Below, piece by piece: positions 1 through 52,276 of a stretch of DNA of 52,276 nucleotides. Below the pieces are notes generated by a model. The model saw nothing but the letters and a program-made list of their open reading frames with translations. It did not search any database and was not told where the DNA came from. Both the position numbers and the translations under genes were made by a program. Position 1 is the stretch's first letter. The number at the start of each line of letters is the position of its first letter. The stretch lies in the NCBI GenBank assembly GCA_963828735.1, contig CAWHFW010000007.1, positions 1 to 52,276 of the forward strand, read 5' to 3'. Origin of the DNA: an uncultured Gemmatimonadales bacterium. Its GTDB lineage: Bacteria > Gemmatimonadota > Gemmatimonadetes > Gemmatimonadales > GWC2-71-9.

Positions 1-172
1 GGGCAAATTCGTCCCAGGTTCACTAATGGATTCGGCACAAAGCGTGCGCCATCCTGCTCGCCCCGAAGATGTGGTGGACGTCGAGCTCGCGGCCCATCCG
101 GTGAACAGCACGGCCAGGGTACCTTCGGGGCTGGCGGTGTTCAGCACGCCCTGACGATGAGGCGGACGAACT

Positions 173-1252
173 GTGAGATCAGGCGACTCCGGCTACGTAC
201 TGTTGTGCCTGCTAGGCCTCGCGGCCTGCCGGAGCAGCCCACCGGCGACCGATCTGCGTCAGGACGCCTTCGAGAAGATCGACGTCCACACCCACTACTT
301 CGCCCCGAGAAGCTATCTCGTGCCGATGCTCGCGCGCTGGCACGCTCGGGCGGTGATTCTCAACTATACCATGGGCGAGCCGGACAGCCTGGTGCGCCGC
401 CGTTGGGCCGACGTGCTCGCGCTGGCCCACGCCGCGCCGGATCGGTTCTGGGTGGCGACGACCTTCGATCCGACGGCGATCGACCGCCCCGACTTTGCCG
501 CGCAGGCCCTCGCGCAACTCCGTACGGACTTCGCCGACGGCGCCGTCATGCTCAAGGTCTGGAAGGACCTCGGCCTCATGGTCCGGGATCGGAGCGGCCG
601 ATTCGTGCAGATCGACGACCCGCGGCTCCAGCCGATCTGGGACTTCCTGTCCGCGCGGCACATCCCCGTCCTGGAGCACAGCGCCGACCCGCGCGAGGGC
701 TGGCGGGTGCTCGACCCGACCAGCCCCAACTACGAATACTTCCGCACCAACCCCGACCACTATCCCTACCTCCATCCGGAGGTGCCGCGGTGGGAGACCG
801 TGATCGCCGCCCGGGATCGCTGGCTGGGCCGTAACCCGGGCCTCACCGTCATCGGCGCTCACTTCGGCAGCATGGCCGACGATCTCGATGGCCTGAGCCG
901 ATGCCTCGACTCGTTCCCCAACTTCAACGTGGACGTGGCCGATCGGCTCGGCGACATCGAGCGGCTGCCGGTCGAGCGGGTCCGCCGGTTCTTCCTCGCC
1001 TATCCGGACCGCATCCTCTTCGGCACCGACCGCTCGACCTCGGGCGCGGAGGCCGGCATCGCTCCGGCGGCGTTACGGGAGGAGCAGCAGCAGGCCGAGC
1101 GTCAGTACGCCGGATGGTGGCAGTACACCAGCCGCACGCTTCGATTGCCGGCGCCCGTGCTGACCAAGTTCTTCTCCGGGAACGCCCGCCGCCTGCTGCA
1201 TCTCTCCGATCGATCGGTTCGGTCATCCAGTCCAGCCCCAGTGCCCATTTGA
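173..1252 (+). CDS. Amidohydrolase family (amidohydro_2-like) protein, probable lipoprotein
   Basis: IDVHTH metal motif, AHFG, RILFGTD and C-terminal GNARRLL; N-terminal LLGLAAC lipobox. Confidence 0.8.
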   Translation: MRSGDSGYVLLCLLGLAACRSSPPATDLRQDAFEKIDVHTHYFAPRSYLVPMLARWHARAVILNYTMGEPDSLVRRRWADVLALAHAAPDRFWVATTFDPTAIDRPDFAAQALAQLRTDFADGAVMLKVWKDLGLMVRDRSGRFVQIDDPRLQPIWDFLSARHIPVLEHSADPREGWRVLDPTSPNYEYFRTNPDHYPYLHPEVPRWETVIAARDRWLGRNPGLTVIGAHFGSMADDLDGLSRCLDSFPNFNVDVADRLGDIERLPVERVRRFFLAYPDRILFGTDRSTSGAEAGIAPAALREEQQQAERQYAGWWQYTSRTLRLPAPVLTKFFSGNARRLLHLSDRSVRSSSPAPVPI

Positions 1253-1275
1253 TGCGCGGAGGTCACCGTTCACCC

Positions 1276-2827
1276 ATGGGACAGCAGGATTCCCGCTCAC
1301 CCGAGACGCTCGCCCCTCCCGCCTCCCGCACGTTCGCCATCCTCCTCGGCCTGATGCTGTTCGCGCTGGCGGTGCATCTGCCGGCGCGGCTGGGCGACCT
1401 GTATGGGGAGCAGGACGTCGCGCGGCTGGTCGACAGCGCGCTCCTCTGGAAGCGCGCCGGTCTCCGCACGGAGGCCCTGTCGCAGTACCTGTACTACACC
1501 AGCCCGGCCTACATCTACCTGATCACCGTGCTGCTCCCCGGGACCCTCGGCAGCCTGGCGCCCGCGGCATCGGCGCTCAACGCGATCAATCTGATCGCCG
1601 CGGTGGTCATCCCGGTGCCGCTGTACCTGCTCTTTCGGCGGATCGCCGGCCACCCGGCTGCCCTGATCGCGACGCTGTTCCTCACCCTCGTTCCCGCCTT
1701 CTGGCACGGCGGTCTGTACGGGTTCCCCACCCTGCTCGCCGCGCTGTTCATGGTCCTGGCCGTCTGGCTCTTCGACCGCTGGCTGGTCGGCCACGGCGGC
1801 GATGGTGCCGGCAGCGCCGACCCTGCTCGCCTGCGTGCTCTGCCTGACGGCGGCGATCCTGCTCAAGGCGGACGTCTATCTCAGCGCGGTCGCGCTCTGG
1901 GGGCTGCTGCTCTATCGCCGGCGGTGGTCGGGTCGCACGGTTGCGCTGCTCGCGCTGATGGAGGCGGTGCCGATCGCGGTGTGGTACGGTGTGGTCAGGG
2001 GGCTGCTGCAGGCATCACCCGGCGCGCTGGTCTACGCGGGGACGTGGACGCGCACCTTTCCGGCCCAGCCCTCCCACGCCTTTACCGCGGAGCACGCGGT
2101 GCAGCTCGTGAAGAGCTTCGGGGCCCTCACCCTGCCGGTGTTCGCCGTGGCGCTGCTCCTGCTGGTGCGGTCGCGCCGGTACGCGCTGGCCGCCTTGCTC
2201 CTGACATGGGCCTCGCTGCCGGTGGCGTTCTGGTTCGTCCGCCCGGGGGACAGCGCCCGCCACCACTTCCCGTCCACCATTCCCGTGGCCCTGGGCGTCG
2301 GGATCGTCCTCGCTCGGCTCCGCACGCCCTGGCGGTACGCCGCCCTCGCCCTGCTCGCCGCGGTGAACTACTGGGCATTCCCGCCGAACGCCTCGACGGT
2401 CGTCACCAGCGGAAACCTGATCCGGAGCGGGCGCCTGACCGCGCGCGCGGTCGCCGTGGACCAGCGACTCGCCCGCGCCTTCGCCGACCGCGCCGAGCCC
2501 CGGGCGGCGTTCCTGGGCACCTACACCGATCCGTACGTCGAGGACCAGGTGCTCTCGCTGGCCGACAGCGTGACCCGGGTGCGACCCATCGTGCGGTTCG
2601 CGGTGGACGCCACGGAGATCGACTATCTCCGCGACGGGCAGGAGCGCGTCGCGGTCATCGTTGCGCTGCCGGACCCGCTGCCGCCCGGTCGAGAGACGGC
2701 GGCGGTGGCGGCGGCCTATCGCGACGCCGGGTACGCCGTGTACTCGACCGAGCTCTACGGCGACATGGGGCGTCGCCGCCCCTCCCACTGGGACCTTCGC
2801 CTCTCGGAGCTCACGCTCCGAAACTGA
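1276..2827 (+). CDS. Polytopic membrane glycosyltransferase-like protein (GT-C/PMT-ArnT-like); apparent frameshift near 1790-1802
   Basis: Hydrophobic helices in the frame from ATG 1276 (EQDVARL, YTSPAYIYL) continue in ORF 1802-2827; convergent with a GT2 gene. Confidence 0.6.
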
Positions 2828-3765
2828 CCGGGCGCATCCGTCGTGGCCTCGACCAGGAACGGTGGGCGGCCCTTGCTGGCCAGGTAGACCCGTCCGAGGT
2901 ACTCGCCGATGAGGCCAAGCAGAATGAACTGCACGCCGAACAGGAGCGTCGTCACGCCGACCGCCGACGCCCAGCCCGGCACGGTCCGCCCCCGCTCGGC
3001 CTGGATCAGGACGTACCCCAGCTCGAGAAAAGCCAGACACGCGGTCGCGAGGCCGAGCCCGGTGCCGATGCGGAGCGGGGTGAGGGAGAAGGCGGTCACG
3101 CCCGACACGGCGAGCCGTACCATCTTGCGGAGGGAGTACTTGGTCTCGCCTGCATGGCGCGGCGCCGCGTCGAACGGCAGGGTGACGCTCCGGAGTCCGG
3201 TCCAGCCGATCAATCCCCGGAGGAAGTACTCCCCTTCCTGGAGCGCCAGCAGGTAGTCCACCACCTGGCGGCCCATCAGCCGGAACTCGCCGGTGCCGGC
3301 CGCCATCGGCACGCCCGTCAAGGTCGAGAACATCCGGTAGAACATCGCCGAGGTGGTGCGCTTGAACCGGCCGACATCCGCCGAGTCGGATCGGCGGGTC
3401 AGCACGAGCGGTGTTCCGGCCAGCCAGTGCCGCACCATGACCGGAATCAGCGCGGGGGGATGCTGCAGATCGGCGTCCATGGTCACCACCGCCTCGCCGC
3501 GCGCGTGCTTCAGCCCGGCCAGGATGGCCGCCTGCTGGCCAAAGCTGCGGGCCAAACGGACCCCGTGGACCCTCGGGTCACGTTGCGCGATCCGGCAGAT
3601 GGCCGACCAGGTGCCGTCGGTGCTGCCGTCATCCACCAGCACGAGCTGGTACTGCCACGGCTCCGAATGGAGCTGAAAGCGGATGGCGCGGTACAGCGGC
3701 TCGATGTTGGGCTCTTCGTTGTGACAGGGCGCGACGATGGAGACGAGAGGTGGGCGATCCGGCAT
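2755..3765 (-). CDS. Glycosyltransferase family 2, GtrB/ArnC-like polyprenol-phosphate glycosyltransferase
   Basis: VSIVAPCHNEE, VDDGSTD, RSFGQQAA, MDADLQHPP, two C-terminal TM helices, GLIGEYLGRVY. Confidence 0.9.
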   Translation of the reverse strand: MPDRPPLVSIVAPCHNEEPNIEPLYRAIRFQLHSEPWQYQLVLVDDGSTDGTWSAICRIAQRDPRVHGVRLARSFGQQAAILAGLKHARGEAVVTMDADLQHPPALIPVMVRHWLAGTPLVLTRRSDSADVGRFKRTTSAMFYRMFSTLTGVPMAAGTGEFRLMGRQVVDYLLALQEGEYFLRGLIGWTGLRSVTLPFDAAPRHAGETKYSLRKMVRLAVSGVTAFSLTPLRIGTGLGLATACLAFLELGYVLIQAERGRTVPGWASAVGVTTLLFGVQFILLGLIGEYLGRVYLASKGRPPFLVEATTDAPGQFRSVSSERRRSQWEGRRRPMSP

Positions 3766-3887
3766 CACTCGCGCCTTTTGGCCAGGGAGCCTTCAGAGCG
3801 GTCCGACGAGGGTTCTTGCAGGATATGGGCCCCGACGCCAACCGATCGCCATTCCCTCACCTGCGGGTGGCCGTGTATCGTCACCCA

Positions 3888-5202
3888 ATGCACCAAGCCC
3901 CGACGCCCGACGTCTCCGCGATCCAGCGCCGCACGGTCCGCCTGCTGTTCTTCACCCAGGCCATCGCCGGTGTCGGCATCGCCGTCGGCGGGTCGGTCGG
4001 CGCGCTGCTGGCGGCGGATATCGCCGGGGTGGGACTGTCGGGCGCCGCCCAGAGCGCCAACGTCGTGGGCGCCGCCCTCTTCGCCGTGCCGGCTGCGGCC
4101 ATCGTGGAGCGCCGCGGCCGCCGGCCCAGCCTCGCGGCCGGTTATGCCCTGGCGGCAGTGGGGGCGCTGCTCGTGGTCGTCGCCGCGGCGCGCGACTCGG
4201 TGCCGGTCCTGTTTGCCGGCCTCTTCCTCTTCGGCGGCGCCAGCGCCGCGGGATACCAGGCGCGCTACGCCGCGGTGGACCTCGCCACCGACGCGCTCCG
4301 CGGGCGGCATCTCTCGCTGGTCGTCTGGGCGACGACGCTGGGTGCGGTCGTCGGTCCGAGCCTCGCGGCGCCCGCGGGCGAGGCGCTCAACCACTTCGGG
4401 GTGCCCATGCTGGCCGGCCCGTTCTTCTTCTCCGCCCTGCTGTTCCTGCTCTCGACCGTGGTGCTGCTCCTGCTTCTCGAGGCCGGACCCCGCCGTGGTG
4501 GCGCGAGCCATGGTCGAGGCGCCGCTCGCGGCAGGCGGCGGGGTGGGCGCGGCGCTGCCGGTCGTCCTGTCACGGCCCTCGGCCCGGCTGGGTGTCGCTG
4601 CCATGGCGGCCGGGCATGTGGTGATGGTCGGGGTGATGACCATGACCCCGGTGCACATCCGGAGCGCGGGGCACGACGCGGCGCACACGCTGCGGCTGGT
4701 AGGGCTGGTCCTGAGCGCGCACATCGCGGGGATGTTCGCCTTCGCGCCGGTGTTCGGCTGGCTGACCGACCGGATCGGCCGGCGGCCGGTGGTCGGCATC
4801 GGGATCCTGCTCCTGCTCCTCGCGTGCGGGGTGGCGGGCACCGCCGGGCACGACCCGGCGCGGCTCGCCGCGGGGCTTACGCTGGTCGGGCTCGGCTGGT
4901 CGGCCGCGATGGTGGCCGGCTCCACGCTGCTGAGCGAGGGCGTGCCGGCCGAGCTGCGCGCGTCGGCGCAGGGACTGTCGGACCTCACGATGGGACTGGC
5001 GGGGGCGACGGCGGGGGCGCTGTCGGGCGTGGTGGTCGAGCATTGGGGATATCCGACGCTGACGCTACTCGCGGCGCTCGCCACGGCACCGCTCGTCGTG
5101 CTCCTGCTCGGCGGGATCGCCACGAATACCGCGCCGCCAGGCCCACCGCGTCGAGGCTCGCAGCCGGAGCCACAGGCGATCGGAGACTCGCAGGCCGCGT
5201 AG
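3888..5202 (+). CDS. MFS transporter; apparent frameshift near 4480
   Basis: N-half (ERRGRRPSL motif A) in ORF 3750 frame from ATG 3888; C-half (GWLTDRIGRRPV) in ORF 901 frame; about 12 TM helices when joined. Confidence 0.85.
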
Positions 5203-5275
5203 CCGGAGGCCGGATGTCTCCACGTTCCACGAGGAAGGCGGACGGGCAGCACATCCGCCACCGGCTCGATCCCGC

Positions 5276-5742
5276 TCAGATCCCGAAGTCGAGCTCCAAC
5301 TCGGCTCCCTGGTTGTCGCTGCAGAAGTCGTAATGGGTAATCATCACCGCGCCGTTGAACTCAGCCTGGAACTGGTCCCCCCACGCCTCTGATGTGAACT
5401 GCACTTCGGCGCCGTTCTGCTGGTACCGCCCGTGATCCTGAAAGCCGTCGGGGGCGCCGTGGTCATTCGTGTAGCTGACGGCCATCTCGAATGTGCCGTT
5501 GGCGTTCAGGGTCAGGCTGCCGTTGGTGAACAGAGCCGGGGCGCAGATGTTCGAGGTGACGGTTGTCGGCAAGGTCTCGTTGTTGGCGCCTACCAGCTGG
5601 TAGTCACCCTCGAGGCCCCCGCCACCGCCGCACCACCGCCAGGACCAGTCCCGCCGCTGCCGCCGCCGCAAGCCGCCACCAAACACAGTACGGACCACGC
5701 CGCGGCGATGCGCCGCCACTTGCCGATGATGTCGAGCCCCAT
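5276..5742 (-). CDS. Hypothetical lipoprotein with Gly-rich linker; apparent frameshift near 5630
   Basis: GGAGG RBS then ATG 5742 gives MGLDIIGKWRRIAAAWSVLCLVAAC-GGGSGG; beta-rich body GDYQLVGANNETLP...ELDFGI in the 5276-5719 frame. Confidence 0.6.
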
Positions 5743-5798
5743 CTGTTCCTCCTAGTGGAGTTGGTTGGTACCTGTCACGAGGAGATACGCAGGGGGGA

Positions 5799-6155
5799 GT
5801 GGGGGAGTCTCACGAAGGGGGCGGGAGAAGAGACACGGTCGCGCGAATCCCGACCGGGAGCGGGTGCGTGACCGTGCAGGGCGAATCGATCGACTACGTC
5901 GGCGACGTGGACGAGTTCACCTTCCCGGCCACCCGGTCAGACGAGCACGCCTTCCTGCAGACCCCGGTCGGCTTTCCGGGTGGGCCCGCGGTGCTCGAGG
6001 TGGTGGAGCCAGGCACCGGGACGATGCTGGGGAGCGCGGAATCTTCGGCGAGAGCTCCTATCTCCGTTGGCTCCCCGACGGCTCGATCCTATTCACTGTC
6101 TGGGAGACCCAGGAGACGGCGACCCCCTATCGCTTGCGTGGACCTGGCTGACTGA
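5799..6155 (+). pseudogene. Decayed gene fragments
   Basis: Short protein-like stretches in two frames (TVQGESIDYVGDVDEFTF; LRWLPDGSILFTVWET) without a coherent ORF. Confidence 0.25.
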
Positions 6156-6337
6156 ACGGCTCGGCACGGTGCCCCGGCCGGTCACGAGCTTCGGCGCCTC
6201 CAGCGATCTTCGCCGAGCCACAGTGGTCACCCGCGAGTACCACGGGGACGCGTGGATGAGCCGGGTCGTCCGGCCGTAGCTTATCGAGGCGTCACCCCCA
6301 TCCTCACGCTTGGCTGACCCCGCTGATAGCTTCCGGC

Positions 6338-6955
6338 ATGAACGAACCGCACATGCCACCGCCCACCAGCCCCTTCGATGCCCTGGCCGGCGACTTCGCC
6401 GCCCTGGTGCGCCGGCACGACCCGGCTTGGACCGGCTTCAGCTCCCATGATCCCGGCGTGACGCTGCTCGAGATCGGGGCGTGGATCACGGAGCGACTCG
6501 GAGGGACGGCGGCTCGCAGCGACCCCTACCGCAACTTCAACTTCCGGGTCAAGCTCGACGGTAGCGTGGTGGCGGGGGTCAGCAAGGTGTCCGCGCTGCG
6601 CCGATCGACCGAGGTGGTGGATTACCGGGAAGGCGGCGCACCAGACTTGGTAGAGCGCATCCCTGGGAGTCTGGTCTACTCGCCCTTCCTCCTGGAGCGC
6701 CCGCTCGGTGCGGACACCACCTTCGAAGACTGGGCGGACCTGGTGCGCGATCGGGCGGCCGGTTCCGCGGCCGCGGCCGGTTACCGGAAGAACGTTCGGA
6801 TCGAAATCCTGGACGAAGCCGGGCGGCTCTCCCTTGCCTACGACGTGCCGGGATGCTGGCCCATCGCGTACCGCGTGCTGCCCGACCTCACCGAAAGCCT
6901 GACGCTGCTGCCGGAAGCGTGGCAGCGCGACCGCAGTGTGAAGCCAGGGAGCTGA
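6338..6955 (+). CDS. Phage/eCIS tail-tube (T4 gp19-like) protein fused to a baseplate-J-like N-terminal segment
   Basis: DPYRNFNFRVKLDG-VAGVSKVSALRRSTEVVDYREGG, LER, FEDWA, RKNVRIEILDEAG, CWP match eCIS tube proteins; PAWTGFSSHDPGVTLLEIGAWITE matches the baseplate WTDxNxSDPGxTLLE motif. Confidence 0.85.
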   Translation: MNEPHMPPPTSPFDALAGDFAALVRRHDPAWTGFSSHDPGVTLLEIGAWITERLGGTAARSDPYRNFNFRVKLDGSVVAGVSKVSALRRSTEVVDYREGGAPDLVERIPGSLVYSPFLLERPLGADTTFEDWADLVRDRAAGSAAAAGYRKNVRIEILDEAGRLSLAYDVPGCWPIAYRVLPDLTESLTLLPEAWQRDRSVKPGS

Positions 6956-7216
6956 CCGAGGGGAAGTGGGCGCGGTCGGCGGTCCAACCCCCTGCGGCGG
7001 TCCTACCCCCCTTGGATACCCGCATCTCTTGAGACAATTCCTCCACCACGCAGTCGTCTAGTCATGAGGGACCCCGTCTGCCAATCGGGCGTACCGTGAT
7101 ATCCGGCGGCACTGTCCTGGACGGTCTCGGCCCATCGAGTATCGCTGGATCCTGCGCGGGAAGCCAATGCTCCGATCCCGTCGCAGGTGCCCCGCTTTGC
7201 CCGAGGAGGCCGCACC

Positions 7217-8761
7217 ATGCAACTCCGCGTAGATGTCAACCTGCACACCCTGCACTGCATCACGCCCACCGATCCATCCGGCGAGGACGAGCCGTACATG
7301 TGGGTCTACTACATAAGGATGGACGGCGACACCGTCCGACAGAGTACTGTGACTCCAACGCGGCTCTCCGCGGCCGTGGAGGTGTCGAGCGGGCCAGGCC
7401 GGCCGGGGAACCTCCTCGTGGACGAGGTAGGTAGCGGGGCGAACATCCGCATCCCCACCGATGTGGGTGCGCACTCCGCCCAACTGCGTCCCATCGTGCT
7501 GCAGCTGACAGTCGGCGGGACCGAGCGCCGTTTGTTCCTGCCTGGCGTCCTCTTCGTCGCAGCGGTGCTGATCGACGAGGAGTCGGTACCGCGGGACGCC
7601 ATGGAGGGCGCGCACGAAGACGTGCGCCTGCTTCTCAAGCAGCGGCTGGACGACTTCTTCAACGCGCTCGACCTCCAGCCGCTCATACAGCAGGCGATTG
7701 CGGCCGGTGACATCGCACCGGCCATGCAGGCATTGCTCGCGCAGCTCACGGCGTTCATCGGCAATCAGAACAGCGGCCTTGTGAAGGAGGCGATCGACGC
7801 CGCCATCCAGTCAGCCATGATCTCCGTCATGTCGAGCTGGAACCCGATCGAGCACGTCGCCTCCGCTCTCGACCCCGACGAACCGGTCGGTACCGCGACG
7901 CTGATGGTACGAGAGGATGCCTTCATTGCCGCGAACCTGACCCAGGACGGTACCCAGGATGTCCGACAGTCCCGGACGGGGCTCGGGGGCGCGTGGTACG
8001 TCGTCAACGGCGGCGCCGGAGGCGAGCTGGCCTTCACCCAGGCCGACGCCGTAATCCGCATGCAGGCGCAGCCTCCGGTGGAGGCCGACAACGGCACGCA
8101 TGTCTTCCACACCGGGAAGCTCTGCATCGCGGAGGGCACGAGCGTCACATGGGTCCGGATGAACCACACGCTCACCTATGACGTGTCGATCGAGTATCCC
8201 TTCGCCGCTTTCGAGTTCCTGCTCGATGGCCAGCTCCTGGCGGCGAATCAAGGCGTCGCGCGGATCTCGAAGGAGGTCTCGCTACCGGAGTTCGACCCCG
8301 ACACGTACAAGTTCATGCGCTGGCGACAGGAGACGCGCACCGTCGAGGTGACGTTCGCGCGCACGGCCGACCCCGGGGCCCCGCAGATTCAGCATCTCAG
8401 GTTGACCAACGCACCGGCGGACGGCAGCTACTGGCTCGACCTCCGGATCAACGCCGTGCTGAATGACGGGCGCCGCTTCTTTGCCGGACAGCATGTGATC
8501 GACTTCGAGGGCAAGACGCTGCACCTGCCCGACGATTTCACGAAGGGGGTCGAGCAGTGTCTCGAGCCGTTGACCAGTAACCGCTTCTCCAAGTCGGTGA
8601 AGGTCGGGCCCAAGGAGCTCTGGGGGCCGTTCGGGCGGCAGCAGCGTTACGAGCAGGTGGCTCAGGCGGTACAGGCGATGGCGGCCGTTCGAGGTCAGGA
8701 TGTGGCGGCCACTGAGGCCGTCATCCGGGCAGTCGCGGCCAGACTCAAGCTGCAACGGTAG
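7217..8761 (+). CDS. Hypothetical protein (~514 aa), no signal peptide
   Basis: Long ORF with GAGGAGG RBS before ATG 7217; N-terminal LHCITPTDPSGEDEPYMWV; closely followed by the next gene. Confidence 0.8.
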   Translation: MQLRVDVNLHTLHCITPTDPSGEDEPYMWVYYIRMDGDTVRQSTVTPTRLSAAVEVSSGPGRPGNLLVDEVGSGANIRIPTDVGAHSAQLRPIVLQLTVGGTERRLFLPGVLFVAAVLIDEESVPRDAMEGAHEDVRLLLKQRLDDFFNALDLQPLIQQAIAAGDIAPAMQALLAQLTAFIGNQNSGLVKEAIDAAIQSAMISVMSSWNPIEHVASALDPDEPVGTATLMVREDAFIAANLTQDGTQDVRQSRTGLGGAWYVVNGGAGGELAFTQADAVIRMQAQPPVEADNGTHVFHTGKLCIAEGTSVTWVRMNHTLTYDVSIEYPFAAFEFLLDGQLLAANQGVARISKEVSLPEFDPDTYKFMRWRQETRTVEVTFARTADPGAPQIQHLRLTNAPADGSYWLDLRINAVLNDGRRFFAGQHVIDFEGKTLHLPDDFTKGVEQCLEPLTSNRFSKSVKVGPKELWGPFGRQQRYEQVAQAVQAMAAVRGQDVAATEAVIRAVAARLKLQR

Positions 8762-8772
8762 CGGAGGTGCCT

Positions 8773-11700
8773 ATGCTGCAACGCACGATTCCAATTGGAC
8801 ACGCGCTCGCCCCCGAAAGCCTCACCTTCGAGGAGCCGGGGAATGCAGTCTGGGCCGCCACCGTGCGGGGCGGGCTGGTAACCGTACGCCTGCTGGATGG
8901 CGCCGTGTCGCAGCTCGGCGGTGGGTACCGCCACCCGGTCGGCGTAGTCCCAATGCACGATGGGCTGACCGTCGCGATCGTCGAGCGAACCGGCCGGATC
9001 TGGGTGGCCCGCCGCGACCAGGCCGCGCGCAGTCGAGCACAGCAGACTGCCGATCTCCCCGGCCGCGTGCTGGCGGCACGCCGTCACCCGGACGCGGGCA
9101 GGCTGCTGGTCCTCACCACGCGTCGCGAGCGCGGCGGCGACGCAGACCCGACGATCTTCGCCGTGAGCCTGGCCGACGGGACGGTGGCGGAGGTTGCGAG
9201 CGGTCTCACTCAGGCGCGCACGTTTGTGTCCGACGACAGTCGGCGCCAGCTCATCGTGCTCGCGGTGACCCCGTCCGGCGTCCGGAAGCTGTCGATCGTC
9301 GCGATCGACGGCGCATCCGTGACACAGGTCCCCGGCAGCGTCGGCAACTTCGAGACGATCGTGCTCGCGCCCGATGCGAGCACACCCGGCGTGATCGGTG
9401 CCTCCGCCGATGCGACGTCGCAAGGCAAACTCGAGCTGATTCGCCTCGACGGCACGCCCGGCCCAACCATGAATCCTGCCCTCCCGATCGTGAGCATGAC
9501 CAGGTGGGGATCACTCCTGCTCCTCGCCTCGGGGACGGACCTCGTCGCGCTCGAGTGGGACCTGGATGGAGGAACGCTTTCGATCGATGCGCCGCTCGGG
9601 CCGCTGTACGTCAACGGCTATGCACGGCTCGCCGTTGCGCTCGCGCCCACCGGGCTCGCGCTCACCGACGTCGAGTTCCTGGTCCGCGAGGGTCCTGAGG
9701 CGGGCTTGGTCTCCGCCGCGGTCGAGCCCCCAGCGCCCGACGGCGCCCGGTCCGTCATGCTCCTCGCCGGGTTCCGCACTGGGGAGTACCACCTGGAGGC
9801 GCGGCGCCGAGCGGACGGGTCCGTCCTCGCCACGCGGCGGTTCCGTGTGACCGCCAGCTGGCCGGATGCTGTCGTCGGGCCGCCGGTCGCGACGATTGGC
9901 CCACGACAGACCATGCGCCTCATGAGCTGGGGTGGTGCCGGGGCAGGGTCCGTTTACATCAAGCCGGCGCCCGAGACGATCCGCGTCGCCGTCGTCCTCG
10001 TTTCGACGAACAGCCGGCGGTGGGGCGCGCTCGAGGTCGGGGCGAAGAGCGCCTGGCGGGATCGGCTGATCGGACCGGGCGACTCGGTAAGGCGCTACTA
10101 TGAGGAAGTCTCCTACCGCGGGACGGCGGGTCCAGTGGGGAGCTCACCCGGCACAACCGTTCAGCTGCTCGGCGATAGGATTCTCGGTCCCGTGGATCTC
10201 CAAGAAGGCTGGGGCGACGTCTTCGAGCCGAAGAAGGGCGGCGGTGTGAACGGCGGGTGGATGTCGACGGCGACGGGCAAGCAGCTTCTGGCCAACGCCA
10301 TCAGCGCCTGGCTGGCCGACCAGCCTGACGGCACGCAGATCCTGGAGCTGGCGGATGCGATCGTCACCGTCGTGCGCTCCGCTTCGGACGCGCCGATCTC
10401 CATGCCTCCTCTCACGCCTATCCCGACGCTCTATGTATGGGGCCACGCCTCGCACATCGACTTCTGGCGCAAGACGGCCACGACGTTCACCCAGGGCCCG
10501 AAGGCGATCACCCTGGTGACCGACGCGTACCCGGCCGCACTCCCGGTCGCACCGATTCTCGAGCACACCGTCTGTCACGAGCTGGGTCACAACATCGGTC
10601 TTGACGACCTGTACGACGCGCACGGAGACTACCCAGCCGAGGTGAACGCGCGCACCCCCGACAACGCAGACCTCATGGCCAGCAGCCGTCCCCTCCCCCA
10701 CTTCTCGATCGCCAACCGAATGCGCCTCGGCTGGGTTCAGGCGGCGTGGCTGCGCCGCTTCGACTTCGCGGCCAGCCCCACAGGGGGGACCGTCACGTTG
10801 CACGCAGCCGAGCGGCTCACCCGCGCCGGGCCGCCGGCCGGCCGTTTCGCGGGAATCGAGGTGCCACTCCAGGACGGCTGGAGCTATTTCTTCGAGCTCC
10901 GCCGGACCCAGGCCGGTCAGATCGGTGATCAGCTGCTGAACAGCCTCAGCGCCAGCCAGCCCTTCGTGCTCGGTACGGATCTCCGGGTCGGTGGCGGCGA
11001 ACCGGCTCGACCACCGATCCTGAGCCTGCCCACCGACGCCGATGGCGATGGCCCGGTGCTCGACACCGCCGGCGAGGATTACAAGGAAAGCGATGTCACC
11101 AACCCGGCGGTCATGCACGACTTCACGCTGCGGGTGCAGTCGCTGGCTATACCGGACGCCGACAGCGCGGTGGTGCAGGTGGACTACATCGGGGCGCATC
11201 GACCACAGCTGCAGATCCGGCCCGCACCGGGGAAAGGCAATTTCAAGAGCCCGGATATCGACGTCGTCGGGACGTTCGGCGCGGTGCTGCCCTGGGTGGT
11301 GAAGGGTGCACCGAACGCCATCCGGATAACCGTTCACAACCTGGGGACACTCGCGGCCACCCAGGTACAGATTCACGTTCGCTGGCTGCCGTTCACGGTT
11401 TCAGCCGGACCGTGGCAGTCGCTCACGGATCCCGCACCGTTCGACGTCCCCGCCCTCGGCCTCACCAGCCTCGTCGTGCCCTGGAACGTGCCGGCCTCGG
11501 TCAAAGTAGGCGATGTGGAGGCAAACCACTTCTGCGTGCGGGTGGAGATCGATCGGTTCCGAGATGCGGCGCATCCCGAACGGGAGGAGATCGTCGTCGC
11601 CGACAACTGGGCCCAATCCAACTTCGATGCCGTCTCGGTTCCCTTCGGCTCGCCGTCCGACCGGATCCGGACAGCGGCCACCCTGAGCAACCCGCTCGGC

Positions 11701-12294
11701 CGCGAGGCGACCTACCTGCTCACGACCGACCAGTCCGGGGACGGCTTTCGGGTGTACGTGGGACACGCCTGGCTTCGCCTGGCGCCCGGCGAGACTCGTC
11801 CCGTCGAGCTGACGTACGAGAGCCTGGCAGGCGATCCATCATTCGGGGCGGCGTTCGAGCGCAGTCTCGAGCGCTACGCTGCTCGCGCGAACCACGTTGC
11901 GGTGACTTCGTGGCTGGTTCCCGAAGGGACGGAGTGCGACACCCCCCGCGAGTGGTGGGGCGTGTCGCTGGACCTGCGGGCCGGGCGGAGAGCATGGATC
12001 GATGACGTGCGCCGCAACGGCGAGCTCGTCACGGGCCGGGTGCGCGCGACCCGCAACGGCTCGATCACTAGCGTGACGTACGGGGACGTACATCTCGCCG
12101 TTTGGGACAGGGAGCACGCCGGACCGGCAACCGTCACTCAGGGCTCCATTCAGCCGGACGGGACGGCGCGAGTTCTCCTGAGCAACGAGAGCCTGCACGC
12201 CATCTCGACCGGCGCGCAGATCGTCGGGATGCTGGCGCGTCCGGCGGACGCCGAGTTTGCGGCGGCAGCCTCCAAGCTCACGCCTCTGGTGTGA
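8773..12294 (+). CDS. Large M6-like (immune inhibitor A-type) zinc metalloprotease with N-terminal propeller-like and C-terminal CARDB/Ig-like regions
   Basis: SVRRYYEEVSY, HELGHNIGLDDLY, DLMA Met-turn, RMRLGWV; ITVHNLG...HFCVRVEI...DNWAQSN; GGAGG RBS before ATG 8773. Confidence 0.8.
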   Translation: MLQRTIPIGHALAPESLTFEEPGNAVWAATVRGGLVTVRLLDGAVSQLGGGYRHPVGVVPMHDGLTVAIVERTGRIWVARRDQAARSRAQQTADLPGRVLAARRHPDAGRLLVLTTRRERGGDADPTIFAVSLADGTVAEVASGLTQARTFVSDDSRRQLIVLAVTPSGVRKLSIVAIDGASVTQVPGSVGNFETIVLAPDASTPGVIGASADATSQGKLELIRLDGTPGPTMNPALPIVSMTRWGSLLLLASGTDLVALEWDLDGGTLSIDAPLGPLYVNGYARLAVALAPTGLALTDVEFLVREGPEAGLVSAAVEPPAPDGARSVMLLAGFRTGEYHLEARRRADGSVLATRRFRVTASWPDAVVGPPVATIGPRQTMRLMSWGGAGAGSVYIKPAPETIRVAVVLVSTNSRRWGALEVGAKSAWRDRLIGPGDSVRRYYEEVSYRGTAGPVGSSPGTTVQLLGDRILGPVDLQEGWGDVFEPKKGGGVNGGWMSTATGKQLLANAISAWLADQPDGTQILELADAIVTVVRSASDAPISMPPLTPIPTLYVWGHASHIDFWRKTATTFTQGPKAITLVTDAYPAALPVAPILEHTVCHELGHNIGLDDLYDAHGDYPAEVNARTPDNADLMASSRPLPHFSIANRMRLGWVQAAWLRRFDFAASPTGGTVTLHAAERLTRAGPPAGRFAGIEVPLQDGWSYFFELRRTQAGQIGDQLLNSLSASQPFVLGTDLRVGGGEPARPPILSLPTDADGDGPVLDTAGEDYKESDVTNPAVMHDFTLRVQSLAIPDADSAVVQVDYIGAHRPQLQIRPAPGKGNFKSPDIDVVGTFGAVLPWVVKGAPNAIRITVHNLGTLAATQVQIHVRWLPFTVSAGPWQSLTDPAPFDVPALGLTSLVVPWNVPASVKVGDVEANHFCVRVEIDRFRDAAHPEREEIVVADNWAQSNFDAVSVPFGSPSDRIRTAATLSNPLGREATYLLTTDQSGDGFRVYVGHAWLRLAPGETRPVELTYESLAGDPSFGAAFERSLERYAARANHVAVTSWLVPEGTECDTPREWWGVSLDLRAGRRAWIDDVRRNGELVTGRVRATRNGSITSVTYGDVHLAVWDREHAGPATVTQGSIQPDGTARVLLSNESLHAISTGAQIVGMLARPADAEFAAAASKLTPLV

Positions 12295-12859
12295 GCCCAA
12301 CTTTCGGGACGACGGAGGGAGCGAGGGGCGTAGCCGGAGAACAAGGCCGTGACTACACGGGAATTCCGAACCCATCCACGGCGACCTTTTTTCCGCTCTT
12401 CGACCTCGCTCCCTCCAGCTTCCCCCCTTTGTACTGATACCGCAGGAACTGCCCCGCGCCCGGCGCTGGCGTCAGCAGGAGGCTGGCGCGATCGTCGGGT
12501 GACGGGCGAGCACAGCAGTTGTTGTGGCGAGGGGTGCCGCCACGTCCTCAGGAGTCGTCGCCAGCGTATACCGGCGCCGCGGCCGGCAGGTCCCACCGTG
12601 GAATCCGAGCGTAGTCCACTTCGGTGAAATAGGAGCCGTACCGTGGCCCGCTGGCATCGCCGCCAGGGTCTGGGGTCACGATGGTGCGGAGCACGTGGCG
12701 CTGATCGTCTACCGGGTCCGGGAGGAGATGACGGTGGAGGGAAGGCCGGTCACGCTCCGGGCGGGCCGTTGCAGTCGCCGGCACGTATGCGTTAGTCGAC
12801 CCGACACGAGCCCGCCGCCGAGAGTATGAACTCCGGCGGCGGCCGTCGGTCGGGACCGT

Positions 12860-13813
12860 TCAGGGCAGCCGAGACGAGCGATGACCCGATCTGGCGGCCA
12901 TGCCGGCCGGCCCACCAGCGAGCCCTTGCGCGATGGCCGACGTCCGGGCGCTCAGCCAGGCCAGGAACATCCGTTCCGGAGCACGCTCGTCCCGTCCTCG
13001 CCCCCAGCAGGCATAGGTGCGGATCATGGCCGGTCGGCCATCCGCGAGGTGCAGTGGTACCCCTTTCCGGGCCGCATCCGACAGCTTCGAGCGTGGGAGA
13101 ACACCGGCCCCCAGGCCCAGATCGGCCCACTCCTCGACCACGCGATAGCTGATCGCCTGGCCGGGATACTCCTGGATTCCGACGCGGGCGCGGCGGAACA
13201 GGTCGCGCACGGCGTCCGCCAGGCCACACCCGCGGGTGAAGACGAACGTCTCTCCCCGCAGCGCCTTCAGGGAAATACTCCCCCCCTGCCCTTCCAGCCG
13301 GGCATGACGGGGCAGCAGCACCAGCGGTTCCTCCTGGAGCATCACGGCATCGCGCAGCTTCCCGTCGAGCCGCACCATGAGGGCCAGATCGATACTGCCC
13401 GCGGCAAGCCGCTGGCCCAGGTCCTCGGCCAGGCACTCCTTGAGCACGATCTCGGTATCGGCATGGTCCCGGTGGTAGGCGGCGAGCGCGAGATGGATCG
13501 GCTGGAGGTTCACCGCCGGCGAGAATCCGATGCGAATGATTCGATGGGTTGGCCGCTGCCAGCTGCGCGCGGCCTGGCGGATTTCCAATTGCGCGTCGAG
13601 CACCCCGGTGATGAGCGGGAGGAGGTGGGTGCCGAAGGGGGTGAGGCCGACCTGCCGAGTGGTGCGCTCGAACAGCCTCCCGCCGAGCTCGTGCTCCAGC
13701 TGGGCCACGGCGGTGGACAGGCTGGGCTGACTGATGTGGCACCGCTCGGCCGCGCGGGAGAACGAGCGATCCTCGGCCACGGCCTGCACGAAGCGGAGCT
13801 GGTTGAGGTTCAT
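12860..13813 (-). CDS. LysR-family transcriptional regulator (OxyR-like N-terminus)
   Basis: SFSRAAERCHISQPSLSTAVAQLEHELGGRLFERT HTH plus substrate-binding domain. Confidence 0.95.
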   Translation of the reverse strand: MNLNQLRFVQAVAEDRSFSRAAERCHISQPSLSTAVAQLEHELGGRLFERTTRQVGLTPFGTHLLPLITGVLDAQLEIRQAARSWQRPTHRIIRIGFSPAVNLQPIHLALAAYHRDHADTEIVLKECLAEDLGQRLAAGSIDLALMVRLDGKLRDAVMLQEEPLVLLPRHARLEGQGGSISLKALRGETFVFTRGCGLADAVRDLFRRARVGIQEYPGQAISYRVVEEWADLGLGAGVLPRSKLSDAARKGVPLHLADGRPAMIRTYACWGRGRDERAPERMFLAWLSARTSAIAQGLAGGPAGMAARSGHRSSRLP

Positions 13814-13915
13814 ACTTATCGCTCAGAACGATAGGTTGTATTCAATAATAGTATTGGCCAATAAACATAGCACTCCCTAGCTTCAGGCTCAACCCATCAC
13901 CCTGGAGCTGACCGT
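13814..13915. promoter_or_regulatory. Divergent LysR control region
   Basis: AT-rich gap with inverted repeat TATCG-N7-CGATA (13817-13833, contains T-N11-A) and palindrome TATTGGCCAATA (13852-13863). Confidence 0.6.
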
Positions 13916-14449
13916 ATGCGTACCGCCCACGTTCTGAGCCTGGTGCTCGCCCTGACCCCCTTCGTCACAGGCGCCGCGCGCGCCGCGACCCCTCCGACCC
14001 TCGACGACGCCGCTGTGCTCGCGACGTTCGACCAGGTGAACGGCTTCGACATCGAGACCGCCCGCCTGGGCGCCGTCCGCGGCAGCTCCGAGGCCGTGCG
14101 CAGTCTCGCCGCGGACGTGCTCCGCGATCACAGCATGGTGCTCCAGATGGCCCGTGACCTCGCCGCCCGGGTCGGCATCTCCTACCGGGTCCCCACGGCG
14201 GATGACGGCACCCGGTCGCATGCCGCCGCATTGACCGAGCTCGGCCGCCTGAGCGGAGCCGCCTTCGACGCGGCCTACCTGAGATACGAGATCCGTTTTC
14301 ACGATGGGGCAATTCACGCGGTCAAGGAGGTGCTACTTCCGAGCGTGACCAATCCCGAGCTGCGCACCTTGCTCAGCACGGTCGTGGCGGGGTTCGAGCA
14401 TCATCTCGCGATGACTCGCGACGTCGCCAGGCAGCTCGGGGTCAGTTGA
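13916..14449 (+). CDS. DUF4142 domain (ferritin-like) exported protein
   Basis: Signal peptide; DIETARL, DH, LSGAAFDAAYLRYEIRFH, HHLAM helical pattern. Confidence 0.85.
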   Translation: MRTAHVLSLVLALTPFVTGAARAATPPTLDDAAVLATFDQVNGFDIETARLGAVRGSSEAVRSLAADVLRDHSMVLQMARDLAARVGISYRVPTADDGTRSHAAALTELGRLSGAAFDAAYLRYEIRFHDGAIHAVKEVLLPSVTNPELRTLLSTVVAGFEHHLAMTRDVARQLGVS

Positions 14450-14547
14450 GCCGAGGTGGTGCGTGGGTGTAGAAGAACAATCCCGACGGCCTCTTCAATC
14501 CGACCAACCGTCGCGTGCCATAGCGGAAGGAGCCCTGGCTGGATGAA

Positions 14548-14574
14548 TCCGCGGCCGCTCAAGTCGGCCGCGGA
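14548..14574. terminator. GC hairpin between convergent genes
   Basis: TCCGCGGCCG-7nt-CGGCCGCGGA; no U-tail. Confidence 0.35.
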
Positions 14575-14617
14575 GCGCACGATGCCCACGACCACGCCCG
14601 CCCGGCGCACGCGGTCT

Positions 14618-16204
14618 CTACCAGTCGGAGGGACGATAGTCCTTCAGGAACTGCCCCCAGACATGCTCGCCGGTGTTCACTCCCATGACGATCGGATCGA
14701 CGATCCGCGCCGCTCCATCGACGATATCCAGCGGTGGATGAAACCGATGCTCCGCCACTTTCCGCGCGGCGATCTCCGCCGTGTCCTCGTCCGTCACCCA
14801 CCCCGTGTCCACGCTGTTCATATGGATGCCGTCGGCCTGGTAGTCGGCGGCCGCGGTGCGGGTCATCATATTGAGCGCGGCCTTGGCCATGTTCGTGTGC
14901 GGGTGCCGCGTCGTCTTGAAGTTCCGGTAGAACTGCCCCTCGACCGCCGACACGTTCACGATGTGCTTGTCACGCTCAGGGGTGCGAAGCATCAGCGGCT
15001 TGAGCCGCGCGTTGAGGATGAACGGCGCGACGGCATTGACCAGCTGCACCTCGAGCAGCTCCACCGACGGCACATCCGCCAGCAGCATCCGCCACGAGTT
15101 GCGCTCGCGCAGGTCCACCTGCTGCAGGTCCTGGTCGAGCCGGCCCTGGGGGAACAGATGCCGCCGCGGCTCGCGCTCTTCCTCTAATAGCGGCACCTGC
15201 GACAGCTCGGCCGGGTGCACCAGCCCGGCGATGCTCGGCAGCCGGCGCTCGAACGCGGCCGGCGTCACGGCCGTACCCGGGCCGGCCGTTCCGTCGAGGT
15301 GCAGGTGCGCGCCGCGCCAGCCATGCCAGCCGCCGAGCAGCTTCCGCACGGGCTCCGGCATGCCGTGGAGCGCCGCGCGCTCGCCGTCCATCATGTGCTC
15401 GTAGAACTCGGGCGGGCGGCGGACGGTCTGGCAGGCGTTGTTGATGATGAAGTCGAGCCGGTCGCGCGTCGCCAGCAGCTCGTCGCAGAAGGCCTCGACG
15501 CTCGGCGTGTGGCGGAGGTCGAGCCCGAAGATCTCGAGCCGGTGGCCCCACTCGCCGAAGTCCGGCTCCCGCGCGTAGCGCGCCGCCGAGTCGCGGGGGA
15601 AGCGGGTGGTGACGATCAGCCGCGCGCCGGCCCGGAGCAGCTTGATGCCGGCCTGGTAGCCGATCTTGACCCGCCCGCCGGTGAGCAGCGCCACCCGGCC
15701 CGTGAGGTCGGCCGTCTCGGTGCGCTTGGCGTAGTTGAACGCGGCGCACTCGGGGCAGAGCTGGTCGTAGAAGTGATGGATCTCGGTGTACTTCTGCTTG
15801 CAGACGTAGCAGTGCTGCGGCTCGATCGGCTCGCGGAAGTCGGGATCGTCGGCCACCTCGCGCTGCTCGAATTCCGGCGGCGGGAAGACGTTGGGACTGG
15901 TGTAGACCGGCTGGCGGCGCAGGGTCCGGATACCGGTGGCGTCGAGCACGCCCTCCTCGCGGCGGACCTTGGTCGCCTTGCGCTGGCGCATGGTGGCGCG
16001 CACCAGGCGGCGGCGGGCGATGGCGTCGGGCGAGTAGACGTGGCCCGCGGCCTGGAGCAGGCGGCGCTGGTCGTCGGACGGGACGCCGGCGAGGAGCGCG
16101 CGGTCGGCGACGATCTCCTCCAGCAACGCGGTGGCAGCGCGGAGGCGCGCGAGAAAGGCGGCGTCCGTGGACGGGCCCGGTGACGTGCTCTGGGGTGTCG
16201 TCAT
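14618..16204 (-). CDS. SDR-family oxidoreductase with N-terminal Cys motifs
   Basis: CYVCK...CPEC, ALLTGGRVKIG, INNA, HTNMAKAALNM, VDTGWV. Confidence 0.85.
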   Translation of the reverse strand: MTTPQSTSPGPSTDAAFLARLRAATALLEEIVADRALLAGVPSDDQRRLLQAAGHVYSPDAIARRRLVRATMRQRKATKVRREEGVLDATGIRTLRRQPVYTSPNVFPPPEFEQREVADDPDFREPIEPQHCYVCKQKYTEIHHFYDQLCPECAAFNYAKRTETADLTGRVALLTGGRVKIGYQAGIKLLRAGARLIVTTRFPRDSAARYAREPDFGEWGHRLEIFGLDLRHTPSVEAFCDELLATRDRLDFIINNACQTVRRPPEFYEHMMDGERAALHGMPEPVRKLLGGWHGWRGAHLHLDGTAGPGTAVTPAAFERRLPSIAGLVHPAELSQVPLLEEEREPRRHLFPQGRLDQDLQQVDLRERNSWRMLLADVPSVELLEVQLVNAVAPFILNARLKPLMLRTPERDKHIVNVSAVEGQFYRNFKTTRHPHTNMAKAALNMMTRTAAADYQADGIHMNSVDTGWVTDEDTAEIAARKVAEHRFHPPLDIVDGAARIVDPIVMGVNTGEHVWGQFLKDYRPSDW

Positions 16205-16238
16205 GATCGCGGAATTCTAACGGGCCGGCGTGGGGCGA

Positions 16239-16577
16239 GCCATCGGTGCAGGTGCGCCGGCGCGCGGCCGGCGCTCGACGTGCCCGCCGGGGCGCTGCAG
16301 TAGTCGCCACGAATGCGTTAGGTGACCACCGGCGGTTGAGGTAGTGGCGCCTACTGACGCGCCCCTCTGGGCACGTCAGCGCCGCCCGCGCGCCTGGGTC
16401 CCGGGAGGGCGCGCGCCGCCTTCCCGGATGGTCGCGGCGCGGGGGCGACGGGATGGCTCCCGCAGGGCGCGTCAGTAGACGCCACTACCTCAACCGCTGG
16501 TAGCAGCCCAACGCCTGCGTGGCGGCTACTGTGGCGCCCGAAGGGAGCTATCCCGGCGCACCCGCGCCGGGCGCGCA
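16239..16577 (+). repeat. Dual-hairpin element copy 1 (full length)
   Basis: Head GCCATCGGTGCAGGTG, hairpin H1 16261-16392, central hairpin 16401-16427, hairpin H2 16434-16569. Confidence 0.95.
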
Positions 16578-16723
16578 GAGCCGCAGAAGTACGCGGATCT
16601 CGATGGCACCGCGGGCATACTGCCACACGATGGTCCACGCCACGCTGAAAAGCCACCGGTCCGTTCCCCCTTCGCTAGCAGAATGAGCTGCCACCTAACG
16701 TCACACCTCCGGCGGAGCTCCAT

Positions 16724-16972
16724 CTGCGCGCACCGTGGTTCGAGATCGTGGGACCGGTGCGTGGCCCACAGACCATCGCGACGTCGGATCGCATTCGCGA
16801 GCTTCCGCGCCTGCTCAAGCAGTACGGACGCGGGCGGTGGCGAAAGCGGAAGGGATTTGCGACGGTGCGCCTGGTCGATGGTACGGTGCGACAGGCGGAG
16901 ATACATTGGTACGAAGCGACCGGTGTCGGCCGGAAGGAACTCAAAATCAAGCGCTACCTGGATCTGCCATGA
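16724..16972 (+). CDS. Small basic hypothetical protein (putative toxin); start uncertain (CTG 16724 or GTG 16748)
   Basis: WFEIVG...IRELPRLLKQYGRGRWRKRKG...AEIHWYEATGVGRKELKIK; ATGA overlap with next gene. Confidence 0.75.
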   Translation: MRAPWFEIVGPVRGPQTIATSDRIRELPRLLKQYGRGRWRKRKGFATVRLVDGTVRQAEIHWYEATGVGRKELKIKRYLDLP

Positions 16973-17253
16973 GCCGGAAAGCCGGATTCGTCCTCTGCAT
17001 CGACACCGGGGAATACCCCACCTCCCTGCAGCACCGGAAATTGTACGAGGTGCGCCCTGACGCGGACGCCGAAGCGCACGGCCAGCTGAGGATCGTGGAT
17101 GACTCCGGAGAGGACTACCTCTATCCCCGAGATTACTTTCAGCCCCTCGTGCTGACGCCGTTCCTGAGCCGGCTGCTTCGCGGCGCAGGCAAACAAGCGA
17201 GTAAGGGCCTTCGCCCGGTCCGCCGACCCGCCAAGCTTCGAACCCGGCGCTAG
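16969..17253 (+). CDS. Small hypothetical protein (putative antitoxin/partner)
   Basis: FVLCID..YPTSL..RKLYEV.PD.DA..HGQLRIVDDSGEDYLYP; translationally coupled to upstream gene. Confidence 0.75.
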   Translation: MSRKAGFVLCIDTGEYPTSLQHRKLYEVRPDADAEAHGQLRIVDDSGEDYLYPRDYFQPLVLTPFLSRLLRGAGKQASKGLRPVRRPAKLRTRR

Positions 17254-17256
17254 CGG

Positions 17257-17448
17257 CCCATCGGTGCAGGTGCCGGCGCGCGCCGCCTTCCCGGATGCTC
17301 GCGGCGCGGGGGCGACGGGATGGCTCCCGCAGGGCGCGTCAGTAGACGCCACTACCTCAACCGCTAGTAGCAGCCCCTCGCATGCGTGGCGGCTACTGCA
17401 GCGCCCGAAGGGAGCTAGCCCGGCGCACCCGCGCCGGTGCGCACCGGA
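17257..17448 (+). repeat. Dual-hairpin element copy 2 (H1 deleted)
   Basis: Head joined directly to the central linker at GGCGCGCG; intact H2. Confidence 0.95.
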
Positions 17449-17529
17449 GTCCCGCGGTCCACTGCCGTCCCGCCTAGCTAAACCGCGCACCCTCGGGCAT
17501 CTTCCGTCGTCTCCCAACACATAGGCCCC

Positions 17530-20207
17530 ATGCCCGAACTGCTCGGCCGCCTCCAAGCGGCCCTGGTGGACCGCTACCGTCTGGAGCGCGAGATCGGCGC
17601 CGGCGGAATGGCCACCGTCTACTTGGCCCAGGACGTTCGCCATGCCCGGCGAGTTGCCCTCAAGGTGCTTCGGCCCGAGCTTGCCGCCGTGATCGGCGCC
17701 GAGCGGTTCCTGGCCGAGATTCAGCTCACGGCCAACCTGCAGCATCCGCACATCCTGCCGCTGTTCGATTCGGGCGAGGCCGACGGGTACCTGTTCTACG
17801 TCATGCCCTTCGTCGAGGGCGAGACGCTGCGCGACCGGCTCACCCGCGAGAAGCAGCTCGCCGTGCCGGACGCCATCCGCATCGCCGAGGAAGTGGCTGG
17901 CGCGCTCGACTATGCGCATCGTCACGGCGTGGTGCACCGCGACATCAAGCCCGAGAACATCCTGCTGCACGACGGCTCGGCCCTCGTGGCCGACTTCGGC
18001 ATCGCGCTCGCCGCCAGCAAGGCCGGCGGCGCCCGGATGACCGAGACCGGGATGTCGCTGGGGACGCCGCACTACATGTCGCCCGAGCAGGCGATGGGTG
18101 AACGGGAGATCACTGCCCGCTCCGACGTGTACGCGCTCGGCTGCGTGCTGTACGAGATGCTCACCGCCGAGCCGCCGTTCACCGGCGCCACGGCGCAGGC
18201 GGTGGTGGCGCGGGTGGTGACCGAGGCGCCGCGCCCGCTCCACCCCCAGCGCCACACCATTCCGCCGCACGTCGAAGCCGCCGTGCTCACGGCGCTCGAG
18301 AAGCTCCCCGCCGACCGCTTCGCCTCCGCCGCCGACTTCGCGGCGGCGCTCCGGAACAAGGGCTACGCGACGACGACGGCGGTGCCCGCGGCGGACGCGC
18401 CGGCGCGTGCGACACGACGTCGGCGGGACTCGAGGCTGGTGGCGGCGCTCGCGGTGGCCGGCCTCGCCACGGCCGCGGCGCTGTGGGGCTGGCTCCGCCC
18501 GGCTGCCGCGCGAGCCGCTGACGCAGTTCAGCGTCGCGCTGCGCAAGAGCGAGGAGCTACAGCCGCCGCCGACCAGCGGCGGCGGACGGATCGCGATCTC
18601 GCCCGACGGCCGCCAGATCGTGTTCGTGGGCCCGGGCCAGGGATCGAGCCAGCTCTGGCTCCGCCGGCTCGACCAGCTCACCTCCACGCCGATCGCGGGG
18701 ACCGAGGGCGGCTACAGCCCGTTCTTCTCGCCCGACGGCCGCCAGGTCGGGTTCATCAAGAACGGCAACACGCTGCGGATCGCGTCGCTCGACGGGACGC
18801 CGACGGTGACCCTGATCGACACCGCCAACACCACCAGCGCCGACTGGAGCAGCGACGGCTGGGTATACGTCGAGGGCGGCGCCGGCATCATCCGCGTACG
18901 GCCCACCGGCGGACCGGTCGAGCCCGTGTACGCGGTCTCGGCCGAGCGCCACGAGGTCGGCGCCGAATTCCTCAACGCGCTGCCGGACGGCGGCCTCTTG
19001 TTCCGGCTGCGCTACGGGGGCAAGGGCCAGAACGAGTTTCAGATCGGCGCGATGAAGGTGCCAAAGGGCCCCGTGAAGCTGCTGACCCGCGGGGTGTTCG
19101 CACGCTACGCGCCGACCGGCCACCTGATCGTGGTCACCGCCGAGGGAAAGCTGATCGCCTTCCGTTCGATGCGGCCAAGCTCGAGCTCACCGGCCCGCCG
19201 ATCGCGCTGCTGGAGGGCGTCGGGGTCCGGGCCGGCGGGTTCAGCGTGGACCTGGCCCTCTCGCAGAGCGGCACGCTGGTGTACACCACCGGCGGGGCCA
19301 TCGGGGCGCGGCGGGTGGCGTGGGTGACGCGTGAAGGAGGGGCCTCACCGGTGGACCCGGCTGGGACCCGCAGGGCACCATCGACGCCATCGCCCTGTCG
19401 CCCGACGAGAAGACGCTCGCGGTGGCGCTCTCGCGGAACGGGAAGTCGGACATCTGGGTCAAGGCGCTGCCCACCGGCCCGTTCTCCCGGATCACCTTCG
19501 GCGACACCGGCAGCGTTCGTCCGGTCTGGGCGCCCGACGGCCGGTCGCTGCTCTACATCTCGGACCGGGCAGGCTCGGGCGTGGGCCCCGTCTACGAGCA
19601 CCGGGCGGATGGCACCGGGAACGCCACCGTCGTGTTCCGCTCTTCCATGGACTGGGGGCAGATCGTGCCGTCGCGTGACCGGCGGTGGCTGATCCTCAGG
19701 AGCGCCCAGTTGACAGGCAACGCCGGAATCTTCGGAGTCCGCCAGGGCGATACGACCGCGACTCCGCTGGTGAGCTCCGCCGCCACCAACAACTTCCCGG
19801 CGCTGTCACCGGATGAGCGGTGGCTGGCCTACGCATCGGACGAGTCCGGCACCGTGGAGATCTACGTGCGGCCGTTTCCCGAGACCAGCTCGGCCAAGTG
19901 GCAGGTCTCCACCTCCGGCGGGAGCCAGCCGGTCTGGAGCAAGAGCGGCCGCCAGCTCTACTACCTGAACGGCAAGAACGAGCTGGTGGCGGCCGACATC
20001 CGGCCGGGCGCGACCTTCGCCGTGGGGGAGCAGCGGGTGCTGTTCTCGTTCGCGCCCTTCCTCCGGCTGGGGCCGATTCCGTCGTATGCCGTGACCGCGG
20101 ACGACCGCCGTTTCATGATGCTGCGGGAGGGCGAGTCGGCGCAGGAGAGCGAGCTGATCGTGGCGCAGCACTGGCTGGACGGGCTCAAGGGCAAGACCGC
20201 GCGATAG
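17530..20207 (+). CDS. Ser/Thr protein kinase-TM-TolB/PD40 propeller protein; apparent frameshifts near 18500, 19160 and 19360
   Basis: GAGGMATVY, HRDIKPEN, DFG, YMSPEQ; SPDG repeats spread over successive frames; collinear with the intact paralog at 24810-27506. Confidence 0.9.
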
Positions 20208-20318
20208 CGCAGGAAGGCAGGGCAGCTCGGATGGGGTGGCCGGTTTTACCGGCAGGCTGCGATCTCCCTATGCAACCACTCGGCGCGCCGTTGCGCCTCA
20301 CCCCGTCCGGGAGTCCCT

Positions 20319-21869
20319 ATGTCCGCCAGTACCGTCCGGTGCTCCGGCGCGCGTCGCCCATGCGCGCCGGCAGTGCCGACCCTGCTCGCCGCCGCCTTGG
20401 TCGGCCTCCTCGCCTGTAGCGAGGACGAGTCGCCCACCCAGCCCAGCTTCAAGCCTGTCGCCGCCCCCTCGTTCACCGTGAGCCCCTCGACGCTGCAGTT
20501 CGGCGTGCCGCGCGACGCGCCCGCCACGCTCACAGTTACCAGCAAGACCGCGACCACCATCGGCGCGGCGTCAGGTAACGCGACCTGTCTGGTCTCGCCG
20601 GCAAGCGCGGCGCTGACCAGGCCGCAGAAGATGGCGGACTACGTGGCCAGCTTCAGCGTCGCGCCGAGCGCCGCGGCGGCGAGCCCCGGCGGCTGTACGA
20701 TCACCTTCACCGACAAGAAGGGCGGGCAATCGACGGTTGCGGTGACGTTCGTCGCGAGCCAGGTGCGGCTCCGCCAGGCGACCGTCGCCACCGGCAACTA
20801 CCACAGCTGCGCCCTCGACTCGAGTGGCAGCGCCTGGTGCTGGGGTTTCAACCAGTACGGCTCGCTCGGCGACGGGACCACCACGACCCGCTCCGCCCCC
20901 GCCCCCGTGACCGGCGGGCAGACGTTCGCCAGCCTGACAGCCGGCGCCCTGCACACCTGCGGGCTCACCGGCGCGGGCATCGCCTATTGCTGGGGCGGCG
21001 CCGGCACCATCGGCGACGGGGCGCAGGTAGACCGCAGCGTGCCGACGCCGGTCGCCGGCGGGCTCACCTTCATCCAACTCGCGGCCAGCGGCTCCCGAAC
21101 CTGCGGGCTCACGTCCGCCGGCAAGGCGTACTGCTGGGGCCGCAACGCCGAGGGTCAACTCGGCGACGGGACCTTCGACGACCGGCTGGTGCCCACCGCG
21201 GTGAGCAATGCCGTCGGCGGATCGGTGGTCGTGTTCGCCAGCCTCGAGGCCGGGGCCGCGCACACCTGCGGGATCACCGGCGGCGGGAAAGCCTACTGCT
21301 GGGGATACAACGTGAACGGCCAGGCGGGCGATGGGACGCTCAACACCGTTCTCGCGGCGCCGAAGGCGGTCGCCGGCGGCCTGTCCTTCACGGAGCTCAC
21401 GGGCCGAGCCAACAGCACCTGCGGGCTGAGCAGCGGCGCGCTCTACTGCTGGGGCTACAACGGAAACGGTCAGCTCGGCGACGGCACCACCACCGCGCAT
21501 CCGTCGCCGTCGCCGGCCACCGGTGGGCCGTTCGCCTCCCTCGGCGCAGGCAGCACACCCGACCCGGCCCTCGACGGGACCCATGCCTGCGCGCTCACCG
21601 GCACTGGCGCGGCGTTTTGCTGGGGATTGAACTCCTCGGGCCAGGGCGGCGACGGCACCACCGCCGACCACGGCACGCCGACGGCCGTGACCGGCCCTGG
21701 CGGCGGGGCGCCCCTCGCATTTGCGAGCCTCTCCACCGGCCTCGCCCACACCTGCGGCCGGACGACGGGTAACGAGATCTACTGCTGGGGCGCCAACAAC
21801 AGCGGCCAGCTCGCGAACGGCAACGGCAGCCTGAGCACGCCGACGCTCGTCAGCTTCGGCTCGCCCTGA
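20319..21869 (+). CDS. RCC1-repeat lipoprotein
   Basis: LLAC lipobox; about seven HTCG...AYCWGxNxxGQLGDGT-type repeats. Confidence 0.9.
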   Translation: MSASTVRCSGARRPCAPAVPTLLAAALVGLLACSEDESPTQPSFKPVAAPSFTVSPSTLQFGVPRDAPATLTVTSKTATTIGAASGNATCLVSPASAALTRPQKMADYVASFSVAPSAAAASPGGCTITFTDKKGGQSTVAVTFVASQVRLRQATVATGNYHSCALDSSGSAWCWGFNQYGSLGDGTTTTRSAPAPVTGGQTFASLTAGALHTCGLTGAGIAYCWGGAGTIGDGAQVDRSVPTPVAGGLTFIQLAASGSRTCGLTSAGKAYCWGRNAEGQLGDGTFDDRLVPTAVSNAVGGSVVVFASLEAGAAHTCGITGGGKAYCWGYNVNGQAGDGTLNTVLAAPKAVAGGLSFTELTGRANSTCGLSSGALYCWGYNGNGQLGDGTTTAHPSPSPATGGPFASLGAGSTPDPALDGTHACALTGTGAAFCWGLNSSGQGGDGTTADHGTPTAVTGPGGGAPLAFASLSTGLAHTCGRTTGNEIYCWGANNSGQLANGNGSLSTPTLVSFGSP

Positions 21870-21967
21870 TCATCGCGAGCGTGGTAATCGGGCCCGCCAC
21901 ATTGCAATCGAGACCTGCTGGTGGAGCACCGGCGCGCGCGATAGTGCGCCGGTGCTGGCGGGCGTCT

Positions 21968-22173
21968 GGCCGCCCGCGCGCTGGGTCCCGGGAGGGCGCG
22001 GGCCGCCTTCCCGAATGCTCGCCGCGCGGGGGCGACGGGGTAGCTCCCGCAGGGCGCGTCAGTAGCCGCCACACCACTTAACCGCCGGTGGTCTCTTAAC
22101 GCCTGCGTGGCGGCTACTGCAGCGCCCGAAGGGAGCTATCCCGGCGCCCCCGCGCCCCAGCAGCGATCTTCGC
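21968..22173 (+). repeat. Dual-hairpin element copy 3 (linker and H2; H1 replaced by a short hairpin at 21925-21956)
   Basis: CTGGGTCCCGGGAGGGCGCG linker, H2 stems, tail CAGCAGCGATCT. Confidence 0.9.
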
Positions 22174-22192
22174 ACAGCGAGCCCGTAGGCCC

Positions 22193-24289
22193 TCAGGAAA
22201 TGCGCACGATCTTCGCGACCGACGGCACCCCGTTCGCGTCCACCACGAACAGCATATAGTGTCCCGGCGGCGCCAGGTTCGGATCCGTCGGCAGCGTGAT
22301 CGTCAGCGTCGACCCGCTCGTGCTGAACGAGAGATAGTTCATCCGCTGATTCATGTTGGTCGCGTGGGTCACGGTCGAGAGCCGGATCCACGTGACCTTC
22401 GCGATGGGCGCGGCGCTCGTGACGGTGACCGGGATGCTCGCGCCATAGCCGGCGTTGTCCGGGGCGCCGCTGAAAGTCGGGCGCACGGCCGCCGACCCGT
22501 CGAGCTTGAACAGGTAGGGCGGCGAGAAGATCTCGCCCGTGTAGTCGTCCGTGAGCCCGGTGGCCGCCGGCTGGCCGCTCCCGACTGACAGCACCCGCGC
22601 GTCCGGCAGCAGCAGCGCGGTGGAGTGGTAGAGCCGGTAGTGCGTCTGCCGGGCGAGCGCCGTCCAGTGCTCGGTCGCCGGATCCCAGCGCTCCGCGGCC
22701 AGGACCCGGTCGTCGGTGGGCTTGGTGTTGAATCCAGCGGCGTTGGACCCGCCGGTCGCCAGCACCGTGCCGTCGGCCAGCAGGGTCGCGTTCATCTGAC
22801 GCCGCGCCACCGCCATCGAATCCACTCGGCGCCAGCTCGGCGCGGCACCCGGATTGAGGTCGATCACCTCGGCGGTCCGAGTTGGGGTTCCGCCGCCCAC
22901 CACCAAGATCTTGCCTGCATCGTACATCACCGCCGAGCCGTAGTCCCGGCCCCCGAACGTCCGGCTCGGACCCGTAGTCCAGGAGCCGTTGCCCGAGGTG
23001 TTGAGGTATCCGGTCGCCTGGTTCGGGCCCGCCACGAACGCCGTGCCGTTCGGAGCGACGAACATCATCGGGAAGTACGGGAGCGAGGCAGTGGCGCTGA
23101 TCAGCCCGCGCCAGGCGCCTTCGCCGTTGATCCCGCCCGGACTCCACACCTCGGGGATCACGTTGAGCACGCCGGCCGTGTCGCCACCGGAGATGGTCAG
23201 GACGTCACCGTTCGGCAGGGTCAGGTTGGTGGGATACCAGCGGCCGTTCCGCATGGTGGCGCCAGGCTGCCAGGTGTTGCTCAAGTAGTCATAGAGCATG
23301 CTGGACATGAGTCCCCTGCCATCCGTACCGGTATGACCGCCGGCCACCAGGATGCGCCCGTCGGGCAGCAGCGTCTGGCCACTGCAGAACAGGTCCACCG
23401 GCTCGTTCACGTCGGTGAAGGCCCCGTTCGCCGGATTCCAGCGCACCGGTAGGTGCACCGTCCGGCCCCAGGTGAGGACCTCGCCGTTGGGGAGCAGGTT
23501 CGCGTGGATCGCGACCGCCGGCGGCGTCGACCAGTTGATGGGACTGCCCCACTCCCCCACGATCGCGACATTTGCGGGTCGGTCGAAGCTGACCACGACC
23601 GTGGTCGCCTGACTCATGGTGACGAGGCACGAGCCGCTGGCAGCTCCCGGGGCGATCGTCCCGTTGGCGTCGCACGTGCCGCCCGCCCAGGCCTTGAGGT
23701 AGCTCCCGCTGGCCGCCGTCGCCGTGAGCGTCACCTGCTGGTTGAGCGTGTAGGACGACGAACAGCCGGTCGCGCCCGCCGACCCGTTCGTGATCGTGCA
23801 GTTGATGCCGGACGGGTTGGAGATCACTGTCCCCCCACCCGCAGCCCCTCCGTTGATGGCGAGAGCGAAGACGTTGGATTGCTGTTCGAAGGTCACCGTC
23901 ACGTCCACGTTTCCGGTCACGGTGACATGGCAGGCCAGGCCGGTGTCCCCGCTGGGAGCGCAATTCGAGCTGACCAGCTTCAGCTTGGCCCCGGTCGCAG
24001 GCGTCATGGTGAGGGTGACGATCGCGCCCGACTTGTAGGCCTGGCTGCACTTCCCGCTCGCCCCCCCGCTGGCCGACACCGTGCAGCTGAGCCCGCCCCG
24101 ATCCGATGTGACAGTGCCGGCGGCCAGGCTTCCGGTGCCCTTGATGGTCACCTGATAGCGATTGTTGACCCGCGCGAACTCGGGCCCGCTGGGGATGTTG
24201 TCATTGCAGGCGGACAGCACGAGGAGTAAGGCCGCAGCGACAGCCGGCCAGGCCGCGAAGGTCGAGCGCGCACGGAACGGGGACACCAT
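22193..24289 (-). CDS. Galactose oxidase-like (AA5, kelch plus DUF1929) copper radical oxidase lipoprotein with N-terminal InlB-B-like repeats
   Basis: LSAC lipobox; DLFCSG, GRWYPT, RLYHST, VTHATN, APPGHYMLFVVD. Confidence 0.9.
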   Translation of the reverse strand: MVSPFRARSTFAAWPAVAAALLLVLSACNDNIPSGPEFARVNNRYQVTIKGTGSLAAGTVTSDRGGLSCTVSASGGASGKCSQAYKSGAIVTLTMTPATGAKLKLVSSNCAPSGDTGLACHVTVTGNVDVTVTFEQQSNVFALAINGGAAGGGTVISNPSGINCTITNGSAGATGCSSSYTLNQQVTLTATAASGSYLKAWAGGTCDANGTIAPGAASGSCLVTMSQATTVVVSFDRPANVAIVGEWGSPINWSTPPAVAIHANLLPNGEVLTWGRTVHLPVRWNPANGAFTDVNEPVDLFCSGQTLLPDGRILVAGGHTGTDGRGLMSSMLYDYLSNTWQPGATMRNGRWYPTNLTLPNGDVLTISGGDTAGVLNVIPEVWSPGGINGEGAWRGLISATASLPYFPMMFVAPNGTAFVAGPNQATGYLNTSGNGSWTTGPSRTFGGRDYGSAVMYDAGKILVVGGGTPTRTAEVIDLNPGAAPSWRRVDSMAVARRQMNATLLADGTVLATGGSNAAGFNTKPTDDRVLAAERWDPATEHWTALARQTHYRLYHSTALLLPDARVLSVGSGQPAATGLTDDYTGEIFSPPYLFKLDGSAAVRPTFSGAPDNAGYGASIPVTVTSAAPIAKVTWIRLSTVTHATNMNQRMNYLSFSTSGSTLTITLPTDPNLAPPGHYMLFVVDANGVPSVAKIVRIS

Positions 24290-24389
24290 GGATCACCTGG
24301 GGGAGAGGGCGAGGTAATCTGTCGCCTGGATCCAGGGGCCGTAAGGGTAGTGACTGCCCAGGGACGCGCGGGTCAGGTGGGAGGGGCAA

Positions 24390-24743
24390 GCCATCGGTGC
24401 AGGTGCGCCGGCGCGCGGCCGGCGCTCGACGTGCCCGCCGGGGCGCTGCAGTAGTCGCCACAAATGCGTTAGGTGACCACCGGCGGTTGAGGTAGTGGCG
24501 CCTACTGACGCGCCCCTCTGGGCACGTCAGCGCCGCCCGCGCGCCTGGGTCCCGGGAGGGCGCGCGCCGCGTTCCCGAATGCTCGCGGCGCCGGGGGCGA
24601 CGGGGTAGCTCCCGCAGGGCGCGTCAGTAGACGCCACTATCTCAACCTCTTGTAGCAGCCCCACACCTGCGTGGCGGCTACTGCAGCGCCCGAAGGGAGC
24701 TATCCCGTCGCCCCTGCGCCCAGCACCGATCTCCGCGCGGTCG
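24390..24743 (+). repeat. Dual-hairpin element copy 4 (full length)
   Basis: H1 almost identical to copy 1; terminal inverted repeat ATCGGTGC...GCACCGAT. Confidence 0.95.
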
Positions 24744-24766
24744 GGCCGGCGACACTCCGATGTGAG

Positions 24767-24806
24767 GGCGGGTCGCCGCGATCCGGAATGATCGCGGCGA
24801 CCCGCC
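24767..24806. terminator. Perfect 17-bp hairpin directly downstream of the minus-strand kinase
   Basis: GGCGGGTCGCCGCGATC-CGGAAT-GATCGCGGCGACCCGCC. Confidence 0.55.
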
Positions 24807-24809
24807 GAC

Positions 24810-27506
24810 CTACTTCGCGCCCTGCGCGGCCAGCTGCTGCACCCAGTTCTCCGCTACTATCAGCTCCCCCGGCTGCCCAGCCTCGCCCTCCCGCAGCATC
24901 AGGAACCGCTTGTCGTCCGGGCTCAGCCAGAAGCTCGGCACCGAGCCCACCCCGGCGAACGGCACCATCGAGAACAGCACCCGCTGCGCGCCGACCGAGA
25001 AGGTCGTGCCCGGGGGGATCTGCGCCGCGACCATGTCGTTCTTGCCGTTCACGTAGAGCAGCTCGCGCCCGGTACTCGACCAGGTGGGCTGGGAACCGCC
25101 CGCGGTGGAGACCTGCCACTTGGCGCCCGCGGTCTCCGGGAACGGGCGCACGTAGACCTCCAGCGCGCCGGACTCGTCCGAGGCGTACGCCAGCCAGCGG
25201 CCGTCCGGGGAGAGGTTCGGGAACAGCTCGCTCGACGCCGAGACGACCAGCGGCACCGGCGTGGAGTCGCCGAGCCGGACCCCGAGGATGTCGGGCGTGG
25301 CGGGCGGCGCGGGCGCGGTCCGGAGCAGGAGCCAGTGACCGTCGCGCGCGGCCATCACCTGGCCGATGTCCACGTCCGCCTGGGCCACCAACCGTGGGGC
25401 ACCGGTCCCGTCCGACCGGCGGGCGTACACCGGGCCTACGCCCGAGCCCGAACGGTCGGCGATGAAGTACACGTCCTTGCCATCGGCCGACCAGGCGGGC
25501 CGCCCGCTCGAGGTGTCGTTGAAGGTGAGCCGAGAGAACGGCCCCGCCGGGAGCCGCTTGACCCAGATGTCCCTCCGGCCCTCCCGGGTGAGCGCCACGG
25601 CGATCGCTTTCCCGTCGGGCGACAGGGCGGCCGACCCGATGATGCCCTGCGGGTCCCAGGTGGAATCCACCGCGGTCGCGAACCCCTCGCGGCTGACCCA
25701 GGCGGCGCGCCGGGTGGCCTGCGTGCCTCCGGTGGTATAGGCCAGCGTGCCATTCCCAGCCAAGGTGAGGTCGATGTTGAAGGCGTTGTTCCGCACGCCG
25801 ACGCCCTCGAGCAGCGCGATCGGCGAGCCGGTCGTTTCGACCTTCTTCGGATCGAATGGGATCCCGATCAGTTTGCCGTCCACCGTCACCACCAGCAGGT
25901 AGCCGGCGGCGTAGGTCGCGAACACGCCGCGGACCAGCGCGCGCGCGGGGCCGTGCGGCAGCGGCATCGCCAGGATCTGGAAGTCGGCGGGCCCCTGGCC
26001 CACGTGGCGCAGCCGGAACAGCACCCCGGTGGCGCCGGGCAGGACGTGCACCCACTCGGTGGCGATCTCCTTGTCCTTGGTGTTGATCTTGTACACCGGC
26101 TCGGTCTCGCCACCGGTCGCGCGAATGCGGGCCACCCCCGAGTCCACCTCGAAGTAGATGTAGCCGTCGTCGCCCCAGGTGGCCGAGGTGGTGTTCGCCT
26201 TGTCGGTGAGCGTCACGGTCGGCGCGCCGGCGAGCGACGCGATCCGCACCTCGGTGCCGTTCTTCACGAACCCGACCCGGCGGCCGTCAGGCGAGAAGAA
26301 CGGCTGCGACGCGCCGTCGGTGCCCGCGATCGGGGTCGCGTCGAGCTGGTCGATGCGACGGAGCCAGAGGCGGGTCCCCGACTCGGCGGGGCCGATGTAC
26401 GCCAGCGCGCGGCCGTCGGGCGAGAGCGCGATGCGGGCGCCGCCCGACGGGCTGGCCGCCTGGAGCGCCTGCGCGGACTTGAGCGCCAGGCTGAACTGGC
26501 TCAGGAGCGGCGCGGGCGGCGGATGGCGCCGAGCCCACACCCCCGCCCCGGCCGCGAGGCCGAGCGCCAGGGCCAGCACCGGCACGAGCACGCCGAGCCA
26601 GCCCGGACGCACGCGTGCGCGCGCCGCCGCGGCCGCCGGCCCTGTCGCCGGCACGGGCACGGTCGCCGCGTACGACGGGTCGCGGAGGGCGGCCGCGAAC
26701 TCGGCCGCCGAGGCGAACCGGTCGGCCGGCAGCTTCTCGAGCGCGGTGAGCGTCGCCGCCTCGACCTGGCGGGGAATGGTGTGGCGCTGCGGCAGGAGCG
26801 GCCGCGGCGTCTCGGTCACCACCCGCGCCACGATCGCCTGCGCGGTCGAGCCGGTGAACGGCGGATCGCCCGTGAGCATCTCGTAGAGCACGCAGCCGAG
26901 CGCGTACACGTCCGACCGGGCGGTGATCTCGCGCTCGCCCATGGCCTGCTCGGGCGACATGTAGTGCGGGGTGCCGAGGCTCATGCCCGTCTCGGTCATG
27001 CGGCTCCCGCTGGCCTTGCTGGCGGCGAGCGCGATGCCGAAGTCCGCCACCAGCGCCTGGCCGTCGTGGAGCAGGATGTTCTCGGGCTTGATGTCGCGGT
27101 GCACCACGCCATGGCGGTGAGCGTAGTCCAGCGCCGACGCGACCTCGGTCGTGATGCGGATGGCTTCCGCAACCGGGAGCTGCTTCTCGCGATTCAGCCG
27201 CTCGCGCAGGGTCTCGCCCTCGACGAAGGGCATGACGTAGAAGAGGTAGCCGTCGGCCTCGCCCGAGTCGAACAGCGGCAGGATGTGCGGGTGCTGCAGG
27301 TTGGCCGTGAGCTTGATCTCGGCCAGGAACCGCTCGGCCCCGATCACGGCGGCGAGCTCGGGCCTGAGGACCTTGAGCGCGACGCGCCGGTCGTGGCGGA
27401 TGTCCTCGGCGAGGTAGACCGTGGCCATGCCGCCCGCGCCGGCTTCGCGGTCGAGGCGGTAGCGGTCCGCCAAGGCGGACTGGAGTCGGCCGAGCAGTTC
27501 GGGCAT
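24810..27506 (-). CDS. Ser/Thr protein kinase-TM-TolB/PD40 propeller protein (intact)
   Basis: Full Hanks kinase motifs, TM helix, multiple FSPDG/LSPDG repeats. Confidence 0.95.
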   Translation of the reverse strand: MPELLGRLQSALADRYRLDREAGAGGMATVYLAEDIRHDRRVALKVLRPELAAVIGAERFLAEIKLTANLQHPHILPLFDSGEADGYLFYVMPFVEGETLRERLNREKQLPVAEAIRITTEVASALDYAHRHGVVHRDIKPENILLHDGQALVADFGIALAASKASGSRMTETGMSLGTPHYMSPEQAMGEREITARSDVYALGCVLYEMLTGDPPFTGSTAQAIVARVVTETPRPLLPQRHTIPRQVEAATLTALEKLPADRFASAAEFAAALRDPSYAATVPVPATGPAAAAARARVRPGWLGVLVPVLALALGLAAGAGVWARRHPPPAPLLSQFSLALKSAQALQAASPSGGARIALSPDGRALAYIGPAESGTRLWLRRIDQLDATPIAGTDGASQPFFSPDGRRVGFVKNGTEVRIASLAGAPTVTLTDKANTTSATWGDDGYIYFEVDSGVARIRATGGETEPVYKINTKDKEIATEWVHVLPGATGVLFRLRHVGQGPADFQILAMPLPHGPARALVRGVFATYAAGYLLVVTVDGKLIGIPFDPKKVETTGSPIALLEGVGVRNNAFNIDLTLAGNGTLAYTTGGTQATRRAAWVSREGFATAVDSTWDPQGIIGSAALSPDGKAIAVALTREGRRDIWVKRLPAGPFSRLTFNDTSSGRPAWSADGKDVYFIADRSGSGVGPVYARRSDGTGAPRLVAQADVDIGQVMAARDGHWLLLRTAPAPPATPDILGVRLGDSTPVPLVVSASSELFPNLSPDGRWLAYASDESGALEVYVRPFPETAGAKWQVSTAGGSQPTWSSTGRELLYVNGKNDMVAAQIPPGTTFSVGAQRVLFSMVPFAGVGSVPSFWLSPDDKRFLMLREGEAGQPGELIVAENWVQQLAAQGAK

Positions 27507-27627
27507 GCGGGATCTCGGTGAGGGGATGCGGGAAGATGGAGGGGGAGCGCACGATGGGCTAGGGCCGGAACGACGACGGCCACTTCGGCCCGATCGTCAA
27601 TGCCCAGAGGTTCGTGGTCCCGGCCGA

Positions 27628-27981
27628 GCCTTCGGTGCAGGTGCCGGCGCGCGGCCGGCGCTCGACGTGCCCGCCGGGGACGCTGCAGTCGCCGCCACGC
27701 ATGCGTTGGGCTGCTACCAGCGGTGGAGGTAGTGGCGTCGACTGACGCGCCCCTCTGGGCACGTCAGCGCCGCCCGCGCGCCTGGGTCCCGGGAGGGCGC
27801 GCGCCGCGTTCCGGGATGGTCGCGGCGCGGGGGCGCCGGGATGGCTCCCGCAGGGCGCGTCAGTAGACGCCACTACCTCCGCCTTTAGTAGCAGCCCCAC
27901 GCCTGCGTGGCGGCTACTGCAGCGCCCGAAGGGAGCTATCCCGGCGCCCCCGCGCCGCCAGCAGCGATCTCCGCGCGGTCG
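27628..27981 (+). repeat. Dual-hairpin element copy 5 (full length)
   Basis: Head, H1, linker, H2 and tail CAGCAGCGATCTCCGCGCGGTCG. Confidence 0.95.
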
Positions 27982-28087
27982 AACCGCTTGACTTGCCTCG
28001 CCGCCGCCGTGGAGGCACTATTGTCGCACCCCCCTCTTACCATCGTTCGTCAGCCGTTCGCTGCCGTTCCGCACGCAAGGGCTCACC

Positions 28088-31000
28088 ATGCGGTCTCGCA
28101 GGGTTGCACGCGGCCTCGCCGTCCTGGCGCTGGCCTCCGCCACCTCCTGGCTCGGCTGTGGGGGTGGCTCCGACATCACCTCTCCGCAAACGGGCGGCCT
28201 CGACGTCACGACCGCCACGTCCGGCCCCGAGCCCGACGCCGACGGCTACACCATCAGCATCGACGGCGCGGCGGCCGAGCCCATCGCCGTCAACGCGACC
28301 CGACACGCGGAGGAGCTGGCCACGGGGCAGCACACCGTGGCGCTCGCCGGGCTCGCGGGCAACTGCACCGCGGGAGCCGGCACCAGCGCGACGGTCGAGG
28401 TCACGGCGAGCGCGACGGCGAGCGTGCGCTTCGAGGTGGCCTGCGCGGCGACGGTGGGCACGCTCGAGGTCACGACCACGTCCACCGGGACGCCGTCCGA
28501 TCCCGACGGGTACCAGCTCCAGCTCGACGGTGGGGTCGTGGGGCCGATCGCGGTCGGCGCGACGGTCTCGATCCCGGGCGTCGCTTCCGGCAGCCACACC
28601 GTCGCGCTCGGCGACCTCGCGTCGAACTGCGCCGTGGACGGCGAGAACCCCCGCAGCGTTACCGTCGCCGCCGGCGCGACGACGAGCGCTACGATCGCGG
28701 TCGCCTGCACCACTCCCAACGCCGCCGCCGGCGACCGGGCGGCATCAGCGTCACGACCCAGACGAGCGGTCCCGATGCCGACCCCGACGGATACACCGTG
28801 TCGCTCGACGCCACCGGCGCGCTTCCCATCGGCAGTGCCGCGACCCTGCCGCTGCCCGACCTCGCACCCGGGCCGCACACCGTGGGGCTCAGCGGCCTCA
28901 GCGCGAACTGTCGGCTGGCGGGCGACAACCCGCGGAGCGTGACCGTCTCCGCCGGGACGGTGGCACCCGTCGCCTTCGTCGTCACGTGCACTGCCCTGCC
29001 GCCCTCGACCGGCACGCTCGCGATCAGCGCCAGCACGACCGGTCCCAACCAGGACCCCGACGGCTACGCCTTCGCCATCGGCCAGGGCGATGCCCAGCCG
29101 ATCGGCGTGAACGGCTCGGCCAGCGTGGACGGACTGGCGCCCGGCAGCCACTCGGTGCTGCTGAGCGGAGTGGCGGCCAACTGTACCGTCGCGGGCAACA
29201 ACCCGCGCAGCGTGAGCGTCACGGCCGGCGACACGACGAAGGTCGCGTTCAGCGTCACGTGCACGCCCGCCACCGGCTCGCTCACGATCACCACCGCGAC
29301 GACGGGTGCGCCCGCCGACCCCGATGGGTATACGGTGCGCCTCGACGGCGCGGCGCCGAGCGCGATCGGTACGAACGCCAGTGTCACGCTGGACGCGCTC
29401 GCGCCCGGCCAGCACGCCGTCCTCCTCGGCGGCTTCGCCGCCAACTGCAAGGCGCAGGGACAGAATCCGCGGACCGTCACCGTCTCCGCCGGTGAGACGG
29501 TCACGGCGGCGTTCGCCGTCGTTTGCACCACCACGACCGGCGCCTTGAGGGTCACCATCACCGGGCTCCCGGCGGGGACGAACGCGGCTGTGACCGTCAG
29601 CGGCCCCGGCGGGTTCAGCCGCGCGGTGACCGCGACCGCGCTCATCGCCGATCTCGCGCCGGGCAGCTACACCGTCGCCGCGTCGGACGTGTCGAGCGGC
29701 GGCACGCAATACAAGGCGAGCCCGGCGAGCAGCACGGTCGCGGTCGCGGCTGGCGACACGGCCGGCGCGACGGTCACCTACGGCCCGGCGGCCGGGCCCT
29801 CGCTCAACCTGCGCATCGACGGCTGGTTCCTGACGCAGAGCGTGCAATCCGCCGCGGGCGACGTGCCGCTGATCGAAAACCGCGACGGGTTCATCCGCGT
29901 GTTCGTCGTGGCCGACCAGCCCAACACCGTGCAGCCCACCGTGCGGCTGCGCCTGTTCCGGAACGGCGGCCTGACCCGCACGTTCGTCATTCCCGCGCCG
30001 GGGTCGTCCACGCCCCAGCAGCGGAACGAGGACGATCTCTCCAGCTCGTGGAACGTGAAGCTCCCGCGCGACCTGTTCAGCCCGGGGCTCACCGTGCTGG
30101 CGGACGTCGATCCGACCAACGCGATCGCCGAGAAGAACGAGACCGACAACAGCTACCCGGCGACCGGCACGCCCCAGCAGACGACGATGGTGAGCGTGCC
30201 GCCGCTGGGGGTGCGCTTCGTGCCGGTTCGCCAGCAAGCGAACGGCCTCACCGGCGACGTCTCCGCCGCCAACAAGGCGGCGTTCCTCGATCTGACCCGT
30301 CGGATTTATCCGATCTCGACGGCGGACGGCGACCTGCACGGGGTCTACACGACCACGACGGCCGACCCCCTGGTCCCGGACGACGCCAACGGCGCGTGGG
30401 TGACGATCCTGGGCGAGGTGGACGCCCTCCGCCTGGTCGAGGGGAGCGAACGCAACTACTACGGCGTCGTGCGGCTCGGCTACGCGTCCGGCACCGCCGG
30501 GATCGGCTACCCCGGGAAACCCACCGCGCTCGGGTACGACCTGGACTTCGACCGGGCGCGCGTGATGGCGCACGAGCTGGGGCACAACTTCAACCGCCAG
30601 CATACGCCCTGCGGAGGGCCTGCAGGCGTCGATCCGAACTACCCATATGCCGGAGGCCTCACCGGCGTCTACGGGTACGACCTGCAGAACGACGTGATCA
30701 AGAGCCCGCTGCTGTCCGACATCATGGGGTACTGCTCCAACCCCTGGATCAGCGACTACACGTACGACGGCGTCGCCGAGTTCCGGAGCGGACAGGCTGC
30801 GGCGGCAATGCAGTCCGCCTCGGCGCCGCAGCGCTGCCTGCTCGTGTGGGGACGCATCGTCAATGGCCGGCCCGTGCTCGAGCCGGCGTTCGAGATCGTG
30901 ACCAGGCCGAGCCTGCCGAAGGCGCGCGGGTCGTACTCGGTGGAGGCCGTGGGGCAGGACGGGTCGCGGCTCTTCAGCCTGTCGTTCGACGCCACGGCGG

Positions 31001-31371
31001 TCGAGGATAGCCGGGCCGACGCGCGGCAGTTCGCGTTCGCCGTGCCGCTCGGCGATACGCCGGGGGAACGGTTGGGGTCGCTCAGGTTGGCCGGCCCCGG
31101 TGGCACCGTCGAGGCCGCGCGTGCGCCGGCGCCGATGGCTGCGGCGAGAGCGGCGCCCGCGATCGAGGCGCGGGCGGTGGCGGGCGGGGTCGCACTGCGG
31201 TGGGACGCGACGGCGCACCCGATGGTCATGGTGCGCGACCCGGATACCGGCGAGGTAGTGTCCTTCGCCCGCGGCGGGGCGGCCAACATTGTCACCAAGA
31301 AGGCGACGTTGGACGTGGTGCTATCGGATCGGGTGGGGAGCAGCCGGGTCCGGGTCATCTCCCGGCCTTGA
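28088..31371 (+). CDS. Lipoprotein with five tandem Ig-like DPDGY repeats and an M66-like zinc metallopeptidase domain; apparent frameshift near 28735
   Basis: WLGC lipobox; repeats D.DGY...G.H.V.L.G...NC; HELGHNFNRQHTPCG, DIMGYC, WISDYTY. Confidence 0.85.
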
Positions 31372-31400
31372 GGGACAGGATCCGGCTGATCGCGGGGCTC

Positions 31401-31686
31401 GTGTGCAGGCGCCACGGCCGGAGACGACATGCCCTCCGGGGTCGCTGCAGCAACTGCTACGCTCGCGTGGCTGGTTCGGAGTTCTGTGGCAGTTGCTGAC
31501 GCGCCCCTCCGGTCATGTCATCTCCGGCCGCGCGCCTGGGTACCGGGAAGGCGCATCCACGCGTTCCGAGATGGTCGCGGCGCGGGGGCGACGAGATGGC
31601 TCGCAGGGCGTCCACCCGCTACGCGGGTACCGGTAGACGCCATTACCTCAATCGCTGGTGGTCCTTAACGCGTATCGCGGCACTAC
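31401..31686 (+). repeat. Dual-hairpin element copy 6 (type-B H1, degenerate H2)
   Basis: GACATGCCC...CAGCAACTGCTAC-25nt-GTGGCAGTTGCTG; linker CCTGGGTACCGGGAAGGCG; H2 remnants. Confidence 0.85.
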
Positions 31687-31749
31687 CACACCGGCCTGCG
31701 ACGTCCTGCGTCCAGGTCAGAAGCCGGTCCCAGTGCCATTATCGTAGCA

Positions 31750-31778
31750 TTGACAGGTCTGGTACCTGCCTCTAGGGT
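31750..31778 (+). promoter_or_regulatory. Sigma70-type promoter for the TPR gene
   Basis: TTGACA-N17-TAGGGT. Confidence 0.6.
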
Positions 31779-31906
31779 AGGCGAAGCTCCCCCCTGGCTA
31801 ACGTGCAGGACCCCCGCACGCGACCATCCTGCACACGCGCAGCACTCGCTGCCCCGCCTCCTCCCCGAGCTACGGCCGCGTTCACTCGTATTCAAAGGAG
31901 CCTCGT

Positions 31907-33409
31907 ATGAGTCGCTCCATCAGCCTTCATTTCGTTGCCGCCTGCGCTCTGATCGCAACGGCCACGGCCTGCCGTTCCAAGGACTCAGCCATCGAGACCG
32001 CGAGCCGCGACAGCTCGGTGAGCGCCGAGCCTGGCAACGACGAGGTCTCCGTAACAACCGCGTCGGACGACGCGCGGGCGCTCTACATCCGCGGGCGTGC
32101 GCTGGCCGAGCAGCTGCGCGCACACGACGCAAGGCAGCTGTTCGAGCAGGCCGTCGCGAAGGACCCGACGTTCGCGTTGGCCCACTACAGCCTCGCGCTG
32201 AACTCGCCGACGCCCAAAGAGTTTCTCGAGCACCTGAAGGAAGCGGTGACGCTCTCGGCCAAGGCCTCGGACGGGGAGCGGCTGATGATCCTGTCGCTAC
32301 AGGCAGGGGCCACCGGCGACTCCAAGAAGTCGCTGGAGTACGTCCAGGAGCTGGTCGCCAAATATCCGCGCGACGTGCGCGCGCAGACGCTCCTGGGGGT
32401 CGCGTACTCGAACCAGCAGGAGTTCGACAAGGCCGTATCGCAGCTCACCAAGGCGACGGAGCTCGACTCGAGCTACGCCCCGGCGTACAACACCCTGGGA
32501 TATGCCTCCATGGGGCAAGAGAAGTACGCCGACGCGGAGACCGCGTTCAAGCGGTACATCGCGCTCGTACCGAACGACCCTAACCCCTACGACTCCTACG
32601 CCGAGATGCTGATGCGGTCGGGTCGGTTCGACGAGTCGATCGCGCAGTACCAGAAGGCGCTCGCGGTCGACCCGCACTTCAGCAGCTCGTACATCGGGAT
32701 CGCCAGCGACCTCATGTACCAGGGCAAGCACGATCCGGCGATGTCGCAGGCGCAGAAGCTTTTCGCCGCGGCTCGTGACGATGGGGACCGGCGCACCGCG
32801 ATCCTCACGCGGGCGGTGATCTCCGTCGATCGGGGCCGGACGGCGCAGGCGATGCAGGAGATGCAGAAGCTCTACGCCCTCGACGCCCGCATCGGCGACA
32901 CCGCGGCGATGAGCAACGACGCCGGCCAGATGGGCGACATCCTGCTCGGTGGCGGCCAGGCAGACGAGGCCGGCAAACGCTACCAGCAGTCGCTCACCCT
33001 GATCGAGGGCTCGGGTCTGTCCGCCGAAATCAAGGACTTTACTGGCTTGGCCGACCACTACAACCGGGCCCGCGTCGCGCTCGCCAAGGGAGACACGGCT
33101 ACGGCCGCGGCGGAGGCCCAGCAGTTCGCGAGCGGCGCCGAGGCGACACACGACGTCGGCCGCATCCGCCAGAGCCATGAGTTGGCGGGCATGGTCGCAC
33201 TCAGGGCGAAGGATTTCGGCAAGGCCATTGACGAGCTCGGGCAGGCGGACCAGCAGGACCCCTACGTCCTCTACACCCTGGCGATGGCCTATCAGGGCAA
33301 GGGCGACGCGGCCAAGGCCAAGGAGTTCGGCAAGCGGGCGGCGGATGCGCACATCCTGCCGACGATCAGGTACGCTCTGGTGCGGGCGAAGGCAATGAAG
33401 CTGGGGTGA
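31907..33409 (+). CDS. Tetratricopeptide-repeat lipoprotein
   Basis: ATAC lipobox; TPR motifs (KDPTFALAHY, AYNTLGY, PNDPNPYDSYAE). Confidence 0.9.
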   Translation: MSRSISLHFVAACALIATATACRSKDSAIETASRDSSVSAEPGNDEVSVTTASDDARALYIRGRALAEQLRAHDARQLFEQAVAKDPTFALAHYSLALNSPTPKEFLEHLKEAVTLSAKASDGERLMILSLQAGATGDSKKSLEYVQELVAKYPRDVRAQTLLGVAYSNQQEFDKAVSQLTKATELDSSYAPAYNTLGYASMGQEKYADAETAFKRYIALVPNDPNPYDSYAEMLMRSGRFDESIAQYQKALAVDPHFSSSYIGIASDLMYQGKHDPAMSQAQKLFAAARDDGDRRTAILTRAVISVDRGRTAQAMQEMQKLYALDARIGDTAAMSNDAGQMGDILLGGGQADEAGKRYQQSLTLIEGSGLSAEIKDFTGLADHYNRARVALAKGDTATAAAEAQQFASGAEATHDVGRIRQSHELAGMVALRAKDFGKAIDELGQADQQDPYVLYTLAMAYQGKGDAAKAKEFGKRAADAHILPTIRYALVRAKAMKLG

Positions 33410-33454
33410 CCCTCCACCCCATCCGGTCAAGAGGAAGGTGCATGCGGCCGGACT

Positions 33455-33570
33455 CGTGCGGGCGCCGGCGCGCGGCCAGCGATGACATGCCCTCGGGGGT
33501 CGCTGCAGCAAACTGCTACGCTCGCGTGGCGAGATCGGCGCACGGTGGCGGTTGCTGACGCGCCCTTCTG
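33455..33570 (+). repeat. Dual-hairpin element copy 7 (truncated type-B H1 only)
   Basis: GCCGGCGCGCGGCC...GACATGCCC...GCTACGCTCGCGTGG...GTGGCGGTTGCTGACGCGCCC. Confidence 0.85.
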
Positions 33571-33590
33571 CCGAGCACCCGCTGGCGGCG

Positions 33591-33690
33591 GAGCTTGACC
33601 GCCGCCAGGCCGCATGAGCAGGCGGTGACGCCCACGCCAGACCTCGCCCATCCCGCCCCCACCCCTCCGCCAGCCCTTCCCAGAGATACC
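33591..33690 (-). pseudogene. Remnant of a Ser/Thr kinase N-terminus
   Basis: GGGMGEVWRGRHRLLMRP then, after a frame change, AAVKL (subdomains I-II); nothing follows. Confidence 0.6.
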
Positions 33691-33796
33691 CTCCAGCCGT
33701 AAAGCGGAATCGCTGCGGTGATGCGGTTTCCCTCCTCTTCGTGCGTTCCTAATCAGCCAGCCCAGTCAAACAGGACCCGAAGAGGAGCAGACCCGC

Positions 33797-34483
33797 ATGC
33801 CGCGCACCCATCCTCCATGCCGTCGCGCCGCCGCGGTACGCACCCTCGCCTGCTTACTGTCGCTCCTCCTCATTCATTCGCGGGCAGCCGCGCAGTCCGA
33901 CGTCGCCTCATCGACCGCCCCCGCCCCGGTGTCCCCCGTCCCCACCCGGATCTGTCTGGCACCGGCGACGGTGGAGGCGGTCCCAGGCGGGTTCGACCCG
34001 GAGACTGCCGTGCGGGAGACGTTCACCAGCTTTCTCACCGGCCCGTCCCTGTCCGTCACCCCGCTCCAGGCCCGTCTCGTCTCGCAGGCGCGGGAGGAGG
34101 CGAAGCTCGCCGGCTGCGCCTTCCTTCTCTTCCCCACCATCAAGCACGAGCGGAAGACCGGTGGGGGCGGGTTCCTCGGGAAGGTCGTGGCGGGTGGGGT
34201 GCAGCAGGGCGCGTGGTCGGCGAGCGGGGCGGCCGGCGGAACCGTGGGACGCGCGGTAGCGAGCGCCGCGGCCGGCGCGGCGGCGGGCGCGGCCTCCGCC
34301 TACGCCGCGAATTCGCGGGTCAAGGACGAGCTAACCCTGAAGTACCGGCTGGAGTCGGCGGCCGGCAAGGTGCTGATCGAGAAGGCCGACAAGCGGAAAG
34401 CGAAGTCGGATGGCGAGGACCTGCTCACCCCGCTGGTGAGGCCCGCCGCGGAGGCGGTGGCTCAGGCGGCGGCACAGCCTTGA
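33797..34483 (+). CDS. Hypothetical exported protein with Gly/Ala-rich segment
   Basis: AGGAG RBS, signal peptide ending AAAQ, clean ORF. Confidence 0.75.
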   Translation: MPRTHPPCRRAAAVRTLACLLSLLLIHSRAAAQSDVASSTAPAPVSPVPTRICLAPATVEAVPGGFDPETAVRETFTSFLTGPSLSVTPLQARLVSQAREEAKLAGCAFLLFPTIKHERKTGGGGFLGKVVAGGVQQGAWSASGAAGGTVGRAVASAAAGAAAGAASAYAANSRVKDELTLKYRLESAAGKVLIEKADKRKAKSDGEDLLTPLVRPAAEAVAQAAAQP

Positions 34484-34497
34484 CGATGGAGGTCGCG

Positions 34498-36462
34498 ATG
34501 TCTCGAGTCCGATATGCACCGGCGTGGACCGGAGGGCTCCTGCTGCTGGCGCTCGCCGGCAGCACCGAGGCGCAGTACCCCCGTTCGTCGGGCCGCACCA
34601 CCAGCACGGTGGGCACACACTTCGGCGATACCGCGGCCACCGCTCCCGCGCCGGCCCCCGCAACCGGAGCGCTGCGCCAGCTGGTGTGCCGGGGAGCCGA
34701 GGGTCTCCAGATCGCCACCGTGGCGAACCCGAGCCCGCGCAGCGACAGGCAGGTGGCGGTGTCGCTGTCTTACCGGCGGAACCCGAGGCCGGCTGGCACG
34801 GCCTACGAGCAGCTCGAACCAGGGGCCTGCAGCTGGAACACCACCGGCGATCCCGGCCTCCCGGCCGAGCCGGGGATCGTGCACTTCGACCTGAACCCCC
34901 AGGGCGCGGAGTACATTCCCGACCCGGCAACGCTGACCCAGTGGCTGAACAATCCCCGGCACTACTGGAGCTTCTACGTCAACGACCTCACCAACGTGTC
35001 CATCAGCTTTGGGGCCTACGGCGCGACGTTCCGCACGCCGGCGCCGGGCGCCAATCCCACCACCTCCCGGCCCGCGGCGCAGCGCCGAGAGCAGCTTCGC
35101 TGCCGCGGCGGCGGCGGCGCGACCTTCACCCAGGGCAAGCGCAAGGGCCCCAACCTCTTCGCCATGACGCTCAGCTACAAGGCGGCTTCCACCGCTGCCG
35201 GACCGATCGGCAAGGGACTAGAGCCGGGAACCTGCGCCTGGGCCGACCGCACCGACGCCGTCGCGGAGCCGGGCCGGATCGAGTTCACCACCGCGCGCAA
35301 CGCGCAGCGCGAGCAGGAACAGACCGGCGGCGTGGTCGACAGCTCGGCGACCGCGGCGGAGCGCTGGCCCGACCTGCGAACCATCCCGGCCTACATGACG
35401 GACCCGGCGCACTTCTGGACCTTTAACGTGAGCCTGACGAATCCCGATTCCGCGTTGCGGCACGGGGCGTGGGTCCCGACCGCCCCCGCGGCGCCCGGTC
35501 CTCAGTCCCTGGGGCCGGTGGCGACCACGCCCGCCGCGGACGACCCGTACACTTCGTCGGGGCCCGCGGGGCAACGCACCACGGTGAGCCTTCCGGGCGG
35601 GAGCACAACCGGCGACCGCTACACCCCGGGATCAGCGTCCACGGGGTCGGATGTCGCCACTGCGACTCAGGCGCCGCTCAGGCTGACTGCCGTCAACACG
35701 ATACTGGATCGTTTCACCATCCAGTTCAGTGGGCGCCCGAACGCGACGCCGACCGTCCTCTACAGCAGCACTGAGAAGCCGGTCCGGGAGCCGAGCACCG
35801 GCCGCTGGTTCTTCCCGGAGGGTGTCGTACAGGGCAGCGGCGCCGTCGAAGGCGGGTTTCGGGCGGAGGTCTCCGGCGGCACGAGCCAGGGATTCAGGGC
35901 GGATTACGTCGCGTGGTCGCGCCTGACTCCCGCACGGGGGACGCTCTACCATTACATCATCACCATCCCGGCGGGCGTCGACGCGAAGGAAGAGCAGCTG
36001 ACGGGCGAGTTCACGACACTGGCCCAGTATGCACGGGTCGTGTTTACGCAAATCGGGGTTTCGTCCACCAGAAATGAAGACTTGAGCTTTCGCTTCTTTG
36101 CGGCGCCGGAAGGCTCAGATCCGGTCTCGCGGGACCTCGGTACCGGGCTTGAATGGAAGGAGGGCTACCACGTTCTCGAAGGCCAGGTGATCGAGCTTCC
36201 GAACGCGCCGGACCGGCTCCGCGTGCTGGTGTGGGGCGGTGATTTTGATGGAGTCTCCGGCCAGCAGTTGCTGCCCGAGTATGACTGGAACCTCCCGGGC
36301 AGGAACGGGTCGCCCTCTGACCAGAACATTGCGAGATACGAAGTCATGATCGGCACGTCTCCGACCGAGCGGTTTCTCACGTTCCCCTTCGTCATAGAAT
36401 CGGTCTCCGGGGGCAACTTGATGTTCACGGTCCACGGCCGCGTGGAGGTGACGCGCAAGTGA
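34498..36462 (+). CDS. Hypothetical secreted protein with a duplicated Cys/Trp domain
   Basis: GGAGG RBS, signal peptide ending TEA; two copies of LxCRG...LEPGxCxW...PG...F...HxWxFxV. Confidence 0.8.
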   Translation: MSRVRYAPAWTGGLLLLALAGSTEAQYPRSSGRTTSTVGTHFGDTAATAPAPAPATGALRQLVCRGAEGLQIATVANPSPRSDRQVAVSLSYRRNPRPAGTAYEQLEPGACSWNTTGDPGLPAEPGIVHFDLNPQGAEYIPDPATLTQWLNNPRHYWSFYVNDLTNVSISFGAYGATFRTPAPGANPTTSRPAAQRREQLRCRGGGGATFTQGKRKGPNLFAMTLSYKAASTAAGPIGKGLEPGTCAWADRTDAVAEPGRIEFTTARNAQREQEQTGGVVDSSATAAERWPDLRTIPAYMTDPAHFWTFNVSLTNPDSALRHGAWVPTAPAAPGPQSLGPVATTPAADDPYTSSGPAGQRTTVSLPGGSTTGDRYTPGSASTGSDVATATQAPLRLTAVNTILDRFTIQFSGRPNATPTVLYSSTEKPVREPSTGRWFFPEGVVQGSGAVEGGFRAEVSGGTSQGFRADYVAWSRLTPARGTLYHYIITIPAGVDAKEEQLTGEFTTLAQYARVVFTQIGVSSTRNEDLSFRFFAAPEGSDPVSRDLGTGLEWKEGYHVLEGQVIELPNAPDRLRVLVWGGDFDGVSGQQLLPEYDWNLPGRNGSPSDQNIARYEVMIGTSPTERFLTFPFVIESVSGGNLMFTVHGRVEVTRK

Positions 36463-36525
36463 CGGTGCCGCCGCCCGCCCGTTGTATCCGTCAGCACGAC
36501 CGCCTGGTCGGCGTCGATCGCGTTA

Positions 36526-36860
36526 CGTGCCGGCACGCGGCCGGATGACATGCCCTCCGGGGTCGCTGCAGCAACCGCTACGCTCGCGTGGTAGGATCGG
36601 AGTGCTGTGGCGGTTGCTGACGCGCCCCTCCGGGCACGTCATCCGGCCGCGTGCCTGGGTACCGGGAAGGCGCGAGCGGGGATCCGCGTGGGCGCGTCTC
36701 CGTGTTCCGCGATGCTGGTGGCGCGGGCGCGTCGGGATGGCTCCCGCAGGGCGCGTCAGTAGCCGCCACTACCTCAACCTCTAGTAGCAGCCCCACGCAT
36801 GCGTGGCGGCTACTGCAGCGCCCGAAGGGAGCTATCCCGACGCGCCCGCGCCTGCGCCGG
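36526..36860 (+). repeat. Dual-hairpin element copy 8 (type-B H1 plus type-A H2)
   Basis: Both hairpins intact with compensatory changes; extended linker. Confidence 0.92.
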
Positions 36861-36882
36861 ACCGCCGCCGGTCGGCCCGGAC

Positions 36883-36929
36883 ACAAAAACAGGCGACCCG
36901 CACCCCCCCGAAGAGAGATGCGGGCCGCC
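36883..36929 (-). terminator. Intrinsic terminator on the minus strand
   Basis: GGCGGCCCGCAUCUCUC-UUCG-GGGGGGUGCGGGUCGCC-UGUUUUUG; G-U pairs let it fold fully only on the minus strand. Confidence 0.85.
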
Positions 36930-37203
36930 CTACGCACTGACTACCCGGAGTCGGGGAGTTGACTTCCCCGTTCTCCTTCCCTCGGCGACCGCATAACTGT
37001 GCGTTTACGGTGTAGCCTCGGGAGCTCCGGCTTCCATCCACGGACGGTTTGCGGCCGTCCGCTTCATCAGTGCGAGCGCTGCAGGTCGGCAGAATCGCGG
37101 ATCCACCTCCTGCATTGCACGTCGCGACGCCACTGCGACGTGAGCGAGACACGCGATTGGTCTCGCCAATTCGAGTCGAGAATGATCAGTTCTCAACTCG
37201 GAT
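36883..37203 (-). ncRNA. Candidate structured sRNA (~320 nt)
   Basis: Promoter upstream, at least six hairpins, terminator downstream, no convincing ORF. Confidence 0.55.
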
Positions 37204-37208
37204 GCGCC

Positions 37209-37237
37209 AACATAGGAAACCATTCTTCACCGCGCAA
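37209..37237 (-). promoter_or_regulatory. Sigma70-type promoter of the candidate sRNA
   Basis: TTGCGC-N17-TATGTT on the minus strand with an A-rich UP-like tract upstream. Confidence 0.6.
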
Positions 37238-37386
37238 GTAGCAGAATTTCTTTTCCCCACGCTTGCACATTGACCACATTTCCACAGCGAAAAATGCCGA
37301 CGCGCGCCGCGCGGGAGCCACTGTCGCGCCCTTGACTTCCCCCGCCGCGGAGCGATGCTGCGAGAGCCTACGCCCTGGGAGCCGCC

Positions 37387-40101
37387 GTGTTCCGCTACCG
37401 CCTCACGCCGATCTTGCTGGCCGCCTTCGTCCTGACGGTGTTCGTCCTGCCGGCGTTCTATGCGCTCATCACCGACTGGTGGTGGTTCCGCGAGATCGGG
37501 TACCAGGTCGTCTTCACCCGCGAGCTGTCCACCCGGGTGCTGCTCTTCCTGGCGGCGGGCGGGCTGACCGTCGGCGTGCTCTACCTGAATCTCCGGGCCG
37601 CGCAGCGCGGGCTCGTCCCCAACCCGGTCGTGCTCCGGCTCGCGCCGACGGCGCCGCACCTCAACCTCACGGCGGCGTTGCGGCGTCTGAGCCTGCCGGT
37701 GGCGCTCGTGCTGGGCCTGCTCGCCGGGCTGGCCGCCGCGTCAGGCTGGGAGCTCGTGCTCCGCGCCTTCTACGGCACCCCGTTCGGGATCGCGGATCCG
37801 ATCTTCTCGCGTGACATCGGCTTCTACGTCTTCACGCTGCCCGCGCTCTCGGCGGGGATGGGGTTCCTGACCGCGCTGAGCCGGCTCTGCCTCTTCCTGG
37901 TGATCGCGCTCTACTGGGTGCGCGGCGACGTCGTGCTGGGACCGCGCGGCCTGAGCATCGAGCCGGCGGCGGGCCTGCACCTGGCCATCCTACTGGCAGT
38001 GCTGTTCCTCCTGACCGCGCTCCGCCTGTGGATGGTGGAGATCCCCGGCCTCCTCTATTCGACCACCGGGCCGCTGGTCGGCGCCAGCTATACCGACCTG
38101 CACGCCGAGCTGCCCGCGCTCCGGGTGTCGGCGGTGCTCGCGGTGATCGTGGCGGTCGCCGTGCTGATCGGGGGTTTCCAGCGGCAGCTCGGCCTGTACG
38201 GGGTGCTGGCGATCGGAGCCTATGTGGTCGTGGCCGTCGTCGGCCGCGGCCTCTTCCCGCCGGCGATGCAGAAGCTCCTCGTGGCACCGACCGAGCTGAC
38301 GCGCGAGACGCCCTACCTCCGGTATCACATCCTCGCTACCCGCCGCGCCTGGGGGATCGACAGCGTGGAGACCCGCGAGCTCAACGGCGAGGCCGATCTG
38401 ACGCTGGCCGACATCCGGGCCAACGCGCCGACCATCGACAACGTGCGGCTGTGGGACCGGGACCCCCTGCTCCTGACCTTCGGGCAGCTGCAGGAGATCC
38501 GCACCTACTACGACTTCGTCAGCGTGGACGACGATCGGTACTGGATCGACGGGAAATACCGGCAGGTCCTGCTCTCGCCGCGGGAGCTCAATGCGGCGTC
38601 GCTCCCGACCCGGACCTTCATCAACGAGCACCTGACGTTCACCCACGGCATGGGGCTCACGCTCGGTCCGGTCAACCAGGTCACCAGCGAAGGCCTGCCC
38701 GTACTGTTCGTCAAGGACCTGCCGCCGGTCTCGACCGGGTCGCTCAAGATCACCCGGCCACAGATCTACTACGGCGAGCTGGCCAACGAGTACGTGTTCG
38801 TGCGGACCCGGCAGCGGGAGTTTGACCACCCGGAAGGCGAGACCAACGTCTACGCCCCCTACACCGGATCGGGCGGCGTCCGGGTCGGGAACCTTCTCCG
38901 CCGCATGCTGCTCGCCGCCCGGTTCGGCTCCTCGAAGATCCTGCTGTCGCAGGACATCACCAACGACAGCCGGGTGCTCTACTACCGCAACGTCAAGGAG
39001 CGCGCCGAGCGGGCGCTGCCGTTTCTTCGGTTCGACCGCGATCCCTATCTCGTGATCGCGGCGGACGGGAAGCTCGAGTGGATCCTCGATGCCTACACCA
39101 CTACGGATGGCTACCCGTACGCCGAGCCCATGCGGGACGGCACCAACTACATGCGCAACAGCGTCAAGCTCGTCATCGACGCCTACGACGGCTCGCTCAA
39201 GGCTTTCGTGAGCGCCCCGACCGATCCGCTGATCCGGACCTGGACGCGCATCTTCCCCGGGATCTTCGCTCCGCTGGACAGCATGCCGGCCGACCTGAGG
39301 GCACACATTCGCTACCCCGACGACCTCTACCGGGTTCAGACCGCCCTCTACACGACCTATCACATGGATGCGCCGGAGGACTTCTACCACCGGGAAGACC
39401 AGTGGCAGATCCCCACGGTCGCCGAGTCCTCGGCGACCGTGCCGTTCATGCGGCACATCGTCATGCGCCTGCCGGAGGAGGCGAAGGCCGAGTTCATCTA
39501 CATGGTGCCCTTCACGCCGCGCGGGAAGGACAACCTGGCGGCCTGGATGGTGGCCCGGAACGACGGGGCGGAGTACGGCAAGCTGCGGGTGTACCGACTG
39601 TCGCGGCAGAGCCTGGTGTACGGCCCGCAGCAGATCGAGAACCGGATCAACCAGGACACCGAGATCTCGCGCCAGCTCTCGCTGTGGGACCAGCGCGGCT
39701 CCACCGTGATCCGGGGCGACCTGCTGGTGATCCCGATCGAGAAATCGCTGATGTACGTGCAGCCGATCTACCTGCAGGCGGAGGGCGGGCGGATTCCGGA
39801 GCTCAAGCGGGTCGTGGTGGCGTATCAGAACCGGGTGGTGATGCAGGAGACGCTGGAGGGCGGGCTCACCGAGCTGTTCGGCGGCTCCTCTCAGCCGCGC
39901 CCGCAGCCTACTCCGGACCTCGGCGCTGCCGCGCCGCCCACGGACTCGGGCTTCCGGGCACTCGTCGCCGAGGCGAGCAAGCGGTACGAGGCGGCGCTCG
40001 AGGCGCAGCGGAACATCGACTGGGCTCGCTACGGGGAGGAGTTCAAGCGGCTGGGCGAGGTGCTCAAAAAGCTGCGCGACGGGGAGGCTGAGCGGCGGTA
40101 G
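37387..40101 (+). CDS. UPF0182 family membrane protein
   Basis: TDWWWF, DPIF..DIGFYVF, NVRLWD, QEIRTYYDF, FTHGMG, YMRNSVK, IPELKRV. Confidence 0.95.
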   Translation: MFRYRLTPILLAAFVLTVFVLPAFYALITDWWWFREIGYQVVFTRELSTRVLLFLAAGGLTVGVLYLNLRAAQRGLVPNPVVLRLAPTAPHLNLTAALRRLSLPVALVLGLLAGLAAASGWELVLRAFYGTPFGIADPIFSRDIGFYVFTLPALSAGMGFLTALSRLCLFLVIALYWVRGDVVLGPRGLSIEPAAGLHLAILLAVLFLLTALRLWMVEIPGLLYSTTGPLVGASYTDLHAELPALRVSAVLAVIVAVAVLIGGFQRQLGLYGVLAIGAYVVVAVVGRGLFPPAMQKLLVAPTELTRETPYLRYHILATRRAWGIDSVETRELNGEADLTLADIRANAPTIDNVRLWDRDPLLLTFGQLQEIRTYYDFVSVDDDRYWIDGKYRQVLLSPRELNAASLPTRTFINEHLTFTHGMGLTLGPVNQVTSEGLPVLFVKDLPPVSTGSLKITRPQIYYGELANEYVFVRTRQREFDHPEGETNVYAPYTGSGGVRVGNLLRRMLLAARFGSSKILLSQDITNDSRVLYYRNVKERAERALPFLRFDRDPYLVIAADGKLEWILDAYTTTDGYPYAEPMRDGTNYMRNSVKLVIDAYDGSLKAFVSAPTDPLIRTWTRIFPGIFAPLDSMPADLRAHIRYPDDLYRVQTALYTTYHMDAPEDFYHREDQWQIPTVAESSATVPFMRHIVMRLPEEAKAEFIYMVPFTPRGKDNLAAWMVARNDGAEYGKLRVYRLSRQSLVYGPQQIENRINQDTEISRQLSLWDQRGSTVIRGDLLVIPIEKSLMYVQPIYLQAEGGRIPELKRVVVAYQNRVVMQETLEGGLTELFGGSSQPRPQPTPDLGAAAPPTDSGFRALVAEASKRYEAALEAQRNIDWARYGEEFKRLGEVLKKLRDGEAERR

Positions 40102-40147
40102 CGGCGGTGAGCGGTAGCGGTGGTGAGCGGTAGCGGTGGTGAGCGGT
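40095..40147 (+). repeat. 16-bp tandem repeat (GCGGTAGCGGYGGTGA) x3.3
   Basis: Direct reading; first unit contains the UPF0182 stop codon. Confidence 0.85.
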
Positions 40148-40161
40148 CCCAGTGACGAGCG

Positions 40162-40324
40162 ATCGGTGGTACAGGTGACGGCACACGGCCGGCGATGATC
40201 GTGCCCGGAGGGGCGCGTCAGCAACCGCCACCGTACTCCGAACCAGCCAGCGAGCGTAGCGGTTGCTGCAGCGTCCCCGGAGGGCATGTCAGCGCCGGCC
40301 GCGCGCCTGGCTCCCGGGAAGGCG
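40162..40324 (+). repeat. Dual-hairpin element copy 9 (type-B H1 with inverted core)
   Basis: Head GGTACAGGTG and linker CCTGGCTCCCGGGAAGGCG in forward order; core is the reverse complement of the copy 6 core. Confidence 0.9.
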
Positions 40325-41011
40325 TGGCAACTCCCTGAACGCCGCCATCGCCTCAGCCACGAATGTCAGGAGCTTGACTCGGTCCTTCCGCCCGTCTGCC
40401 TCCTCGACGCCGGTGTGCACGTCCACTCCCGCCGGCCGCACCACCGAGATCGCCTGGCGCACGTTCGCCGGCGTGAGGCCGCCCGCCAGGATCACCGGCC
40501 TCGGCGAAAGCTCCACCAGCCGGCGGCTGAGCGCCCAGTCGTGCGTGCGGCCGGTGGCGCCCGCCGCGCCGGTATCGGGCGCGTAGGTGTCGGTGAGGAA
40601 GCCGTCCACGAGCGGCCCGAGCTCGATGACCAACCTCTCCAGGACCGACATCGGATGCTGCCCGACGACCAGGCTCTTGACGATGGTGAGCTCGGGGTCC
40701 AGCGCGCGCAGGCGCGCGAGCTCCGGCGCCGAAATGTCGCCGTGGAGCTGCACCATCCTCGCGCCCAGGGTCCTGCAGAACTCGACGATCGCGTCAGCCT
40801 GAACCAGGTAGGTGATGAGGACGCCGCGCGCGGGCGGCTGGAGGGATCGGATGATCGCCGCGGCTTCCGGCTCGGTGAGGTCTTCCCGGTTGACGGGTAG
40901 CCGGAGCGGGAAGCCGAGGTAGTGCACGCCGCATTCCTGAACGAGGGCGGCCTCGGCGGGGTCGCGGATGCCGGCGACCTGGATCAGGGGATTGTCCAGT
41001 GGAAGGCTCAT
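40289..41011 (-). CDS. trpF: Phosphoribosylanthranilate isomerase
   Basis: IQVAGI, VQLHG, FLTDT, GATGRTHDW, ILAGGLTPANV, GVDVHTGVE. Confidence 0.85.
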   Translation of the reverse strand: MSLPLDNPLIQVAGIRDPAEAALVQECGVHYLGFPLRLPVNREDLTEPEAAAIIRSLQPPARGVLITYLVQADAIVEFCRTLGARMVQLHGDISAPELARLRALDPELTIVKSLVVGQHPMSVLERLVIELGPLVDGFLTDTYAPDTGAAGATGRTHDWALSRRLVELSPRPVILAGGLTPANVRQAISVVRPAGVDVHTGVEEADGRKDRVKLLTFVAEAMAAFRELPRLPGSQARGRR

Positions 41012-41192
41012 ACCTGAGATAAGGTAAGAGAGGCCGGCCACCGCCCCCGGCAGCCTCGGCTCCTTTCACGTCGGTTTCACGCGTGGACGCGAGATTGGTC
41101 CTGAGTCGCTGACTTGGGCCCGAGGCTCGGCTGCTCGAGTCCCCCGATGGACATCTCGCACGATCCGCTTCCTCCCGAACCCGGAGTTGCCA

Positions 41193-41684
41193 ATGACACG
41201 CTGCCGCCGTGCCAGGATCAGTCTGCTCGCTGTTTCGCTCGCGTTGGTCGCGACCTCGGTGGCCAGCGCCCAGGGCATCGAGACACCGAGAGTTCCCGTG
41301 CGGACCGCAATCCAGGAGATCAACACCCTTCGCGCGGAGTACACGGACGGACTGAACAAGCAGGCGGTCGCGGCGCTCACGGCCATGTATCTGCGCGACG
41401 CGGTCGTGGTCCAGGCCGATGGAAGCACCCTCATGGGTCGAGAGGCGATCGGCGAGTCGCTGGCCAAGCAGGCGCCTAGCTGGGGACAGACCACCATCAC
41501 GCCCGATACGTTGCACGTGTTCGGCAACACCGCGTGGGAGGTGGGCACCATGAGCAGCCAAGGCTCCGATGGCGCGGTGAACAGCAGCAGCCGGTATCTC
41601 GCCGTGCTCCGGCGTGGCGTGACGGCCTGGAAGGTCAGCAGCGTGGCGCTCGTGCCTACGACTCGCGTGACCTCGACCAAATAA
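41193..41684 (+). CDS. Exported NTF2-like (DUF4440/SnoaL-like) protein
   Basis: Signal peptide; MYLRDAVV, GREAI, TAWEVG, YLAVLRR...WKV. Confidence 0.8.
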   Translation: MTRCRRARISLLAVSLALVATSVASAQGIETPRVPVRTAIQEINTLRAEYTDGLNKQAVAALTAMYLRDAVVVQADGSTLMGREAIGESLAKQAPSWGQTTITPDTLHVFGNTAWEVGTMSSQGSDGAVNSSSRYLAVLRRGVTAWKVSSVALVPTTRVTSTK

Positions 41685-41738
41685 GCGCGACGAACCCCAC
41701 TTGGGGCGCGCGGGGGCGCGCCCTAGGCCGGCCGATTT

Positions 41739-41818
41739 GAGATCGCGGCGCCCGGGGGAGCGCCGGCGGCGAGAGGTCCTTCGGGGCGCTGCAGTCGCCG
41801 GCGCGGGGGGACGCAGGC
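41739..41818. repeat. Degenerate fragment of the dual-hairpin element (H2, probably reversed)
   Basis: GAGATCGC, CCTTCGGGGCGCTGCAGTCGCCG and ACGCAGGC match the reverse complement of the H2 3' arm and tail. Confidence 0.5.
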
Positions 41819-41932
41819 AAACGACCTCGTGCCCCGGCTGGACCCAAACGTCAAAGAAGCCATGACGAGGGTCATGGCTCCTTCAATCAGTCTACTCTGG
41901 GCAAGCCAGGAGAATGACTCCGGGCCGGCAGG

Positions 41933-42469
41933 TCAGAAAGGACAGTTTCCAGGCGCGTCCGCGTCGATCCTGAGCGTAGCCCCCGGTGGCGCGAAATACG
42001 TCACGAGATTCTCGGCGACCGCGCCGCTTTCGTTTCGGGCGATGTGAGGGTGTTCGCCCAGGTCCAGGTATCCTTCACCTGCACTCCGAACGATCGGCTT
42101 GCACTCGGGATCGTCCGACATGTAGAACGTCATGACTCCCGAGACGACCTGAATGAACACCGGACCGGGATGGGTATGCCATCCGCTCTGCCCGCCGGGC
42201 TGAAACACGATGTCCTGCACCGCCAGGTCGAACGCGGGCTTCGCCTTGAGATCGAAGTGCCAGTCTTTGGTGATGCGGTTGACGTTGAAGGTCTGCCCGT
42301 CGGGATCTCCAAAGGTCGCGCGGCCGAGCAGCGTGGACTGCCCTCCGCTGGATGCGGTGAGCTCCGGTTTCAGCGTGGTCGGTGCAGCCGGCGAGCTCGA
42401 ATCGTCGCACCCCGCGGCCAGGGCGGCGGCGATGAGCGCGTTTCCCAGGGTCGCCATTCGAATAGACAT
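41933..42469 (-). CDS. Cupin-domain lipoprotein
   Basis: GGAGG RBS, LAAGC lipobox, PGGQSGWHTHPGPV, HIARNE. Confidence 0.85.
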   Translation of the reverse strand: MSIRMATLGNALIAAALAAGCDDSSSPAAPTTLKPELTASSGGQSTLLGRATFGDPDGQTFNVNRITKDWHFDLKAKPAFDLAVQDIVFQPGGQSGWHTHPGPVFIQVVSGVMTFYMSDDPECKPIVRSAGEGYLDLGEHPHIARNESGAVAENLVTYFAPPGATLRIDADAPGNCPF

Positions 42470-42604
42470 TTCCCCCTCCGAATTGAAGACATCTGATTGG
42501 ACGGCGACGGTGGCCGCCGCGGTCACGGCTGACAAGTGACCGCGAAACGCCAAGTCGAGCGTATCGCATACGCGTCTCCCAGCGAAACGACACTCGGCTG
42601 CGTG

Positions 42605-42633
42605 TTCACGGCCTGGTCAGCGGCAGGTATCTT
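42605..42633 (+). promoter_or_regulatory. Possible sigma70 promoter for the first BTAD regulator
   Basis: TTCACG-N17-TATCTT. Confidence 0.4.
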
Positions 42634-42690
42634 AGGAAGGGGCTGTCGTGGTGGTGTCGCGTGCGCGTCGTGCCTCGTAACTCACGTGCC

Positions 42691-45261
42691 ATGTTCATCC
42701 TGAGGTTGCTGGGCGGCGCCTCACTCGAGGGTCCGGACGGCCCGGTCGCGGGTCGGGCCGGGCTGCGGCACCGCCTCGCCCTGTTGGCCGTCCTGGGCGT
42801 CGAGCACCCCCGACCCGTCAGCCGGGACAAGCTGGTGGCGTATCTCTGGCCCGAGAGCGGCGCCGAGGATGGACGCCACCAGCTTCGCGATACCCTGTAC
42901 ATCCTCCGCTCGGCTCTCGGCGATGACGCCGTCCTCAGCGCTGGCGACGACCTCCGGCTCAACCCCGACCGGCTGACTTGCGATCTGTGGGAGTTCGAGG
43001 CGGCCTTCGCGCGCGAAGACCCCGCCGCCGCGGTTGGTGTCTACCGCGGTCCCCTGCTCAGCGGCTTTCATCTCCACGACGCGGACGAGTTCGAGCCGTG
43101 GGCCGACGGGAAACGGGCGCTCCTGGCCCGCCGGTACGTCCAGGCCCTCGAGAAGCTGGCGGAGCGGGAAATGCGGGACGGCGACCCCGTGCGGGCGGTC
43201 GAGTGGTGGGCGCGTCTGACCGGCGAGGATCCCTACAACTCGCGGATTGCCTTGCGCTACATGCAGGCGCTCGAGGCCGCCGGCGACCGGGCGGGCGCAA
43301 TGCGGCACGCCAGCGCGCACGCCGATCTGCTTCGCGCCGACCTGGGCGCCGTTCCCGAAGGCGAGGTTGAAGCCCTGGCGGAGCGGCTCAGGCTCGAGTC
43401 TCGCGCGGCCGCTCGGCCTTCGCCGGTCCCGGCACTCGCCGGAGCCAGCCCAGCTTTGTCGCTTTCGCCGGAGGGTGATGACGGCGCCGGACCGCCGAGT
43501 GCCCTGACCGAGCCGACGGATCGGCCTTCTCGCCGGGGATGGGTTCTGACCGCGATCCTAGGCCTTGGTCTGGTGGCGGGATTCGGAGCGTTCAGAACCA
43601 TGCTCTCGCGCGAGCGACACAAGGGACTCAATCCTCGGCGCGTCGCCGTCGCGGTATTCCAAAACCGCACGGGACGCCCCGAGCTTGACGAACTCGGCAG
43701 CATGACCGCCGACTGGATCATCCGGGGTCTGATGGAGACGCCGCTGATCAACGTCACGGACCTGCAGGCGGTCTACGCGCGCCCGGCGGATCGTTCGGGC
43801 GAGGGAACCGATCAGAGAGTACTGGCGCGGCGAGAGGGTGCCGGCCTGCTCGTCTCGGGCAGCTACTACCGCTCGGGGGACAGTGTGCTGTTCGAGGCAG
43901 GCATCGTGGACGTACCGAGCGGACGTGTCCTGCGGTCCTTCGCGCCCTTGGGGTCGGCGATCGATGCTCCCGCCGGCGCGCTGGAAGGGCTCCGGGAGGC
44001 GATCGCGGCCGGTCTCGGCGCGCTGATCGATCCCGCCAGTGACATCTCTCCAGTCGATCCCGACCTGGTACCACCGCCGAGCTATCCTGCCTACCGCGAG
44101 TTCATTGCCGGCCTCAAGAGCAGAACGCAGGACGATTGGGAAGCGGAGTCGCGACACTACCGCCGATCCGCCGAGCTGGATTCAGGCTTTACCGCGCCGC
44201 TGATCCAGCTCGCCTACCGAGGGATGCTGAGAGACGAGTGCCAGACCACCGACTCGATCGCAACCGCGCTCGATGGCCGCCGGGCTCGCCTGACGGCCTG
44301 GGACCGCTTCACCATCGATCTGCTGCGAGCCCGATGTCGGGGCGACATGGCGACCGCGGTTCGATTGCTCGGGCAACGGTACCAGGCCTACCCGCGCTCG
44401 CTGTCGGCCACCAGGCAATACGAATCGGCCCTGCAGCGCTCCAACCAGCTGCGGGCGGCGCAGCTAGTCCTGCGTGATCTCGGCCCCGACCTGACCGCGA
44501 GACCCGACTCCGGTGACGAGGACTTGGGTATCTACTGGTTGTGGTTGGCCGCATCCCACCACATGCTGGGCCAGTACCGAGAAGAGATCGAGGTCACGGA
44601 TCGCTGGCACGACTCGAGCGACGCGGACTGGCAGGTCACCCGCGGACGTGCCCTGGCCGCACTGGGACGGGAGGCAGAGGCCCTCGACCTGATCCAGAGC
44701 CTGAGCGCGCGCTCCATAGACTCGGTCGCGACGCCGAGCCTGGCGGTCGCAGCCGAGCTCGCGGCGCACGGACACCAGCGGGCCGCCACGGCCGTCGCCG
44801 AGAGCACCTTGCGGCGGCTGGAGTTGGGTTCGGGCGTGGAGCCGGCCCGGACCAGGAACGTCGCCGTGGCCAACCGGCTGCTGGGGCGGAGGGATCAGGA
44901 GAGGTTGGCCCTAGAGCAGATCGTCCGCCGCGATCCCGACTCGCTTGCAGTGCTGGAAGCAGAAGGGCGCGTGGCCGTGCTCCTGGCCGATACCGCAGTG
45001 GCGGAGCAAGTCGACCGCGCGCTGGCCGTGGAGAGTGATCGTCCCCTGAGGATTCCCACGGTCCGGGGCGCGCTCATCGTCGCCCGCGCCCATATCGCCG
45101 CCGGGTTCGGCCGGCGAGACAAGGCCGTGACGCTGCTGCGGGACGCCAAGGCTCGCGGGATGCTGCCGTTCGGTCCGTCGCACGCCTACCACGCCGACCC
45201 GCTCCTAGCACCACTGCGGGGCTATCCGCCGTTCGACGCGTTGCTGGTGCCTGACAACTGA
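42691..45261 (+). CDS. SARP/BTAD transcriptional regulator with TM helix, TolB-N-like and TPR regions
   Basis: LRLLGG, SRDKLVAYLWPE, LYILRSALG, CDLWEF, YRGPLLSGF, M..L.AAGDRA; TM; RVAVAVFQNRTG. Confidence 0.9.
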   Translation: MFILRLLGGASLEGPDGPVAGRAGLRHRLALLAVLGVEHPRPVSRDKLVAYLWPESGAEDGRHQLRDTLYILRSALGDDAVLSAGDDLRLNPDRLTCDLWEFEAAFAREDPAAAVGVYRGPLLSGFHLHDADEFEPWADGKRALLARRYVQALEKLAEREMRDGDPVRAVEWWARLTGEDPYNSRIALRYMQALEAAGDRAGAMRHASAHADLLRADLGAVPEGEVEALAERLRLESRAAARPSPVPALAGASPALSLSPEGDDGAGPPSALTEPTDRPSRRGWVLTAILGLGLVAGFGAFRTMLSRERHKGLNPRRVAVAVFQNRTGRPELDELGSMTADWIIRGLMETPLINVTDLQAVYARPADRSGEGTDQRVLARREGAGLLVSGSYYRSGDSVLFEAGIVDVPSGRVLRSFAPLGSAIDAPAGALEGLREAIAAGLGALIDPASDISPVDPDLVPPPSYPAYREFIAGLKSRTQDDWEAESRHYRRSAELDSGFTAPLIQLAYRGMLRDECQTTDSIATALDGRRARLTAWDRFTIDLLRARCRGDMATAVRLLGQRYQAYPRSLSATRQYESALQRSNQLRAAQLVLRDLGPDLTARPDSGDEDLGIYWLWLAASHHMLGQYREEIEVTDRWHDSSDADWQVTRGRALAALGREAEALDLIQSLSARSIDSVATPSLAVAAELAAHGHQRAATAVAESTLRRLELGSGVEPARTRNVAVANRLLGRRDQERLALEQIVRRDPDSLAVLEAEGRVAVLLADTAVAEQVDRALAVESDRPLRIPTVRGALIVARAHIAAGFGRRDKAVTLLRDAKARGMLPFGPSHAYHADPLLAPLRGYPPFDALLVPDN

Positions 45262-45266
45262 CCGCG

Positions 45267-46655
45267 TCACCGTAGCGGGCCCAGCTCAGGGTGGTACAGC
45301 GAGCGGATGCGCTGGGCGCGGAAGGGATAGCCGATGTTTCCCTCGATCTGCCAGGCCACAGCGCCGCCATTCTCGAATTCCTGCACCGCTCCACCATCCC
45401 CGAACGCCACCAGAATGTGGTGCCCGGGAAGCTCCTGCGTCGCACCGCCCAGCGAGGCTCGAATCGCGGTCGTCGGGGCGTACACGGCCGTGAGTCGCGC
45501 AGCGCGGCCCGCCTCATCCAGGGCGTAACGCTCCGCCCGGCTCCCCTCGACCTCTCCGAGGTTGTCCAGCAATTCGAGTCCGCCCTCCACCACCCGCATA
45601 CCGTGCTGCCTTAAGAACGGTGGCCCCGAGTCCGGGAAGGTGAACTCGTTCCTCGATCCCCCCATCCGCCACAGGACGGCACCCGTCCTGGTGTCGATCT
45701 TGATGACCTCGTTCAGGCTGCGAAAGGAGACTACCAGGTTGCCATCGTGATCCAGATCCAGCGCGTTTCCGTGGGTCCAGTTGACTGCCGCTCCGGACCG
45801 GCTCGCCGAGTCGAGATCGGTAATCGCAAGGTGGTCGAAGGGGCTCCAGTCGAAGAGGAGGCCACCGACAGGGTCGAGGTGCTGCACGACCGTTCCCGTG
45901 ACCTCCGCCCCCGCCAAGCCGCCGACGCCGGAGAGGTCCATGACATGAGTCTCGTCGCACATCAACCAATAGGACCCGTCGGGCTCGACCAGCACGTCGT
46001 GAAACCGCGGCCGGAGGCCGCGAGCGCAGCCGAGTCGGCGGGTCACCGTGCCGAGCGGATCGAGCTCCACCAGGGGCTCCAGGTCCGCCTCGTCCGGTGT
46101 GCTGGGCCGCGCGATGTAGCGACCATTGGCCTGGGCCTGAAAGTTGAGGCTGTGCCCCTCGAATCGGACATACCAGACCACGCGGCCGGTGTTGTCGATG
46201 ACGATACCGTACAAGCCGGTGGAGAAGAGCACGTAGCCGGGCGATGGCGCCGTCCCGCCGGCGTGAAACCGGGGGAGGTCGGCCGGCAGGGACCCGGTGG
46301 TGATGGTGAGGGGCTCGCTCGCGACCGTGTCGCGGTTGCCGAAGGCAACCAGCCGAAGCTCGTAGCTAATGTCCGGCAACAGGCCGAGGACCGGCACCGC
46401 GACCTCGCTCTCCCGCACGGACACGGCGGGGGTGACGCTGTCAAGGACAGTTCCCGGCATGCCGAACCGAACCGCGACACTGTCGGCGAACCGGGCGTGC
46501 CCGGTCACCAGCGCGCTCAGCACGTTCCCGGGGCTGAGGGCAGCCGCCACGGCCTCCAGCGCCGGTGGTGAGGGTGCGTGCACGTCGGTCGGCTCTCCGC
46601 ACCCCATGAGCGTCACCAATGCGGTCCAGCTCGCGTTGCGATTCATCCCGAGCAC
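45267..46655 (-). CDS. Aryl-sulfate sulfotransferase (ASST) family lipoprotein
   Basis: LMGC lipobox, FHD, WTHGNAL, SFRS, QH, FRAQRI. Confidence 0.85.
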   Translation of the reverse strand: MLGMNRNASWTALVTLMGCGEPTDVHAPSPPALEAVAAALSPGNVLSALVTGHARFADSVAVRFGMPGTVLDSVTPAVSVRESEVAVPVLGLLPDISYELRLVAFGNRDTVASEPLTITTGSLPADLPRFHAGGTAPSPGYVLFSTGLYGIVIDNTGRVVWYVRFEGHSLNFQAQANGRYIARPSTPDEADLEPLVELDPLGTVTRRLGCARGLRPRFHDVLVEPDGSYWLMCDETHVMDLSGVGGLAGAEVTGTVVQHLDPVGGLLFDWSPFDHLAITDLDSASRSGAAVNWTHGNALDLDHDGNLVVSFRSLNEVIKIDTRTGAVLWRMGGSRNEFTFPDSGPPFLRQHGMRVVEGGLELLDNLGEVEGSRAERYALDEAGRAARLTAVYAPTTAIRASLGGATQELPGHHILVAFGDGGAVQEFENGGAVAWQIEGNIGYPFRAQRIRSLYHPELGPLR

Positions 46656-47824
46656 TCGACGAAGAACGTGACGTCGTGAACCAGGCCCGCGGGGAACACG
46701 ATTTCGTCGGTGGGATTGTGGGACCCGCCGGGACTATGTCCGACGAGGTGGCAGCCGAGTGGCAGGTCGCCCAGGTAGAACCGGTGGATCCCGGGTGTCA
46801 CTCCCCTGACCAGGGTGCCGTTCGGGTCCAGATTGCCGAGACGCCTCCGTGCGCCGTAAGCGCAGTAGTAGCTGTCGTTGATGGTGCAGAGCCACACGCT
46901 ATACGCGCCCGCAGGGATGGTGCCGGTGGTCGAGGCGGTGACCCGCGCGACCGTCACGCAGGTTACGGTGAAGGCGACCTCGACTGTGTCCCTGATCAGA
47001 CCGCCCGCGGTTACAGTCACGGACTGGGGGGCGGTCTCGACGGTGCAGTTGTCCGCGGGTGTCAGGGCGATCACGTGGTCACCCGGCGGCACGCCGGGAA
47101 CGTATCCTCGCCCGCTCTCGCTCACGTCGAATGGATAGGGTATGCCACCATCCACTACCGCCTCGAACATGGCCCCCGCCCCGCCGCCGGAGAAAGCGAT
47201 TCCGATCACGCCGCTCGTCGCCGTGCAGACCACCGCGAACGCAACCGGTGTCACCTCGCCGGGGACGACGGCGACGGTGATGGGGCCGTCACCCGTGCAG
47301 TTTGATGCCAGGTCAGCAAGCTCGATGGTCCGGGTCCCGGGCTCGAGGCGAATGAAAAGCGCGCCGCTCGCGCGGATACCTCCCTGGTCGGTGCCGTCCA
47401 CCGCGACGCGATACCCATCCAGGTCGATGTCCAGGCCGGTCGTCGCCACCGTGATCTGGGCGCCGGTCGGTGGGGTCGGCGGACAGTGGACCTCGAACGC
47501 CACCAAGATCGTGTCCCCCACCGGGAGGTCCACCTCGAGCTCGGTGCCGGGGGCCACGTCGCAGTGGTCCGCCACACCCAGCAGGCGCAACGTATGCCGG
47601 CCGGATGTGAGGTCTAGCTCAGTCGTCTCCTGGATTTCCAGATGGAGTGAGTCCGCGTCGTCGACCGAGAGCAGGTAGCCATCCGTGTCGGGGTCGCCGC
47701 CCTCGGTCGACGTCGAGACGATCAGCGTCCCGGTCGAGGGGTCGGGAGGATCGGGGCCGTCGTGATCATTGCAGGCAGGCAGCGACAGCCCGACAGCCAG
47801 GAGGAGGATCGGAAGCCTCCGCAT
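46643..47824 (-). CDS. Hypothetical lipoprotein with DPDGY-type Ig-like repeats
   Basis: LPAC lipobox; DTDGY...GRHTLRLLGVADHC and DLDGY...LADLASNC. Confidence 0.8.
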   Translation of the reverse strand: MRRLPILLLAVGLSLPACNDHDGPDPPDPSTGTLIVSTSTEGGDPDTDGYLLSVDDADSLHLEIQETTELDLTSGRHTLRLLGVADHCDVAPGTELEVDLPVGDTILVAFEVHCPPTPPTGAQITVATTGLDIDLDGYRVAVDGTDQGGIRASGALFIRLEPGTRTIELADLASNCTGDGPITVAVVPGEVTPVAFAVVCTATSGVIGIAFSGGGAGAMFEAVVDGGIPYPFDVSESGRGYVPGVPPGDHVIALTPADNCTVETAPQSVTVTAGGLIRDTVEVAFTVTCVTVARVTASTTGTIPAGAYSVWLCTINDSYYCAYGARRRLGNLDPNGTLVRGVTPGIHRFYLGDLPLGCHLVGHSPGGSHNPTDEIVFPAGLVHDVTFFVECSG

Positions 47825-48050
47825 CTCAGCCCTTCGTTTCCCGCGTCTCACCTGTCATCGCCCGGTGACGAGCAAGGCGCAAAGCGCAAGGCGTTTCATG
47901 GCGAGCTCTCGCGTGAATGTTCGGGTGTGAGGTTCGGAACGCGCGGGCCGAGGGGCCGATGACCGTTCCGGAGCCGGTTACGGACGGGTATACTAGAGTC
48001 GCCGGGTCATGGCCGTGTCATGCGCGCGTCATGCCCCATAGGCTCTTGCG

Positions 48051-50590
48051 ATGTTCACACTTCGCTTGCTTGGCGGCGCCTCGCTCGACGGCCCGGACGG
48101 CTCCGTAGCCGGTCGAGCCGCCCTGCGCCAGCGCGTCGCGTTGCTGGCCCTCCTGTCGGTCGAGCATCCCCGTCCCCTGAGCCGCGACAAGCTGGTTGCC
48201 TCTCTCTGGCCCGAGAGCGGCACCGACGACGCGCGCCACCTCCTTCGCGAATCCCTGTACATCCTTCGCTCGGCATTGGGCGACGACTCGTTGCTCAGCA
48301 CCGGCGACGACCTCCGCTTGAACTCCGACCGCTTGACCTGCGATCTCTGGGAATTCGAGGCGGCGCTCGCCCGAAATGATCCCGGGGCCGCGGTCCGCTT
48401 GTACCGCGGCCCGTTCCTCAGCGGCTTCCATCTGTCCGATGCGGAGGAGTTCGAGCGTTGGCTTGAGGGAGAGCGGTCACGCCTGGCTCGGCGGTACAGC
48501 CAGGCGCTCGAGCAGCTGGCGGAGGGGCAAACGCGAGGCGGCGACCCGGTACGAGCGGTCGAATGGTGGTCGCGCCTGGCCGGCGAGGATCCTTACAACT
48601 CTCGTATCGCGTTGCGATACATGGAGGCTCTCGTTGCCGCCGGTGACCGTGCCGCTGCGCTGCGACACGCCAAAACCCATTCCAACCTGTTACGCTCCGA
48701 GCTCGACGCTGCTCCGGAGCAAGAGGTGGTCGCGCTGGCGGAGAGGCTCAGGCTCGATTCCCTCCCTGCCACGAACGAGTCGGCACCAACGGTCCGAGCG
48801 ATGTCGCCCGTGTCCGTTCTGCCTGATGGCGATGGCGGAGCGCCCCGGCCTGCTCCTACCGCCTCCGAAAGCGGACTCCAGGCACCCCGAAACTGGGCCG
48901 TTCCGGCCGTGCTCGCCCTCGCGATCCTAGTGGGACTGGGAGTGCTGGGGGGAAGCTCACGCGCGCGCGAGCTCCTGAACTCGCCCCCAGGCGGGTAGCA
49001 GCCGCCACCTTCGAGAACCGCACCGGACGGCCGGACCTGGACGATCTCGGCGCATTGGCCGCCGACTGGGTCATCCGCGGCGTGATGGAAACGCCGCTGG
49101 TGGATGTGACCGACCTCGAAGCGGTGTACCCAAGCGAAAAGGGCCGTTCCGAGCGTGCTGATCCGCTGAGCCTGGCCCGGCAGGACGGCGCCGGAATCGT
49201 GATCCGCGGGAGCTATTATCTCTCTGGCGACAGCGTGCTCTTCCAGGCGGGCATCGCGGATGTCGCCAGTGGCGTGTTCCTCAGGTCGTTCGACCCCGTC
49301 GGTGCACCGGTCGAGAGGGCCACCGACGCCCTCCAGGCGTTACGAGAGCAGATCGCCGCCGGTCTCGGCCCGGTCCTCAGTCCTCAACCACTGGCTGCCC
49401 CAATCGATCCCGAGCCGGGTCGACCGCCGAGCCTACCCGCCTACCGCGAGTTCGTGGCCGGGCTCAAGGAGCGAACGCTCGGTGCCTGGGAGTCCGAGGC
49501 CGAGCACTACCGCCGGGCAGCCCGGCTGGATTCGAGCTTCGTCGCACCACTGATCCAGCTCGCCTTCGGGGCAGTCTGGAGCGACGAGTGCGCCATCACG
49601 GATTCGGTCGGCGACGTGCTCGATCACCGGCGAGACCAGCTGACGACGTGGGACCGCCTGACCATCGGCGTGCTGCGTGCCCGCTGCCGGGGCGACAGGT
49701 CGGAGGAGGTGCGCCTTCTCGAACAACGGTACAGAGCCTATCCCCGTTCGGGTCTCGCGCAGGGCACGTACGCGACGCTCGCGCTGCAGGCAACCAATCG
49801 GCCGCGCGCCGCCCGCGAGATTCTCCTCCAATTCGTTCCCGAGCCGGAGTGGGAGCCGTGGTACTGGGAACACATGGCCGGCACCTGGCACATGCCGGGC
49901 GACTATGACGCCGAGCTCGACATCACCGATCGCTGGCGTGACTCCGCGAGCTGGGACTGGCGTGTAATCCGCGGCCGAGCGCTCGCCGCGCTGGGCCGCG
50001 ACCGGGAGGTGATGGACCTCCTCCGCGCCGCGGCCGGAGTGTCGGCCGATTCGTTGCACGACCTGCACCTCACCATCGCGACCGAGCTCGCGGTTCACGG
50101 GCATGTCCGGATGGCGATGACCGTAGCGGAGAGCACCCTGGCGCGACTCGAGCTCGGGCCGGACAGCGACTGGAGCCATACCGAGAACGTGGCCTGGGCG
50201 AATCGCCTGCTGGGTCGGAGGGAAGCGGAGCGGGAAGCGCTCGAACGCGTCGTCCGAGGGGATGCCGACACGCTCGCGAAGCTGGAAGCGGAAGCCCGGA
50301 TCGCCGTGCTGCTCGCTGATACGGCCAGGGCCGGAAGGATCGACAGCGTCCTCGCGGTCCAGAGCAACCGCCCTGCGAGGGTCGCGTGGACGCGCGGCGC
50401 CGAGATCCTCGCCCGGGCTCACATCGCCGCCGGCTTCGGCCGGCGAGAACAGGCCGTCGCCTTGCTCCGGGACGCGAGCGCCCGGGGCATGTTCCGCCTG
50501 GGCTCCTCGCACGCCTTTCACCAGGACCTGCTGCTCGCTCCGCTGCGGGGCTATCCGCCGTTCGACGCGTTGCTCGTGCCGGACAGCTGA
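48051..50590 (+). CDS. SARP/BTAD-TM-TPR regulator, paralog of 42691-45261; apparent frameshift at the G-run near 48950
   Basis: ORFs 48051-48998 and 49055-50590 are collinear with the paralog and share the C-terminus LAPLRGYPPFDALLVPD; possible promoter TTCCGG-N17-TATACT at 47966-47994. Confidence 0.88.
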
Positions 50591-50597
50591 CCGGCTT

Positions 50598-52276
50598 CTA
50601 GAAGGACACCGTGGCCCCGAGCTGAAGCCGCCAACGCGAGGCGTCGACATCGATCGCATGCCGGTCCACGGGAACAAACCCGTACACGCCACGCCCGTTG
50701 GCGGTGTCGTAGCCGAGTACGTCCATCAGGACGACGGTGTTCCCGACGTCGCCGACGGTTTGGCGGACCACGCCCCAATCGCTGCCCAAGAAGCTCAGCA
50801 CGTTGAAGAGATCGGCGGTGACTTCGAGTGCCCGTCTGTCGGCGAGGTGAAACCGCTTCGACAGCCGTGCGGCAGTCTCGTGCACCCACGGGTCACGGCA
50901 GCTGTTCCGCTCCAGGAGACGACCACGCTGGTGCAGGAGGCAGGGCTCGTCCTGAATGAAGCGCTCGAGGTCGGCGAACTGTTCCGGGTCGGCGAGCGTG
51001 ATGTCGCCGGCGTCCCTCGGGACGTACACGACATCGTTCGACGTGTCGAAGAGCGGTCGAAACCCGTCCGCGTTGGCATCGCCCGAGACGACGTAGGTAT
51101 ACGGCGCTCCCGACATCCCCACATAGGTGAGGCCGAACCGGAAGCCGAGCGGTAAATCGGTGGTGCCCTCGAGAGTGACCTTGTGCGGCCTCTCCCAGAG
51201 CGAGGTACGGAGCTCCCGGTTCTCCAGCGTGCCGTTCACCGGCGTGGAGCCGGCAATGAGGTCGGCAATGTTGTGGTCCATGCTCATCCGGTCGGTCGCG
51301 TCCGTATAGGTATAGGCCGCGCTCAGCTCGGCGCCGTTGGAAAAGCGCTTCCCCAGCTGGGCGGTGACCGAGTATGACCGATCGCCGCCGCTTCCGTTCC
51401 GGAGCTCGTAGGTCTCCGGCAACGCGTCCGAACGCCGAGTCGGTGTCGCCTCACCTGTCGCCGGATCGATCGTGCCGTACATTGCCCGCCCACCTTCGCC
51501 GGCGGCGGTCCCGATCGGTCCGACGAGGTTCACGTCCACCAAGTGCACCGTGCTGAGGCCGCGGGTGTACAGGAAGTCCAGCGTACCGACGATCCCACCC
51601 GGCAGGAGGTGGTCGGCTCCGACGGCCACCTTGAGAGTCTGGGGAAAGCGAAATTGGGGGTCGAAGTAGACGGGAGGAAAGGTCGTTGGCGACGGTTCGG
51701 CGCACGCGGTGGGTTGGTTCCCCGGGTCGAGCGTGAAGTCCGGCACCGCCTCGCCCGAGCAATCGAGGAAGTTCGTCCGGATACCGTTGCTTCCATAGAC
51801 ATTTCTGAACCACACGTAGGGGGGTGGGCCTGTGAAGAGCCCTGCTCCGCCTCGTAACACGGTCGTGCCCCGCCCGGAGAGATCGTAGTTCAGGCCGAGC
51901 CGTGGTGACCAGAGCGCGTTCCCGCTGGGAGTGATCGCCGTATTGATGCCGAGCTCTTGCAAGGCGATCGGATTCTGCGTGGGCGCCTCCGGGACGACCG
52001 GCACGTCGAGACGCAGCCCCGCGGTCATCGTGAGGCGCGGCGTCAGCAGCCACTGATCCTGCACGTAGAGGCCGATCTGGTTCACGCGGAACGACACCTG
52101 GGAGTCCGCGACGATGAGCAGCCGGCTGTAGCTCGCCGCTTCGCCCTGTTCGAGCGAGTCCAGGCTGTCGAAGGTCCAGAAGCCGCCCGAGGAACCCGCC
52201 GGGTTCTCCACCAGATCGATCCGTTCGGCATGGATCCCGAGCGTGAGCCGGTGGTTTCCCGCGGCCATGCCGAAGT
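50598..52276 (-). CDS. TonB-dependent receptor (Oar-like), 5' end outside the window
   Basis: LYVQDQW, AGLRLD, SPRLGLNYD, RGGAGLF, GDANADG, C-terminal LQLGATVSF. Confidence 0.9.
   Translation of the reverse strand, partial: FGMAAGNHRLTLGIHAERIDLVENPAGSSGGFWTFDSLDSLEQGEAASYSRLLIVADSQVSFRVNQIGLYVQDQWLLTPRLTMTAGLRLDVPVVPEAPTQNPIALQELGINTAITPSGNALWSPRLGLNYDLSGRGTTVLRGGAGLFTGPPPYVWFRNVYGSNGIRTNFLDCSGEAVPDFTLDPGNQPTACAEPSPTTFPPVYFDPQFRFPQTLKVAVGADHLLPGGIVGTLDFLYTRGLSTVHLVDVNLVGPIGTAAGEGGRAMYGTIDPATGEATPTRRSDALPETYELRNGSGGDRSYSVTAQLGKRFSNGAELSAAYTYTDATDRMSMDHNIADLIAGSTPVNGTLENRELRTSLWERPHKVTLEGTTDLPLGFRFGLTYVGMSGAPYTYVVSGDANADGFRPLFDTSNDVVYVPRDAGDITLADPEQFADLERFIQDEPCLLHQRGRLLERNSCRDPWVHETAARLSKRFHLADRRALEVTADLFNVLSFLGSDWGVVRQTVGDVGNTVVLMDVLGYDTANGRGVYGFVPVDRHAIDVDASRWRLQLGATVSF

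Follow-up and report, generated by a model that had tools for sequence, protein, structure and literature searches.

An orphan gene of an uncultured Gemmatimonadales bacterium fuses an eCIS baseplate hairpin to a gp19-type tube domain

Results

A stand-alone gene in an uncultured Gemmatimonadales genome encodes a 205-aa protein that joins an eCIS baseplate hairpin to a gp19-type tube domain (ORF 6338-6955; Table 1). The gene lies in the window, as we call the whole 52,276-nucleotide stretch analysed, and is confirmed to be more than an assembly oddity. Its component domains were already known; judged from sequence, their fusion is what appears to be new. Our literature search, which covered article listings, found no description of a baseplate hairpin-tube fusion; individual cases might still be contained in the tables of eCIS surveys. 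By membership tests the gene fails to qualify as an eCIS or as a tube or baseplate equivalog.

Table 1. Features of the fusion gene (positions in the window)
Feature	Positions	Strand	Basis
Whole gene, hairpin fused to gp19-type tube (205 aa)	6338..6955	+	Profile matches, family alignment
Baseplate domain I (core bundle)-like helix-loop-helix, residues 12-54	6371..6499	+	Profiles and predicted helices
Short variable linker in place of tube N-terminal arm, residues 55-61	6500..6520	+	Alignment, model
Tube beta-sandwich, residues 62-198	6521..6931	+	PF06841, fold match, three-copy model
Long beta2-beta3 hairpin, residues 89-114, length kept	6602..6679	+	Model, segment comparison
Degenerate alpha-loop, residues 138-149	6749..6784	+	Segment comparison
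Shortened last hairpin, residues 181-187, 7 aa	6878..6898	+	Alignment, segment comparison

In the predicted model of the protein (mean pLDDT 80.3), helices span residues 12-27 and 39-53, and a disordered linker leads into the tube sandwich. The linker, with pLDDT <50 at residues 56-62, is longer in early-branching family members. Contigs from two other studies covered the junction without differences (X5 6295-6666 and X12 6191-6591), and together with the 65 homologue clusters described below they rule out an assembly artefact. A single 179-nt contig of an RNA library fell within the gene (6485-6663), with small shares elsewhere, and this provides no evidence of transcription. Scans for promoters and terminators found nothing, and repeat analysis revealed no element ends.

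The N-terminal hairpin was assigned using sequence profiles; the fold comparison covered the tube part. Its motif, WTGFSSHDPGVTLLEIGAWITE, spans residues 31-52. Residues 15-54 matched the start of TIGR02243 (E 8e-5) at 21.4 bits against a cut-off of 155.8, covering only profile positions 9-48 of 659. The fusion thus carries the N-terminal domain I motif of Baseplate J/TIGR02243 and falls short of the cut-off for a full-length wedge protein. A profile of the fusion family (A1, 55 members chosen by us from 120 listed matches) was compared with solved wedge proteins, matching residues 10-55 of the S. coelicolor baseplate chain 9gtp_1K at E 8e-7, while Alg12 (E 0.008), Afp12 (0.05), SalCis12 (0.09) and Pvc12 (0.22) followed. 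Chain 9gtp_1K is probably Cis11, judging by its length and name; the S. coelicolor wedge comprises two Cis11 and one Cis12 (accessible text of PMC12237407). In the opposite direction, a profile of full-length baseplate N-termini had its sole match in the whole genome at ORF 6338-6955 (E 1.9e-14). The original prediction of a baseplate-derived N-terminus therefore stands with respect to wedge domain I, but the solved relatives are Afp12, Alg12, Pvc12 and Streptomyces Cis11 rather than the Afp11 that it named.

W31, D38, P39 and G40 were invariant in 55/55 family members, and mean column conservation was 0.79 at residues 28-40 compared with 0.34-0.35 in the N-terminal tail and alpha-loop. The fusion shares a Helix-WTxxxxxDPGxTLLE-helix motif with wedge domain I (Afp12/Alg12/Pvc12/SalCis12 and S. 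coelicolor Cis11; TIGR02243). However, wedge proteins have 600-1000 residues, of which the fusion keeps only ~45; the upstream DDRxF motif and the downstream helix of full wedge proteins are absent. Domain I builds the core bundle where the gp25-like Alg9 docks, according to the accessible parts of PMC8894135 and PMC13314943.

The remainder of the protein is a tube domain of the gp19 type found in eCIS, matching PF06841 at residues 65-185 (E 2.4e-23) and TIGR02241 (E 3e-23), so that the two-domain anatomy first read from the letters held up against profiles. Fold matches to eCIS tubes gave Z 13.3-13.6 and rmsd 2.5-3.1 over 126-132 aligned residues, and an ESM Atlas search returned gp19 clusters only. 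The NCBIfam equivalog cut-offs for CIS1 and CIS5 were not reached (42.5 of 220 and 65.2 of 260). With the inner tubes Cis1/Afp1/Pvc1/Alg1 the fusion shares its fold, the lateral beta2-beta5 interface and the beta2-beta3 hairpin. It differs in having the baseplate hairpin for an N-arm, a degenerate alpha-loop and a last hairpin 8 aa shorter, and in lacking an accompanying sheath, spike or cap gene. T6SS Hcp rings, which match the fusion fold at Z 10-12, illustrate that a tube fold can form rings without an N-loop; unlike Hcp, the fusion is of gp19/eCIS tube type in sequence, keeps the long beta2-beta3 hairpin and contains a baseplate module.

Segments of 61 fused copies were compared with those of 124 unfused tubes from the clade closest to them; identities were calculated on up to 70 rows in each group. 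The fused tubes have lost the N-arm, the alpha-loop and, in 53/61 copies, eight residues of the last hairpin. The beta2-beta3 hairpin was 26 aa in 57/61 fused copies, with an identity of 0.55 versus 0.68 in unfused tubes. Alpha-loop lengths were commonly 8, 10 and 14 aa versus 13 in unfused tubes, with mean identities of 0.30 and 0.61. Unfused tubes have a last hairpin of 15 aa; it measured 7 aa in 53/61 fused copies and 15 or 16 aa in the remaining 8, and seven of the 61 retained it in full. The loop after LPDL, which seemed shortened in the original prediction, has eight residues fewer. According to a review, the N-loop contacts the next ring at its beta2-beta3 loop, and sheath, N-loop and beta2-beta3 loop are bridged by the alpha-loop (PMC8718954, accessible text). 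The lost parts would accordingly lie on the receiving face, where topology would place the last hairpin.

The lateral ring interface, by comparison, is predicted to be intact, with residues 86-91 pairing with 174-180 in canonical fashion. A three-copy model scored 0.62 (runs 0.68, 0.62 and 0.15) versus 0.00 for the best control. The mark used was reached by 20/30 solved pairs and 1/23 single chains, counts which are only rough here; runs had contact agreement of at least 18% and pLDDT of at least 63, and a pass could stem from solved tubes that the predictor had memorised. The baseplate hairpin made no confident contacts in this model.

A tube tree of 60 rows (thinned, without rows of 125 aa or less and without four on long branches) placed 17/18 fused rows in one group (99/91) together with the unfused orphan tube L179. 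As L179 nests there, the hairpin is dispensable in the fused clade at that point. This group was sister to bacterial eCIS tubes (joint group 100/99), apart from viral tubes. Within it, members with long linkers and full loops branched first and loop-less members last, a stepwise loss. P0072 may represent a separate fusion event.

The W..DPG motif occurred within the first 70 residues of 65/120 homologue clusters among the matches listed, one being the window's own, so the architecture extends well beyond one assembly. Frames were intact across 40-99% identity with invariant motif residues. DNA was available for seven copies, and dN/dS was calculated by the Nei-Gojobori method. The two closest pairs yielded 0.146 (L091/L093) and 0.22 (G559/L094), L091 and L092 being identical. 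For the hairpin only, these pairs gave 0.20 and 0.225, the first value resting on just 3 synonymous and 2 non-synonymous changes. Six distant pairs ranged from 0.27-0.54 for the whole gene and 0.34-0.72 for the hairpin, values inflated because synonymous sites are near saturation. The fusion gene is under purifying selection.

Distribution was patchy and without shared neighbours. The whole fusion was present in 3/103 genomes of the genus (G533 included). A TIGR02243 match of any kind was seen in 13 of the 103, a sheath in 10 and gp19 in 20. Across all GTDB species genomes, two pattern scans added fusions only at L011 and L012 (2/2 and 2/26 loci), and no more turned up when 401 genomes of the class were searched. 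A search for longer fused forms gave 50 matches, 49 of them singletons and none with the hairpin motif; five that were examined were sheath/tube read-throughs or fusions. Plasmids contained tube-only matches and one match at 88% coverage (H3). Two other proteins, P0214 and P0217, are apparently in-frame sheath-tube fusions of ~700 aa.

The gene has no injection machine of its own in the source genome (G000; 4.78 Mb, 7 contigs, 97.5% complete). The single gp19 match and the single TIGR02243 match in this genome are both ORF 6338-6955, and no sheath, gp25, spike OB-fold, other baseplate gene, Cis13 or second tube was found. Nor were these parts found in the congeners G529 (87% complete) and G559 (90%), which also carry the fusion. 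The sheath family PF17482 was absent from all three genomes while controls were positive, and tblastn with sheaths of relatives was negative. When 214 query proteins from 16 loci were searched against G000 by tblastn, tail-related queries matched only the fusion gene or one stand-alone AAA protein. A search for the tube initiator PF19266 gave no match anywhere, controls included; tblastn with initiators was negative. The window proteins that were scanned included no sheath, spike, baseplate or eCIS ATPase, upholding the orphan status first noted, and the search for a full eCIS locus elsewhere in the genome came back empty.

The AAA protein (C5:1988613-1989761) is a 383-aa ATPase with a hydrophobic C-terminus and ~40% identity to eCIS ATPase domains. 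It was rejected as a sign of an own eCIS, its neighbours being unrelated. Within the window, the frame at 7217-8761 encodes 514 aa with no family match and adjoins that of a 1173-aa protein (8773-12294) which resembles M6 metalloproteases weakly (E 3.6e-5). Genes at 1263-2827, 3750-5202 and 16954-20207 (membrane glycosyltransferase-like, MFS transporter and kinase-propeller) look split between frames, possibly by assembly frameshifts.

Gene order further separated the fusion from eCIS tubes. A sheath end lay just upstream of 121/142 unfused tubes, and a sheath motif lay within 3 kb of 0/6 fused copies. The six fused loci had no conserved partner gene. None of the three fusion genomes contained a sheath; at 0/3, mutual exclusion of fusion and intact eCIS is expected by chance. 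In 14/14 intact loci showing both, the baseplate motif was downstream of the tube. Because of this order the fusion is not a simple deletion scar, and the arrangement of hairpin then tube therefore needs rearrangement.

A hairpin search (65 matches) and a pattern scan revealed further short hairpin chimeras in Gemmatimonadota and Acidobacteriota, built solely from other tail assembly modules. Four matches (P0126, P0127, P0152 and P0174) were discarded as repeat noise. The hairpin was joined to a baseplate beta-domain in P0138, P0165, P0187 and others and in L261, and to a Cis13 N-domain, sometimes behind a sheath N-arm, in P0135, P0141, L249, L250, L251 and L268; L264 combined all three. In G146, hairpin, baseplate beta-domain and sheath were spread over two overlapping contig ends (L234:4438-4746 and L222:3-1514); this genome, 98% complete, had no gp19, gp25 or spike match. 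Where DNA was available, sister chimeras had unrelated neighbours. A sheath match occurred elsewhere in 3/5 Acidobacteriota genomes with sister chimeras, exceeding the cut-off in 2/5. The Acidobacteriota chimeras at L250 and L268 sit behind a Nal1-like protease gene. In a 43-column tree, 35 short or chimeric hairpins split from 44 baseplate hairpins in 2 changes (shuffled mean 26), and in a 64-column tree in 1 change. This separation is suggestive only, given few columns, a seeded search and possible convergent loss.

Other lone tail genes were also encountered. Tandem pairs of divergent gp19 domains occurred outside eCIS loci in proteins of ~260-395 aa (L368, L370-L374 and L377, in G299, G489, G514, G562, G560, G267 and G290), the G560 copy having a signal-peptide-like start. 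Mini-cassettes at L239, L241, L385 and L351 (G017, G185, G669 and G324) combined a tube and an initiator-like gene, some of them adding an isolated sheath C-terminal domain; in G324 a 115-aa sheath C-domain gene stood alone. In Gemmatimonadales, lone plain tubes and a lone whole sheath gene (L243, L244, L217, L182, L179, L180 and L350) sat among housekeeping or accessory genes.

Potential phage targets and defence context were surveyed. Uncultured viruses contained 52 tube loci, 13 with a baseplate motif within 10 kb, and the viral locus L300 carried portal, capsid, sheath and tape measure. Fused tubes were at most 36% identical to viral tubes versus 51% to bacterial eCIS tubes. Viral contigs contained no fused copy (one match to the DNA pattern fell where no gene was called), and cultured phages had neither a fused copy nor a close tube (2 records, 32%). 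In one lineage (L091-L093) the fusion lies beside TIR, TPR-S and caspase genes, and in G559 near WYL, HNH and helicase genes; its neighbours in the window and in G529 included no defence genes, and the L094 contig was too short to show any context. In L091-L093, the fusion begins where the gene of a 574-aa membrane protein without family ends, behind TPR-S/TIR and opposite the caspase gene. PADLOC 2.0.0 gave no match for the fusion protein.

Discussion

The reading we lean towards, tentatively, is that the fusion is a domesticated eCIS piece acting as a chain-terminating, dominant-negative decoy against incoming eCIS-type tails. A fusion subunit would join a growing foreign tube through its lateral interface. 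The missing parts probably formed the face receiving the next ring and the bridge to the sheath; with this face lost, the fusion could enter a foreign tube, yet permit no extension or sheathing. Meanwhile, the tethered hairpin would compete for a place in the wedge's three-part core bundle. Such a decoy would act on contractile tails built in the same cytoplasm, whether those of an eCIS-type myophage or those of an eCIS operon that the cell had recently gained. Blocking of tail assembly is a known defence, exemplified by Tai and Tab (PMC11364771 and PMC10884400, accessible text). The likeness would lie only in the proposed logic of a single small gene blocking tail assembly: as described there, Tai and Tab target the central tail fibre and tape measure, and we found no sequence match to the fusion. 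In favour of a decoy we count the selected family without a machine of its own, the stepwise loss of tube segments, sister chimeras made of tail modules, uncultured phages with both cognate parts, the defence-like neighbours at L091-L093 and G559, and the patchy distribution. Several observations count against a decoy, namely the seven copies with a full last hairpin, the lower conservation of the retained beta2-beta3 hairpin than of its unfused counterpart, purifying selection, L179 without its hairpin, the neighbours in the window and in G529, cultured phages without a close tube, the baseplate hairpin's lack of confident contacts in the model, and the negative PADLOC result. The identity to viral tubes also seems low for co-assembly. 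By extension, a derived hairpin might have been domesticated by soil bacteria and recombined with tube, sheath, baseplate and Cis13 modules into single-gene 'tail decoys' that would disrupt eCIS-type phage tails or incoming eCIS operons during assembly, a broader claim that we consider rather unlikely.

A close rival, and a real possibility, is that the protein forms a stand-alone Hcp-like ring or short tube with a cellular use away from tails, as carrier or scaffold, its hairpin serving as a docking or oligomerisation tag. The predicted lateral interface is consistent with such a ring, as are steady purifying selection and the decay of sheath- and stacking-related parts, expected after sheath loss. 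The genus has twice as many genomes with gp19 as with sheath, and among its orphans are plain tubes as well as proteins with two tube domains in tandem, one of which starts with a long signal-like stretch. A ring does not account, however, for the presence of the same hairpin at the head of sheath, baseplate and Cis13 fragments, and the six loci offer it no conserved partner. It is improbable that the gene is instead a relic of collapsed eCIS loci in slow decay without present function. eCIS loci in the genus are patchy and some appear broken, many other orphan fragments exist, and the distant-pair dN/dS values are higher; against this stand the intact frames with their invariant residues, close pairs that diverged after the fusion with dN/dS of 0.15-0.22, and a gene order that excludes simple deletion. 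The deletion scar entertained in the original prediction is disfavoured on the same grounds, the family being conserved and dN/dS well below 1. That prediction had also suggested an adaptor or tube initiator serving an eCIS at another site of this genome, which is very improbable. The best single fold match was the initiator Pvc5, tied with plain tubes, the CIS5 profile gave some score (65 vs 260), two Acidobacteriota genomes with sister chimeras had a sheath over the cut-off, and G529 and G559 are incomplete; however, no other part was found in G000, a nearly complete genome of 7 contigs, and sheaths were missing from the fusion genomes and from the surroundings of the fused loci. What survives of a proposed assembly modulator is thus the version with a foreign target, a phage tail or an incoming eCIS operon, and not one acting on an own eCIS.

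Lone tail-module chimeras under selection escape eCIS surveys because such surveys count complete clusters. As the fusion is a single 205-aa gene, the question is cheap to test either way. If it forms stand-alone rings, a phage tube fold would have been reused without sheath or spike. If it and its relatives are decoys, they would provide a ready tool for capping or controlling tube length in CIS studies, and the class would represent a categorically new form of defence, made from the target's own interfaces by structural mimicry of the tail.

Follow-up and report, generated by a model that had tools for sequence, protein, structure and literature searches.

Hairpin repeats between reordered accessory genes of a Gemmatimonadales genus suggest a gene-shuffling arrangement

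Repeats that lie between accessory genes of a Gemmatimonadales bacterium, in a zone where gene order changes between species while gene direction is kept, suggest a gene-shuffling arrangement, as judged from sequence. In the reading we favour, to which we give about even chances, the repeat is a non-autonomous element that folds into a single-strand hairpin, with direct copies serving as the joints at which DNA is excised and re-inserted and with the moving enzyme encoded at another locus. The order Gemmatimonadales abounds in soil and has hardly been cultured.

Repeat sites in the window

In the window, the whole analysed stretch of 52,276 nucleotides, all nine sites at which the earlier note had placed a copy are present (9/9; Table 1). 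They occupy nine of the ten gaps longer than 100 bp in the gene list for 14.6–41.0 kb, the gap without a copy being 20208–20372. The copies are not a product of chance, because homologues occur in many other genomes. The proposed dual-hairpin architecture holds at five sites (16239, 24390, 27628, 31401 and 36526), whose elements are 67–94% identical, but the other four have a single module, the right one alone at 17257 and 21968 and the left one alone at 33455 and 40162. The order of head, first hairpin, linker, second hairpin and tail also needs correction, as the two hairpins are not distinct but one module in opposite orientation. Head/tail polarity is shared by 9/9 sites, as claimed, but the inner hairpin is inverted at 40162. 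The first 16 kb, thought to be free of copies, are not quite so: a weak half-module remnant lies at about 12.75 kb (18 bits, E 0.007), and a second remnant is found at about 41.78 kb (21.5 bits, E 0.0006). A contig of run X5, which is only partly independent (same study as the best holder), spans 23977–24621 with three differences.

Table 1. Repeat sites, remnants and two gene blocks of the window
Feature	Position	Strand	Details
Full doublet	16239..16572	+	left module 16254-16395 folds on minus strand, linker, right module 16435-16569 on plus
Block A	16679..17253	+	two small overlapping ORFs without Pfam family
Right module with head	17257..17440	+	head fused straight to right module 17302-17436, left module deleted
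Right module with linker	21968..22165	+	linker and right module 22022-22157
Full doublet	24390..24724	+	left module 24406-24546 (minus), right 24586-24721 (plus)
Kinase block	24810..27506	-	Ser/Thr kinase-PD40 gene flanked by two doublets
Full doublet	27628..27960	+	left module 27643-27783 (minus), right 27823-27957 (plus)
Doublet	31401..31721	+	intact left module 31408-31537, decayed right module with small hairpin inserted in core
Left module only	33455..33598	+	module 33460-33590 (minus), one outer arm missing
Full doublet, longer linker	36526..36856	+	left module 36525-36656 (minus), right 36719-36853 (plus)
Left-type head/tail	40162..40328	+	inner hairpin inverted, module 40179-40308 on plus
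Weak half-module remnant	12736..12820	-	array polarity
Half-module remnant	41747..41824	-	one arm, array polarity

One hairpin module underlies the sites

The repeat unit is a single hairpin module of ~135 nt (range 120–160 nt). Its stems are compensatory, its loops are rich in purines, and it contains a 2x2 bubble that is always unpaired; the stem measures about 13 bp and the loop 25–60 nt. The ~335-bp doublet consists of two modules back to back in 59 of 61 cases (39/41 in genomes, 20/20 in metagenomes). One face-to-face pair was seen, in G033. The share of paired cells is 91.1% vs 71.8% in shuffles, and two-sided changes occur at 29 of the 37 base pairs. Position 1 of the bubble is never Watson-Crick (204/204 distinct modules) and position 2 is non-Watson-Crick in 189/204. 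As modules and genomes are related, neither these nor the other counts are independent.

On the forward strand, the outer arms carry G.T rather than A.C (244 vs 57) and G.A rather than T.C mismatches (198 vs 33), whereas the bias of the inner stem is opposite (A.C 97 vs G.T 44). The DNA fold is lower on the forward strand in 166/204 modules; RNA folding prefers that strand in just 127/204. The outer arms are matched in 195/204 modules, and crossovers within the module between unlike copies are therefore rare. Across the genus, bubble and core are constant while arms and loops turn over, and half-deleted copies are frequent. The 3' side of the module faces a stop codon more often (159 vs 105), at a median distance of about 30–45 bp, and some copies also lie between divergent genes.

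Distribution and orientation of the family

The module model matches 80 of 103 genomes of this genus and none of 140 other genomes of the order. A true module is present on a 4.9-kb non-Gemmatimonadota contig (L307), which is possibly misbinned; the other pattern matches outside Gemmatimonadota are due to chance, and the viral contigs searched gave none. The Rfam search that had been called for returned nothing in the window at the gathering threshold; the best score for the repeats was 38 bits, against the 168 required, for a plant miRNA hairpin. The label "undescribed" agrees with a literature search in which no description of this repeat family was found, subscription journals being thinly covered.

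At several core-gene junctions, a module is present in other species and absent from the genome of the window (G000). Dispersed copies thus occupy junctions between core genes where other species have none; the family therefore spreads, and these filled and empty junctions support a non-autonomous mobile element. The flanks of such junction pairs are just 71–88% identical, and a 4-nt gene overlap repeated at one junction could be explained by selection too. Each genome has copies of its own type, whereas shared blocks are about 80% identical. A mirrored pair on contig C3, within a 5,960-bp inverted duplication (98.9% identical), was counted as one locus.

The same-polarity arrays in the accessory zone belong to one subfamily and recur in at least five long-contig genomes. 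A second, dispersed subfamily with mixed orientation occurs in G000, G025 and G031; fixed polarity therefore belongs to the arrays, not to the whole family. Mixed orientation, one half of what the earlier note would have counted against itself, is seen in the dispersed subfamily but not in the arrays.

The arrays lie in mid-replichore, about 1.1 Mb from dnaA (C5, 1.603 Mb). Strand calls from hexamers and GC skew were too noisy. A dif-like site was located on C1 at 122 kb, at the KOPS switch; a stricter dif search had found none. A terminus or dif role of the arrays was rejected on their mid-replichore position. An origin as a tRNA-derived att scar was also rejected, with no tRNA in any array region and no tRNA locus matched by the module profile.

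Reordering of gene blocks

Gene blocks of the accessory zone change order between species but keep their direction. Of the 43 blocks that map to the G000 zone, 41 keep their direction (13/13 for G031), vs 9 of the 17 that map outside it; the limits of the zone were drawn after the data had been seen, and the direction of contig C7 is based on 1 vs 3 KOPS-like words. The zone comprises about 350 kb in G000 and is much larger than its copy-bearing part. Copies flank both block A and the kinase block in G000 and again in G025, where the neighbours differ. In G025 a doublet stands on either side of block A, and in G113 this block adjoins a collapsed copy; the kinase block has an 82–84% identical gene with doublets on both sides in G025, the orthology of these genes being uncertain as kinases are paralogue-rich. 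Loci L176 and L201 have the left block and the module in common and diverge sharply at the foot of the module's outer arm.

For many shared blocks, the closest copy in one of the compared genomes is as much as 23 kb away. Gene pairs agree with the element polarity in 46/73 cases by the first left/right labels, and in 69/73 only after a post hoc swap of labels in four genomes. Assembled run contigs (not reads) break at copies; no excision joint at a copy was present among the 15 joints listed of 181 from contigs of four runs. For the cassette-recombination site suggested earlier, the reordering without inversion gives indirect support, but neither an enzyme nor a crossover point was found.

Search for an enzyme

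In line with the earlier note, no transposase, integrase or reverse transcriptase was detected in the window (zero family matches among 35 + 9 + 2 ORFs scanned). No candidate enzyme was found beside copies in window ORFs and neighbouring candidates, and the 30 hidden ORFs scanned of 188 candidates beside copies contained no mobile-element family. Two linkage checks had been proposed: for IS110 and reverse transcriptase, PF02371 and PF00078 have no matches in G000, and for RAYT the picture is not REPIN-like, with no Y1_Tnp in G000 and 11 Y1 loci of relatives without module. As a mover, RAYT was rejected; it is absent from G000, and of 36 genus relatives the 15 that have it, unflanked, mostly lack strong module matches.

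A small GIY-YIG nuclease, to which one shared junction had pointed, was dismissed as 48 of its loci bear a different repeat and no module, and so was the single serine resolvase (C5, 595 kb), which is distant from copies. The eight tyrosine recombinase matches in G000 include none at an array; nearly all of the genus genomes searched have two Xer-like recombinases. No module is near 13 of 14 integron-integrase loci. Half-site scans for an autonomous IS with module ends gave no arm pair enclosing a transposase. A search for IS91-type Y2 enzymes had no matches, but the control was equally silent, and the result is hence uninformative.

Competing explanations

In the favoured reading, the folded single strand of the module would be recognised; the hairpin and the one favoured strand are observed, and we infer DNA rather than RNA as the substrate. 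An enzyme from another locus, for which the searches found no candidate gene, would copy or move the module. We favour a recombinase or nuclease that is specific for single-strand structure and acts in trans, with ordinary homologous recombination between copies assisting it. A doublet of back-to-back modules would present one folded site per strand. As the accessory-zone copies are co-oriented, recombination of two copies would delete the intervening block, and re-insertion at another copy would move it unturned; scrambled order and kept orientation are observed, with the copies as putative joints. In a bolder form, which we hold to be rather unlikely, the genus would own a gene-shuffling system in which folded single-strand sites resembling attC, arranged as back-to-back pairs and freed from the integron locus, are used by a tyrosine recombinase or nuclease in trans, promoter-bearing multi-kb blocks move uninverted through the ~350-kb zone, and gene-less copies seed core operons.

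Alternatively, and possible though doubtful in our estimate, the copies may be selfish, REP-like and passive, occupying gaps where the region tolerates them and amplified locally, with reordering by RecA-type recombination (at copies or other repeats) or gene gain and loss and no dedicated chemistry. The mixed-strand dispersed copies at core genes, the genome-specific copy types amid shared blocks, the many moved blocks without an adjacent copy and the frequent half-deletions all fit, and direct repeats by themselves would keep orientation. However, a specific reader is needed because bubble and core are kept amid the turnover of arms and loops, and both the recurrence of same-polarity arrays and the sharp break of L176/L201 at the arm foot argue against mere passivity. 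Were it right, a new genus-specific repeat family of modest interest would be left. Very unlikely is a role of the module as RNA, be it a bidirectional terminator, a stabiliser or an RNase III site in the 3' regions of its neighbours, and "repeated structured RNA" is the weakest of the options raised earlier. Long compensated stems with tandem G.A-type loops and the short distance to stop codons would suit it, but Rfam gives no match, the commonest layout would provide the mRNA with the less well folding strand, copies lie between divergent genes too, array polarity ignores gene direction, and the RNA runs X18–X20 contain just 0.07–0.10 of the words.

The module core weakly resembles the genus's own attC sites, and the module could be a diverged integron attC, its AAC/GTT box turned CCC/GGG-like, on which the integron integrase of the genus or a relative acts in trans and which has spread in the form of cassettes without genes; we consider this improbable. 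In register, the forward strand of the module can be aligned with 24 canonical attC sites of this genus (bottom strand), and on the forward strand the genus-attC model matches 5/6 intact right modules in the window and, at other loci, 8/~59 modules. These matches are all weak, however (E 0.05–4.9), 0/7 left and 2/41 divergent modules are matched, and an unrelated hairpin scores higher. In a post hoc matrix test the module median lies near the 96th percentile only after one attC column is dropped, and there is no signal with the column kept. As to the attC L box, with its extrahelical bases and unpaired central spacer, the likeness in register is weak and was drawn post hoc. Folding bias and G.T skew are like those of attC bottom strands (PMC5027507); this strand bias is found in the outer-arm skew and the DNA fold, the inner stem being opposite. 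The stop-codon side preference also speaks for this origin, as do an IntI above cut-off in 32/103 genus genomes, four canonical attC sites on C2 of G000, and cassettes that can insert across genomes (10.1101/2022.09.11.507474). On the other hand, 0/9 sites of the window have an R box (RYYYAAC...GTTRRRY with AAC crossover) on either strand, whereas at IntI loci this search does recover canonical sites; the earlier view that these are not canonical attC sites is borne out by the missing AAC/GTT box. Identical changes at triplet position 2 or 3 in both partners may sharply reduce recombination (PMC2811028). IntI is not enriched with copies (12/27 copy-rich vs 6/20 copy-free genomes listed), and an attC/module hybrid was looked for and not found. 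The blocks are multi-kb with genes in both directions; instead of co-oriented single-gene cassettes, the doublets place a site on each strand. G000 (97.5% complete) has no intI over the cut-off, which alone is not excluding, as CALINs may lack intI.

Under the favoured reading, a spreading hairpin element that marks non-inverting reordering would link REPIN-like selfish repeats and integron-like cassette sites, two classes that are as a rule treated separately. It would bear on the origin of cassette sites and on the shuffling of large cassettes with their own promoters, and the invariant bubble and favoured strand offer a defined substrate for a direct recombination test.

Comparison with known systems

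Folded single-strand sites of the CTX attP type hijack XerC/D. Similarly, a folded strand of the module with its mismatched centre could rebuild a recombinase site; unlike dif, the module has no arm in common with the dif-like site on C1, and the arrays are not at the terminus. With MITEs the repeats share small size, non-coding sequence, inverted ends, and filled and empty sites. They differ in arms that are imperfect in a conserved, strand-specific way with freely variable sequence, and in that no fixed target duplication was seen (at flanks of 71–88% identity) and no autonomous partner with module ends was found.

Like REPINs and GTAG/CGTC REPs (Bertels and Rainey, PMC3337134; Di Nocera et al., PMC3733652; Quentin et al., PMC6006769), the repeats are extragenic, non-coding and hairpin-forming and occur as singles and inverted doublets, the foldable doublet of a REPIN corresponding to the back-to-back pair (59/61). 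They are also lineage-specific, often just past stop codons and apparently moved in trans, and the module core has CGTC then A. Unlike REPs (20–65 nt, loop 2–20 nt), the module measures 120–160 nt with a loop of 25–60 nt, has its CGTC within a longer stem and not at a free end, and is present in tens of copies, not hundreds; unlike REPINs, it has no flanked RAYT and forms polar arrays spanning tens of kb. A GTAG/GTGG tag is absent from the free 5' foot. The three bases after CAG covary with their partners (57/57 paired at two columns), and GTAG in the module is therefore stem, not tag. CGTC REPs of families 1–4 have a terminal CGTC, an 8–9-bp stem opening with A-T pairs, a 4–5-nt loop and a CCA tail (PMC3733652); the module, with internal CGTC, longer stem and larger loop, was rejected as a member.

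Unlike attC sites, the module is without a RYYYAAC/GTTRRRY box and has long matched arms outside the box position, and unlike attC arrays the repeats include back-to-back doublets, genes both ways, multi-gene blocks and dispersed core-gene copies, with no adjacent intI. In common with attC sites, sedentary arrays and CALINs (PMC4889954, PMC5027507), they are same-polarity sites of similar size between accessory genes, with one favoured folding strand, G.T and purine skew and unpaired stem bases, and an order shuffled without inversion; the likeness of the module to the L box of the genus's attC is weak and post hoc.

Hairpin modules in the window

A conserved, strand-biased hairpin that pairs back to back and is present or absent at core junctions is established. 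The source assembly (genome G000; relatives have other G numbers, C numbers are contigs, L numbers compared loci) comprises 4.78 Mb in 7 contigs with 97.5% completeness and 5.2% contamination, and the window is all of C7. Its relatives are placed in Gemmatimonadales by pattern scans of named genomes. Towards two contig ends (C3 past 250 kb, C5 past ~2.705 Mb) there are genes apparently foreign to this lineage, along with a second tmRNA, consistent with the 5% contamination.

An earlier note on this DNA, confirmed in part, had claimed nine dual-hairpin copies. All nine sites are present and, as claimed, fill nine of the ten intergenic gaps >100 bp, between accessory genes for Ser/Thr kinases, RCC1-repeat, galactose-oxidase-like, TPR and UPF0182 proteins. 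The two hairpins are one ~135-nt module in opposite orientation. Both are found as doublets at five sites (67-94% identical), while two carry the right module alone and two the left; head and tail keep one polarity at all nine sites, but the inner hairpin at 40162 is inverted. Nor are the first 16 kb quite free of copies, as two weak remnants carry the array out to roughly 12.75 and 41.78 kb.

On the forward strand, the module consists of an outer arm of variable, GC-rich sequence, a loop rich in purines (GNA opposite GGA/GAA), GGGCGC, GT left unpaired opposite CA or TG, CAG, three pairs that covary freely, a stem containing CG, a loop rich in C and A, and the partner arms. In 57 aligned modules 91.1% of cells are paired, compared to 71.8% in shuffles (0/500 reach 91.1%) and 35-53% in slid controls, with two-sided changes in 29 of 37 pairs. 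The scanning model R1, part of the module anatomy, the genome scans and the pairing test rest in part on five of the 57 rows, which come from loci matching an unpublished genome (G095). Since kin sequences can outdo shuffles of this kind and correction at the DNA level can also act on inverted repeats, the pairing is evidence that a hairpin is maintained, but not that it is an RNA.

Among 204 distinct modules, position 1 of the bubble is never Watson-Crick and position 2 is non-Watson-Crick in 189. In the outer arms the mismatches are biased towards the forward strand (G.T 244 vs A.C 57; G.A 198 vs T.C 33), while those of the inner stem lean the other way (A.C 97 vs G.T 44). The forward strand has the lower fold in 166 modules with DNA and 127 with RNA parameters. 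Of 41 doublets in genomes, 39 are arranged back to back and two in tandem; all 20 from metagenomes are back to back, and one face-to-face pair occurs in G033.

Features located in the window, G000 and relatives
Feature	Location
Kinase gene broken across several frames (sequencing indels or decay)	window 17530-20207
Ig-like repeat gene, broken likewise	window 27993-31371
Lone T4 gp19-like tail-tube gene	window 6338-6955
Its neighbours, two large proteins without Pfam family	window 7217-8761, 8773-12294
BTAD-domain regulator gene, two diverged copies (71-79%) ~5.35 kb apart	window 42661-45261, 48051-50590
Copies with small separate hairpin, inserted into module core or replacing 3' outer arm just past purine loop	window 31610-31635; L001:16198-16350; L002:8324-8477; L042; L055
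7-8-nt tandem repeats beside many modules, often mirrored on both sides	window 40100-40161; L190, L212, L159
Inverted duplication, 5,960 bp, 98.9%, probable fold-back artefact	G000 C3:231.9-250.5 kb
dif-like site, switch point of GGGNAGGG polarity	G000 C1:~122260
GGGCAGGG, most skewed 8-mer; dnaA	G000; dnaA at C5:1603453
GIY-YIG genes with bracketing REP-like repeats	L230-L279 (e.g. L237, L262, L269); G000:C5:2446978-2447271
Four canonical attC sites without intI (a CALIN)	G000:C2:709026-714120
Complete or partial integrons of relatives, long GC-rich attC sites	L381, L388, L390, L394

Distribution and junctions

At E <= 1e-4, R1 matches 80 of the 103 genomes of the genus (including G000 and three unpublished genomes); at E <= 1e-7 it matches 0/140 from the order's other genera. 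Viral contigs yielded no hit. Of 82 metagenome stretches found, 79 were analysed and 77 hold the module. Outside C7, G000 carries the array subfamily on C5 at 2,686-2,702 kb, as three right modules on a single strand, and in one place on C3, where the probable assembly fold-back mirrors it. Same-polarity arrays occur in G025 (C20), G020 (C6), G122 (C3 and C6) and G117 (C5); that of G031 (C3) is mostly of one polarity, with one single module opposite. A second subfamily is dispersed on mixed strands; G000 has ten of its modules, and G031 and G025 have many. The 3' side of the module faces a stop codon in 159 cases vs a start in 105, at a median of 28-45 bp from the stop.

Junctions empty in G000 are occupied in other species by one module or two, including what we take from the sequences to be ispF and its upstream gene, moaA-trmL, hisG-pdxA and dnaA-rpmH. 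With flanks 71-88% identical, gain and loss are indistinguishable and target duplications unreadable. One site holds a module in opposite orientations (L190 vs L212), and L176 and L201 have the left block and module in common, diverging from the outer-arm foot. In L223 and L162, a secreted-enzyme-like gene of low GC stands directly beside a doublet and begins immediately behind the initial 15 codons of a kinase gene, which suggests foreign DNA captured next to a copy.

We found no description of the module family in the literature searched; the main text of PMC3733652 does not mention Gemmatimonas, and its supplements could list further repeats.

Reordering without inversion

The arrays are polar, and gene blocks are reordered zone-wide with their direction kept. 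The relatives' array regions map in scrambled order onto one accessory zone of G000 (C5 about 2.46-2.70 Mb, C3 186-250 kb, C7). Two small overlapping ORFs (16.7-17.25 kb) are flanked on both sides by copies in G025, at 81% identity, and adjoin a collapsed copy in G113; G025 also has, likewise between copies, a gene 82-84% identical to the window kinase at 24.8-27.5 kb. Under the first polarity labels, 46 of 73 gene pairs agreed (38 shared non-kinase families). Of the 27 disagreeing pairs, 23 fall between two genome groups and are gone once the left and right labels of G020, G028, G115 and G122 are exchanged; this post hoc swap gives 69/73 pairs and 34/38 families, the remainder being one four-gene block. 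In a label-independent tally of eight array regions, G000 contigs were oriented by KOPS-like words (weakly for C7) and the zone limits were drawn post hoc; within the zone 41 of 43 blocks share direction per region (G031 13/13), vs 9/17 blocks outside it.

Search for an enzyme

Linkage to RAYT/HUH, tyrosine recombinase, IS110 or reverse transcriptase genes, proposed earlier as a check, was not borne out in G000: the genome has no Y1_Tnp, IS110 C-terminal domain, reverse transcriptase or integron integrase over cut-off, and its tyrosine recombinases and one resolvase all lie far from the arrays. Flanking modules are likewise absent at the relatives' Y1 (11), GIY-YIG (48) and IntI (14) loci, except that one intI has a module at a distance of 3.3 kb with unrelated genes in between. 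We found no autonomous form and no tRNA beside any array. The zone lies ~1.1 Mb from dnaA, and the dif-like site is elsewhere.

At several unrelated loci, small GIY-YIG nuclease genes (~95-100 aa) have inverted TGTC/CGTC/AGTC-tagged REP-like repeats on both sides, resembling an IS or REPtron; no paper on this arrangement was found in the literature searched. As PMC3733652 describes CGTC REPs without a dedicated transposase, the nuclease may be their candidate partner. The same repeat occurs within the linker of the hairpin element in L060 and L130.

Explanations and comparison with integron attC sites

We give an even chance to a trans-acting enzyme that would recognise the module as single-stranded DNA, the copies acting as joints at which a block would be excised and re-inserted. 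Many moved blocks lie far from any copy in one genome, so we only infer the link between copies and moves; that the copies are passive repeats, with RecA moving the blocks, is unlikely in our view. A function as RNA is highly improbable.

Besides joints for a trans-acting enzyme, the copies could be diverged attC sites served by IntI, which we rate as rather doubtful, below the RecA explanation. IntI is present in 12/27 copy-rich vs 6/20 listed copy-free genomes, and IntI loci of the genus have canonical attC sites. Their bottom-strand consensus aligns with the module forward strand, matching it in the GCGC-R-TCAG and CTGCA-GCGC halves and in the spacing to the R-box position, but the module lacks one T and has other bases in place of AAC/GTT. 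An attC model (24 sites) gave in-register matches to 5/6 intact right window modules (E 0.095-2.6), 0/7 left modules, and 8/~59 and 2/41 modules in two locus sets; an unrelated hairpin outscores the modules. Against 806 other hairpin strands and 1,000 random windows, the module median comes near the 96th percentile of a matrix test only with the missing-T column dropped. The likeness to attC is a lead rather than membership.

What the first reader, a model, noticed from the sequence alone, without database searches (positions are those of the whole stretch)
16239..36860. Compensatory base changes indicate selection on the fold of the element
Seen: inner stem CAGTAG/CTACTG (copy 1) becomes CAGTCG/CGACTG (copy 5) and CAGCAA/TTGCTG (copies 6, 8). 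Outer H1 stem GGCGC..GACGTG/CACGTC.GCGCC becomes GGAGA.GACATG/CATGTC.TCTCC (copy 6). GGCGCGCGG/CCGCGCGCC becomes GGCACGCGG/CCGCGTGCC (copy 8). H2 stem GGGCGACGGG/CCCGTCGCCC (copy 4) becomes GCGCGTCGGG/CCCGACGCGC (copy 8). Bulges keep their positions, and head and tail pair (ATCGGTGC/GCACCGAT in copy 4). Inference: a four-way folded ssDNA or RNA that a protein recognises.
Basis: seen in the sequence. Interest (0 to 1): 0.75.

Follow-up and report, generated by a model that had tools for sequence, protein, structure and literature searches.

The report
Strand-selected hairpin repeat in Gemmatimonadales
A roughly 140-base hairpin repeat sits between genes in one group of soil bacteria, and its sequence changes keep the fold of one particular strand, which suggests a small mobile DNA element read by an enzyme that has not been found.

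Summary
All quoted base changes are present. The repeated unit is a ~135-140 nt imperfect hairpin, single or in inverted pairs, not a closed four-way fold: head-tail pairing occurs in 4 of 50 pairs, as in controls. A model of it hits 70 of 103 genomes of one Gemmatimonadales genus and 0 of 139 other genomes of the phylum. Covariation is strong. Arm-to-arm copying happens but does not explain everything: two internal loops are almost never closed (6 of 197; 4 of 182), and outer-stem mismatches are G·T on one strand 110 times against 15 on the other. Orientation is independent of transcription, sites are filled or empty between genomes, and copies at shared sites resemble their own genome's copies (20 of 20). 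Best reading: a REP/BIME-like mobile single-stranded-DNA hairpin. No RAYT, IS200, IS110, IS91, integron integrase or reverse transcriptase was found in this genome, so the partner is unknown; an RNA role is not excluded. The scan noted similar Gemmatimonadales repeats before (e1-2085076, e1-4910298); family identity unchecked.

The parts
16256..16397 (-). Copy 1, left hairpin module (H1); strand given is the inferred folding strand (G·T and purine-loop strand)
   Evidence: model hit; head motif from 16242
16433..16571 (+). Copy 1, right module (H2), inverted relative to H1
17300..17438 (+). Copy 2: H2 only; the head motif (17260) runs straight into the linker, so H1 appears deleted
22020..22159 (+). 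Copy 3: H2, preceded by a remnant of the H1 right arm and linker (from about 21969)
24407..24548 (-). Copy 4, H1
24584..24723 (+). Copy 4, H2; this copy has the 8-base head-tail complement (24393 / 24723-24730)
27643..27785 (-). Copy 5, H1 (variable triplet TCG/CGA)
27821..27959 (+). Copy 5, H2
31405..31539 (-). Copy 6, H1 (CAA/TTG type), followed by linker and a scrambled H2 to about 31695
33464..33598 (-). Copy 7, decayed H1 only
   Evidence: (E 5e-8)
36529..36658 (-). Copy 8, H1 (CAA/TTG type)
36717..36855 (+). Copy 8, H2
40177..40310 (+).

Best explanation
The unit is a non-autonomous, REP/BIME-like intergenic element: a ~135-140 nt imperfect palindrome that folds on one defined DNA strand into a long hairpin with a 3x3 loop (mostly GNA facing GNA), about 6 base pairs, a 2x2 loop, a freely covarying 3-pair stem and a partly conserved apex. 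It occurs alone or as an inverted pair, one folding strand on each DNA strand. Shown: the structure, its covariation, strand bias, genus restriction, presence/absence at shared sites and within-genome homogenisation. Inferred: a trans-acting single-stranded-DNA nuclease or transposase reads the looped hairpin and copies or re-inserts it, often at sites that already hold a copy; template switching between the arms supplies the paired changes, and copies that lose the loops or the strand bias stop spreading. The enzyme is not identified.
For: Loops retained while stems turn over: 2x2 loop fully closed in 6 of 197 modules while 15 different perfectly paired triplets sit 3 pairs away in 161 of 197; 3x3 loop open in 169, partly open in 9, closed in 4 of 182. 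On a tree of the modules the three variable pairs show 39 pair-to-pair changes against 19 pair-breaking ones. Strand bias: in 115 distinct outer stems 110 mismatches are G·T on the folding strand against 15 on the other; in 98 distinct cores G·A-type 104 against 4; that strand is the more stable DNA fold in 160 of 197. A tandem G·A replacement of two G-C pairs needs a change in both arms and co-occurs in 37 modules against 8 with one arm only. No link to transcription: 23 against 27 in co-directional gaps, convergent 43 against divergent 14. Inverted pairs 53 of 57 multi-module elements and 21 of 21 in metagenome loci. Filled and empty versions of the same gene junctions, including junctions with overlapping genes in G000. 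Copies at shared sites are closer to their own genome's copies (mean 0.86) than to the other genome's copy (0.60) in 20 of 20. REP bulge dependence and strand-specific recognition: PMC8266576; G·T and purine skew on the active attC strand: PMC5027507.
Against: No candidate enzyme: none of Y1_Tnp, RAYT, IS110, IS91-type, reverse transcriptase or integron integrase in G000, 97.5% complete, and no module in the short loci (about 1.5 kb a side) around Y1, integron-integrase, GIY-YIG or RAYT-like genes of the genus. No clean ends or target duplication were seen. Copy numbers are low (about 30 in G000). Kin are not independent, the tree was built from the modules themselves, and the G·T bias could come from strand-biased C-to-T damage rather than selection. 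Homogenisation could be gene conversion without any transposase. G·U bias fits RNA just as well.
Confidence: 0.6

Rival explanations
1. The fold is selected at the RNA level: a portable 3'-end element (mRNA protection, processing or termination, with inverted pairs working both ways) or a multi-copy small RNA with its own promoter.
For: G·U-type and purine-rich loops on one strand; modules lie close behind stop codons (median 28.5 bases on one side, 72 on the other) and favour convergent gaps; persistence at shared core-gene sites; bcr1 and ERIC act or fold as RNA (PMC3184786 passages).
Against: Read-through gives the folding strand no more often than the other (45 against 46 of 74 single modules); the gene nearest to the module tends to read the less stable strand; no Rfam match at gathering and only sub-threshold generic hairpin hits; no promoter-like or terminator-like site at the copies in 16001-35900; RNA-parameter folding favours the strand less clearly (126 of 197) than DNA (160 of 197).
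Confidence: 0.2
2. A neutral palindrome: arms are kept matched by replication template switching or hairpin mismatch correction, copies are homogenised by gene conversion, and nothing selects the fold.
For: Switch footprints exist: inverted interior of copy 9, modules whose one arm became the exact complement of the other, copy-specific but mostly perfectly paired outer stems among the 10 copies of the second G000 subfamily. Template switching makes multi-base compensatory changes (PMC8794818 abstract). Poor repair of C·C, C·T and G·A mismatches (recalled) could spare the loops.
Against: Loops at fixed spacing survive across subfamilies whose stems are unrelated; 110 against 15 strand bias; new sites are colonised.
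Confidence: 0.12
3. An attC-like recombination site that shuffles gene cassettes in an accessory region.
For: Dense local arrays (9 elements in 24 kb here; similar in G025, G122, G020); the same small gene pair is flanked by elements in G000 and G025 with different neighbours; attC-like strand skew.
Against: No integron integrase in G000 (best E 2e-26, far under the cut-off); no fixed orientation to genes; no conserved GTT/AAC ends in the alignment; gene-order breaks are not enriched at elements (12 of 17 against 28 of 49, p 0.40); copies also sit among core genes; no listed joint at an element in 4 runs (contigs only, 144 joints not shown).
Confidence: 0.06

Closest known systems
REP / BIME / REPIN elements with RAYT (TnpA-REP) (PMC8266576, PMC3116915, PMC3733652; passages read)
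   Same: Intergenic imperfect palindromes, inverted doublets, a conserved mismatch in the stem, one active strand, lineage-specific subfamilies, local clustering.
   Different: About 140 nt rather than 20-40; no GTAG at the foot of the stem; each module pairs with itself rather than with its partner; no RAYT found beside it or in the genome.
Ssn-related motifs (SRM/NTS, CGTC-type REPs) cut by GIY-YIG Ssn nucleases (PMC11893778; passages read)
   Same: Directional ssDNA hairpin repeats clustered near variable genes; the folding strand carries CGTCAG in 129 of 207 modules; an Ssn-like gene is present in G000.
   Different: SRM pattern absent from 207 of 207 modules; Ssn-like genes of relatives are flanked by their own short repeat, not by this module; poor co-distribution (48 both, 22 module only, 17 Ssn only, 16 neither; hand count).
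Integron attC sites (PMC5027507; passages read)
   Same: Structure conserved over sequence, G·T pairs and purine-rich unpaired parts on one strand, 2-3 kcal/mol strand difference.
   Different: No R-box ends, no fixed orientation to genes, no integrase link.
ERIC (~127 bp) and Bacillus bcr1 (~155 bp) repeats (PMC3184786; passages read)
   Same: Size, intergenic dispersal, compensatory changes (bcr1).
   Different: No flanking TA or 5-bp direct repeat seen; most conserved part is internal, not terminal; inverted doublets.

Membership tests
REP/REPIN (RAYT-associated) | Intergenic imperfect palindrome, often in inverted doublets | tested here: met
REP/REPIN (RAYT-associated) | Conserved stem mismatch and one distinguishable strand | tested here: met
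REP/REPIN (RAYT-associated) | 20-40 nt unit with GTAG at the 5' foot | tested here: not met
   unit ~140 nt; GTAG occurs only inside the stem of the TAG subfamily, 16 of 197
REP/REPIN (RAYT-associated) | RAYT gene flanked by the repeat | tested here: not met
   none in G000; NF047646 in 15 of 103 genomes, none over cut-off; no module in 30 Y1 loci or 18 RAYT-like loci scanned
REP/REPIN (RAYT-associated) | Cleavage and strand transfer at CT by TnpA-REP | not testable with these tools
   needs biochemistry
SRM/Ssn | Match to the SRM consensus | tested here: not met
   0 of 207
SRM/Ssn | Repeat flanks an Ssn-family GIY-YIG gene | tested here: not met
   no module in 27 GIY-YIG loci from 6 genomes
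Integron attC | RYYYAAC/GTTRRRY ends and fixed orientation behind cassette genes | tested here: not met
Integron attC | Integron integrase nearby or in genome | tested here: not met
MITE (ERIC/bcr1 type) | Conserved terminal repeats and target duplication | tested here: inconclusive
   ends ragged; filled/empty pairs come from different species and are too diverged
Known structured RNA families | Rfam match at gathering score | tested here: not met
   0 of 4227 families; sub-threshold only

The most novel reading that the evidence does not exclude
The hairpin is the substrate of an undescribed single-stranded-DNA mobilising or editing enzyme, outside the HUH, integron-integrase and Ssn families, that reads two purine-rich internal loops regardless of stem sequence and rewrites copies in place, which would explain both the copy-specific paired stems and the genome-wide homogenisation at old sites.
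Probability: 0.25. Interest if true: 0.75.

Novelty: new variant of a known kind. Interest (0 to 1): 0.45.

Why it matters
How REP-like repeats spread, and whether covariation in bacterial palindromes means selection or only arm-to-arm copying, are open questions. This family offers a clean test case: hypervariable paired stems sit three base pairs from loops that stay open, and the mismatches mark one strand. It spreads in genomes that lack the usual transposases, so its partner, if any, could be a new structure-specific ssDNA enzyme. It is also a caution: such covariation would pass as a structured RNA in comparative screens.

Tried and rejected
Partner search: Y1_Tnp (none in G000, 50 of 103 genomes, mostly a single gene at one fixed locus), integron integrase, GIY-YIG, IS110 (65), RAYT (66, 83), reverse transcriptase (96; only G009 of 5), IS91-type (97; only G009 of 5). 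Neighbour genes: 259 proteins in 174 clusters; 75 proteins, 74 of them neighbours or window genes chosen mostly for unclear function, scanned in Pfam and 55 in NCBIfam (including 44 of 97 metagenome neighbours): no transposase or recombinase; three Uma2 and one PemK-type hit were not followed. An early impression that single modules always follow a stop codon on one strand vanished with the larger set. Replichore bias: 7 against 10, with a noisy strand assignment, inconclusive. Terminus location: a dif-like site lies on another contig, rejected. Phage or virus occurrence: 0 matches in viral contigs for one pattern. Read laying: contigs only, coverage dips at repeats; says nothing on expression or excision. 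Literature: no paper on this family in searches; subscription journals and supplements were not seen.
Full report
Setting. The window is a whole 52-kb contig (C7) of a 4.78-Mb, 69% GC genome. Relatives carrying the repeat are titled Gemmatimonadales in 48 of 53 pattern matches over one genome per species, with one more titled Gemmatimonadota; the other four did not look like the element when read.

Observation. Every quoted string is present in the copy named. There is no Rfam, tRNA, promoter-like or terminator-like match at the copies.

Distribution. A covariance model from 66 modules hits 70 of 103 genomes of the genus at E 0.001; the weakest hits may be generic GC-rich hairpins. At E 1e-6 it hits 8 of 11 other genus members and 0 of 139 other genomes of the phylum. 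One pattern found nothing in viral contigs and 73 metagenome loci, 72 with a module. In a de-duplicated set biased to best hits, 213 modules form 156 elements: 99 single, 53 inverted pairs, 4 other.

Anatomy. Read on the strand I call the folding strand, each module has a variable outer stem, a 3x3 loop that is mostly GNA facing GNA, about 6 pairs, a 2x2 loop, three near-fixed pairs, three freely covarying pairs, a labile mismatch, a short stem and a partly conserved apex. In a pair, the left module's folding strand is the bottom strand and the right one's the top. The closed four-way fold is predicted for copy 4 but head-tail pairing is at control level over 50 pairs and the two modules differ in the variable triplet in 29 of 50.

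Is the fold selected? Covariation is strong: 249 cells changed on both sides against 72 shuffled; the three variable pairs are unbroken in 66 of 66; parsimony on a module tree gives 39 pair-to-pair against 19 pair-breaking changes there (the tree uses the stems themselves, 10 of 207 modules were dropped for a poor ladder, and this is not R-scape). Template switching can make such changes (PMC8794818, abstract and opening seen) and has left marks here (copy 9; chimeric arms; copy-specific paired stems). It should also erase nearby loops, yet the 2x2 loop is closed in 6 of 197 and the 3x3 loop in 4 of 182; single loop positions did close 19 times on the tree against 52 mismatch-to-mismatch changes. 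Mismatches are strand-biased: 110 against 15 in outer stems, 47 against 10 and 104 against 4 in cores. A tandem G·A swap occurs in both arms in 37 modules, in one arm in 8. Copies are related, so these counts overstate independent events, and strand-biased damage remains possible.

DNA or RNA? Single modules show no orientation to transcription (23 against 27 in co-directional gaps) and favour convergent gaps (43 against 14) (the metagenome part was not de-duplicated). The folding strand is the more stable in 160 of 197 with DNA energies and 126 of 197 with RNA energies. The same skew marks the active strand of attC sites (PMC5027507, passages), and RAYT needs the REP bulge and one strand (PMC8266576, passages). 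The special stability of GNA loops and sheared G·A pairs in DNA is recalled, not from a call. DNA is favoured; an independently transcribed RNA is not excluded, and the read data were contigs only.

Mobility. The same gene junctions are filled in one genome and empty in another, including junctions where G000's genes overlap; direction of change is unknown. At shared sites each copy resembles its own genome's other copies more than the other genome's copy, 20 of 20, 0.86 against 0.60: repeated re-insertion or gene conversion. Dense clusters lie in shuffled accessory regions, but elements are not enriched at gene-order breaks.

Partner. None found: no Y1, RAYT, IS110, IS91-type, reverse transcriptase or integron integrase in G000; no module in the short loci around such genes in relatives; no transposase among the neighbours scanned. 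An Ssn-like nuclease is present and the folding strand carries a CGTC tag in most copies, but the SRM pattern fails and co-distribution is loose (PMC11893778, passages). It remains the cheapest candidate to test.

Comparison and novelty. It works most like REP/BIME/REPIN or SRM elements (PMC3116915, PMC3733652, PMC3184786, passages) but fails their size, tag and enzyme tests, so it is not filed as a member. No paper on it turned up in searches; supplements were not read. Earlier scan notes describe similar repeats in Gemmatimonadales (e1-2085076, e1-4910298) and other soil bacteria (e1-1395537, e1-982836, the last favouring arm copying alone); a sequence look-up found no look-alike, so whether they are this family is open.

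Verdict. Real, selected for the fold of one strand, most likely a mobile ssDNA hairpin with an unknown partner (0.6); RNA element 0.2; neutral palindrome 0.12; cassette site 0.06. New variant of a known kind; interest 0.45.

Noticed in passing
L153, L154, L155, L156, L159, L160 (GIY-YIG loci of G122, G025, G095, G020): Ssn-like GIY-YIG genes flanked by their own short SRM-type hairpin repeat; G000's homolog (L146) has only decayed flanks and one good copy genome-wide.
   Followed up: partly
L031-L060: A single-copy IS200-like Y1 transposase at a fixed locus in about half the genus, several with another palindromic repeat family just downstream (L033, L034, L040, L041); looks domesticated.
   Followed up: no
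L061-L075: Integron integrases over the cut-off in 32 of 103 genomes; most of the 15 loci read have an attI-like site downstream of the gene's 3' end rather than upstream.
   Followed up: no
G000 C5 2686297 and 2698422; L011, L087, L088, L094: A ~20-nt mini-hairpin with a GAA loop inserted into the module stem, in either orientation, in at least four genomes.
   Followed up: partly
G000 C3 about 234-248 kb: Inverted duplication carrying the element pair and neighbouring genes twice; real or an assembly artefact.
   Followed up: no
G000 C5 beyond about 2,705 kb and C3 beyond about 250 kb: Gene content looks foreign (by my reading of the translations, xanthomonad-like and mycobacterial-like); the contigs may be chimeric.
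   Followed up: no
window 16757-17253: Two small overlapping genes without Pfam or NCBIfam match, resembling a toxin-antitoxin pair, flanked by elements here and in G025.
   Followed up: partly
window 17530-20207: Ser/Thr kinase gene in several reading-frame pieces, probably sequencing errors.
   Followed up: no
window 42691-45261 and 48051-50590: Duplicated regulator-like gene, 71-79% alike, the second copy in two pieces.
   Followed up: no
G000 C1 about 122,258: dif-like site at a switch in gene direction, found with a recalled consensus.
   Followed up: no
G009: 19 reverse-transcriptase matches, unlike 4 other element-rich genomes with none.
   Followed up: no
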